A stretch of 47,021 nucleotides of DNA from Bdellovibrionota bacterium. Lineage in GTDB: Bacteria; Bdellovibrionota_C; UBA2361; OMII01. Positions 1 through 47,021 of the stretch are shown here, in pieces. The stretch spans positions 1 through 47,021 of the forward strand of contig JBIKWQ010000019.1 in assembly GCA_044356215.1 (NCBI GenBank). Reading direction: 5' to 3'. The number at the start of each line of letters is the position of its first letter. Positions within the stretch are counted from its first letter, which is position 1. The notes under the pieces are model-generated. The model did no database searches and was not told the origin of the DNA. It was given only the letters and a program-made list of their open reading frames with translations. Both the position numbers and the translations under genes were made by a program.

Positions 1-13
1 AGAGATTATCTAA

Positions 14-196
14 GGAAGGCCGGCAAAACCTACCCGTAGCGAGAAAGTGGAGGTTGAGTTGATATTTGATTTTCGAGATGGGAAAAAACCGCAAGTGTAT
101 CCACTGCGATACATTGAGGATTTTTTCCCATCTCGAAAACTCGAAGAGCAGCTCAAGATCCGCTTTCGCAGTAGGGAGGGGTTTTGCCGGCCTTCC
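14..196. mobile_element. MITE copy 1 (183 bp, IS5-like ends, fully palindromic)
   Basis: Perfect 17-bp TIRs GGAAGGCCGGCAAAACC / GGTTTTGCCGGCCTTCC. CTAA is directly repeated on both sides (10-13, 197-200). About 96% identical to the copies at 2206 and 26567. Confidence 0.92.
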
Positions 197-241
197 CTAA
201 GGGAGCGAGCTGGCCGAACGCCACCAGCCCGCGTTATTCGC

Positions 242-679
242 CTACATCGTAGCCGAAGTGCCACGCCCAGCGTTGCGCAGAACCTCACGAGCGAACTGTT
301 CCGGAGCTCTTTCAGCTAGATCTGCTAACGAGAGGATTCCTATTACATGGTTCTTCTTATCAACGACCGGCAGTCGACGGACCTCCTTGTCGCTAAATGT
401 CTTGCAGCTCTTGGCTAGATCTTGATCCGCGGTAATTGAAAATACCGGAGAGGACATAACCTCGCTGGCGGCCACTGAAGCGGGGTTCTTACCTGCTGCT
501 ATTGCTCGGCAGCAGATATCACGATCCGTGATAACTCCCACTAGTTCCGGGTCTTCTTTTGATTTAACAACCGGGATCTCTCCACAGCTATAGTCAACCA
601 TCAATTTAGCTACCTCGCTAAGCTTAGTCGTCGGTAGGCAAGTTGTTGGGTTTTTCGTCATAATCTCTTTTACGTTCAT
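242..679 (-). CDS. CBS domain-containing protein (tandem CBS pair)
   Basis: VKEIMT..P, GEIPVV...LVGVITDRDI and VRRLPVVD...VIGILSLADL motifs; AGGAGG RBS upstream. Confidence 0.93.
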   Translation of the reverse strand: MNVKEIMTKNPTTCLPTTKLSEVAKLMVDYSCGEIPVVKSKEDPELVGVITDRDICCRAIAAGKNPASVAASEVMSSPVFSITADQDLAKSCKTFSDKEVRRLPVVDKKNHVIGILSLADLAERAPEQFAREVLRNAGRGTSATM

Positions 680-772
680 CTATTATTCCTCCTGTTTATA
701 AACAGACGGAAAGGATTCTATCCGCGGATCATTCACGCGGCAGTGAGCTCGATTATGGAGAAGACACTAAAG

Positions 773-1231
773 CTAGCTTTCCTGATCAGGGCTTGAGACG
801 ATCTCAGGGTGCCTAATGATCCCGCCTAAGTGCGCTGTGTACGCTAGGCTGGCACTTGACGCTGTCGCTACCATGAATGTGATCGCTAACAGAGCGCGCT
901 CTAGAGCTGAACCTTTTGATATCGCGATCCATGACATAAGGCTAAGAAGTCCAGCCGCTATGGTAAATCCAAGCGATAATGAGGCGCTCTCTTCATGACC
1001 CTCAATAGTGGATTCGAGAATGCCCGGCAGATGCTCAACTACCTCTTCGGCGCCCTCGCCTAAAAAGTAGGCGCAAACAGCCATTAAGCTGGCGGCTATT
1101 AAAATCCCTAGCGCCACACGCGCTACCGCTAGTGAAGAGCGAAGGTGCGCGATAGCGAGCAGAATGACGCTCACAGGTGTGAGAACTACCGGTATGTGGA
1201 CTAGAGCGATATGCAGATAGGCGGCATTCAT
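773..1231 (-). CDS. DUF2231-like membrane protein
   Basis: Four hydrophobic helices; H-x3-VH-x-P N-terminal motif, GE-x-AEE, HEE, and GG-x-IRHPE C-terminus. Confidence 0.7.
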   Translation of the reverse strand: MNAAYLHIALVHIPVVLTPVSVILLAIAHLRSSLAVARVALGILIAASLMAVCAYFLGEGAEEVVEHLPGILESTIEGHEESASLSLGFTIAAGLLSLMSWIAISKGSALERALLAITFMVATASSASLAYTAHLGGIIRHPEIVSSPDQES

Positions 1232-1286
1232 AAGCTAACCCTAGCGCAGGCCGCCCAATAAGTCGATATTAACACCTTGTTGGTGA

Positions 1287-1574
1287 CTACTGAGGAGGCG
1301 TGCTCTCGCCAGATTCCTGGCTTGAGGTTGAGCGACCGTGGCCACGAGCTTCGCCCCCAAGTCTTCCTATTTTTGCCATGTGCTTTCTATCTTTGCTGAC
1401 CGTTTGACCTCCTTTGCGGCCGGCCTCACGCGCCTCTTCAGGTGTAAACTCATGTGCGTTGCCGCGTAGGTGCGCGACCTTGCCGCCTTTGCTAGCGATC
1501 TCCTTTTGTTTCTCCGGATCCATGGCGGCAAAACCTCGTGGCTTCTTCTCAGGGGTCTCGACTTCGTCTTTCAT
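1287..1574 (-). CDS. KGG-repeat stress-induced protein (YciG/Con-10/GsiB-like)
   Basis: RGFAAMDPEKQKEIASKGG, AHEFTPEEAREAGRKGG and HMAKIGRLGG repeats. Confidence 0.93.
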   Translation of the reverse strand: MKDEVETPEKKPRGFAAMDPEKQKEIASKGGKVAHLRGNAHEFTPEEAREAGRKGGQTVSKDRKHMAKIGRLGGEARGHGRSTSSQESGESTPPQ

Positions 1575-1753
1575 TTTTTTCTCCTCTGCTCTTTCGGTCG
1601 TGCGTGTATGGTACAGTAGAGGGGCCGGGGGGCTTGTATGATCCAGGTTTTCTTGTGGAGTAACTATTCAGCAAATACCGCTGCAATAACCTTAGCCCCT
1701 ATTAAGGGGCGGCTTTGCGGAGCAAAGCGGGGAGGATATAATAACTACTCACC

Positions 1754-1782
1754 AAAAAAGGCACCCCCGACTAGGGGGTGTC
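1754..1782 (-). terminator. Putative intrinsic terminator on the minus strand
   Basis: Minus strand reads GACACCCCC-TAGTC-GGGGGTGCC-TTTTTT: a GC-rich stem followed by a U6 tract. Confidence 0.65.
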
Positions 1783-1881
1783 AAGAAAGTAGAGGCCCGA
1801 AAAAAGGCCGTTTAACGATGTGATTACTGCAACGATCTAAAGAATCCGGTGAGTAGTTACCTTGTGGATAATCTCTTATAG

Positions 1882-2205
1882 ATGAGCTTAAAAGAGAAAC
1901 CTGTCAGTGAGTGTGATAAGTGTGGCGCGTGTTGTCGCACCTATCCGATCTTGGTTTCGATCGGAGACGCTACGCGTGAGCCACGAATTAAGCTAGAGGC
2001 GCTTCAACTACCTGAGTGGCGCCGTACCGATGAGTGGGAGTACCAGCTTCATCCGCTTCCGTTCTTAGAGGGATGCCCATTCTTAAGCTCAGAAAAGACC
2101 TGCTCGGTGTATGACACGCGCCCCGACCCATGTCGGCGATTTAGTGCTGGAAGCCCTGAGTGTGATGAGGCTAGGAGTCGCGTTGGCTTGCCGAAGCTTG
2201 ATTAA
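1882..2205 (+). CDS. YkgJ family cysteine-cluster (CxxCxxCC) protein
   Basis: CDKCGACC, CPFL...CSVYDTRPDPCRRF motifs. The TAA stop lies within the left target duplication of MITE copy 2. Confidence 0.9.
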   Translation: MSLKEKPVSECDKCGACCRTYPILVSIGDATREPRIKLEALQLPEWRRTDEWEYQLHPLPFLEGCPFLSSEKTCSVYDTRPDPCRRFSAGSPECDEARSRVGLPKLD

Positions 2206-2387
2206 GGAAGGCCGGCAAAACCTACCCGTAGCGAGAAAGTGGAGGTTGAGTTGATATTCGATTTTCGAGATGGGAAAAAACCGCAAGTGTATCCCCTGTG
2301 ATACATTGAGGATTTTTTTCCATCTCGAAAATCGAAGAGCGACTCAAGATCCGCTTTCGCAGTCGGGAGGGGTTTTGCCGGCCTTCC
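2206..2387. mobile_element. MITE copy 2 (182 bp), same orientation as copy 1
   Basis: Same 17-bp TIRs; TTAA duplicated at 2202-2205 and 2388-2391; 1-bp deletion relative to copies 1 and 3. Confidence 0.92.
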
Positions 2388-3541
2388 TTAACTACCGGAG
2401 TAAAGTTCCCTTCACCATGAGCTTTTTTGCGAAGCTCCTCTAGGTGTAGCTTAATCTCGTCGGGAATCTCGGTTCCTGCTGTGCCTGTATAATCATCGAC
2501 AATCTGTCCTCGATAAACGGCATAGGCTTGTTTCGCGGTCTTTGTTCCCGGGAACTCGCTGATACACCTTTCAAGATACATCTCCGCCCAGCTCTCAGAG
2601 AAAAAGAGCGGAAGCTTGGTGTAGGCGAAGCCAAGTAAGTATAGAGCTCGCGCGCGATCGGTTTTGTTTAACTTGCCATCTTCTAACTCTTTGTGCAGAA
2701 GAGCTGTTCCTCTTAAAAGAGCTACATCATTTTGGTTGGTGTCAGGAGACTCGCTAAGCCCTATTTTTATAAGCCTCTCGGCCTCAGCTAACCTATTTTG
2801 CGCGACTGCGCGCTTATCCTTAGACCACGCGTTTAATTCGCTGGCCCACGCCTTAGCTGCTCGAGCGTCATCCTCTGGAAGCTTAGCTGAATCAGCGATG
2901 GAGCCTAGAATCTTGGCTCCTTCGGCAGGATCACGGCTAATCCTGGTAGTGATCATCAAGATGCTGCGGAGAGCCTCATCGTAATACAGCCTATATTCAG
3001 GGTCTTTAAGAACCTGCAGGAACTCACTCTCTGCCGCGGCAAACTGTCTGGTGGCGAGAAGAAAACGGGCTTTATTAAGAGGATCTAAAGATTCGTCAAT
3101 AACGCCGGGATTTGAATAGCGGCTATCTACTTTGTAAGTAGCGTGACAGGTAAAGCAGTCAGATGGGAGTTTTCTTAGGCGCCACCAGGCATAAGACTTT
3201 TTACCCTCTGAGAAGCGCCTGCTGGCATCATCTAAGAGCTCAGCTACGGACTTTGTATTCTCATCAAAACCAGGGAGGTTGTGGTACCTGGTTGGCAGGG
3301 TCTCAATCTTATGAAAGCTTTTACGGAGCCCCTGAATAATCTCGAAGATATCCTCAGAGTTTCCTTCATCTAGAAAGAGCTCTTCGGACGCGATGTAGGG
3401 TTGAATCGCCTTAAAAGGAGTGAGCAGCGAATTCATTTGGCCACGCACCTCCTGGGCTAGCACTGCGGGGGAGTGGGCTAATGCTATGAAGGTTACTAAG
3501 TGGAAATTTATCTTGGCTCTTAAGGTGATAAATGGTTTCAT
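2222..3541 (-). CDS. Exported monoheme c-type cytochrome / TPR-like helical protein with a MITE-derived C-terminal tail
   Basis: Signal-peptide-like N-terminus (..AVLA|QE), a single CFTCH heme motif after a helical domain, and TPR-like repeats (ARALYLLGFAY). The last 55 aa (KEGRQNPS...SRYG) are encoded by MITE copy 2. Confidence 0.75.
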   Translation of the reverse strand: MKPFITLRAKINFHLVTFIALAHSPAVLAQEVRGQMNSLLTPFKAIQPYIASEELFLDEGNSEDIFEIIQGLRKSFHKIETLPTRYHNLPGFDENTKSVAELLDDASRRFSEGKKSYAWWRLRKLPSDCFTCHATYKVDSRYSNPGVIDESLDPLNKARFLLATRQFAAAESEFLQVLKDPEYRLYYDEALRSILMITTRISRDPAEGAKILGSIADSAKLPEDDARAAKAWASELNAWSKDKRAVAQNRLAEAERLIKIGLSESPDTNQNDVALLRGTALLHKELEDGKLNKTDRARALYLLGFAYTKLPLFFSESWAEMYLERCISEFPGTKTAKQAYAVYRGQIVDDYTGTAGTEIPDEIKLHLEELRKKAHGEGNFTPVVKEGRQNPSRLRKRILSRSSIFEMEKNPQCITGDTLAVFSHLENRISTQPPLSRYG

Positions 3542-3586
3542 AGCGGCACTGTAATCTTTAATTCAAAGTTTTTAGGATCATATATC

Positions 3587-3817
3587 ATGTCTGATAATAA
3601 GGTAATCATAACAATTAAGAACAACGGCCCGATCAGGGTTGAGGGCACATCTTTTGAGATCCGCGACGCGGCAGGTGGGGTTTTTAATCTAAACGGAAGA
3701 ACCGCCGTTTCAATCTGCAGGTGTGGAGTGTCCAAGAAGCAGCCGTTCTGTGACGGAAGTCACGGCGAGTGCAAGTTCGCCTCAGAGGTTACGGCTTATG
3801 AGTTGCCGCCGAAGTAG
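3587..3817 (+). CDS. CDGSH iron-sulfur domain protein
   Basis: NGPIRVEG and ICRCGVSKKQPFCDGSH signature. Confidence 0.95.
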   Translation: MSDNKVIITIKNNGPIRVEGTSFEIRDAAGGVFNLNGRTAVSICRCGVSKKQPFCDGSHGECKFASEVTAYELPPK

Positions 3818-3858
3818 ATTTGTGTCAGGGGATGCGAGGCTATTGAGTTTTATTGCTC

Positions 3859-4314
3859 ATGAAGCAGTTTCTGAGAAGATTATTTACCTGGGCTATGGTC
3901 GGCGCGGCCGGGCTTTGTCTTTTCTCCACATACACAACCTTCAAATTCATCTCGTCTGCTTATCCGCTTATTGCGAAGGTGCTTAAGACCGACCGTGCTG
4001 ACCATCTAGTGGTAGATGTACCAACCGAATTAGACATCGGGAAACCTTATGCGGGAGCAATAACCAAGCACTCTTCCTATCATGCAACAATTTCTTACCC
4101 AGATCCTGTAACTAAGGCGACGAAGACCATGCATCTGCCTTCTTTGAAGGAATATAAACCTGGCGAAGAATTACCAGTATTGGTTTCTAAGAGCGGTGAC
4201 CATGTCTTGCAGAACTCGTTCTTGGGTCGATGGGGTTCCTCGTTGCTGTTCCTCTTAGGAGCGATATTATTCGGATTTTTTAGGGAATGCCTAGAAGATG
4301 TCAAAACAGTGTGA
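3859..4314 (+). CDS. DUF3592-like membrane protein
   Basis: N- and C-terminal TM helices flank a beta-rich domain (YHATISY, YKPGEELPVLV). ATG at 3859 preferred over TTG at 3853. Confidence 0.55.
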   Translation: MKQFLRRLFTWAMVGAAGLCLFSTYTTFKFISSAYPLIAKVLKTDRADHLVVDVPTELDIGKPYAGAITKHSSYHATISYPDPVTKATKTMHLPSLKEYKPGEELPVLVSKSGDHVLQNSFLGRWGSSLLFLLGAILFGFFRECLEDVKTV

Positions 4315-4369
4315 ATATTATTTCTGTCGATAATTATCTCGCGTGAAGCTTGAGTGAAAGAATTAAATA

Positions 4370-4876
4370 GTGATTCCTATGCCCGAACTATCGATTGAAG
4401 CTGTATTAACTTTAGCCGAAGAGGCTCATTCCTCTGGCAAAAGGTGGCACTTCCATATCTTATCTCCTTCTTGCTGCTTTAACCAAAGAAGCGATCGCTA
4501 TGGCCTTATGGTTGAAGTGCCATCTGATAAGACCAGCGTGATAGCGTATGTCTCAGAGCGGCCAGTAGAGCAGGGGAGGATGCTCGTTACTCTTCTTCAT
4601 GGCTCCAAGGTTCTTGATGGCACAGGTTCCGTGTCAGCAACTAAGAACGATGTAGCCGCGAAGATAGTCGCGAGAGCCCAGGAGCTGAATGAGCGATGCG
4701 TCGCTTGGCATCATCATATGTTGTTCCCTGATTGCGCGCTAAATCCTCATCCAGGGAAATGGACGTTGAGCTTCGAAGACCCTGAGTCGGGCGACGTTCT
4801 GAGCGCGACATATGAAAACGAGCCGATCGATGATCTCAAGGAAGTTGAGGCTTTGTTCTATGGGCAGATTAAGTAA
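4370..4876 (+). CDS. Hypothetical protein with a two-fold internal repeat and His/Cys motifs
   Basis: WHFHILSPSCCFN and WHHHMLFPDCALN in two aligned ~70-aa halves. Start is GTG 4370 or ATG 4379. Confidence 0.8.
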   Translation: MIPMPELSIEAVLTLAEEAHSSGKRWHFHILSPSCCFNQRSDRYGLMVEVPSDKTSVIAYVSERPVEQGRMLVTLLHGSKVLDGTGSVSATKNDVAAKIVARAQELNERCVAWHHHMLFPDCALNPHPGKWTLSFEDPESGDVLSATYENEPIDDLKEVEALFYGQIK

Positions 4877-4934
4877 GATGTAAGGATGTTAGAGAGGTGA
4901 GAGATCCCAGGGCGCGATATTCTCTAGCAGCTGG

Positions 4935-5157
4935 CTAATTTTTAGGAATCTCGACCTCTACCCGGCGATTTTTTTGTCTTCCCTCGGGATCGTCATTGCC
5001 ATTTGGTTGGGAATTGGGGGCGATAGGGTATCGCTCACCTCTACCTATCGCCTCTAAGCTAAAGTTTTTTAATTCATCTCTAGATATCAGCCAGGCCTTT
5101 ACAGATTCCGCGCGTTTTTTAGAGAGTGCATCGTTGTATGAATCTGAACCCCCAAGC
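4935..5157 (-). pseudogene. OmpA/Pal-like peptidoglycan-binding domain, C-terminal fragment
   Basis: GSDSYNDALSKKRAESVKAWL...GRGE..PIAPN...GRQKNRRVEV. The upstream GHTD motif and N-terminus are missing, replaced by the repeat element at 5158. Confidence 0.8.
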
Positions 5158-5254
5158 GGAGGCGGGCTAAACATCGCAGTTGCAGACCCTAAACGGCGCG
5201 ATTAGCGCCGTTACCGAGCAAAAACTCGCGTAAGCGGGGTTTTGCCTCGCCTCC
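5158..5254. repeat. Degenerate short MITE/REP-like palindromic element (family 2)
   Basis: Imperfect TIRs GGAGGCGGGCTAAAC / GTTTTGCCTCGCCTCC followed by CTAG; internal hairpin AACGGCGC-GATTA-GCGCCGTT; partial homolog at 36619-36655. Confidence 0.6.
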
Positions 5255-5607
5255 CTAGATAATAATCCTGGATTTAGCTAGGTTCTGCCAGGCATGACCT
5301 CACATCTTTTATACGTCACATCCCACTCCACCTCTTTTCTCTCGCCGCTCTCTTTGTAGAAAAAGGATTCGCCGAGGTTTTCATTTAAACAAAGAGGCCA
5401 GCGAGAGCGGAGAGAAGGGGCATACTGACGGTGCAGCTTATGCATTCCCCTCGCAGCTCTCTATTGTGAAAAAGCTGCTCAGTATTAGAGAATTTCCAAT
5501 TCTTTACAAAGCGTAAAAGAGATCGTCGAGCCAGAAAAGGATTTGTACCTACTTGTTGGCCTGATGCCCCTCTGTCGAAGACCCATCACCCAGGATTTGG
5601 GTAATAG

Positions 5608-6738
5608 TCAGCTTCTCCCCATCCCAAGCAACTCACCCCCCTCGGTCGCTAGCCATATCTCACCGCGTGAGTCAGTTCCGATAGCAGTTATGACCTTGTT
5701 TGGCAGCTTAGCCAGCTCTTTATGCTCCCAAAACCCAGGGTTTTTTTCGCGCGCTGTGTAAATAGTTCCTGATGCTGATTCCGCGAAGATCATAGAATTT
5801 TTAATTTGGCTTAAGCTCGAGCCCCTGTATGTAAAACCACCTAGTAGTTTTGCTCGCGGAGAAGTTGGTTGAAGAGATATCTTAGGAGCGGTAAAATCAT
5901 CGACTTTGCAAGGCGCCTCACGGCATGTCACGCCATCAGTTTTATCCCAGCCATAGTTCTTTCCGGCCTCTATGATGTTTAACTCAAGTGTTCGCTCATT
6001 TGAGTCCAGAAGCACCAAACGCCGTGATTCAGCGTCAAAGGTAATTGAATCTGGGCTGCGAAAACCTAATGCCCAGATCTCGGGCAAGGCGTTTGGAGTG
6101 CCGATAAACGGATTGTCCTTAGGGATTGAGAATCCTTTTTGACCCGTTGGCGATATTCTAATCACCTTGCCTAAAAGAGAATTTAACCCTTGAGCCGTAT
6201 GAGATCTTGTCCCTGTTGTAGGCTCGCCATCATCAGTGGCTACAAAAAGATTGCCAGCGTTGTCTAGAGTTAGATCTCCATTTAGATTATTCGGGGCGAG
6301 GCGAGCGATCTTTATTACAACCGACATATCATCGGCCCGCAGAGTTTTTTCTCCGCTTAAGGAAAAGCGCGAGACAACTAGATCTCCTTGAGTATCGACG
6401 TAATTTAAGAAGAGAGCAGGTGCAGTTGAATCCTTGGTTGCCGCGATACCTAACAGCCCGGGCGCTGGGTCATCTCGGGTGATATCCTCAATATCGATTA
6501 GCTCGTGTGTCTCACCGGTCTTTGAGTCGACAGAAAGAACTAGTCCGGAGCGGATCGACAATAGTACAGATTCCTCGCGCCGTGGGTCAGGAATGATCCT
6601 AACGGCTTTATCGAGGTCCTCTGCTACTACTCGGGCCGAGATTTCATTGGTAATCTTGAAGTTCTCAGCCGCCGCACAGAGAGAATAGGAGATAGAAACC
6701 AGGCCAATCGCTAAGATCCCTATCTCCCTTAATACCAT
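5608..6738 (-). CDS. PQQ-dependent sugar dehydrogenase (GSDH) family beta-propeller, exported
   Basis: GLLGIA, AQGLNSLLGKVIRI, IPKDNPF, PEIWALGFRSP and GKNYGW motifs; signal peptide. Confidence 0.88.
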   Translation of the reverse strand: MVLREIGILAIGLVSISYSLCAAAENFKITNEISARVVAEDLDKAVRIIPDPRREESVLLSIRSGLVLSVDSKTGETHELIDIEDITRDDPAPGLLGIAATKDSTAPALFLNYVDTQGDLVVSRFSLSGEKTLRADDMSVVIKIARLAPNNLNGDLTLDNAGNLFVATDDGEPTTGTRSHTAQGLNSLLGKVIRISPTGQKGFSIPKDNPFIGTPNALPEIWALGFRSPDSITFDAESRRLVLLDSNERTLELNIIEAGKNYGWDKTDGVTCREAPCKVDDFTAPKISLQPTSPRAKLLGGFTYRGSSLSQIKNSMIFAESASGTIYTAREKNPGFWEHKELAKLPNKVITAIGTDSRGEIWLATEGGELLGMGRS

Positions 6739-6739
6739 C

Positions 6740-7957
6740 TTACTTTCCTTGTTCCTTTAGGATCGTAGCTATTGAGCTGCAGATGTACTCGATGTTTTTG
6801 TTGTTCATCGCGGCTACGCAGATACGACCACTATCGAGAGCGTGGATGTGAAACCTCTCTCTTAGAGTCGTGATCACATCCTTGGAAAGCCCTGAGTATG
6901 AGAACATGCCGCGTTGCTTTTCAATAAAAGAGAAGTCTCGGTCCGGAATCATCTCTCGTAGGGTGCTTGAGAACTTGTGCCGCATATCAAGAATCCGTAG
7001 CCGCATCCCCTCAAGCTCCTTCTCCCAAAGAGCGCGTAGCTCTGGGGTGTTTAAAGTTATCGCCACTACCTGAGCTCCAAAGGATGCCGGGCTTGAATAG
7101 ATGGTACGTACTATGCGCTTTAGTTGAGAGAGTAGGTTGGTTGCCTCTTGCGATGAGCCAGTTACCACAGTTAGAGCTCCACACCTTTCACGGTACATCG
7201 AGCACGATTTAGCATATGAGGTCGTAACGATAAAGGTTAAGCCCTTATCGGCGAACAACCTAATAGCTCCAGCGTCTTTCTGTAAACCTTCAGCGAATCC
7301 CTGATACGCGCTGTCGATAAACGGAATTAAGCGGTGTTTTAAGCAGATCTCCGCTACGGCCTCCCAAACGCTCATATCCATATCAACGCCAGTTGGATTG
7401 TGGCAGCACGCGTGCAAAAGAACCGCGCTATTTTCTGGTAGCTCTCGCAGAGCCGCTAACATCGCATCAGTTTTTAAGCCGTTGGTTTTAGGATCGTAGT
7501 ATGGATACGATTGAACATTGAGTCCTGTACCGGAGAAGAGTAATCGGTGATTTTCCCACGTTGGGTCACTGACATAGATAGATGATCCCGGAAAGAAGTG
7601 CTTGATAACCTCGGCTCCGAGGCGCAGCGCTCCGGTACCTCCGATAGACTGCATCGTTACCGCGCGCTTTTCCCTGATAATGTTTGAGTCCTTTCCAAAG
7701 AGGAGCTCCTGAGTCCCTGAGTTATATTGAGCAACTCCATCGATCGTTAAATACGATTTGGTGTCTTCTTTTGAGATCCAGATCTGAGTAGCTTGTTTGA
7801 TCGACTCAAGGATAGGGCTGCCACCCTTGTCATCTTGGTAGACGCCAACACCTAGGTTTACTTTGTTTGGATTTGGGTCCGCTCTGAAGGCCTCAGCTAC
7901 TCCGAGGATAGGGTCCGGGGCCGCGGCAGTGACGTGACTAAAGAATGATGCACTCAT
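6740..7957 (-). CDS. aspC: Aspartate/aromatic amino acid aminotransferase (class Ia)
   Basis: PDPILG, KVNLGVGVY, GGTGAL, HACCHNPTG, DSAYQGF, SYAK (PLP lysine) and GMFSYSGL motifs. Confidence 0.93.
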   Translation of the reverse strand: MSASFFSHVTAAAPDPILGVAEAFRADPNPNKVNLGVGVYQDDKGGSPILESIKQATQIWISKEDTKSYLTIDGVAQYNSGTQELLFGKDSNIIREKRAVTMQSIGGTGALRLGAEVIKHFFPGSSIYVSDPTWENHRLLFSGTGLNVQSYPYYDPKTNGLKTDAMLAALRELPENSAVLLHACCHNPTGVDMDMSVWEAVAEICLKHRLIPFIDSAYQGFAEGLQKDAGAIRLFADKGLTFIVTTSYAKSCSMYRERCGALTVVTGSSQEATNLLSQLKRIVRTIYSSPASFGAQVVAITLNTPELRALWEKELEGMRLRILDMRHKFSSTLREMIPDRDFSFIEKQRGMFSYSGLSKDVITTLRERFHIHALDSGRICVAAMNNKNIEYICSSIATILKEQGK

Positions 7958-8081
7958 GTATTTCCTGCGTTAAATACTAACGGCCGACAGTGTAGCATAA
8001 GCCAGATCAAACAACCACAGAAGAGCTTGGTGGAAAAGGCTGTTTGAACAGTGAGCGCCGGCATACTGTTTAGTCCTGACT

Positions 8082-9293
8082 TTGGCTATTTTCCGCCCAA
8101 TGTACGTGACTAGCACAGAAGAGATCCAAACGACCGGAAGGGTTGAATTTAAGGCGATAAACGCGGGATTAACTTCCCGAATATCTGATTTTTCGCGGGC
8201 CATGTCTGGGGTTTTGTCGGAACAGTGGCAGGAATTAAATAGACGAGTAGCTGACTCTAAGCCGTTTGATACCCCTGAATGGTATCAGGCTTTCTCGTCA
8301 TCGTTCGCTGATGAGCGAGAGGCTCGCATCCTCACAGTAAGTCGCGGCGGCTCTCTGGTTGGTGTTTTGCCACTTCAAAGGGCGAATTCATTTTTTGGTC
8401 GGGTGCCGGCTAGAACCATCAGGAGTCTCTCAGGGATTCATTCCTGTCGGTTCGACTTGATAAGTGATGAATCTGACGATCGCGACGAGATAGCCCAGGT
8501 GGTCTGGAGTGAGCTTGAAAGGGATCATAGCTGGCAGGTGATTGAGGCTCTCGATGTCCCAGAGAACGGGAATTTTTTTAAGATAGTAAAAAAGGCGAGA
8601 GCAGGAGGGTTTCTTGTAGGTGAGTGGCCTACAAGATTTAGTCCAGTGTTGCGGCTCCCTGATAAAGGAACTGATCCGTTTTCCAACTGTCCACGTGGCT
8701 TTCGCGCTTTTCGTAAGAAGCTGCAGGCTAAGCTGGATGCGCTAAGCTCGCAGGGAGAGATCTCTTTTCGCGTCGATACGATGCCTTATGAGGATGGATT
8801 AGCTAAATTTATGCGACTCGAGTCCTCGGGATGGAAGGGGGCGAATGGTAGCGCAATTGTGTCTAATCTCAAGGCCGCCAAATTTTACTCATACTTTGTT
8901 GAGCACCTTCAGAGAAAGGGGGTTCTTCGCGTGTATTCACTTAATCTATCTGATAAGCCGATCGCTATGCAGCTCGGGCTATTTATGAACGGGGTGTATT
9001 ATTCACCAAAGGTGGCCTATGACGAGAGCTTTTCCAAGTTTGCTCCAGGACATCTATTAGTTAGATATCTAATAGGTGACTTAGTCGAAAACAACGCGCG
9101 GATGTTTGAGTTTCTGGGACCCCGGGCGTTCTGGAAGACTATATGGACCAAGGACGTTGTGCGGCACAGTAACCTGTACATTTTTCGGCCGAGTTTAAAG
9201 GGCCGGACGCTGCATGGTTTAACTATGGGTTTAGGCCCGAGACTAAGATCGTTAAAGCATAGGTGGTTTGGTGATCCGCAGAGCATCGCTTAG
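8082..9293 (+). CDS. GNAT family acetyltransferase (CelD/BcsL-like)
   Basis: LVGVLPL, LESSGWKG, AYDESFSKFAPGHLL and FEFLG...WK..WT motifs. Start uncertain (8082, 8100 or 8202). Confidence 0.85.
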   Translation: MAIFRPMYVTSTEEIQTTGRVEFKAINAGLTSRISDFSRAMSGVLSEQWQELNRRVADSKPFDTPEWYQAFSSSFADEREARILTVSRGGSLVGVLPLQRANSFFGRVPARTIRSLSGIHSCRFDLISDESDDRDEIAQVVWSELERDHSWQVIEALDVPENGNFFKIVKKARAGGFLVGEWPTRFSPVLRLPDKGTDPFSNCPRGFRAFRKKLQAKLDALSSQGEISFRVDTMPYEDGLAKFMRLESSGWKGANGSAIVSNLKAAKFYSYFVEHLQRKGVLRVYSLNLSDKPIAMQLGLFMNGVYYSPKVAYDESFSKFAPGHLLVRYLIGDLVENNARMFEFLGPRAFWKTIWTKDVVRHSNLYIFRPSLKGRTLHGLTMGLGPRLRSLKHRWFGDPQSIA

Positions 9294-10370
9294 CAACCCA
9301 AGCCTCTTAGGCAAATCAGGATGATAAAACACCTCAAGTAAGTCGGTTCCGCTTGTCGTCGTGGAGGAAGGAGCAACTTCCCCTAGCTCTGGAGCGGACT
9401 TTCCTCGATATAGCATCATAGGAGAGGTGAAAACGCGTGCCTCATCCCAGAGATTGGATTCAATAAAGTGGCTTAGAGTTGTAGTGCCGCCTTCTATAAT
9501 TATCGATAGCACCTCGCGCTGATACAGGTCTTCGCAAATCGTTTGAATCAGTCTATTCGAGGTGTCGCAGATGGAAACTGAGACAGTTGGGCCGAAATGA
9601 AGTCCGGGTCTATTTGAATAGGCGAGCGTTGGAGCGTCAGAGCCCCATAGCTTTAGTCCGTCTGGGAGTTTGGAAGCATCGCCTATTAGAACACGCAGAG
9701 GTTGCATCGGCGGTAACTCTCGCTCGGCATACAACTCGGTGTACCGCACCGTTAGACTCGGATCGTCAGTTCTAGCTGTGTTCGCGCCAACTGCTATCGC
9801 CATCTCTTGGCCACGCCAGTAATGTAGTAATTGATGAGACTGTTGAGAAGAAATCGTCATTCGAGCCCCATCCTCGGGAGCTATAAAACGATCCGCTGTT
9901 TGAGCCCATTTTAGAATTATATATGGACGTCTCTCTTTGCGGGCCAGTATGAACCGTCTGTTCAGAGAAACACACTCATCGTGTAGCACCCCAACTTTAA
10001 CTTTCATCCCAGCCGCTTGCAGACGTTCTACGCCCGCTCGAGAAACTTTCTCGTAGGGGTCTAGACAACCGACCACTACTGATGAGATGCCGCTTCTAAT
10101 CAAGAGATCCGCACAGGGTGGAGTTTTTCCATAGTGAGAACACGGCTCCAGAGTCACGTATACAGTTGAGCCAGCGAGCTTTGATTGATCAGAGATAGAA
10201 TTAATGGCGTTAACTTCAGCGTGCGGCTGACCAAAATATTGGTGGTAGCCCTCGCCAATAATTTCTCCACTTTTTACCACAACAGCGCCAACGCTTGGGT
10301 TTGGAAGAGTTCTGCGAGTCTCCTGCGCGGCAAGCTCAAGTGCTCGCCTCATAAATCTTTCGTCACTCAT
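9252..10370 (-). CDS. ribD: Riboflavin biosynthesis deaminase/reductase
   Basis: PNPSVGAVVV, HAE, TLEPCSH.GKTPPC, LKWAQT.D, DDPSLTVR and IEGG motifs. Confidence 0.97.
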   Translation of the reverse strand: MSDERFMRRALELAAQETRRTLPNPSVGAVVVKSGEIIGEGYHQYFGQPHAEVNAINSISDQSKLAGSTVYVTLEPCSHYGKTPPCADLLIRSGISSVVVGCLDPYEKVSRAGVERLQAAGMKVKVGVLHDECVSLNRRFILARKERRPYIILKWAQTADRFIAPEDGARMTISSQQSHQLLHYWRGQEMAIAVGANTARTDDPSLTVRYTELYAERELPPMQPLRVLIGDASKLPDGLKLWGSDAPTLAYSNRPGLHFGPTVSVSICDTSNRLIQTICEDLYQREVLSIIIEGGTTTLSHFIESNLWDEARVFTSPMMLYRGKSAPELGEVAPSSTTTSGTDLLEVFYHPDLPKRLGLLSDALRITKPPML

Positions 10371-10373
10371 CGT

Positions 10374-11360
10374 CTATGGATTTGGGGGAGGTTCTTCGGT
10401 TGGTACGAAGAGCTCTGGGGTATTGGTAGGTGAGACATCCGCGCTACTTTTATTCAGCCACTCGACACGGTTGCTTTCAGATGAGACCCCTTTAAGGGAC
10501 ATTAGAAGATTTCCTCGTACCTCAGCAGGCAGCTCTATTGATTGTCCTACCCAGGCTGGCGTATTTGTTGGGATCTCCTGTCCCTCCATGTAGGCGTCCA
10601 TTAGACACTCGGCTAGCCTAAACGGAACTCCGAACCCCTGATCAGGTGTGCTCGATTCGCTTCTTTCGGCGGCCGCTACGAACTGTAGAGCTACGGACCG
10701 TGGAAAACCCATCTGTTCCAACATCAATCCAGTGATCTGAACAGTGGAGCACTGCCATACGCGTTGCTCAAACGCTAGATCGAATACCTTATCATTAGTC
10801 TTTAAATGGATCCGGTACTCTTTGAAAGCTTTTCGATTTTCGCGCATCAAAGGGGCAAAAGCGAGGTATCTCAAGCCTCTCGTCATCAGGCCTATACCTA
10901 GGCCAACTTCTTTCACCGCGAGTCCGATCTTGCCCCCGATAGCCAGGGCTTCGTAGAGCGGGGTCTGTACGTAATCCCATTCCTCTTTCTCAATCTTCTT
11001 ACTTAAGTTCTTAAAGAGGTAGCAAAGTGTTAGTACTGCCGCGTGGTCGAGTGGCTTATAGGCGTCTACAAAATCGCTTGGAGTTAAGTGCTTCTTTGAT
11101 GTGAGAAGTCCTGGATTGAATTGACGCGAGAAGAAGTAGTAGGTCGCTTTTAGAGTATCGTTTTTTAAAAGTCTGATGAGGTGATTTCGGCTTCCGTGAG
11201 AGAATTGAGTTCCGTTAATGTGGGTAGAAACCAGGAGCCTAATAGCTTCTGAGAAATTAGCTGCGATCGATCCAAAAGGCTTTAACAGCTCAGCGGCTGG
11301 ACCCCAGCCGAGGGTTAGAAACTGTTCGGCGTTTGTTGATGCGGGAGTGGCTTCAGTCAT
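10374..11360 (-). CDS. Hypothetical protein, possibly a degenerate HDOD-like domain
   Basis: Long ORF 3 bp upstream of ribD. AFEQRVWQCSTVQITGLMLEQMGFP resembles the HDOD E-x3-FG-x2-H...G-x2-L-x3-W-x-FP segment. Confidence 0.6.
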   Translation of the reverse strand: MTEATPASTNAEQFLTLGWGPAAELLKPFGSIAANFSEAIRLLVSTHINGTQFSHGSRNHLIRLLKNDTLKATYYFFSRQFNPGLLTSKKHLTPSDFVDAYKPLDHAAVLTLCYLFKNLSKKIEKEEWDYVQTPLYEALAIGGKIGLAVKEVGLGIGLMTRGLRYLAFAPLMRENRKAFKEYRIHLKTNDKVFDLAFEQRVWQCSTVQITGLMLEQMGFPRSVALQFVAAAERSESSTPDQGFGVPFRLAECLMDAYMEGQEIPTNTPAWVGQSIELPAEVRGNLLMSLKGVSSESNRVEWLNKSSADVSPTNTPELFVPTEEPPPNP

Positions 11361-11440
11361 CGGTTCAAAAATCTTAACATGCGTTCCTTCGATTCGCTAT
11401 GTTAGTTAATCGGCTAATCATCAGGATAACTTTACGCGTT

Positions 11441-13492
11441 TTAGGCAGCCTGCGCGGTTAGCCCAGATCGCTTTAAAAGCGCGGTAATATCGGCCTTACG
11501 TCCCATAAAACTCTCAAAGAGTGCTTCGGGATCTTGGGAATCCCCTGAGCTTAAAACGGTATTCCTAAATTCCGCCCCTACTTTGCTGTTGAATAAACCT
11601 TCCCTCTCAAATCGCGAGAACGCGTCCGCGTCTAGGACCTCTGCCCATTGATACGAATAGTATCCAGCGGCATACCCAACAGGAGAGCTAAAAAGGTGAG
11701 TAAAGGTTAAGATCATCGCGTAATCTTCTGGGAGGGGAAGACTTGTAAAGCGAGATAGGATCGACCTGCAGTAGGCAACAACGTCCCCGTTCTTATCTTT
11801 CGAGTATTCGCGGTGAAGCGCTAAGTCGACTGTTGAGAATCCTACCTGTCTCATCAGATGAGACGCGCTCCTAAAGTTGCGCGCCGCGAGCATCTTCTTA
11901 AAGAGCGTATCGGGAATCTTCTCGCCTGTTTTGTAGTGAGAGGCGATTAAATCTACCGACTCGCGATCCCAACACCAGTTCTCAAATATCTGCGATGGGA
12001 GCTCGATAAAGTCCCATGCTACTCCATCCATTGACTGTCCGCGCAGTTCAGTTGTGTTGCACAGGAGGTGCATCAGGTGACCAAATTCGTGAAACAGGGT
12101 GGTTACCTCATCGTGAGTGAGAAGGGCGTCGGCGTTGCCACTAGGTGGTGTGAAATTACCGGCGATTAATCCGACGTGAGGTAGATCGGGGCCATCAGAT
12201 CGAGCGTGAGTTAGGAGCGTATTCATCCAAGCCCCACCACGTTTATTCTCTCTTGGGAAGAAATCGGCGTAGAAATGGCCTATCACCTCTCCACTACTGG
12301 AGTCCTTAGCCGAGTATGCTGTGACGCCAGGGTCCCACACTGGGAGATCCTTATTCGGTGTGACAGATACTCCAAAGACGGATTCGGCTATTGAGAAGAG
12401 CCCCTTCATCGCGCTTGTCAGAGAGAAGTAAGGACGAAGCTCCTCTTCATCAAAATCGTAGCGAGCTTTACGCATCCTCTCGACATAAAAAGCGATATCC
12501 CACGGCTTAACCGAATCTTTATCTACGCCGTACTCGGCCTTTATAAAATCAAACAGCTCCTGGTTGTCCCTCTCAAAGTGAGGATTGATATGAGCTTTAA
12601 GTTCATTTACAAAACGTTGAGCCTCTTGCCCACGTTTTGCCATACGGTCAGCCAAGACTAAATCTGAAAAATCCTTAAAACCTAAAAGAGCTGCCTTTTG
12701 CGCGCGTAGCTCCAAGATCTTGTAAAGGCACTCGCGATTATCGAGTGAGCCACCGGAGCAGCGCGTGTTGTAGGCGTTGTAAAAACGCTCACGTAGAGAG
12801 CGATTCTCGGCATAGGTCATGATGGCGATAAAGCTCGGAGCTTGAAGGGTAAAACGCCAACCTTCCTTGCCTTTAGCGGACGCGGAGGCTTTGCCCATGT
12901 TCATGGCGCTCTCTGGCAGTCCAGCTAACTCTTTCGGATCTGTGGTAATGTACTCAAAGGCATTTGTGGCGTCTAAGGTGTGTTGCGAGAAGGTATTAGT
13001 GATATTAGCTAGCTCGGTGTTGAGTTTAGAGAGAACCTCTTTATTTGCCTCTGAAAGCTCCGCTCCGCTTCGTTTGAATGAGTCGATGGTTTTCTCAAGA
13101 TAGCGACGGCAAGGACCTGTTAGGCTAGCTGCTTCAGGTGTTCGCGAATAATCTTTCAGCGCCGCCCAAAGCCCAGGGTCGAGAATTAAGCGAGATCGGA
13201 ATTCCGTGACTTTAGGCAGTACAGTATTGTACGCCTCACGCCACTCAGGTGTCGTCGCTACAGATTCGAGATGAGAGATTAGACCCATGGCAAAATCTAG
13301 GTCGAGGCCAAGATTGTCGAGGGCTAATAGAGTATTTTCGAAGGTCCGCGCGGATTTGCTTCCCTTCAATTCCTCAAGCTCACGTTGAGCTACAGCGATA
13401 AGCCTATCTATCGCGGGAACTATCTGTGAGGCGTTGAACGATTGAAATGGAATAGTAGCTACGCGCTCGGTGAGTGGATTCGTTTCAGACAT
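11441..13492 (-). CDS. prlC: Oligopeptidase A (M3A metallopeptidase)
   Basis: TLFHEFGH zinc motif, WDFIELPSQ, KRGGAWM and GYAAGYYSY.WAEVLDADAF. Confidence 0.93.
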   Translation of the reverse strand: MSETNPLTERVATIPFQSFNASQIVPAIDRLIAVAQRELEELKGSKSARTFENTLLALDNLGLDLDFAMGLISHLESVATTPEWREAYNTVLPKVTEFRSRLILDPGLWAALKDYSRTPEAASLTGPCRRYLEKTIDSFKRSGAELSEANKEVLSKLNTELANITNTFSQHTLDATNAFEYITTDPKELAGLPESAMNMGKASASAKGKEGWRFTLQAPSFIAIMTYAENRSLRERFYNAYNTRCSGGSLDNRECLYKILELRAQKAALLGFKDFSDLVLADRMAKRGQEAQRFVNELKAHINPHFERDNQELFDFIKAEYGVDKDSVKPWDIAFYVERMRKARYDFDEEELRPYFSLTSAMKGLFSIAESVFGVSVTPNKDLPVWDPGVTAYSAKDSSSGEVIGHFYADFFPRENKRGGAWMNTLLTHARSDGPDLPHVGLIAGNFTPPSGNADALLTHDEVTTLFHEFGHLMHLLCNTTELRGQSMDGVAWDFIELPSQIFENWCWDRESVDLIASHYKTGEKIPDTLFKKMLAARNFRSASHLMRQVGFSTVDLALHREYSKDKNGDVVAYCRSILSRFTSLPLPEDYAMILTFTHLFSSPVGYAAGYYSYQWAEVLDADAFSRFEREGLFNSKVGAEFRNTVLSSGDSQDPEALFESFMGRKADITALLKRSGLTAQAA

Positions 13493-13592
13493 GTTTGTAA
13501 TTCCAGCTTTCTAGTTCGTAGTAGAAGATTGTAATATCTTGGTAGAATTTCAACAAGGGAAGCATCGCCACTACTAAGAGCGCTTCTTGGGG

Positions 13593-13904
13593 CTAATCTC
13601 CAGACAGCTGGAAACTCGCCTGTGGTATAGCTCCTGAGATATTTTTATTCGCGCGCTTTATAGGTCGCCCAGAGCGCGCGGCCAAAAGCTCCTCGCACTG
13701 TTCTGGGTTTGAATCGGGATTCCTTTTACATTGTTCAATTAAGCGAGTTTCGCTACCCAGAAATGAAAGTGAGTTAGCGCGTTGTAAATAGAAGCACACT
13801 CCGCCGCAGAATATGATAGATGCGCTGATGACAGCGGACCACTTTATCATCTGGAGCGTCGAGCCACTGTTGATGTCTGTAGCTTTTTTATTTTTCCCTG
13901 ACAT
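13593..13904 (-). CDS. Hypothetical single-TM protein
   Basis: One hydrophobic helix and a Cys pair (C-x9-C); AGAGG upstream. Confidence 0.6.
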   Translation of the reverse strand: MSGKNKKATDINSGSTLQMIKWSAVISASIIFCGGVCFYLQRANSLSFLGSETRLIEQCKRNPDSNPEQCEELLAARSGRPIKRANKNISGAIPQASFQLSGD

Positions 13905-14054
13905 TTTTGCCTCTAAAAATAGATACGGCAGCCGCAGATTAAACTTTATAAACTGTGCCTAATCCCGCCTAACCATCTGATAGTATTAGCTACGAGGGTG
14001 GCTCTTCATCGTACTCTGTCTAATTAACTCACTTATGCAGTATCATTCCGGCCC

Positions 14055-15638
14055 ATGAAGAGCGTTGATTTTTTGGTAATAGGCGGCGGCATCGCGGGCT
14101 TAACATACGCCCTGCGTGTGGCCGATCATGGGCGGGTCGCAATCCTGTTTAAGAAAGATGTTGGGTTGTCCTCAACGTTGTGGGCACAGGGTGGTATCGC
14201 CGCTGTTAATCAGCCCGATGATAGCTTCGATCTTCATATCAAAGACACCCTTGAGTGTGGTGCCGGACTATCTGACCTGGCGACAGTTGAGCTGGTTGTA
14301 AAAGAGGGACCTGAGAGGGTTCAGGAGTTAATCTCAAGAGGAACTCATTTTGATACCGATGACAGAGGTGATTTCCACCTGCATCAGGAGGGCGGACACT
14401 CGCGCAGACGTATATTTCACTCAGGAGACGCCACCGGCTTTGAGATTCAGCGAGCTCTACTTGAGGCTGTGCAGAAGCATCCAAATATCGAGTTAATTAG
14501 ATTCGCCAGCGCGATCGATCTGATAACAACTCGTAAGATCGGATTGTCGAATGCGGGATCTAATAAGGTTCTAGGAGCCTATGTTCTTCACGGAGATGGA
14601 ACAATAGAGCCATTCTTAGCTGATAAAGTTCTGGTCGCTACTGGAGGAGCAGGAAAGATATATCTCTATACCTCGAACCCTGATGTCGCCACGGGAGATG
14701 GCATCGCGATGTGTTACCGCGCAGGCTGCCGTGTTGCGAATATGGAATTTATTCAGTTTCATCCGACCTGCCTTTTTCATCCGCAAGCAAAGAGTTTCCT
14801 TATTACAGAGGCGATGAGAGGTGAGGGCGCCAGGCTCTTAAGGATTAATGGCGATCGCTTTATGGGGCGTTACGATTCACGACTTGAGCTAGCGCCGCGT
14901 GATGTTGTAGCAAGAGCGATCGACGCTGAGATGAAGCTGCACGGCGACGAGCATGTGCTTCTCGATATATCACACAGAGATCCTGATTTTGTAAAAGCAC
15001 ATTTTCCAACGATTTATGAGCGGTGTCTGCGGTTTGGTTTCGATATTACAAAGGGACCGATTCCCGTTGTTCCCGCGGCGCACTATATGTGTGGAGGAGT
15101 GGTAAGTGATCACGATGGAGCAACGGAGATCGTGGACTTGTATGTGGCGGGAGAGTGCGCGTTTACCGGGCTGCATGGAGCCAATCGTCTAGCTTCTAAC
15201 TCGCTTCTTGAGGGGGTGGTTTTCGGGCATAGGGCAGCGTTACACGCGGTAAAAAACCTTCGCAAATACGAGCTAAGTGCGGTACCAAGACCATGGGATC
15301 CAGGTAACGCGGTTGATAGTGATGAGCAGGTTGTAATCACGCAGAATTGGGATGAGATTCGCCGCACAATGTGGAACTACGTTGGTATAGTTCGCACGAC
15401 TAAGCGTTTGGAGAGAGCGCTACATAGAATGGATCTTATTAAAAGCGAGATTCAGGAATATTACAGGCAGTGTATCGTCACTTCTGATCTTCTCGAACTA
15501 AGAAACCTGCACCTCGTTTCAGAACTGGTAATCCGTTGCGCGCTTGCGCGCAAAGAAAGTAGGGGGCTGCACTACACGCTTGACTACATGCAAACTCAAC
15601 CTCAAGCGAGCAATACGTACCTTCAACGTGAGGATTAG
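14055..15638 (+). CDS. nadB: L-aspartate oxidase
   Basis: GGGIAG FAD motif, AQGGIAA, EGGHS.RRI.H, QFHPT, LAPRDVVARAI, GLHGANRLASNSLLE and ESRGLHY. Confidence 0.97.
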   Translation: MKSVDFLVIGGGIAGLTYALRVADHGRVAILFKKDVGLSSTLWAQGGIAAVNQPDDSFDLHIKDTLECGAGLSDLATVELVVKEGPERVQELISRGTHFDTDDRGDFHLHQEGGHSRRRIFHSGDATGFEIQRALLEAVQKHPNIELIRFASAIDLITTRKIGLSNAGSNKVLGAYVLHGDGTIEPFLADKVLVATGGAGKIYLYTSNPDVATGDGIAMCYRAGCRVANMEFIQFHPTCLFHPQAKSFLITEAMRGEGARLLRINGDRFMGRYDSRLELAPRDVVARAIDAEMKLHGDEHVLLDISHRDPDFVKAHFPTIYERCLRFGFDITKGPIPVVPAAHYMCGGVVSDHDGATEIVDLYVAGECAFTGLHGANRLASNSLLEGVVFGHRAALHAVKNLRKYELSAVPRPWDPGNAVDSDEQVVITQNWDEIRRTMWNYVGIVRTTKRLERALHRMDLIKSEIQEYYRQCIVTSDLLELRNLHLVSELVIRCALARKESRGLHYTLDYMQTQPQASNTYLQRED

Positions 15639-16028
15639 CCGAGGTCGGCGGACAAAGATGTCGGATTGCAGTGTGGAGACCTCTCCCCAACGTATTGTTT
15701 GGTTTGTCAAGCAATCGGAATACTCGGTTTAAACATAACGACGTTTGTCGCTGATGAGATATTCCATTATTTCTAATTCTGATCTACAAGTTAGCCCGTA
15801 GCTCAGACTCTGTTTCGGTTTTTCTGACGGAGTAGCTGTCAGGAGCCATGGAAAAGCTTCGGTGCGTAAAGTGCCTCTTTCTTTGGCAGGTGACTGGGTC
15901 TGTGAGCTGACTATAACTGGTAGTAGTGGGTGGTTACCAACTTGCTTAGCGGGTTTAGAGCGGCCAAAGTGGTTCGGCTGATTAAATTCGTTATTAGTTT
16001 AGACCTTCCCAACTTTTCTTCTCTATCC

Positions 16029-16706
16029 ATGATCAAAAAATCAAGATTGTTTTTGTTAGGCGCTTGCGTTCTGGCCCTTGGGATCTTCGTTTTAGACTCG
16101 CGAGGGTTGCTAGATAGTCGAGAGGCTGTAGCTCAAGCCGCGCCAGGCGCGAGCTATCCGGCGGTCGGAGTGCGGGCAGGTGTGTACAACGACGGACAAG
16201 CCGCATTGTGGGATCTGAACATCACCGATCACTTCCACTATTTTGGCCCAGAGCAGAGAGCCCGCGGATACAAGCCAACTCAGCCGATTAACTTTAGCCA
16301 CGTAATCCACGTTCAGCAGAACAAGATGGAGTGCCAATACTGCCACTGGTCAGTGGGCAAGGCTTCCTACGCGGCGATTCCAGAGGAAGAGACCTGCATG
16401 GGGTGTCACGGCGCTTTGGTGGCCGGAAAAAGCGAGCAGGGGAAAAAGGATATCGAGAAGCTAAAGGATTACTACAATCGCGGCGAGCCGATTCCGTGGG
16501 TGAAGGTGCATGTAATGCCTGACCACGTAAAGTTTAATCACAAGCGTCACGTGAAAGCTGGAGTTTCATGTCAGGAGTGCCACGGCCAGATTCCAGAGAT
16601 GGAGAAGGTCGAGCGCGTATCTTCGATGAAGATGGGCTGGTGTATTAGCTGCCATCGTGAGAAGGGCGCTAGCATCGATTGCTTAACCTGTCACGGTCAC
16701 CGTTAA
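16029..16706 (+). CDS. actA: Alternative Complex III pentaheme cytochrome c subunit
   Basis: Five CxxCH motifs (CQYCH, CMGCH, CQECH, CISCH, CLTCH), QPINFSH..H and PIPWVKVH.MPDHV.FNH; N-terminal hydrophobic helix. ATG 16029 preferred. Confidence 0.92.
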   Translation: MIKKSRLFLLGACVLALGIFVLDSRGLLDSREAVAQAAPGASYPAVGVRAGVYNDGQAALWDLNITDHFHYFGPEQRARGYKPTQPINFSHVIHVQQNKMECQYCHWSVGKASYAAIPEEETCMGCHGALVAGKSEQGKKDIEKLKDYYNRGEPIPWVKVHVMPDHVKFNHKRHVKAGVSCQECHGQIPEMEKVERVSSMKMGWCISCHREKGASIDCLTCHGHR

Positions 16707-16750
16707 TCCCGATTTAGTTTAGATTTTCAGTCGTTTTATTGAGGACAAAG

Positions 16751-19700
16751 ATGGAAGGCGACATTGTTCAGTTGAACGCGAGCCAGAAGAAATCAAAAGG
16801 CTCCGAGGCTCAGGAAGGTCACGGCTCTCTGGTAAATATATCGAGACGCAGGTTCCTGCAGGTTCTAGGAGCGACATCCGCAGTTGGGGCGGCCGCGTGC
16901 GCTAATCCAGCTGAGCAGAAGATAGTGCCTTACGTGAAGCCTGACCCAGAGCAGATACCGGGAGTATCGGTTTGGTACAGCTCGACATGTACAGAGTGCT
17001 CTGTAGGCTGCGGAATCCGAGTACGTGCTCGTGAGGGGCGCGCTGTAAAGATAGAAGGTAACCCAAACAGCCCGGTCAACCGTGGTAGCTTGTGTGGATT
17101 AGGACAATCAGCGCTCCAGTCGCTTTACGATCCGGACCGTGTTCGTGAGCCTCAGAAGAGGAAGAGTCGTGGACTAGAGCAGGATAAGCTCACAGCTCCG
17201 ACATCAAATACATTCGCGGCTGTATCTTGGGACGACGCTTACGCGAAGGTTCAGGACGCGGTATCAAAAGCTACTAACAAGAAGGTTTTGTTGACCGGTG
17301 AGTTGACAACTGCGCAGTCTGAGCTTGTTGAGAATTTCGTGTCTCAGTTGGGCTTTACCCACGTTATCTGGGACCCAACGCAGCCTGTGGCGGTAGCTAA
17401 GGCATCTGAGATGGTTTACGGGACTTTTGGTGTTCCGACTTATTCGATCGATAAGGCTCAAGTAGTTTTAAATTTCGGCGCTGACTTTTTAGAGACCTGG
17501 GGTAATCCAGTTGGCTACGCGCGTCAGTGGGCTGATTCGCGTCGCTCTGAGTCTCCTCTTCGGTTTATTCATGTAGAGCCGAGGCTTTCGTTGACTGGAG
17601 CTAACGCTGATCTCTGGCTGAAATCAGCCGTAGGCTCTGAAGCGCGTATTGCGCTCTTCCTGATAGGCGAGCTTCTAAAGGCAGGGCGCTCGAAGGGCTT
17701 GTCAGAGGACGCTAAATCAAAGCTTCAGAAGCTAACAGAGGGGATCACTGTTCAAGCTATTTCACAAGAGACAGGAGTTGCCGCTGAGAAGCTTGTGATG
17801 GTGGCGCATTATTTAGCTGAATCTGAAAGCTCGCTAGTTTTAGCGGGTGGAGCAGCTACACAAACCAGCGATCCTTTGCCGCTCTTAGTTGCCGCCAACA
17901 TCCTCAATCTCATGTTGGGTAATGTCGGCAAGACTGTAGATGTAGCGGCTATGAAGAAGCCTCAATCTTCAGCAAAGGCTGTATCTGAGCTAATAGCGGA
18001 TATGGAAGCTGGCAAGGTTGATGTGTTGATGACTTACAACACCAATCCGCAATTTACCTTCCCGTCGGCTTATGGATTTGGCTATGCCGCGAACAAGGTT
18101 GGCATCAAGGGTGAAGGAACGGGTAAGAAGGCAGGTCTAGTGGTAGCTCTAACAAGCCACCTCGATGAAACCGCTGAGCTAGCTGATTTCGTTTTACCAG
18201 TGCACACAAGTCTGGAGGATTGGGGTTACGTTAAGCTTGTTGATGGTTCTGTTAGTTTGATGCAGCCATCGATGCGACCAATTTTTAGTACCAAGAGCTT
18301 TGGAGACGTTTTAATAGAGATCGCTTCAAGCGCATCAAAGAGTATAGCTGGCGAAAGCAAGAGCTTTGACGCTTTTGTTAAGGCTGGATATCTCAAAGAG
18401 TGCGGAAATAAAGCAGGCGGCGATGTTGAGAAATTCTGGATGGCTAGCCTTGAGAAGGGAGGTCTATTCGAGTCTCAATCTCCGGCTAAGACAGGGGGAG
18501 CTGCTAGTGTAAATCCAGCTGTTTACTCGATGTCCTTTGGAGTTACAGTTCGCCCAGGAAGTGGGGATTCATTAGCGCTTTATCCTTATCCATCAGTTAA
18601 GTCTTTTGATGGACGTGCGGCAAATAGGCCGTGGCTACAGGAGCTAGCTGATCCGATCACTCAGGCAGTTTGGGGCGCGTGGGCTGAGATCCACCCAGAT
18701 ACAGCTAAGGCCTTAAATATAGCTCAGGGTGACGCGGTTGTTCTGCGTACAGATAACGGCGAGGTTCGCGCACCCGCTTATGTAACAGAGCACGTTCACC
18801 GTGGAGTGGTTGCTGTTCCAGTTGGTCAGGGTCACTCAAGCTATGGCCGATTCGCCAAGAGCGCCGCAGATGGGAGCGGTAGCGTTTACAGCCTGCTAGA
18901 CAAAGCTTTGGCGAAGGATGTGGATGCGCTAGTCATGACCGGCGCGACTGTTAAGGTTTCGCGTGGCCTAGGTAAGGGCAACTTAGTTACTGTTCAGGAT
19001 TTCGCCTCGCAGGAGAATCGTGAATTGGCGAGGACTACCATGTTGGTGGCCGGAACAGCGGGAGCCGCGGCGCACGCCCACGGGGAAGATCACGGGGAGG
19101 CGCACGGTACAGCGCATGGCGGAGGCCATGGAGAGTCGCACGGCGGAGAGCACGGCGGTCATCACGAGCCAAAGCAGATGTACGAGCAACGCGAGCATCC
19201 ATTGTATCAGTGGGGCTTGGCAGTTGATCTCGCGGCGTGCACAGGTTGCTCGGCGTGTGTGGTCGCTTGCTCGGCTGAGAATAACATTCCAGTAGTCGGC
19301 AAGAAGGTTGTCTCACAGGGACGTGAGATGGCTTGGATCCGCATCGAGCGCTACTACGATTCAGTAAAGACAGAGAACGGCGGAGAGGAGCTCAAAGTAA
19401 GCTTCCTGCCTATGATGTGTCAGCACTGTCAGAACGCTCCTTGCGAGCCGGTTTGCCCAGTGTACGCGACCTATCACAACGAAGAGGGTATGAACGCGAT
19501 GATCTACAATCGTTGCGTAGGTACTCGTTACTGCTCGAACAACTGTTCTTACAAGGTTAGACGCTTTAACTGGTTCCAGTACGAGTGGCCAGAGCTACTT
19601 GATTGGCAGTTGAATCCAGATGTGACCAAGCGAACAGTAGGCATCATGGAGAAGTGCTCGTTCTGTGTGCAGAGGATCGCCGAGGCTAAGGATATCGCGA

Positions 19701-19912
19701 AGGATCTCGGTAGGCTCGTTGAGGATGGAGATATCACGCCGGCGTGTGTGCAGACCTGTCCAACTCAGGCATTAACTTTCGGAAACCTAAAGGATCCGAA
19801 CAGCAGAGTAAGCAAAGCAGCTAAGAGTGAGCGCGCGTATAAGGTGCTAGATCACCACTTAAATACGCAGCCATCAGTGAGCTACTTAAACGATATCCGA
19901 TACAAGGCTTAA
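16751..19912 (+). CDS. actB: ACIII ActB (molybdopterin-oxidoreductase-like domain + Fe-S domain), Tat lipoprotein
   Basis: SRRRFLQ Tat motif with AAAC lipobox; PWLQELADPIT; CTGCSACVVAC, CQHC..APCEPVCP, YNRCVGTRYCSNNC and MEKCSFC...PACVQTCP. Confidence 0.95.
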   Translation: MEGDIVQLNASQKKSKGSEAQEGHGSLVNISRRRFLQVLGATSAVGAAACANPAEQKIVPYVKPDPEQIPGVSVWYSSTCTECSVGCGIRVRAREGRAVKIEGNPNSPVNRGSLCGLGQSALQSLYDPDRVREPQKRKSRGLEQDKLTAPTSNTFAAVSWDDAYAKVQDAVSKATNKKVLLTGELTTAQSELVENFVSQLGFTHVIWDPTQPVAVAKASEMVYGTFGVPTYSIDKAQVVLNFGADFLETWGNPVGYARQWADSRRSESPLRFIHVEPRLSLTGANADLWLKSAVGSEARIALFLIGELLKAGRSKGLSEDAKSKLQKLTEGITVQAISQETGVAAEKLVMVAHYLAESESSLVLAGGAATQTSDPLPLLVAANILNLMLGNVGKTVDVAAMKKPQSSAKAVSELIADMEAGKVDVLMTYNTNPQFTFPSAYGFGYAANKVGIKGEGTGKKAGLVVALTSHLDETAELADFVLPVHTSLEDWGYVKLVDGSVSLMQPSMRPIFSTKSFGDVLIEIASSASKSIAGESKSFDAFVKAGYLKECGNKAGGDVEKFWMASLEKGGLFESQSPAKTGGAASVNPAVYSMSFGVTVRPGSGDSLALYPYPSVKSFDGRAANRPWLQELADPITQAVWGAWAEIHPDTAKALNIAQGDAVVLRTDNGEVRAPAYVTEHVHRGVVAVPVGQGHSSYGRFAKSAADGSGSVYSLLDKALAKDVDALVMTGATVKVSRGLGKGNLVTVQDFASQENRELARTTMLVAGTAGAAAHAHGEDHGEAHGTAHGGGHGESHGGEHGGHHEPKQMYEQREHPLYQWGLAVDLAACTGCSACVVACSAENNIPVVGKKVVSQGREMAWIRIERYYDSVKTENGGEELKVSFLPMMCQHCQNAPCEPVCPVYATYHNEEGMNAMIYNRCVGTRYCSNNCSYKVRRFNWFQYEWPELLDWQLNPDVTKRTVGIMEKCSFCVQRIAEAKDIAKDLGRLVEDGDITPACVQTCPTQALTFGNLKDPNSRVSKAAKSERAYKVLDHHLNTQPSVSYLNDIRYKA

Positions 19913-19931
19913 GCGACGAGAGACGGAAATC

Positions 19932-21320
19932 ATGGAAAGCAATCATAACACAAACAGGTCGGACGCGGAGGCACCAGTTACCTACGCTGAGGTAAATGAC
20001 ACGGTCTTGAAGATGTTGGAGCCGCCAGGAACTGGATGGTTTCTTCTTCTTTTTACCTGCCTCTTTTTCCTGGCTATCGGAGCTTCGTGCTGGTTTTACC
20101 AGATGTGGAGCGGTTTCGGAGAGTCAGGTAAGAGCCACCCGATCGGATGGGGTACATACATCACCAACTTCGTATTCTGGGTAGGTATCGCGCACTCAGG
20201 AACTCTGATATCCGCGGTTTTGTACCTCTTCAGAGCGGCGTTTAGACAGCCGATCTATCGGTTAGCTGAGGCGATGACTGTTTTCGCGGTTATGACCGCT
20301 GGATTATTCCCGATCATACACTTGGGTCGTCCTTGGTACGCATTGTGGCTGATGCCGTATCCAAACCAGCGTGCTCTGTGGCCGCAGTTTAGGTCTCCGC
20401 TCCTTTGGGACGTGTTCGCGGTTTCTACTTACTTTACGATATCGGCTACCTTCTTCTTTGTCGGCCTCATTCCTGATATCGCAGCGGCTCGCGATAGAGC
20501 GACGACTAAGTTCCGTAAGGCTCTTTACGGAGTTACTTGCTTAGGCTGGCGTGGAAGCCACACTCAGTGGAAACACTACCAGGCGGCATATCTGATTTTC
20601 GCAGCTTTCGCGACTCCACTCGTAGTATCAGTGCACTCGGTGGTTTCTTGGGACTTCGCGATGAGTATCGTTCCAGGTTGGCACGCGACGATCTTCCCGC
20701 CGTACTTCGTAGCGGGAGCGATCTTCTCCGGTGTCGCGATGGTTATCACCTTGGCGATTCCGCTTCGTAAGGCGTTTGGCCTTGAGAGGTTAATCACCTC
20801 TTTCCACTTTGACGCGATGAGCAAGCTAATTCTCTTGACGTCGGGTGTGGTATCTTACTCATACATTACCGAGTTCTACACCGCTTGGTTCAGCAACAAC
20901 CCGTTTGAGAGGTACCAATTCTGGTTCCGACCATTCGGTGAGTTTTGGATGGCGTTTTGGGGCATGACTTTCTGTAACTGTATATTCCCGCAGCTACTTT
21001 GGGTTAAGTCTCTGCGAACGAATATTCCTTTCCTGTTCGTACTTTCGATCTTCATCAATATCGGAATGTGGTTAGAGCGTTTCAACATCATCTTCCAGTC
21101 CCTTACTCGTGAGTTCATCCCAGCGGCTTGGGGTGGTTACAACTTCTCATGGGTTGAGGTGGGAATTACAGTTGGAGCCTTTGGTTGGTTCGGAATGTGG
21201 ATGACGCTTTTCATTAAGTTCTTCCCGTCAGTAGCTATCACTGAGATTAAGGAGATCCTCCCACCTCCGATGAGAAGGGGAGATCACGGACACGGCGTAG
21301 CCGCGGGAGCGGGACATTAG
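19932..21320 (+). CDS. actC: ACIII ActC (NrfD/PsrC family quinol-binding membrane subunit)
   Basis: ITNFVFWVGIAHSGTLISA, HLGRPW, FRSPLLWDVFAVSTY and SVHSVVSWDFA. Confidence 0.96.
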   Translation: MESNHNTNRSDAEAPVTYAEVNDTVLKMLEPPGTGWFLLLFTCLFFLAIGASCWFYQMWSGFGESGKSHPIGWGTYITNFVFWVGIAHSGTLISAVLYLFRAAFRQPIYRLAEAMTVFAVMTAGLFPIIHLGRPWYALWLMPYPNQRALWPQFRSPLLWDVFAVSTYFTISATFFFVGLIPDIAAARDRATTKFRKALYGVTCLGWRGSHTQWKHYQAAYLIFAAFATPLVVSVHSVVSWDFAMSIVPGWHATIFPPYFVAGAIFSGVAMVITLAIPLRKAFGLERLITSFHFDAMSKLILLTSGVVSYSYITEFYTAWFSNNPFERYQFWFRPFGEFWMAFWGMTFCNCIFPQLLWVKSLRTNIPFLFVLSIFINIGMWLERFNIIFQSLTREFIPAAWGGYNFSWVEVGITVGAFGWFGMWMTLFIKFFPSVAITEIKEILPPPMRRGDHGHGVAAGAGH

Positions 21321-21344
21321 GATTAGGAAGTAGGGAGCTTTGCT

Positions 21345-21863
21345 ATGGTAGAGTCATCAAGTCGAGCGGTAGTAGGGGTGTTCACCTATATGGATGACGC
21401 TCTCGAGGCGGTTAAGAAGGTTAAATCCGCTAACATGGATTACCGAATGTACTCCCCAGTACCTCGCCATGAGATCGAGGAGGTTACATACCCAGAGAAG
21501 AGTCCAGTGAGAACTGTGGCGTTGATATGCGCGATCACGGGATGTATTGCTGGATTCGCGTTGGCGATCCTCTGTTCCCTTGATTGGCCGATGCGCACCA
21601 GCGCTAAGAATGTGGTTTCGATCCCGGCGTTTTTTGTCCCTGGATATGAGTGGACGATCCTGTTTGGTGGTTTAGGAACCCTGATGTCGATCCTGGTTTT
21701 CTGCAGGTTGCCCTCGGTGTGTCGCGCCGCCGGCTATGACCCGCGATTCTCAAACGACAAGTTTGGTGTTGTGGTCGCTTGCGCTGGAAATCAGGTCGAC
21801 GACGTAAAGCGTCGCATGCTCGATTCCGGAGCTGATGAGGTCGATGTTAGGGATAGTTTGTAA
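21345..21863 (+). CDS. actD: ACIII ActD (DUF3341)
   Basis: YSPVP.H, two TM helices, DWP, PAF...YEWTILF and YDPRFSNDKF. Confidence 0.93.
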   Translation: MVESSSRAVVGVFTYMDDALEAVKKVKSANMDYRMYSPVPRHEIEEVTYPEKSPVRTVALICAITGCIAGFALAILCSLDWPMRTSAKNVVSIPAFFVPGYEWTILFGGLGTLMSILVFCRLPSVCRAAGYDPRFSNDKFGVVVACAGNQVDDVKRRMLDSGADEVDVRDSL

Positions 21864-21880
21864 ATTAGTGAGAGGAGCAG

Positions 21881-22396
21881 ATGAGCGCAGCTCGATGTGT
21901 TAAAGGTTTCGCTGTAGTGGCCTCGTGCTTCCTAGCTTTTTTGGCTAGGGATGTTAGAGCGCTTCCCTTCAACGACGATATGGTGAACGTGCAAAAGCGC
22001 ACGGGTGTGATGATGCGCCCGAAAGCCCCGGGAACGGTTGCTATCGGAATGTCGCAATATCACGTTAAGTCACGAGAAGAGGCTGAAGCCCTTTCTAATC
22101 CGATCAAGGGCGATGCTCTTTCAACTGCGAACGGTAAGAGGTTGTTCGCCGTGAATTGCTTGCCTTGTCATGGCGATATCAGCAAGAAGCCATACGAGCC
22201 TGGTTCTGTCGGTAAGAAGGCTCTTCAGACCCCACCTGATCTGACCACAGATATGTATAAGGGCAGAACAGACGGTAGTATTTACGCGACGATTCACTTC
22301 GGTATTCGTTTAATGCCAGGACATGGGTGGAAGCTATCGCCGACTGAGCATTGGGATATCGTCAATTACGTTCGTAGTCAGCAAGGTGTTAATTAG
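21881..22396 (+). CDS. actE: ACIII ActE monoheme cytochrome c
   Basis: GKRLFAVNCLPCHG, DG.IY.TI..G...MP and W.IVNYVRS.Q; operon position. Confidence 0.9.
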   Translation: MSAARCVKGFAVVASCFLAFLARDVRALPFNDDMVNVQKRTGVMMRPKAPGTVAIGMSQYHVKSREEAEALSNPIKGDALSTANGKRLFAVNCLPCHGDISKKPYEPGSVGKKALQTPPDLTTDMYKGRTDGSIYATIHFGIRLMPGHGWKLSPTEHWDIVNYVRSQQGVN

Positions 22397-22411
22397 TTAG
22401 AGGTATAAAAG

Positions 22412-23692
22412 ATGTCGCACGTACACATGGTTCCAGTGAACATCGAGAAGGTGGTAAACGCCGGTCCGATCACAACAGAATCCTCAACCTACACGAAATT
22501 GTGGTGCATGGTGTTTGTTGGTGTTTTCGTATTCGCGTACGGGTTGCTAGCTGGAGATGCCGGCCATACATGGGGAGCGTTTTACGTTAACGCGGTGTAT
22601 TTTCAGGGGTTAGCCTTGGGTGGCGTGATGACTACGGTCATTATGCAGATCGTTAGAGGTACGTGGGGAGCGCCAGTGCGTCGCTTGGCTGAGGCGAACG
22701 TCGCTTATCTGCCAGTCGCGTTCGTTGTTTTTCTAACAACTTACTTTGGTCGTGAGTACATATTCTACTGGGGTAGGAATCCTATGCCAGGACGTGAGTG
22801 GTGGATGACTCCCGGTTTTGTATACGCGCGATTCGCGATACTTTTCTTCGTTCTTTATCTTCTAATGGCGCGTTTTGTTGGTATGTCACTTCGTGGTGAT
22901 GTTGGTCTTGCTAAAGATAGGGCTACTAATAAGTCGACGTGGAGCTTGCCTATTCACAGGTACTTGCTCAGGGGATGGAAGGGGGCTGAGCGAGAGGTAA
23001 TCCCTCTGCAACGCAAGATGTCGGTCAATGGTCCAGTTGTTGTATTAGCTTATGCGGTGACCATTTCCCTGTTCTCGTTTGAGATGATTATGGGACAGAA
23101 CCCAACTTGGTTCTCAAACCTTTTTGGCGCCTTCATATTCGTTAGCCAGATCTATATCGGTTGGGCAGGATTAGCTTTGATGAGTATGTTCTTCTCAAAG
23201 AGGAATAAGGGCCTCGGAGAGTTGATTACATCGCAACAGTTCTGGGATCTCGGTAAGCTTAACTTCGGCTTCTGCATGTTGTGGGGATACATGTTCTGGT
23301 CGCAGTTCCTGACGCAGTGGTACGGAAACCTTCCTGAGGAGACTCAATGGTTAATCCTCCGCACACGTGAGTTTCCTTGGAAGGGACTAGCGTGGATCGT
23401 GTTTCCTATGTGCTTTATTATCCCGTTTATCTCGTTACTGAGTAGGGATGTGAAGAAGAACCCGGTGACCTACGCGATAGTTTGCTTGGTTCTTATGACA
23501 GGAGTTTGGCTGGATAGATATCTGATCATTATGCCGGAGATCAGCCCAAGCCATATCCCGTTAGGGCTAACTGAGGTTGGAATATTCATTGGGTTCCTCG
23601 GTGCTTACCTGATTTGCATCAGGAGCTTTCTAAGTAAATTTCCTTATGTGACTGTGTCGCATCCGCTCACTCATGGCAGTGCCGAGTGGTAA
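22412..23692 (+). CDS. actF: ACIII ActF membrane subunit
   Basis: About 10 TM helices; W..PVRRLAEA, WFSNLFG, DLGKL.FGF and WSQFLTQWYGNLPEET.W. Confidence 0.93.
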   Translation: MSHVHMVPVNIEKVVNAGPITTESSTYTKLWCMVFVGVFVFAYGLLAGDAGHTWGAFYVNAVYFQGLALGGVMTTVIMQIVRGTWGAPVRRLAEANVAYLPVAFVVFLTTYFGREYIFYWGRNPMPGREWWMTPGFVYARFAILFFVLYLLMARFVGMSLRGDVGLAKDRATNKSTWSLPIHRYLLRGWKGAEREVIPLQRKMSVNGPVVVLAYAVTISLFSFEMIMGQNPTWFSNLFGAFIFVSQIYIGWAGLALMSMFFSKRNKGLGELITSQQFWDLGKLNFGFCMLWGYMFWSQFLTQWYGNLPEETQWLILRTREFPWKGLAWIVFPMCFIIPFISLLSRDVKKNPVTYAIVCLVLMTGVWLDRYLIIMPEISPSHIPLGLTEVGIFIGFLGAYLICIRSFLSKFPYVTVSHPLTHGSAEW

Positions 23693-23848
23693 AAAGGACA
23701 TAGGTAAGGGGTTTTATTTCTTGGTTTTATTGGTTAAACACCAGCCATAAGCTGATAAACAGGGGGCCTGGTGTTGAAAGTATGGCCCAAAGCGTGGTAA
23801 TAAACGACTCTCGTTTTTACAGGCCTGATATTATTTTGGTAGTGATTT

Positions 23849-24034
23849 ATGGCAGTTCCAAAGAAAAGAACATCTCGATCTAAGCGTGATATGCGTCGTT
23901 CTCACCACGCTCTTACTCGTACATATGCAATCGTTTGCCCTAAGTGTGCTGAGCCTGTGTTGCCACACCGTGCGTGTTCAAGCTGCGGTTCGTACAGGGG
24001 CAAAGAGGTAGCAAAGACTAAGGCAGCAGCTTAA
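23849..24034 (+). CDS. rpmF: 50S ribosomal protein L32 (Zn-ribbon type)
   Basis: [23 protein letters not shown]...HRACSSCG.Y. Confidence 0.98.
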
Positions 24035-24057
24035 GTTCCCCCTCTTTATCAAGATCT

Positions 24058-25230
24058 GTGACCCAACAATCAAATTCACAACCTTCGGCGGGACTACCAA
24101 TCGCGGTCGACGCGATGGGGGGTGACCACGGTCCTAAAGTTGTTGTCGAGGGCGCGATAGCCGCGGCACGGGACTTTGGGATAGCCGCTGTACTTGTCGG
24201 CGACGAGAACCAGATTAATCCGCTGCTAAGCTCGTGCGATCCGAGCAGAGAGCTCCCTATAACAGTTCAGCACGCCTCACAGGTAGTCGGAATGGATGAG
24301 GCTCCTGGATTAGCTATTAGAGGCAAGCAAGATTCATCCATCAGAGTAGCTTTTGATCTAGTTTCTAAAGGTAAGGCAAATGCAGTTGTAAGCCCTGGAA
24401 ACACTGGGGCCATTATGGCCGCCGGTGTGTTCGTTGTCGGTACGCTGCCCGGTATCGCTAGACCCGCGATAGCTTCACTTATTCCTAAAGGTGTCTCTGG
24501 TACTCCTACTGTTCTCTTAGATGCTGGCGCGAACACTGGGTGCCAGGCTTTTCAGTTAGTGCAGTTCGCTCTAATGGGACATTACTACGCAGAGGCAGCG
24601 CTAGGTTGCTCCGCACCGCGTATCGCGTTGCTTTCTAACGGCACTGAGCTCGCCAAGGGGAACGATATCATTCGTTCCGCGGCGATGATGTTGTCTGAGT
24701 TAGAGGGGATTAACTTCATTGGCTATGTCGAGGGGCGAGATATCGCGCGAGATGTAGTCGATGTTGTTGTTTGTGACGGATTCGTCGGCAATATCGTTCT
24801 TAAAGCGATGGAAGGTTGCGTTGGTCTGGTGACTGACTCTATCAAATCGGTAGCGCAGACAAGTTTGCGGGGAAAGATCGGTCTTTGGCTAGCTCGACCG
24901 GTTCTTAGGTCGGTTTTTCGAGAGAAGCTGGATCCTTCTGCTTATGGAGGAGCGCCTCTTCTCGGCCTTGGACAGGTGGCGATTAAGTGTCACGGATCCT
25001 CATCAAGTCGGGCAGTCATGAACGGTATTCGCGTCGCTAAAAGATTCGTTGATCAGGGAGTGCTTAGTAGCTTAAACGTCGCTCTCCAGCAGCTAGACGC
25101 GCGCATCGCGGGGGTTGATTCTGAGGGTGGAAACGGTTGGTCGAGAGCTTTTGATAGGAAAGCTAGTGGGATGAAAGATCAAGATAAGAGTTCAAAGGGT
25201 TCGGTAGGAGGAGAAAATGGCAGAGAGTAA
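24058..25230 (+). CDS. plsX: Phosphate acyltransferase
   Basis: IAVDAMGGD, SPGNTGA, LLDAGAN, VCDGFVGNI.LK and YGGAPLLG...HGSS. Confidence 0.97.
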   Translation: MTQQSNSQPSAGLPIAVDAMGGDHGPKVVVEGAIAAARDFGIAAVLVGDENQINPLLSSCDPSRELPITVQHASQVVGMDEAPGLAIRGKQDSSIRVAFDLVSKGKANAVVSPGNTGAIMAAGVFVVGTLPGIARPAIASLIPKGVSGTPTVLLDAGANTGCQAFQLVQFALMGHYYAEAALGCSAPRIALLSNGTELAKGNDIIRSAAMMLSELEGINFIGYVEGRDIARDVVDVVVCDGFVGNIVLKAMEGCVGLVTDSIKSVAQTSLRGKIGLWLARPVLRSVFREKLDPSAYGGAPLLGLGQVAIKCHGSSSSRAVMNGIRVAKRFVDQGVLSSLNVALQQLDARIAGVDSEGGNGWSRAFDRKASGMKDQDKSSKGSVGGENGRE

Positions 25231-25963
25231 GAAGAGGGTAGCGCTAGTAACAGGAGCTTCACGTGGTATCGGACGCTCGATCGCTGTAGCATTAGCTAAG
25301 CAGGGCTGTTTTGTAATCATCAATTACTCCTCATCTCCTGAGGCGGCTCAAGAGACTCTAAACGAGGTCAGAGAGGTCGGAGGAGACGGCGAGGTTCTTA
25401 AGTTCGCGGTGCAGGATAGTGAGGCCGTAGAGAGCGCCTTTGATGGGATTAAGTCTCGTCATGGTCAGTTAGATATCCTAGTTAATAACGCTGGAATCTC
25501 GCGCGATGGTTTGGTCCTGAGAATGAAGGACGAGGAGTGGTTAGCGACGATGGGCGTAAACCTAAACGGGGCTTTCTTCTGTTCACGTGCCGCGGCGCGA
25601 CTCATGCTAAAATCTAAGTGGGGCAGGATAGTAAATATCTCCTCAGTGGTCGGAGAGATGGGTAATGCGGGCCAGGTTCCTTATGTATCTTCTAAGGCTG
25701 GTATGATCGGTTTAACAAAGGCTTTAGCCAAGGAGCTAGCATCACGCAATGTAACAGTGAACGCGATAGCGCCTGGATTTATCGAGACAGATATGACAGC
25801 GGCTCTGGATGATAAGGTCAGGGGAGAGCACATGAAAGCGATTCCCCTAGGTCGTTACGGCCAAGCTAATGAGGTAGCGGAGCTAGTCGCGTTCCTAACG
25901 TCTGATAACGCCGCCTATATTACCGGTCAGGTAATCGGGATTAATGGTGGGATGTATATGTAG
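25217..25963 (+). CDS. fabG: 3-oxoacyl-ACP reductase
   Basis: TGASRGIG, NNAGI.RD, YxxSK and VNAIAPGFI.TDMT. Confidence 0.96.
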   Translation: MAESKKRVALVTGASRGIGRSIAVALAKQGCFVIINYSSSPEAAQETLNEVREVGGDGEVLKFAVQDSEAVESAFDGIKSRHGQLDILVNNAGISRDGLVLRMKDEEWLATMGVNLNGAFFCSRAAARLMLKSKWGRIVNISSVVGEMGNAGQVPYVSSKAGMIGLTKALAKELASRNVTVNAIAPGFIETDMTAALDDKVRGEHMKAIPLGRYGQANEVAELVAFLTSDNAAYITGQVIGINGGMYM

Positions 25964-26012
25964 GGGGGGGCCTCAATAGGCCTTATATTTTTTCTCCTAA
26001 TCCTTCTCCTCA

Positions 26013-26350
26013 TCCTGCACCTGCACGGTCAATCCCTAAATAGAGTTTACATCAAATAAGCTATTTTTAGGTAAGGGGGACGCGGAGCGATGAATAGCTG
26101 TTACAGGGGAATAGCGATAACCATGCCTCGGGCAAGCCCACACTAAGCGGCGCGGGAGCGCCGCGCTCCGAAAGATGCTACTTTAATCCTAGCCTCTGTG
26201 ATCCTCTGTGGTTTCCTCTTCCCTTGAGCCTGTAGAACTATCTTAGAATAAATTCTACATCGAGGTCGCGGAGGGCCACGGAGATTCAACTTTGCTTATT
26301 TCACTTATTTCTAGGTAGAGGAAGAGGAGGAGATAGGTGCAGGTGCAGGA
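26013..26350. repeat. Nested inverted repeats in the fabG-acpP spacer
   Basis: Perfect 14-bp IR TCCTGCACCTGCAC (26013-26026) / GTGCAGGTGCAGGA (26337-26350) encloses a long G-U-rich hairpin at 26194-26283. Confidence 0.7.
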
Positions 26351-26566
26351 GGAAGAGTAGTAGATAGCAAGAGAAGGAAGATTGACCGAATGCCCTTCCC
26401 AGCTAACCACCTGACATAAAAGCGCTTATTATTGAGTCTTTAACCACCATTTTCAGGTACATCCTAAATTTATACCCGCTAGGTCTTGACTATTACCCTC
26501 CTGTCTAATTAAATCAGGGGATTGACGTTCGAGGTATTTAGGCTGTTTGGGTCTAGTTAGACTTAA

Positions 26567-26749
26567 GGAAGGCCGGCAAAATCCCTCCCTATTGCGAAAG
26601 CGGATCTTGAGTCGCTTTTCGAGTTTTCGAGATGGGAAAAAATCCTCAATGTATCACAGTGGATACACTTGCGGTTTTTCCCCATCTCGAAAATCGAATA
26701 TCAACTCAACCTCCACTTTCTCGCTACGGGTAGGTTTTGCCGGCCTTCC
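26567..26749. mobile_element. MITE copy 3 (183 bp), inverted relative to copies 1 and 2
   Basis: Same TIRs with one mismatch; TTAA duplicated at 26563-26566 and 26750-26753; 8 substitutions versus copy 1, all transitions. Confidence 0.92.
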
Positions 26750-26927
26750 TTAACAAGCATTTTGGACTGATGTTCAATCCAAAATGCCTGTCCGCTAAGC
26801 GAGTTTGGTCATAGACCTAACGGTAGTGAGGCGCGATCGCGATAATTTGAAATAGACGCGCCAATAGCTTAAGCTCGACTCGTTAAACTTATTGTAAAAA
26901 TAGAAACGTTTAGGAGACGTGTTTTTC

Positions 26928-27173
26928 ATGGCAACACCTGAGGAGAATCAAGAGCGCATTAAGTCTATTATCGTAGAGCAGCTAGGCGTTAGCTTGGAGG
27001 AGGTTACTCCTCAGGCATCGTTTATCGAGGACCTCGGTGCTGATTCGCTTGATATCGTTGAGCTAATCATGGCTCTCGAGGAGGAGTTCGATATGGAGAT
27101 TCCAGACGAGGACGCTGAGAAGATCCAGACAGTTGATGATGTTATCAAGTACATCGTCACGAAGCAGGCGTAA
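26928..27173 (+). CDS. acpP: Acyl carrier protein
   Basis: [20 protein letters not shown] and [14 protein letters not shown] upstream. Confidence 0.98.
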
Positions 27174-27215
27174 AGTAATCGTGGCGAGGAGGCCTCGCTG
27201 ATTACTTGTAACGCT

Positions 27216-27241
27216 AAGGGGCCCCTCGAGGGCCCTTTTTT
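27216..27241 (+). terminator. Intrinsic terminator after acpP
   Basis: AAGGGGCCC-CTCGA-GGGCCC-TTTTTT. Confidence 0.75.
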
Positions 27242-27263
27242 ATCATAAAATTCTGGAGTTAAA

Positions 27264-28547
27264 ATGAGCAATTCAAATGGCACTTACGAAGCTAGAAAGA
27301 TGAATTTAAAGGCGGTAGACGCTGAGATCCACAACCTCATTCAGCGCGAGACCGAGCGCCAGGAATACGGGCTCGAGATGATCCCAAGTGAGAACTTCGT
27401 TAGTGAAGCTGTGCTTGAGGCGATGGGGTCAGTTCTTACCAACAAGTATGCTGAGGGACAGCCAGGAAAGCGCTACTATGGTGGATGCCACGTAGTCGAC
27501 GAGGTGGAGAACATCGCTAGCGCGAGAGCCTGTGAGCTCTTCGGAACGGATTTCGCGAACGTTCAGCCGCACTCCGGAGTACAAGCGAATCAGGCGGTGT
27601 TTGAGGCGTTTTTAAAGCCAGGTGATACATTCATGGGGCTACGCCTTGATCACGGTGGTCATCTGTCTCATGGAAGTCCAGTCAATTTCTCTGGCAAGCA
27701 TTACAAAGTTGTTGGCTACGGAGTTAGGCAATCTGATTGTTTCATCGATCCAGATGAGGTTAAGGACTTAGCTCGCCAGCACAGGCCAAAATTAATTATC
27801 GCTGGAGCGACAGCCTATTCAAGAAAGATAGACTGGAAGCTTTTCCGCGATGTTGCGGATGAGGTAGGCGCGGTTCTGATGGCTGATATAGCGCACTATT
27901 CAGGGTTGGTAGCTGGAGGATCTTATCCATCGCCTGTGCCTTACGCTGATATCGTCACCACTACAACGCACAAGACCCTTCGTGGTCCACGTTCAGGAAT
28001 GGTGATGGGTAGGGAGATCCACAGAAAGGCGATTAACAAGGCTGTTTTCCCAGGGCTTCAGGGAGGTCCACACATGCACACGATAGCTGCTAAGGCTGTG
28101 ATGCTGCGTGAGGCTCTATCGCCATCTTTCAAGGAGTATGCGGCTCAGGTTGTTAAGAACGCTCAGGCTCTCTCGGCAGCGCTAATTAAGCGCGGTCTTC
28201 AGGTCGTCTCTGGAGGCACAGATAGCCATCTTTTGGTGGTCGATCTTAGACCGATGAACGTAACTGGCAAGGTAGCTGAGGAAACCTGTGACAAGGTAGG
28301 GATCACTGGAAACAAGAATACAGTTCCGTTTGATCCGCAGCCACCATCTGTATGCAGCGGTATTAGACTTGGAACTCCAGCTCTGACTACCCGTGGTATG
28401 AAGGAGCGGGAGATGGAGCAGGTCGCTCAATTTATCGTTGAGGCCTTGGCTAACGCGGAGAATGAATCGAAGCTGGCGGCGATCCGAGAGGGTGTTGTTG
28501 AGCTAAGTCGCGGATTTCCACTTTATAAACACAGATTAGTCGCTTAA
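27264..28547 (+). CDS. glyA: Serine hydroxymethyltransferase
   Basis: [28 protein letters not shown] and [12 protein letters not shown]. Alternative start at 27300. Confidence 0.98.
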
Positions 28548-28558
28548 AAGGCGAATAT

Positions 28559-29017
28559 ATGTTCTGTCCTAAGTGTAGCTCGGATAAGACATCAGTTACC
28601 GACTCTCGCGGTGATGGTGGAGCTATACGTAGGCGCCGCGAGTGTGGAGATTGTGGGTACCGCTTTACAACATTTGAGCGTATTGAGATCGCTTTGCCGG
28701 TAGTCATTAAGAAAGATGGCAGCCGAGAGAATTACGACCGTGAGAAGATTCGTGGTGGTCTCCGCAGGGCGTGTGAGAAACGTCCGGTCAGCATGGAGAC
28801 GATCGACGCGGCGTTAGAGGCGATTGAAAAGAGGATCCAAGAGCTTTGCCAGAAGGAGGTTGAGAGCCGACTTTTGGGAGAGCTGGTAATGGATGAGCTC
28901 CGTAAGATGGACAAGATAGCCTATGTTCGCTTCGCGTCGGTGTATCGCGAGTTCTCAGATGTAAGTCAGTTTGTGGATACGTTAGAGAGCCTAGATAACG
29001 GCTCATCCACCAGATGA
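28559..29017 (+). CDS. nrdR: Transcriptional repressor NrdR
   Basis: CPKC...DSR...IRRRREC..C..RFTTFE, ATP-cone, [12 protein letters not shown]. Confidence 0.98.
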
Positions 29018-30231
29018 AGCTAAATCCCAAAGATGAGAGTTCATTTGAGTCGGCTCTGAGCCGCTTTAAGAGCGGTGAGCCGATCTTGGTTCTTGATGAT
29101 GAAGATCGCGAGAACGAGGGAGATGTGGTTCTCGCGGCGGAGGTTGTAACTCCTGAGATGATATCCTTCTTATCTAGGGAGGCGAGGGGACTAATCTGCG
29201 TTAGCATTTCGCGTGAGCTCGCTCGTCGGATTGATCTCCCGTTTCAGGTTGATACAAACAACTCGCCGTTTCAGACCCCCTTTGCTATCAGTATTGACGC
29301 TAAAGAGTGTGTGTCCTCTGGTGTAACCGCGCGAGGGAGAGCTCAAACTATTCGCGCTCTCCTTAATCCCGAAATTAAACCGGCGGACTTCGTATCCCCG
29401 GGGCATGTATTTCCACTAATAGCCGACGATGCTGGGGTTCTGGGGCGTGATGGCCATACAGAAGGTGTTTTAGATCTAACTCGACTCGCGGGTATGGCTC
29501 CGGCTGGAATCCTTTGTGAGGTCTTAAATGTTGATGGCACGATGGCTAGAGGAGCCGAGCTTCAAGCTTTCGCAGAGAAACACAATATGGCGGTGACCAG
29601 TATCGCTGAGATTAAAGAGTACCGCATAAGGCACGAACTAGCTGTTAGGCAGGTTTCCAAGCGGATTGTAGGTACTGATTTTGGTGAGTTTACGGCTCTT
29701 CTATTCGCGGATGACGCAGGCCACAAAGAGCACTTGGTAATGGCCAAGGGAGATCTATCCACTGTGCCGGCTTCTTACGCGCCGTTGATACGGATCCACT
29801 CTGAGTGTCTGACAGGAGATGTCTTCGGGAGTCGCCGCTGCGATTGCGGGCCGCAGTTAGATGGAGCCATGCGGCTTATAGCCTCTGAGGGAAGCGGCGC
29901 TGTGCTGTATTTGCGTCAAGAGGGACGAGGGATAGGTCTTGGTAATAAACTCAGAGCTTATGCGTTGCAGGACCAAGGTCGAGATACTGTTGAGGCTAAT
30001 ATTGAGCTCGGATTCATGGCTGACCAGCGCGATTTTTTTGTTGGGGCGCACATACTAAAAGCCTTAGGATTAAATCGAATCCGTTTGATTACTAACAACC
30101 CGAGAAAGGTCGCGGCTATGGAGAGGTTTGGAATATCGGTTGTTGAGAGAGTTCCGATGATAGCTCCGCACGACGAATGTAGTGTAGCGTATCTAAAAAC
30201 TAAGAGAGAGAAGTTGGGGCATTTGTTGTAG
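29014..30231 (+). CDS. ribBA: Bifunctional DHBP synthase / GTP cyclohydrolase II
   Basis: [49 protein letters not shown] and ITNNPRK. Confidence 0.97.
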
Positions 30232-31971
30232 CTACATCACCCTCACACGCGATATCGACCAATCAAACGGCGCTTTTCCGGTCTGTCTAACAAAGATACA
30301 TTGAACGGTCCGTGGTGAGCTAAATATCACCTTAACCTGATTTCTTGGGGTGTAATAAGGTAGACCGCGATAAGTAACTCGAAGGGAACCTTGCCAGATA
30401 GGATAATCGACGATCTCTTCAGCGGTATTTTGATCGCACGAGCCACCAGTTATCCGTAGCCCCCGCGGATAATCAGTAAAGTACTGGCCTGGATCAAGCT
30501 CTACACCATTTACAACAGTTGCGGCTTCGAAGCGTATCGTTAGAAGCTCATCTCCACGCTGCATCCCGGTTCTGGTTGACCAACGCCAATTAGTCTCAGA
30601 TTTCTTAGCGGCCTCAATTACCTCAGTGCTAGGGGCAGGCGAGATCTCTATGGATGCGCCGAGTTCGGCGCTATCTCTGGCTTTTAGCTTTGAGGCGGTC
30701 TTCACTCCCTCTATCCAGCTAGGGATGTTTTCTCCAGATTCAATAAGATTCCTAAAGATATTGGCCGAGGGGGACAGAACTAGTTCTCTATAGATTGGGT
30801 CGGAGATCAATCCGCTCTTGCGAATGCTAGGATGAATGATGTTTGGAGAACAGAAAGCCAACATGATCGCTGGCCCTATAGCGAGTGGAATAAAGCTGAT
30901 CAATCGATTGTTTAAGATTAAGGTAACTCCGGTCATCCAGGCCGATAATCCCAGAGCGACGGAGGTAATTGAATAGGTCGTTCCCCACGGGATCAACCTA
31001 GATAAACTGGGCAACGGTGATATCAAAGCCACGGATTCGGGCAGTGCGGAGTTGAGTGTAGCCAGAAGAGCCATAACCATGGCGACCTTGGCTGTGTAAC
31101 GTGCCACAGGTGTTTGATGTCTGCGTCTAGTCCACCATGAGAAGATCGATATCGACAGGAGTGTAAGGGCGCGCCCACCATATTCATCGCGCATAGCCGT
31201 TCGATCGATCGCTTCAAACTGATAGGCTTGCCCGATCAGTGGACGGATATTTCCCTGAGAACCATCGTACTGAATAACGTGAGCGGAGGCGGGATATTTT
31301 GGAGCCTCGGCAATAGGAGCGGTGATTGTGACAAAGATAGCTGGTGTCAGAATCACGATAGACGTGAGGCTTAAATTTATAGCCGCCCTAGCTCGTGATT
31401 TAGTAAGAAGATAGGCTATCCATAGGGCGCTTGCTGCGCTTACTAAGGCGGCCTGATTAGCGCTTAGAGCGTTTTCTACGCTTGCCGCTAATAATATAGC
31501 CAGAAGAATCAAGCGAGGCTTCGGCGCGGCTATTACTTTGCTGGCGATGACTGTCAGAAGAGGTAACCATGCTATCGCCCCAATTACCACGGGGTCTAAG
31601 CCAGTGGTGATTAGAAGAAATAAGATAGTAATCGGCGCTCCTAGTGAGAAGATTACAGACCAGGTAAAGCGCTGTCCGTCACTTGCCCTGAAAAACAAGA
31701 GGGTGCCAACTAGCAGCGTTAGTATCCCAGGTATCGGGCGTTCAGCGAAATTAAAACTAGGCCAAATTAGGGTACAGATTTTTGATATCGGCTCAAGTCT
31801 CCACGAATGAAAAGCATTGTGGTTAAGATTTACCAAAGAGAACCAGGTCGAGGCCTGGGTATCCCCAGATAGAGCGACGGAGTCCATTCCCGCGATGATA
31901 ACTCCGAGCATCGCGATTGATATCACTAGGGTTACCAAGAAGATCAGAAATTTATTTTGCTCCTGATTCAC
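30232..31971 (-). CDS. Polytopic membrane protein with a C-terminal discoidin/F5-8-like domain
   Basis: Many TM helices; C-terminal RWSTRTGMQRGDE.L.I.F...V.GVEL...DYPRGL...WSISRV pattern. GTG start overlaps the upstream TAG. Confidence 0.65.
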   Translation of the reverse strand: MNQEQNKFLIFLVTLVISIAMLGVIIAGMDSVALSGDTQASTWFSLVNLNHNAFHSWRLEPISKICTLIWPSFNFAERPIPGILTLLVGTLLFFRASDGQRFTWSVIFSLGAPITILFLLITTGLDPVVIGAIAWLPLLTVIASKVIAAPKPRLILLAILLAASVENALSANQAALVSAASALWIAYLLTKSRARAAINLSLTSIVILTPAIFVTITAPIAEAPKYPASAHVIQYDGSQGNIRPLIGQAYQFEAIDRTAMRDEYGGRALTLLSISIFSWWTRRRHQTPVARYTAKVAMVMALLATLNSALPESVALISPLPSLSRLIPWGTTYSITSVALGLSAWMTGVTLILNNRLISFIPLAIGPAIMLAFCSPNIIHPSIRKSGLISDPIYRELVLSPSANIFRNLIESGENIPSWIEGVKTASKLKARDSAELGASIEISPAPSTEVIEAAKKSETNWRWSTRTGMQRGDELLTIRFEAATVVNGVELDPGQYFTDYPRGLRITGGSCDQNTAEEIVDYPIWQGSLRVTYRGLPYYTPRNQVKVIFSSPRTVQCIFVRQTGKAPFDWSISRVRVM

Positions 31972-34154
31972 TAAGCGCCTCCTAAGATTCGACGGAGCGG
32001 GGAGACGCTCTTAATAGTCACACGGGTTCCTGGAACGCATTCAGATAATGAGACCAAATTAAAGCCAGTCGCGGATGGTTCAGGCTTAATTGCACAACTG
32101 GAGGAGGTTACAAAAGGAAAGTGCTTAAACTTCAGGGTTAACGAGTCTGTTAACGGCGTGAAGCTGATTGAATTGGTGGTGAATTCAAGATCCTTAAGCT
32201 CTCCCCGCGTTGTGAATGACGAAGAGTAATTAAGTCGTTTAAAGATAAAGAAGCTCTCTCCACGCCATATCTGTTGATATTCCTCTGGATGGCTCTTAAA
32301 CCTTTCAATCCATGTAGGCTCGTGAGCAGCGACGAGGGTGGCGTTCACTAAATCTAGATATTCCCTAATCCCTAAGTCTCCGCGGGCCAGTAGTTCAGGT
32401 GGTATCGGCTGCTCGTAGCGCCAGATGTTGTGCGCGTAGCTCGAGGCCACCATCTGGGTATCAGTCCAAAACGGAAGAGGCGCGAGGTGACCACCACTTA
32501 GTTCATGTAGCACGCATCCACTGAAGAAGACTCTTCCGCCAGCGGAGTTGTTTGATATGGCGCGGGCCATTGAGCGCACTTCACGATCTAATATGGCATA
32601 GGTATCATCAGAGCGATTTAAAACAGCGGAGGTGGCCGCGAAAGGTCCGATTAGGATAAACGCCCCAGCGAAGCACGCCGCCAAGCGCCAGGACAGTCCG
32701 AGCCGCGCATAGGAGAACATCCGCCACATGTATTGGCCGATAGGTATAGACGCTAAGATAGAAAAGATAACTATCATTCGGTCGAGCTCTAGTTGTGGTT
32801 TGAGCGAAACGCCAACGGTCCCGAGAAGGAGAAGCCAAATACAGGTCGCTATGATGTAGAGTTTCCCAAATCCTGAGAAAGCGATTAGGGCAGGGGCAGC
32901 GAGCAGCACTATAAGAGGATTTAAAGCCGCGGCGTTGTTGTGCCACTGGCTGAGAGACTTTTTAAAGTTTAGTCCCTCGCTCTTGTGGCGGTATGTCGTT
33001 GGGCTTGCAGGCATGGCAGATGCTTTGTTCTGATCAGTTGTAACCTGGTGCGTGCTAGACATCGTATTTGAATTTAGGAACTTTCCAACCCCAGATACCT
33101 TCCACATCATCGCCATCCACGGCAGGTTAAGGGCTAGGATTAAGCATGCAGCTATTATGTGTCGCTTAGACTTAATGAGCCTCGGCGAGTGTTTTAGAGC
33201 AACTAGAAAGATCGGAACTATCGCTAACCCTGATGGAGACCATAGAAGCACGAGTGTTAGTAATAGCGCCATGAAGATTATCTCGCGCCACGATGGTTTG
33301 TGAGCCTCGAAAAATCTTATCAATACCACGCTGACGAGGGGTAATAGGGCAGTGCTGGTGATAAAGCCAACTGTCCCGTATTTGAGCCCCCAACGGAACC
33401 AAAACAATCCGGTACAGAGAGATAAAGTAGCCGAGATAGCTGCCGCCAAAGGAGCTACTCCAAACAAGCGAGCAGCAGAGTAAATAGAGAGCGGTGTAAT
33501 TACCCAAAGCACACCTGCAATTAACCACGGATAGATAGTCTCAACGTGAAAGCTATAGATCAGAGGTGAAGCTAAAAGAAATATGTTTAGAGCCCCGGTC
33601 GCGAAAAAATCCCTGGCGTCTATCCCCGCGTTCCACAGTGGCGACCAGAAAGGAATGGACGGGAAATTCTCACGCAGTAGCTTTAGCCTAAATAAAAATA
33701 CCGCGTGGTCGTCAGAGAAGATTAGCGACCCATCCAAAGCGACAAAAAACGACCAGATTAATAGGCATGAGACTACTAGAGGCCAAGCGGCAAAGAACCG
33801 TTTCCAGAGTTGGCGGCCAACAAGTAGGTAGCACGCAATAGCTCCAACGATTAACTCGCCGCGAATAGTAGGCCCCTTAAACAATCCCCACGGTCGGGTG
33901 AGCCAGTCAGAGATAAAGATAAAAAGTAGGCCGTAGCCCCAAACTCGTGGTTCTAGAAAACTCTCTTTAGTGAACTCTTTGCGTCCCTTGAGGTAACTCC
34001 ATGCCCAAGTGAGTATTATAAGGAGGGCTCCTAGAATTAATAGGTAGCGCCCCGCAGGTATCAGCGCTTGCTCGCTCTTCTCCCACAGGTGCCAGGCTCC
34101 GCCTGAGAGTCCCAAGATGATGAGCAGTAGCCCTGATGAGGCGAGGAGGTGCAT
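31971..34154 (-). CDS. GT-C fold (YfhO/PMT-like) membrane glycosyltransferase candidate
   Basis: More than 12 TM helices; acidic SDDH loop motif followed by PFWSPLWNAG; soluble C-terminal domain. Confidence 0.6.
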   Translation of the reverse strand: MHLLASSGLLLIILGLSGGAWHLWEKSEQALIPAGRYLLILGALLIILTWAWSYLKGRKEFTKESFLEPRVWGYGLLFIFISDWLTRPWGLFKGPTIRGELIVGAIACYLLVGRQLWKRFFAAWPLVVSCLLIWSFFVALDGSLIFSDDHAVFLFRLKLLRENFPSIPFWSPLWNAGIDARDFFATGALNIFLLASPLIYSFHVETIYPWLIAGVLWVITPLSIYSAARLFGVAPLAAAISATLSLCTGLFWFRWGLKYGTVGFITSTALLPLVSVVLIRFFEAHKPSWREIIFMALLLTLVLLWSPSGLAIVPIFLVALKHSPRLIKSKRHIIAACLILALNLPWMAMMWKVSGVGKFLNSNTMSSTHQVTTDQNKASAMPASPTTYRHKSEGLNFKKSLSQWHNNAAALNPLIVLLAAPALIAFSGFGKLYIIATCIWLLLLGTVGVSLKPQLELDRMIVIFSILASIPIGQYMWRMFSYARLGLSWRLAACFAGAFILIGPFAATSAVLNRSDDTYAILDREVRSMARAISNNSAGGRVFFSGCVLHELSGGHLAPLPFWTDTQMVASSYAHNIWRYEQPIPPELLARGDLGIREYLDLVNATLVAAHEPTWIERFKSHPEEYQQIWRGESFFIFKRLNYSSSFTTRGELKDLEFTTNSISFTPLTDSLTLKFKHFPFVTSSSCAIKPEPSATGFNLVSLSECVPGTRVTIKSVSPLRRILGGA

Positions 34155-34275
34155 CGAGTTTGACTAAACGGGGTAAATACACGTTAGCCCGGCTTGGCCG
34201 TAAGGCTTGATGAGCTAACCCCGAGAGTCTAATACGGACCCACTTTTGCGTCAAAAGAAACGGGATTTCAGGTGG

Positions 34276-35355
34276 TTAGCGCGGGCTTTTAACTCCGTGC
34301 TCGGTATAGAAGCTATCAAACTCAAAGACTGCGTCAGAGAACGATTCAAAGGCTTTGACGTTATCCCTACGGGTCAGTGCCTCTAATCCTTGAGCCATGC
34401 GAGTTTTTATAATCTCTAAGTTTGAAGGTTTAAAGGTCAGATAATGTTGCCCTTGCTGATTATCCTTTCTGGCCTCGTAGCACTGCAGACTTGATACTAG
34501 GTTTGCCACAGCTCCCAGAGTCTCTCCTTGGGCCTTATGAATCAACCCCTGAAGAGCGAAGTATCGTGGGCTCTCCTCGAGATTCTCGCTGCAATTTAGG
34601 CATTGAGCTGCGCTATCTGGATCGTCAAAACGCAGAAAGAGTGCGGCTAGTGAGTGATATGAAGCAGCGGCACTTTCTTTACTAAAGAGTCCCCAGTTGT
34701 GGCTTGGAAAGAGCTCCTCAATGTTGAGACCATCAACAGCGGCTCTTAGGCACCTTGATTTAGCTTTATTTGAGAGAGACGTGAGGTTGTTCCACATCTC
34801 GCTTTCAACCACAGGCGATATAGTTGATGAAACTCGAACCGTATCGCCATCGGAGACCGACGTAATAAGCGCATGAGTAAGAAACTCTGTGACTGACTCT
34901 AGCTGGTGATGCCGCACTGAGCTTAAAGCGTACCGAGAAGTAGCTACGCACAGCAGCGGAAAAATCTCGCTGTTTGATAGCGATGTCACGATAGACTCAG
35001 GAGAGATAGCGGGAACCGGGAGGCTTCTTCCATCCTTTATGGTCGTGAAGATGATGTGCTCTAGCACGCTCCGATTCTCGATCTCCGGAGCTATTTTTGA
35101 TAGGTCTATAGAATCGGTAGACATTGACGCGCTTATTACCAGAGCTCTTTTACTCGCGGCAGAAGATGCGGCTTGAGCCAGTGCCGTTACGAGAGAGTCG
35201 GATGTAATCCAGAGGCACGCTGTGCATCCTGTCGGTGCCTCTCGTGTGCTAGCGACGATTATATCAGCGAATGTCTTCACATCTTTAAGGTGTTGTACCT
35301 TATCGATCGCCGCTGTTTGAGATCTTCCGTCATCGATCACGATAGCGCTGTGCAT
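34276..35355 (-). CDS. Hypothetical protein with C-terminal TPR-like repeats (possible degenerate GT2 N-terminus)
   Basis: AIVIDDG N-terminus; helical TPR-like segment (YFALQGLIHKAQGETLGAV); GAGG RBS. Confidence 0.6.
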   Translation of the reverse strand: MHSAIVIDDGRSQTAAIDKVQHLKDVKTFADIIVASTREAPTGCTACLWITSDSLVTALAQAASSAASKRALVISASMSTDSIDLSKIAPEIENRSVLEHIIFTTIKDGRSLPVPAISPESIVTSLSNSEIFPLLCVATSRYALSSVRHHQLESVTEFLTHALITSVSDGDTVRVSSTISPVVESEMWNNLTSLSNKAKSRCLRAAVDGLNIEELFPSHNWGLFSKESAAASYHSLAALFLRFDDPDSAAQCLNCSENLEESPRYFALQGLIHKAQGETLGAVANLVSSLQCYEARKDNQQGQHYLTFKPSNLEIIKTRMAQGLEALTRRDNVKAFESFSDAVFEFDSFYTEHGVKSPR

Positions 35356-35525
35356 AAATTCCTCATTTGGATAAAACCGCGGTGGTTACACCAACTTCAG
35401 CTAGACTAAGGCTAAGATGAGGAGTGCTTGGAAATGGTCTCAAAAAAAATAGAGTGAAGCAGAAGATTTTTCTGGAGTGAAGTTGGACGGGTTAAATGGT
35501 TGTTATTCCCTGGGATTTTGGGGTG

Positions 35526-36551
35526 TTACGCCGGCTGCTCACTCTCGCTAGTCGCTATCGTGCTTGCCTCTGTTTTGCAGTAGTGCAGCACAACTGGAGC
35601 TAGAATCATTCCAGGAACTCCGCCTAGCCTCTCTCCAATAAGTAGAGCTACGAGTGTTAACCACATCGGATTCTTAATTTTACCACCGATGATTTTGCTG
35701 TTTAAGAAGTACTCAAATTTATGAAGGATTATCAGATAGGCTAGGGCGATAAAGCCGAGGTTTACTGACTGAGATACCCCGATGAAGAAGATTATAGTGT
35801 TGCTAATAATGTTTCCAATAATCGGAAGTAGCCCACATAAAAAGGTAACCACAACTATCACAAACGAATAGGGCAGTGGTGAGCCAAAGGCATAGAGAAT
35901 AGCTAGGAATAGGCCGGTAAAGAAAGTATTTACAGCCGATATGATTACCTGAGCACCCATTACTGTGTGGAAGCTGCCAAAGAACCGAGAAAACCTGGTT
36001 GCCAGGGCGCCTGTAAAAGTTGAGTAGACGTTGTTTCGAAGAGCGTAAGTTCCACGGCCAAGGTCAACCTCCCCTTGATAGAATAGCGTGCACGTCGCTA
36101 CTAAACCGATAATTACATACACAAACTCCTTGGTGAACACCTGCGCGAATTTGGCTATATGTAAGAGCTGTGATTTAACCTCGTCAACGATGAATGACTT
36201 AAGGCTCCCTGGATCGCTAAAAGGAATCTCCACTCCGTAGTAATGCGCCTGATCGACGATCACAGGAATCGCTTTCTCGGCAGTTTGAGGAATAGCTTGG
36301 ACCGCTTCGCCCAGGAAGTGGATGAAAAGATAGAAAAGAAGAGCCGCTAGGATAGAGAATAAGATAATAGCCCAGCCCTTAGACGTAAACCTTCCTAGTT
36401 GAGATATGATCAAATATCCAAAGAGAACGGTGATCAACGCTGTGCTTAATCCAAAGAAGAATACCCCAAATATGAAGACACCGATCGCCCAAAATGTGAA
36501 GCGTTCAACTTTTCTTCTGTCTACCGGATCAAAAATAGCAAGGTCTGACAT
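35526..36551 (-). CDS. AI-2E family transporter
   Basis: AQVIISAVNT..T, LLPIIGN.ISN, HKFEYFLNSKIIG..I and GVPGMILAP. Confidence 0.9.
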   Translation of the reverse strand: MSDLAIFDPVDRRKVERFTFWAIGVFIFGVFFFGLSTALITVLFGYLIISQLGRFTSKGWAIILFSILAALLFYLFIHFLGEAVQAIPQTAEKAIPVIVDQAHYYGVEIPFSDPGSLKSFIVDEVKSQLLHIAKFAQVFTKEFVYVIIGLVATCTLFYQGEVDLGRGTYALRNNVYSTFTGALATRFSRFFGSFHTVMGAQVIISAVNTFFTGLFLAILYAFGSPLPYSFVIVVVTFLCGLLPIIGNIISNTIIFFIGVSQSVNLGFIALAYLIILHKFEYFLNSKIIGGKIKNPMWLTLVALLIGERLGGVPGMILAPVVLHYCKTEASTIATSESEQPA

Positions 36552-36613
36552 GATTTATCCTTTCTAAGAATCGGCTCGAATTCTAGGCTATAAGCTCCAG
36601 CAGCGCAAACTAA

Positions 36614-36660
36614 TGAAACGAGGTAAAACCTGGCTTACGGGAGTTTTTGCCTCGGTTGCC
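36614..36660. repeat. Partial copy of repeat family 2 (hairpin right after the tamB-fusion stop)
   Basis: 36619-36655 matches the reverse complement of 5214-5249 at 32/37 positions; preceded by CTAA; stem CGAGGTAAAA/TTTTGCCTCG. Confidence 0.6.
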
Positions 36661-39600
36661 TTAGAACATACTCCCCACAGAAAAATGCACCCTCACAGAT
36701 GGCTCGCCTGGACGCTCATCAAGTGGGCAACCAACGTCAAAGCCGATTGGCCCGATAGGTGAAAGGTACTGGAATCCAACGCCGACACTACGCCTTAGAG
36801 AGTTGTCGTAGTCCCCGTAGTGCCTTAGGAAAACGTTTCCTACATCAAAGAAGAGATGAGTACTTAATGAATCATCGGCAAGATACTGAAACTGAGTCTT
36901 CCCAGATAGCATGGCGTCTCCACCGATTACAGCTCCGTCATCACCCCTGGGTCCTAGAGAGTTCTCTCTAAAGCCTCGCACTGTAGTTCTTCCTCCGAGG
37001 TAAAAGCGTTGAGTGATCGGAACCTGACTAGTATCACCCCAGACCTGAGCTATTCCCCCACTTAAACCAAGTCCTAAAGAGTATCTAGAAGCTGGTCCCC
37101 CTAACGGAACGATCGCCGATGAGCGTGCTATCGCGGAGGCGAAGTTAGCTTCTGATCCGATCCCATCGAAGGCGACCTTAGGCTCAAGCGACAATGTGTA
37201 TCCACGACTAGGAAGGAGAGGATCATCACGTTTGTCGTATTTAATAACACCAGAGAGGAAGCTAAGCCTGATCGAGCCTTCATCTAACTCAGAGATGACC
37301 GCTCCCTTGGTCACATCTTGTGGGTTGTCGAGTACTAAAGAGTGTCCGGCTGACATCGTCAGGGTTGGGCTAAATTGTCGGAATAAGTATGAGCCAAAAA
37401 GGAGTCGATCGAGGTTGAATTCTTGAGTGGAAAGCTCCTGTCTCTGATATCGGATCTCCTCGTTGAGTGAGTATTGAGAGTCAAATAACTTAGGATCAAA
37501 ATATCTCAGATTCGTAAAACCTTGACTAATTAAACCTGACCCGTTGGGGTTGATCTGCGCTTGATCAAAATAAGTATCAACACGCATGGATAGAGTGCGA
37601 CCATCAGAGAATAGAGATTTGTTGATCGCCTCTCCGAAGGTGTGCAAACCGAACTCAGAGTTCGCTCCGAGACCTAGTTGCAGAGTTTGTAGTGGTCTTT
37701 CAACAACTCTGACCATTATTGGCTCTGAGACACTGTCGATTGAGCCATCGACAGCTATCACTTCTACTCGCGAAAATAGCCCGGTCTTTAAGAGCTCTTT
37801 CTTAGTGGCGCTAATATCCTCATCACGATACGGGGTTCCTGGGCGGATCTTAGTGGCCTTGCTGGCTGTGCTCTCCGGAATTCTTACAAGGCCATCGTAA
37901 ACTACACTTGCTACCATCGTGCGCGGACCAGGCTCCACCTCTAGAGCTATACTTGAGCCGTCTTGGTTAGGTTCAACAAACACGGCAGGAGATAAAAATC
38001 CCTCGTTATTAAGGGTCTCAATCACCAGGTCTGTAAAGATATTGATCCTCGGTAGTGAGAGATCTCCTCTAGGTGGAGCAGGCGGGGTAAGCTCCTTTGG
38101 ATAGCCATTTATGCTTGATATAGAAGCTAGCCGCGGCTCTCCCTCCTCAATGGTAAATTCAATATCGATTGAGTCCCCAGCAGGTGTTCGGTTTATTGAG
38201 TAGTTCGCAGCCGCGTTCGGGAATCCTTGGTGATGGTATACTGACACAATTGAATCGCGGAGCGCCTCAAGCCGCGCCGGTACCGCGTATTTAGGCTCAA
38301 GTCCCTCAGCTTGGTCTCGCATCCCCATATCTCGCATGGACTGCGCTATCTCTTGACGAGATAGCTTCGAGTTCCCCTTTAGGGTGACCCTTCTAACGCG
38401 CGTTGGAGCTTCCTCTACAATCTTTACCTTGTACTTTAATCTAGAAGGATCGGACCGATCTTCAGAGCTTGAGACTTGAGCGAATAGATAGCCATTCTCC
38501 TGGTACATGCGCTCAATATTCTGTACCAGTAAGGTGATCGTATTGTTTCCAAATGGGCGTTTGCGCGAAAACAGCTCGATGCTGTTAAGGAAATCATCGG
38601 CGCTAAATTCTTTGTTTCCCTCAAACTCAAACGAGATCGGCTCGTGCAGCTCCGAGCTTATGACAAGTGTAGAGTGGCCGGTCGCTAGATCATGTCGGTA
38701 GCTAGGAGTTACACGAGCGGCGATGTATCCGTCATTTCTCAAATCAAGAACTACGGCTCTCTCAATAGAGGCAAGCCTAGAGCTGGTCGCTAGTGAGCCG
38801 ATCTCCGCCAATGATTTAGCCTTAGCGGCGTGAGCCGGTGTAAGCTCGTCGCCCTCAAACTCAACAGCCTCTATTGTACTAGGCTGGCCTTCTACCACTG
38901 TAATCTTAAGATCCTGGCAGTAACTCTCTCCAGATAGGCAGGTGACTTCAACGGAAGCCCTCGTAAAGCCATTCTCAACCATGTATGAAACGATCTGATG
39001 CTTGATAAGATTCAAGCTCTCCGCTGATGTGGCGACCCGTGAAGATGGCCCTAGTCGAGATGCGTTTAAGATCGATTGCTCTGTAAACTCATCGTTCCCC
39101 TCGATCGTGATATTTACAAAGCGCGACTCTTGAGACCAAACAGTATAGGTTAGATCGGTCGATAAGATTGAGTTCTTCTGGGTACTGACGGTCTGGAAGA
39201 AGGCGTTTATGTCGAGCGATGGAGTGAGCGCGTAAACACCCCCCGCGCGCGAGTTGCTCACTGAGCTAAATAAGCTCTCTCCTAAAAGAGTCATACGCGA
39301 AGAGATATTCTTGCGGGCGATCACCGCTGGCTCGATGGTTCCGGTGAACTGATTGTAGGCCGGCTCGAATGAGAGAGTATCCAAGCGCGTTAAATTAGCG
39401 AAGAAGCTTCTAAAGCTAGAGAATGAGGTGTCAGAGATAAAGAACCTCCGGTCAGCTCCAAATTGCGAATCCATCCTTCCTTTAACACTGCTCTCTCCAA
39501 GCGGCCTAGAAGAGGTTAAAATCAAAAGTAGTTCACTCTGTGATAAGCCGCGGTCTGAGTTAAGTGAGAACTTCGGGCCGGTGAGAGGCCCCGAGGCGTC

Positions 39601-42387
39601 AAGAGTTACTAAGATACTCTCTCCGGTCGGGGCTCTTAAGTTGCCTTCGCCCGCGATCTCAAGGTGCGGAACTAGAGAAGATGGCTTAAAGGTGAGCCCG
39701 CCTGATGTAATGTCGAACCGATTACCCTTTAGTCCGACCCAACCGCTGAGGATCTGCATAGTGCCGTCCAAAACAGGGGAAGAGACGCTTCCCCGCGCCA
39801 AAAGGTCAGTATTTAGTTCCGCGCTCAAAAACGGGGTAACGATAAAGATATTTCTCGGAGCTGAGATCTTCACATCGAGATCGATCTCAACGTTCTGTTT
39901 CGAAGCTTTCGGTTGAATACGCGAAGGGACGAAGTACCCAGATATCGTATTCATGATGATCTTATTAATGTCGAAATCTTTGGCTACCTCGGCGAATGTT
40001 ATATCTACATTTCCTGCGAGTGCCTGGCGCTTGTTCTGGTTAGTGCCGAGAGTTAGATCGCCTGAGAAGGTGATAGTCGAGTCCTCAACCGGCTCAATTG
40101 TTACGTCCTTTAGGGTCGTCTTTAAAGATGAGTTGCTAGGATCGAAAGGCAGCAAGTTGCCAGTGACTCCAAACTTTCCTCCATTCACCGCGCCGTCCAG
40201 TTTATTAATTTTAATTGATCTTCCGGATAGAGAGAAATCGCCCGATATGTGGTGACCTCCGAGCTCCGGCGATGAGACGCCAAACTGACCGTTAGTGAGT
40301 ACCGCAGAGCCGGTGGCTGTCGGCTCTGAGAGTGGCCCCTTAAGATAGAGGTCCGTCTTTAAAGTTCCGCGTAGGTCGTCTAACGATGGCAAAAGCGGAA
40401 GGAGGGAGCTTAGTTCAAGCTTCCCTCGAGCTGACATATCAAAACCCTTGTTAATGCCAACTTCGCCATCAAGGAAGAGCGAGCTATCTAGAGTCGATAA
40501 CGTAAGGCCCTTTAACTGAAGAGCTCCTGAACGAACTGGGATCCTTGAGTCGCGCGGGGCGGATAGGGAGTAGGGGGCGCAGCCGATCGCAAGAGAGTTC
40601 ATCAAGAGCTCTCCCGAGCCAGCTAGGACCTGCTGAAGTGGGAAGGTATAGGTCAATGAACCCCCAAGTCTGCTGCATTCATCATCGTGCCCAAGAAGAT
40701 TCTTTAGTTTGGTTTCAGGTTGCGAGAATCGTAGTTTCCCTTCGAGTGTTTTTACAAAATCCGCTCCTAGTTCAATACTTCCTCCATAAGCAGAGTTTGG
40801 TAGCGAGACCTTTAACAAGCCGTCTTTAAGGGTTGTCTTTCCAGAGAAAGGATATCCGCCAGCTAGCGATGGAAATTTTATCGATGTATCACCCTGGCCG
40901 ACCAGCGATTTTAAATCCATCAGTCCGGCTAAGCGGGTTTGAGTGGTGATAGATATCGGGGCAAGTTTATCCTGATTAACTGGGAGTACAAGCGGGTATC
41001 GGAAATCCGCTAAAGTTAAATTACCCTCCGTAAGGGTTGGCTCTTTAGTGTTTAAAGCGATTACCCCGTCCCATTTAAGGCTACCCTGTGAGCGATTAGT
41101 GTTCTCGGCTTTGATTCGGACCTCGTCCTGAGTGAGCCTCACCTCGATCGCGCCGGGTCCAAGAGAGAATCCCTGCATCTGCATGTCGTCTGACTTAAGT
41201 AAAATCTCGGTCAGTAGACCATCCTTGCTCTCAGAGACGGTGATCTCGGCGTTAGATTGCGCGACAGAAAAAGGCCCGTAAGTAAAGCGAGGAACCTTGA
41301 CTCTAAATCCCGCGGTTAGTCCCGCGTCTGAGAAGGTAAGTGGCTCGGTTCCGGTAAGAGATGCTTCGCCATCTGAGGCGCTAATATTATCGAGCGTAAT
41401 TAAAGGATCTCCGTGATTGAGATCGATATTTAGAGAGCTACTGAATTTAGGGAAGCTCAGAATAGAGGCATTTGGAAGGGCCAGCATAAATGGCTGTCTG
41501 GGCGAATTATTGAGAGCCCCTGTGAGGATCGGGCTGCCCAAGGTTCCCGTGATCTCAGTTTGGCCGTTTAAAACTCCCCGCAGCCACTCTGGTAGTCCGA
41601 TATAATCAGTTGAAATGGTAAGGCGACTCTGTCCAGAGAATGTGTTGTGCTCATCTGATAAGGCCGTTCCTGAGGCCTCGATAGATGTGCGATCACGGCC
41701 GAGTATGAGAGATTTAAAGAGTGTCTGCGCCTCCTGAATGGTGATCGCTCCAGATAGTGGCCCCAGAAATAGCTCCTGTGGCGGTTCCCCTGGGCGTTCT
41801 CCGTAAGAGGTGTAACGAAAATCCGCTATTCGGGGTGTAAGCTCAAAGTCGTCTCCAGCGGCCTCTACCTTTAATGACACACCGGATCCTGAGATCTCAC
41901 TTGAGCCGAATGATTCGCGCAGAAATGAGTTCTTTACCTCGAGGGAATCGAGGATAACCCGCCATCTGTCGGGGCGATCTAGTTCCGGTGGGAGCGGTTT
42001 AGTTAGTTGGTCGATAAATCTAAAAGTCACCGAGTCAGGCCCAACTCCATCGGCCGTGCCCTCGTTTAAGGTTAGATTTTTTAGGTGCACCTTTTTGTCA
42101 CGGATCTCTGAGATATCAACTTTGGTGGTTATAGTTTTAAATGAGAGCTTTGGGGTTCCCTTCTCCATGATGCGCACGTTACGAGCGCGCGCCCGCAAGG
42201 TAGAGAAAGAGAGCGAGAGCGAGTCAAAAGCCAGAGAGCAGTCGCAAGAGGCCACTACCTCCTCTTCGAGGGCGGTGACGATCTCATTAACCAGCCAGTG
42301 TTTGGCGTAAAGCACTATTGCCCCGACGGTCAGGCCCAAGAAGAGGCCAAGAAAGGCTAAAGTGTTACCCTTAAATAATTTACGCAT
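36661..42387 (-). CDS. TamB (AsmA-like/DUF490) fused to POTRA repeats and an Omp85 (TamA/BamA-type) barrel
   Basis: N-terminal TM anchor; ~1090 aa of beta-rich TamB-like sequence ending in a DUF490-like segment (LSQSELLLIL); POTRA starts (ITIEGN, FEFEGN, TLKGN); barrel with DKRDD...P.RG, RFYLGG..TVRGF, SPIGPI and terminal F. Confidence 0.9.
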   Translation of the reverse strand: MRKLFKGNTLAFLGLFLGLTVGAIVLYAKHWLVNEIVTALEEEVVASCDCSLAFDSLSLSFSTLRARARNVRIMEKGTPKLSFKTITTKVDISEIRDKKVHLKNLTLNEGTADGVGPDSVTFRFIDQLTKPLPPELDRPDRWRVILDSLEVKNSFLRESFGSSEISGSGVSLKVEAAGDDFELTPRIADFRYTSYGERPGEPPQELFLGPLSGAITIQEAQTLFKSLILGRDRTSIEASGTALSDEHNTFSGQSRLTISTDYIGLPEWLRGVLNGQTEITGTLGSPILTGALNNSPRQPFMLALPNASILSFPKFSSSLNIDLNHGDPLITLDNISASDGEASLTGTEPLTFSDAGLTAGFRVKVPRFTYGPFSVAQSNAEITVSESKDGLLTEILLKSDDMQMQGFSLGPGAIEVRLTQDEVRIKAENTNRSQGSLKWDGVIALNTKEPTLTEGNLTLADFRYPLVLPVNQDKLAPISITTQTRLAGLMDLKSLVGQGDTSIKFPSLAGGYPFSGKTTLKDGLLKVSLPNSAYGGSIELGADFVKTLEGKLRFSQPETKLKNLLGHDDECSRLGGSLTYTFPLQQVLAGSGELLMNSLAIGCAPYSLSAPRDSRIPVRSGALQLKGLTLSTLDSSLFLDGEVGINKGFDMSARGKLELSSLLPLLPSLDDLRGTLKTDLYLKGPLSEPTATGSAVLTNGQFGVSSPELGGHHISGDFSLSGRSIKINKLDGAVNGGKFGVTGNLLPFDPSNSSLKTTLKDVTIEPVEDSTITFSGDLTLGTNQNKRQALAGNVDITFAEVAKDFDINKIIMNTISGYFVPSRIQPKASKQNVEIDLDVKISAPRNIFIVTPFLSAELNTDLLARGSVSSPVLDGTMQILSGWVGLKGNRFDITSGGLTFKPSSLVPHLEIAGEGNLRAPTGESILVTLDASGPLTGPKFSLNSDRGLSQSELLLILTSSRPLGESSVKGRMDSQFGADRRFFISDTSFSSFRSFFANLTRLDTLSFEPAYNQFTGTIEPAVIARKNISSRMTLLGESLFSSVSNSRAGGVYALTPSLDINAFFQTVSTQKNSILSTDLTYTVWSQESRFVNITIEGNDEFTEQSILNASRLGPSSRVATSAESLNLIKHQIVSYMVENGFTRASVEVTCLSGESYCQDLKITVVEGQPSTIEAVEFEGDELTPAHAAKAKSLAEIGSLATSSRLASIERAVVLDLRNDGYIAARVTPSYRHDLATGHSTLVISSELHEPISFEFEGNKEFSADDFLNSIELFSRKRPFGNNTITLLVQNIERMYQENGYLFAQVSSSEDRSDPSRLKYKVKIVEEAPTRVRRVTLKGNSKLSRQEIAQSMRDMGMRDQAEGLEPKYAVPARLEALRDSIVSVYHHQGFPNAAANYSINRTPAGDSIDIEFTIEEGEPRLASISSINGYPKELTPPAPPRGDLSLPRINIFTDLVIETLNNEGFLSPAVFVEPNQDGSSIALEVEPGPRTMVASVVYDGLVRIPESTASKATKIRPGTPYRDEDISATKKELLKTGLFSRVEVIAVDGSIDSVSEPIMVRVVERPLQTLQLGLGANSEFGLHTFGEAINKSLFSDGRTLSMRVDTYFDQAQINPNGSGLISQGFTNLRYFDPKLFDSQYSLNEEIRYQRQELSTQEFNLDRLLFGSYLFRQFSPTLTMSAGHSLVLDNPQDVTKGAVISELDEGSIRLSFLSGVIKYDKRDDPLLPSRGYTLSLEPKVAFDGIGSEANFASAIARSSAIVPLGGPASRYSLGLGLSGGIAQVWGDTSQVPITQRFYLGGRTTVRGFRENSLGPRGDDGAVIGGDAMLSGKTQFQYLADDSLSTHLFFDVGNVFLRHYGDYDNSLRRSVGVGFQYLSPIGPIGFDVGCPLDERPGEPSVRVHFSVGSMF

Positions 42388-42464
42388 GCCCTAGTTTTAA
42401 AAGCGCTCGGGGAGGCCCGAGACCGTGAGGATCTTAGCATAGTTACGGGATAAACCTAAGGGGG

Positions 42465-42485
42465 GGATTAGTTACGGGCGCTTAC
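42465..42485. mobile_element. Orphan IS66 terminal inverted repeat (right-end orientation)
   Basis: GGATTAGTTACGGGCGCTTAC is the reverse complement (19/21) of GTAAGCGCTCGTAACTAAGCC at 43545. Confidence 0.8.
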
Positions 42486-42700
42486 GCCTACATTTTGATG
42501 CAGAAATTCGCTTGGCATCTTCCGTTTAACAGGCAGGGCAAGATGTTTGCGCAGTTTGGACTAGAGATTGAGCGGGATGTGCTGATCAATACAGCGGTTA
42601 AGGTAGCCAAGCAGCTTGAACGAATTGTGAGACACAGGGCTCAGCAGATAAGAGAATCTAGCCTGTTCATATAGATGAGTGTACCAGGGCCGTACCATAA
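42486..42700 (+). pseudogene. tnpC: IS66 TnpC internal fragment (frameshifted)
   Basis: Manual translation: AYILMQKFAWHLPFNRQGKMFAQFGLEIERDVL...QIRESS, then a frameshift to VHIDE. Matches the IS66 TnpC K(Y/F)xxHLPxxRQ ... HxDE pattern. Not in the ORF track. Confidence 0.8.
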
Positions 42701-42762
42701 AATCGCCCCGCTAGCGGCCCTCCCCAGATGATCCCACATGGGGATCCCAAATGATCCCACTC

Positions 42763-43197
42763 CTATTCAAGAACCTTAAAAGACACTAAACTAATCTGCT
42801 GCCCAGGACGGGACTCAACCATCTCGCATAGAGCGGAAGTCAACTCATTGATTTCTTCCTGTGTCTTTGGCGGCTTTTCAACCGTAAGGACGGTATTGTC
42901 CAAGGACCTGACTCCGTCACTGTGCGATTGAATCGCGTAGCTCACAAAAAGGTGAATAGCAGCGTTACCTTGGATTAGGTTTTCTGTGCGTGCTGGCTGC
43001 TCTGCAGAGACCTGACTCTTTGGAAGAGCCCTTAGAACCGTTACAAGAGCGCTTAAATCTAACGACTTAAGATTTTCACCGTCTTCACTCAATTGCCTAA
43101 GGATGTCCAAGATTGGCCCTGCGAGAGCAGGATTAGCAGCTATCTTGCCTGTCAATTCTAGCGCTGCTTGATTTTTAGTTGTGATATCCAAAGTCAT
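42763..43197 (-). CDS. Hypothetical protein
   Basis: 144-aa ORF with AGGAG RBS; ATG overlaps the upstream TGA (ATGA). Confidence 0.7.
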   Translation of the reverse strand: MTLDITTKNQAALELTGKIAANPALAGPILDILRQLSEDGENLKSLDLSALVTVLRALPKSQVSAEQPARTENLIQGNAAIHLFVSYAIQSHSDGVRSLDNTVLTVEKPPKTQEEINELTSALCEMVESRPGQQISLVSFKVLE

Positions 43198-43364
43198 TGT
43201 ACTTCTCCTGTGCTCTCTCTTTTTCCATGCTCAACAGTATTGATCACATCCCTTGCGATAATGATCTTTTGAGCCTCAGAGATTTGGTCGGTTGAAATGA
43301 GGTGTGCAATTCGTCGCTGAATCTCCTCAATCACTGCTGCTTTTTCTTTTGTCTCCTCAGCCAT
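43194..43364 (-). CDS. Small hypothetical helical protein (56 aa)
   Basis: MAEETKEKAAVIEEIQRRIAHLISTDQISEAQKIIIARDVINTVEHGKRESTGEVQ*. Stop overlaps the next start; shorter than any ORF in the track. Confidence 0.6.
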   Translation of the reverse strand: MAEETKEKAAVIEEIQRRIAHLISTDQISEAQKIIIARDVINTVEHGKRESTGEVQ

Positions 43365-43438
43365 AAGTGCATTCTATTTGAGTTCAATTTCTTAGTCACG
43401 TTATGCAGAGTTAATTGGAACTAGTAGCACGCGTTTTA

Positions 43439-43451
43439 TAACTTGTTGATA
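43439..43451 (-). promoter_or_regulatory. IHF-consensus site
   Basis: Minus strand TATCAACAAGTTA matches WATCAANNNNTTR exactly, in an AT-rich tract. Confidence 0.4.
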
Positions 43452-43651
43452 TATATGTACATTTAGATTGAATTATTCTTTGGGTTTTACCCTGCCCGGG
43501 AGCTGCCGTCACGAAAAACCACTTAATTGTGAGGTACGACATGCGTAAGCGCTCGTAACTAAGCCCTCTATTCATTGCAATCTGAACCGGCTAAAAAGCG
43601 TGGCCTCGCCGTGATTTTACGCCGCGAGCTATAGTTGGAGGAGATTAAGCG

Positions 43652-43933
43652 ATGAGAAAGTATCGTAGCCAGGAGAAGTGCGATTTAATACTCGACGAGT
43701 ATTCGCGAAGTGGGCAGAGCCTTGAGATGTTCTGCCAGGAGCGAGCGTTGAATAAATCGAGCATGTATCGTCGGGTGCGGAAGCTGAACCAAAAAGGTAG
43801 TGAGTTTGTTGAACTACCGAGAGCTAGGCTGCCGCAGCATTATGAATTGAGCGCAAGAGGAGTTACGTTAAGAATACCCAGCAACGAAAGCGCGGCTAGA
43901 ATCGCCGACCTTGTCAGAGTTCTAGGATGCTAG
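43652..43933 (+). CDS. tnpA: IS66 accessory protein TnpA (HTH)
   Basis: YSRSGQSLEMFCQERALNKSSMYRRVRKL...FVEL...GVTLRIP; GGAGG RBS; overlaps tnpB. Confidence 0.88.
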   Translation: MRKYRSQEKCDLILDEYSRSGQSLEMFCQERALNKSSMYRRVRKLNQKGSEFVELPRARLPQHYELSARGVTLRIPSNESAARIADLVRVLGC

Positions 43934-44280
43934 CGATAGGTAGACGTCCGAGAGTTTATTTATCAAGGATACCGACCGACATGCGGTGCTCGTTTGAGGG
44001 ATTAAGCGCTAGGGCGCGCGGGGTAATACAGCAAGATCCTCTAAGCGGGCACCTATTTGTATTCCTGAATCGTCAGAGAGATTACATTAAAGTTCTTTAC
44101 TGGGACGATGGAGGGTACTGTATATGGAGCAAGCGGCTAGAGCGTGGCACGTTTGAGTTGCCGATGAGCACAGAATCACATCTAGAGATCGACACCAATC
44201 GTTTGATGTTAATGATTGATGGGATATCGCTTGATAGTGTGAGAAAAAGAAAGAGATTTGCGCTCAAAAATACAGATTAG
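43927..44280 (+). CDS. tnpB: IS66 accessory protein TnpB
   Basis: PTDMR.SFEGL, DPLSGHLFVFLNR and IKVLYWDDGG..IWSKRLE.G.F. Confidence 0.96.
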   Translation: MLAIGRRPRVYLSRIPTDMRCSFEGLSARARGVIQQDPLSGHLFVFLNRQRDYIKVLYWDDGGYCIWSKRLERGTFELPMSTESHLEIDTNRLMLMIDGISLDSVRKRKRFALKNTD

Positions 44281-44318
44281 TTAGTGCGTGAAATCGCGAT
44301 ATTTGCGGTATAATATGC

Positions 44319-44640
44319 ATGTCTGCGACTGAAAATAATCTCCTAGAAATCAACACTCAGTACGCGGAAGCAATCAAAGTCATCGCTGATAAAGATACTC
44401 AGATCGAGGATCTGCGCAAAGAGAATCTCCGTCTCCAGCTCCTTGTGAACTCAATCAGGTTTGGCTCTAAGAGCGAGAAGGTCGCTCCTGCAGAGGACAG
44501 CGGTAAGCAGGGATCTCTATTCGCGGCTACAAAGCTACCTGAAGCCACTCGGCAACAAGCTCAAGAAGAGAAGAAGATTGAGGTTCCGGCTCATACACGT
44601 AAAGCAAGGAAGCGTCATGCTGATAAAGATGGTAACCCAA
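44319..44640 (+). pseudogene. tnpC: IS66 transposase TnpC, N-terminal fragment
   Basis: Coiled coil, RFGSKSEK, Q.SLF and IEVPAHTRK; the frame runs into the IS4 end and stops at 44657. Confidence 0.88.
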
Positions 44641-45969
44641 CACTAGTGTCCCGCTAACTTTAGAACAATTTCAACTGGTTAGCTGAGCAACTGCTCTCTT
44701 CTGGGTCATCTACGTCACGAAACAGCTGAAAAATGGGAGTTTTTTCAAAAGTCGAGAGGCTCAAGGTCTGTAGAATAGTGTGGAGGCTCTGCTCGAGTTC
44801 AAGGCGCTTCTTAGCGATGGCGACCAGAACGTAAACTGGCACAGCGATCCAGATTTGAGTATGCACGGAGTACTCGGATGTACCGAAGAATGCCTTGATG
44901 CGAAGGTGCTGCTTAATCCACTTGAAGAAGCTCTCGATCTGCCAACGTGACTTGTAGAGATCGGCGATCGTTTCCGGAGCGAGCAAGAATTTGTTAGTCA
45001 GAAATACGAGCCGCTTGTTCGTTGTAGGATCTCGGAAGGCGATTCGGCGAAGCTTTTCCGGATAATCGTCGCACGATGCAACCCCTGTAAGCGTTATGGT
45101 TTGATCGGCGATGATACCGGTGCTTCGGTTGACCTTGTGAGAGTATATGCGTCGGAACTGAGTGTTTTTCTTGGCACGTGTAACAAAGAACGCCGCTGCC
45201 TGCGTGATTCGATAGAGCCGCGCATAGTCAAGGTACGCACGATCCATGATATAGATGGCCCCTGCTTCGAAAACGATTTTATCAAGAATGTTCACATCGT
45301 GCATATTTCCCCGTGAAATTACGATTACAGAGGGGATATTACCTCGAAGGTCTATGAGAGTATGGAGCTTTACTGCTGCCTTAGTAGACCGAAAATTTGC
45401 CCACGGAAAGAGCGATAGACATAGGTCTATAGTTGTCGAATCGAGAGCGTATACTGCACGCTTTAGTCGCACCGAGAGAGGATCCTGCGAATAGAGAGTC
45501 CGTGCCTGCTCAATCAGTACCATTGCGAAGTCGCGATAGATCCTCCAGTCACGTCGATCGTTCGCGCGAGCAAGCGTGGTGCGTGCCACTGTTCCTCGGA
45601 TGCCAAGATGGTAGAGCTTCTTACTCTTGGTTCGGAGGCACACCTCTATGTCGCGTAAGCTCTCCCTATACGTGAGCTGTGCGAATGCCATACAGAGAAA
45701 TTGATCCCAGCATGTGAAATTTCTCACTCGGTGATCACCACCATATCGAGCTACACACTTGCGAAATTCGTACTCGGTTATAAACTCCATCAACTGCGCA
45801 AAAATCATTTTTCCAGCGTGCATGTCGCTTCTCCCCATAGGTAGTCAATAGGGTAAAGTATAAAACTTTTGCGGGAATGAAATGAAATCGTCAAAACGAA
45901 AACAGTCGTTTTTGGTAAATGATTCAGGTGGTTGGCTTAGGTGGTCGAGAAGTTAACGGGACACTAGTG
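44641..45969 (-). mobile_element. IS4-family insertion sequence (1329 bp)
   Basis: 20-bp TIRs CACTAGTGTCCCG(C/T)TAACTT; a single transposase ORF; no flanking direct repeat. Confidence 0.92.
44660..45823 (-). CDS. IS4 family DDE transposase with DUF4372 N-terminus
   Basis: GKMIFAQL, QLTYRESLRDI, ALDSTTIDLCL, MDRAY and LYKSRWQIESFFKWIKQHL (YREK-like). ATG at 45823 or 45838. Confidence 0.95.
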   Translation of the reverse strand: MHAGKMIFAQLMEFITEYEFRKCVARYGGDHRVRNFTCWDQFLCMAFAQLTYRESLRDIEVCLRTKSKKLYHLGIRGTVARTTLARANDRRDWRIYRDFAMVLIEQARTLYSQDPLSVRLKRAVYALDSTTIDLCLSLFPWANFRSTKAAVKLHTLIDLRGNIPSVIVISRGNMHDVNILDKIVFEAGAIYIMDRAYLDYARLYRITQAAAFFVTRAKKNTQFRRIYSHKVNRSTGIIADQTITLTGVASCDDYPEKLRRIAFRDPTTNKRLVFLTNKFLLAPETIADLYKSRWQIESFFKWIKQHLRIKAFFGTSEYSVHTQIWIAVPVYVLVAIAKKRLELEQSLHTILQTLSLSTFEKTPIFQLFRDVDDPEESSCSANQLKLF

Positions 45970-46483
45970 GCTAGAAATATTATTTTTCTGGCTGGGCTGC
46001 GGCAGGTGAGTAAGTCAAAGTGATCTATCTAGTAATCTACAACTTCAGCCATGATTCAGCAGGCCTGGTTAAGCAGCTATTTAGATTGGTGTGGTGGGCA
46101 TCAAGCGAGGCGTTGAAGACTTTAGGCACGACCCCCAAGTCTTTATGCAGATGGCTACCTAAAGAACCCTACTTAATAATTAAGACATCAACTGAGTTCC
46201 CGGCAGACGGAGCCCCTTGCCTTCAAGCTAAAAAATTATTTTTCCCCCTCCCCAATACACCCATTCTCCCGTCTAGTACCCCAAATAACCCACCTAGTAT
46301 CCCAAAAATTCTCCAAATAGCTGGTTTCCTTAGGAGGTTGAAAAAGAACTGGGACGGCCTAAAGAATAATGCGCTTGCTTGACTAAGGATCGGCCGCTCG
46401 ATACCTTGATGAGGAGCTATTCAGTTGCGAGGGGGTTCCACGAAATCCGTTTTGGTTTTTCGGAAACTTATTTAGAGGAATTT

Positions 46484-46951
46484 ATGAGCGATAGATTTGG
46501 TAAACAACCGGGCAAACTTGGTAGCAACGCCGAACGGGTCAAACCTCTACAGGTATTAGCGGAGTTAGAGGGGGACGGTGGACGCTTGATCGTGATCCCT
46601 TTACATGATGGCAAAGTCGCTCTTAAAGACGGGCGAGATTTTAGCGTAATCGAATTAAGTGGTGTTAAGACGACGCTTCCGGGAATACTAGACGTGAGGC
46701 CTCTTTCTAGTGATGGAAAGTTGGTTTGGCTTGACAGTCAAGGATGTCTAGTAAGCGGACGATTTGAAGAAGCTAGCAGGTCGCTTTTAGCGGATTCGTC
46801 CATGCATCTAAAAGAGCTATATTCTGAGGCCTCAGTGGCTGATGCTATTGCGCGTACAGAAAAGTTTTGCAATCTGAGGGCGGTATTTGAAGGAGGGAAT
46901 GTCCGACACTCCGTTGAAATTTTGAGCAGAGTGGTAGGTAATCATCATTAA
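46484..46951 (+). CDS. Hypothetical protein
   Basis: Open frame; AGAGGA RBS before ATG 46484 (the track starts at TTG 46379). Confidence 0.55.
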   Translation: MSDRFGKQPGKLGSNAERVKPLQVLAELEGDGGRLIVIPLHDGKVALKDGRDFSVIELSGVKTTLPGILDVRPLSSDGKLVWLDSQGCLVSGRFEEASRSLLADSSMHLKELYSEASVADAIARTEKFCNLRAVFEGGNVRHSVEILSRVVGNHH

Positions 46952-47021
46952 GCTACCTTTCTTAATTCGTCAAGCTGTCTGCCTGAGCACATTGCTTTTA
47001 GCTTACGAATAAATATTGGTA

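Follow-up and report, generated by a model that had tools for sequence, protein, structure and literature searches.

MITEs with this type of end and target have already been described, and the closest described element to the one analysed here is MITEPsy1 of Pseudomonas syringae pv. phaseolicola. According to the excerpted text of PMC3189936, MITEPsy1 is flanked by a duplication of CTAG or YTAA, is attributed to the IS5-family element ISPsy2 and was caught transposing, i.e. it was shown to move. Here, we describe three copies of a MITE in a 47,021-nucleotide stretch of DNA from a Bdellovibrionota bacterium (contig JBIKWQ010000019.1, hereafter the window). The family is apparently undescribed and may stand unnamed in the RefSeq MITE survey PMC11602168. 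As described in the same excerpt, MITEPsy1 shares with it the absence of genes, the GGAAGG end and the insertion into the 3' ends of genes, and its left end is identical to the end of the window element at 13/17 positions, a score matched at a single further plus-strand position of the window. MITEPsy1 differs in its length of 100 nt and its imperfect 18-nt ends, compared to 182-183 nt, 17-nt ends that are near-perfect and a hairpin that spans the whole element here (the ends, not the interiors, are compared), and it has a known candidate partner in ISPsy2, whereas no partner was found for the window MITE in the regions searched.

The IS5 group, whose target is given as YTAR in the consulted section of PMC5009759, resembles the family in its ends of about 16 bp starting with GGA and in its 4-bp YTAR duplication, but its members are 1.2 kb long and carry a transposase gene. 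Identity to the window MITE end amounts to 10-11/17 for IS5, 10/17 for the IS5-group element of Ralstonia phage RSY1 and 8/17 for ISBmu23, all of which are flanked by CTAA or TTAG. A first-pass annotation of this DNA had called the ends IS5-like, and this agrees with the GGAAGG start of E. coli IS5 and with the GGA- ends and CTAA/TTAG duplications of these three natural elements. The BrickBuilt/MITEPgRS elements of Porphyromonas gingivalis, as far as the excerpt of PMC4596501 goes, likewise comprise several MITEs with common IS5-family ends and unrelated interiors with trapped repeats, but they have GAGAC ends, direct-minisatellite cargo and inconsistent duplications. QMITE2 of Coxiella and the palindromic elements of Rickettsia are described in the available parts of PMC5896051 and PMC10969869 as hairpins of 150-190 bp that lengthen C-termini or enter genes in frame, similar to two cases reported below; QMITE2 is distinguished by direct repeats of 7-9 bp, and the Rickettsia elements by being very often in frame. 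Finally, REPINs, in the portion of PMC3116915 at hand, are non-autonomous long hairpins with nested and adjacent insertions, but they consist of REP units and are associated with RAYTs, in contrast to the site-tracking 4-bp duplication and the lack of a RAYT in the searched ORFs here.

Table 1 Copies of the MITE, their target duplications and the neighbouring host genes in the window.
Feature	Position	Strand	Remarks
Target duplication left of copy 1	10..13	+	CTAA
MITE copy 1	14..196	+	183 bp; TIRs 14-30 and 180-196; long imperfect hairpin
Target duplication right of copy 1	197..200	+	CTAA; convergent CBS gene stops 41 bp away
Host CBS-domain gene	242..679	-	end 41 bp from copy 1
Host CxxCxxCC (PF03692) gene	1882..2205	+	TAA stop within the TTAA target of copy 2
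Target duplication left of copy 2	2202..2205	+	TTAA
MITE copy 2	2206..2387	+	182 bp; where two convergent genes overlap by 35 bp
Host gene of unknown function	2222..3541	-	439 aa; reads into copy 2
Target duplication right of copy 2	2388..2391	+	TTAA
Degenerate relic, same end family	5159..5258	-	good end 5238-5254 with CTAG flank; decayed partner near 5159
Target duplication left of copy 3	26563..26566	+	TTAA
MITE copy 3, inverted	26567..26749	-	183 bp; intergenic
Target duplication right of copy 3	26750..26753	+	TTAA

The three dispersed copies of this 47-kb window show 175/183 identity (95.6%) in every pairwise alignment, a similarity far above chance (blastn E 1e-81), and their six-frame translations consist of short peptides only. 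The 17-mer GGAAGGCCGGCAAAACC is exact at five of the six ends, with one mismatch at the left end of copy 3. The positions, identity of about 96% and 17-bp TIRs reported in the first-pass annotation are thus confirmed, and its length of 183 bp holds for all but copy 2. Its description of the family as fully palindromic has to be corrected, since each copy is an imperfect hairpin that matches its reverse complement at 78-79% of positions (144/184 to 148/187) and has distinct left and right sub-terminal arms. It had also missed a fourth, degenerate end, which belongs to the relic in Table 1. The relic abuts a truncated OmpA-family gene fragment.

Copy 2 lies at the ends of two host genes. The CxxCxxCC gene is intact because its TAA stop forms part of the TTAA target, and the convergent gene carries 55 element-encoded residues in place of its last 10 native ones. 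In-silico excision of copy 2 together with one TTAA (186 bp, 62 codons) gave a protein of 394 aa, which is 95% identical to the uninterrupted homologue P0001 (394 aa), ends at the same residue and shares 7/10 of the last residues. Neither the element tail nor a length above 419 aa occurs among the 118 full-length homologues listed. This comparison of predicted proteins supports the mobility of copy 2 by an empty allele at the protein level. The empty-site check gave no counterpart at the DNA level: no listed locus overlaps the window, and in the orthologous pairs L014/L051 and L033/L050 both genomes are occupied. Copy 3 is located about 600 bp past fabG and 174 bp ahead of acpP. Of 21 distinct proteins that carry element peptides, P0121, with an in-frame element insert of 62 aa, is the sole internal in-frame case, and all six frames through copy 2 and its flanks contain a stop, which does not fit an element of the Rickettsia palindromic type.

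Relatives were sought with the element, as the first-pass annotation had proposed, and the GTDB scan returned at least 51 loci, 46 of these in nine MAGs, eight of which are labelled Bdellovibrionota. Five loci outside the lineage (L028, L032, L039, L045 and L046) are single ends at ordinary genes and were taken as chance; neither they nor L019, which overlaps L018, entered the counts of flanks and stop codons. Additional sites in the relatives listed amount to 0-4.5 per 100 kb of flank, and related copies are frequently found at MAG contig ends. YTAR stands on both sides of 21 out of 29 paired elements (window and loci listed), and the two flanks are identical in 18 of these 21, compared to 7.8 by permutation (0/100,000); without the window copies, the figures are 15/18 and 8.6 (P 0.0007). 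The 11 paired elements without identical direct repeat comprise three with differing YTARs and eight with a non-YTAR flank. At ends beyond the selection imposed by the scan pattern, YTAR was found at 32/38 against a background of 0.83%. That the 4-bp repeats are true target duplications, as the first-pass annotation had claimed from three window sites one base apart, which are weak proof alone, is borne out by the empty allele and by 26 further paired elements. The YTAA target claimed there fits CTAA, TTAA and TTAA in the window; the target of the family is YTAR, and CTAG is the commonest among the relatives listed.

The predicted bias to gene ends was recovered as well: targets coincide with stop codons at 14/68 ends (listed loci and window) compared to 3.4% expected, or at 14/46 versus 6.2% if coding sites are excluded, and Pfam domains are present in 11/14 ORFs closest to ends. 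An early form of this test, restricted to the 18 identical-repeat elements and to ORFs of at least 150 aa, gave 2/18 versus 3.3%; the later tests used all ends. Nested and back-to-back insertions were seen, with four pairs sharing one tetranucleotide. The same ends enclose at least three unrelated palindromic cores as well as deletion forms among the loci listed, and one orthologous site harbours different cores in two genomes. One palindromic core is of the same kind as the arms on either side of multicopy four-helix-bundle (TIGR02436/PF05635) gene cassettes.

For copy 2, the predicted folding energy is -121.7 kcal/mol for RNA (z -16.6) and -75.1 for DNA (z -16.4), with 0/200 shuffles as good in either case. 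Across nine copies, 97% of cells are paired, and both sides are changed in 15/75 pairs. The same strand folds better in 9/9 full-length type-A copies (consensus -114.8 vs -93.6). The predicted folds show the ends paired to one another, and neither forms a local hairpin, which does not fit a REP unit at each end. An excess of G-U wobbles (20 vs 6), when counted on that strand's own structure, was rejected as a sign of RNA selection, as the unbiased mirror alignment gave 57 (G-T) vs 51 (A-C). No known ncRNA family was recognised: Rfam 15 gave 0 matches in the window at the gathering threshold and, around copy 2 at the E-value threshold, 16 sub-threshold matches only, the best being generic miRNA hairpins. 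No tRNA or tmRNA was found, nor a terminator pattern around copy 3.

As the first-pass annotation had stated, the window holds no partner transposase; its sole DDE transposase belongs to an IS4-family element, which was rejected as partner because its ends are unrelated (1-6/16 identical). No transposase bounded by element ends was detected by Pfam in the window or among the 148 out of 459 candidate ORFs that lie closest to element ends, and no Y1/RAYT gene among the 39 window ORFs or the same 148. This search is affected by contig breaks at repeats in the MAGs and covers the ORFs near the ends, a small part of each genome. InsH gave no convincing match among 1027 ORFs of the listed loci and the window (best E 0.34 or worse), and neither the IS4-family element of the window nor IS66 TnpB found a match in the listed loci. 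The whole element had no match in plasmids or phages at E<=1. Queries of 31 bases from the ends hit 5 and 13 plasmid records at E<=10, all with E 2-7, and one of them (H3) has no annotated transposase within 1.5 kb of the match. The element peptides of three frames, used as bait for a fused transposase, returned 3, 4 and 14 matches, 0 of them with a transposase domain. The proposal of the first-pass annotation, a non-autonomous element moved in trans by an IS5-subgroup transposase, stands for the non-autonomous and mobile part, and a transposase bounded by such ends was not found in the regions searched.

The element is multicopy and gene-less, has 17-bp TIRs, and is inserted into a YTAR tetranucleotide that is duplicated. 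It is probably a non-autonomous MITE mobilised in trans by a predicted IS5-group DDE transposase, a partner that we infer from the ends and the target. This enzyme, encoded elsewhere in the genome or formerly resident, would bind both ends in trans and make target cuts staggered by 4 nt, and the duplication would arise on repair by the host. Because only the ends would be needed, the interior would be free to drift, suffer deletion or acquire other small palindromes. Since TAA/TAG is part of YTAR, a copy that lands on a stop codon would spare the gene and survive, and one that lands a few codons upstream would create a new C-terminus (copy 2), a truncation or, rarely, an in-frame insert. Complementarity of the arms may be kept through template switching and/or hairpin selection. 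Several observations speak against this explanation: no transposase gene between such ends turned up in the regions searched, 11/29 paired elements have no identical direct repeat, the empty allele is known at the protein level and not from DNA, near-full-length palindromy and conserved asymmetric bulges exceed the needs of a DDE transposase, and true IS5-group ends match at only 8-11/17. The latter, together with the partner not found among the 148 nearest ORFs or in the InsH search, would fit a DDE transposase of another family with a 4-bp YTAR-like target duplication, as is known for IS701. We regard this as rather unlikely, since the ends start with GGAAG as in IS5 and match MITEPsy1 at 13/17, and the ends of the IS4-family element in the window are unrelated.

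The hairpin over the whole length with its doubly changed pairs, the nested and back-to-back insertions, which are also seen in REPINs in the consulted part of PMC3116915, and the autonomous IS not found in the regions searched could instead point to a single-stranded hairpin substrate moved by an HUH enzyme of the RAYT type present in single copy or by another enzyme kept by the host. This is quite improbable given the clean site-tracking 4-bp direct repeat, the hallmark of a staggered cut through both strands, the negative search for Y1/RAYT genes across the window and the 148 ORFs closest to element ends, ends that work with unrelated cores, and their resemblance to IS5 and MITEPsy1. It is also unlikely that the ends of 17-21 bp are a chassis for interchangeable palindromic cores in a long-lived nested hairpin system, whose fold would be needed for spread, with a host-kept enzyme instead of a free IS5 and the four-helix-bundle gene as a possible helper of the inner module. 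A host-selected structured RNA (terminator or mRNA-stability hairpin) that spread through its function at 3' ends would account for the constant better-folding strand and the stop-codon enrichment, but seems very improbable: orientation relative to the upstream gene is unbiased (left ends 5/18, right ends 6/20), mirror mismatches show no wobble bias, neither an Rfam family nor a terminator pattern around copy 3 was found, the element disrupts genes too, and the empty allele is already present in close relatives. Last, an assembly artefact or a non-mobile segmental repeat, to which the many related copies at MAG contig ends and certain discordant flanks might be ascribed, is hardly credible in view of window copies that differ at 8 positions and lie in unrelated contexts, of nine assemblies and of one exact empty allele.

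The mechanism is in all likelihood a textbook one. The element represents an apparently undescribed MITE family from an uncultured freshwater lineage. The family remodels the ends of genes, by a new C-terminus of 55 residues in the window and by truncations and one in-frame insert of 62 residues elsewhere, and it generates spurious database ORFs and breaks MAG assemblies. The exchange of cores between the same ends and the link to the four-helix-bundle cassettes could hint at the function of those genes, a point for specialists.

The first-pass annotation had reported three dispersed copies of a hairpin MITE with 4-bp direct repeats, and all three were recovered at the coordinates and with the flanks tabulated below. 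Any two copies were identical at 175 of 183 positions and the same 17-mer occupied five of the six ends. The element had also been called fully palindromic, which proved too strong: each copy matched its own reverse complement at only 78-79%, which makes the MITE a long, imperfect hairpin whose left and right arms can be told apart, rather than a perfect palindrome. The predicted fold of copy 2 reached -121.7 kcal/mol as RNA and -75.1 kcal/mol as DNA (z about -16), a stability attained by 0 of 200 shuffles. The proposed Rfam search matched no known ncRNA family, and ARAGORN, plasmid and phage searches likewise gave no match for the window copies. The end family has a fourth, decayed member in the window, which abuts an OmpA-family fragment (4935-5150) consisting of the 3' half with the 5' half missing, possibly left by an insertion and then an adjacent deletion.

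Features of the window, of loci from the GTDB scan (L) and of proteins carrying element peptides (P)
Feature	Location	Details
MITE copy 1	14-196	183 bp; flanks CTAA/CTAA
MITE copy 2	2206-2387	182 bp; flanks TTAA/TTAA
MITE copy 3	26567-26749	183 bp, inverted; flanks TTAA/TTAA
Decayed fourth member of end family	about 5159-5258	
Alternative complex III gene cluster	15930-23692	
1908-aa ORF	36661-42387	TamB fused to Omp85/POTRA domains
IS66 remnant	43652-44657	TnpA-like ORF, TnpB, start of TnpC; interrupted by IS4-family element
IS4-family element, complete	44641-45969	DUF4372 + DDE; 20-bp inverted repeats
Four-helix-bundle cassette	L027 888-1484	
Four-helix-bundle cassette	L042 12431-13033	
Four-helix-bundle cassette	L041 9084-9688	
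Four-helix-bundle cassette parts	L008, L026, L041 end	
Lytic transglycosylase	P0121	internal in-frame 62-residue insert (182+4 bp) of element origin
Tandem element units	P0119	two 62-residue units at called start
Truncated fusion	P0138	example with element peptide

A GTDB scan with one degenerate end pattern, YTAR flank included, returned at least 53 stretches (at least 51 loci), and no locus listed overlapped the window, whose host lineage is suggested by where the element occurs. Among the matches listed, at least 46 loci came from at least nine MAG assemblies (eight titled Bdellovibrionota, one Proteobacteria), five loci in other taxa had single ends only and were put down to chance, and the closest relative, L049, was identical to copy 2 at 164 of 185 positions. 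Seed flanks held another 0-4.5 sites in every 100 kb; at this density a genome would have from tens to low hundreds of copies, a figure that clustering may inflate.

Both ends were recognisable in 29 elements, three from the window and the rest from the loci listed. YTAR stood on both sides of 21, and the tetramer was identical in 18 of these, compared to 7.8 expected by permutation (18 reached in 0 of 100,000), in agreement with the claimed true target duplication; with the window excluded, the figures were 15/18 and 8.6 (P 0.0007). An identical repeat was absent from 11 of the 29. Since the pattern itself required YTAR, ends beyond its reach were counted separately, and YTAR was present at 32 of these 38 against a background of 0.83%. 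Position -5 was C at 69 of 94 ends, and four back-to-back element pairs each had one tetramer in common. The MITE is very probably a mobile non-autonomous element that duplicates YTAR.

The expected bias toward gene ends was also seen. Counting targets whose TAA/TAG terminates an open frame of at least 100 codons, with mechanical gene calls, we found 14 at 68 element ends compared to 309 at 9094 other YTAR sites (P 6e-8), or 14/46 versus 6.2% with coding sites left out (P 4e-7); either survival bias or target preference could underlie this. A narrower first test gave 2/18, and a stop at the target is shown for only one of the three window copies. Of the 14 ORFs lying closest to ends, 11 have Pfam domains. 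DNA adenine methylase genes from different MAGs (L030 9168-10004 and L047 5160-6026) stop exactly at element ends. Extension of a C-terminus by a MITE has been described for the Coxiella hairpin element QMITE2 (PMC5896051, in excerpt).

A convergent CBS gene ends 41 bp from copy 1, the left context of which is cut by the window edge, and copy 3 lies between fabG and acpP. Copy 2 sits in the overlap of two convergent genes. The PF03692 gene (1882-2205, +) is intact, with its own stop within the TTAA target, and the opposite gene (3541-2222) runs on into the element to give a 439-aa product. In-silico excision of copy 2 plus one TTAA restored a 394-aa product; taking out just the 182 bp would put the gene out of frame. 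The best homologue, P0001 (95% identical, from a cluster of 16 sequences), also has 394 aa, stops at the same residue as the restored protein and shares seven of the last ten residues with it. Judged by this comparison, P0001 is an empty allele of the copy 2 site at the protein level, and the proposed empty-site check is answered to that extent. The 2222-3541 product has 118 homologues, which form with it a conserved family (350-420 aa, CxxCH motif) for which Pfam/NCBIfam gave no match.

From its end sequence and YTAR target, a link of the MITE to IS5 is inferred, and an IS5-group transposase probably moves it. E. coli IS5 ends start GGAAGGTGCGAA and its target is YTAR (PMC5009759, in excerpt), as the first-pass annotation had held. 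Three of four natural IS5-group loci had GGA- ends, CTAA or TTAG repeats and ends identical to the window end at 8-11 of 17 positions; in the fourth, the script's criteria picked out no end pair. Like the window MITE, the Pseudomonas syringae MITEPsy1, whose left end is identical to the window end at 13 of 17 positions, makes YTAR-type duplications (CTAG or YTAA); it was trapped transposing and is attributed to ISPsy2 of the IS5 family (PMC3189936, in excerpt). The transposase had been placed outside the window. Against an IS5-group mobiliser, the searches turned up no partner: no InsH-like ORF occurred among 1027 ORFs. The ends of the window's IS4-family element, considered as mobiliser, were unrelated. 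DDE transposases follow the staggered-cut model. Neither transposase nor RAYT was found by Pfam search in the 148 ORFs nearest to ends (of 459 candidates), nor a plasmid match for a partner element.

We also considered whether the hairpin has an RNA function. In nine copies with the window-type core (type A), both partners differed in 15 of 75 consensus pairs and pairing held in 97% of cells, more than in all 500 shuffles, a comparison carrying no probability since the structure was derived from the consensus of these same, related copies. The same strand folded better in 9/9 copies, and mismatches on it were purine-rich (99 versus 17 by mirror alignment). An unbiased mirror alignment showed no wobble bias (G-T 57, A-C 51), and orientation bias to upstream genes was absent (5/18, 6/20). 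The data do not support an RNA function. Where inverted repeats are imperfect, template switching from one to the other makes their arms alike and flips the spacer, with no need for selection (PMC7202029, PMC8604942, in excerpt). This process could be the source both of the arm covariation and of the opposite element orientation at one orthologous site, L014 versus L051. Several type-A copies carry an extra small palindrome of 24 bp or longer in the terminal loop (L016 1573-1778, L051 6237-6442, L023, L004, L007).

Ends of 17-22 bp were common to type A, to a core of heptamer palindromes (type B; seven copies, 97-99% identical, in one assembly), to a third core in L050 and to short forms of 53-86 bp. 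L033 and L050 have matching ends next to the same gene (94% amino-acid identity), with unlike cores inside them, and Porphyromonas elements similarly share IS5-type ends around unrelated interiors (PMC4596501, in excerpt). The L050 core resembles, at 84-88% similarity, the arms of another palindromic element, which lies at window 26000-26362 between fabG and acpP and has 24-bp arms 310 bp apart with further small hairpins inside; the 965-bp fabG-acpP spacer resembles a stack of nested repeats. Over about 45 bp, the B core gave a 95-98% match to the arms around a four-helix-bundle gene (TIGR02436, PF05635) in 600-bp cassettes, at least three of them in one assembly. In these, heptamer palindromes surround the four-helix-bundle/23S-IVP gene, and the cassette has an outer inverted repeat of its own. 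For L027 and L042, what appear to be direct repeats of 7-8 bp were read by eye. A hybrid at L013 (about 4840-5013), which pairs a type-B end with a cassette end, suggests recombination via the shared core. No account of such a multicopy cassette was found among the best literature matches, nor a description of the present family in literature on IS5-type/YTAR or Bdellovibrionota MITEs or by end motifs; a large MITE survey has been published (PMC11602168, in excerpt). The MITE is real and recently spread and works like MITEPsy1, and core exchange and the four-helix-bundle link are leads worth keeping.
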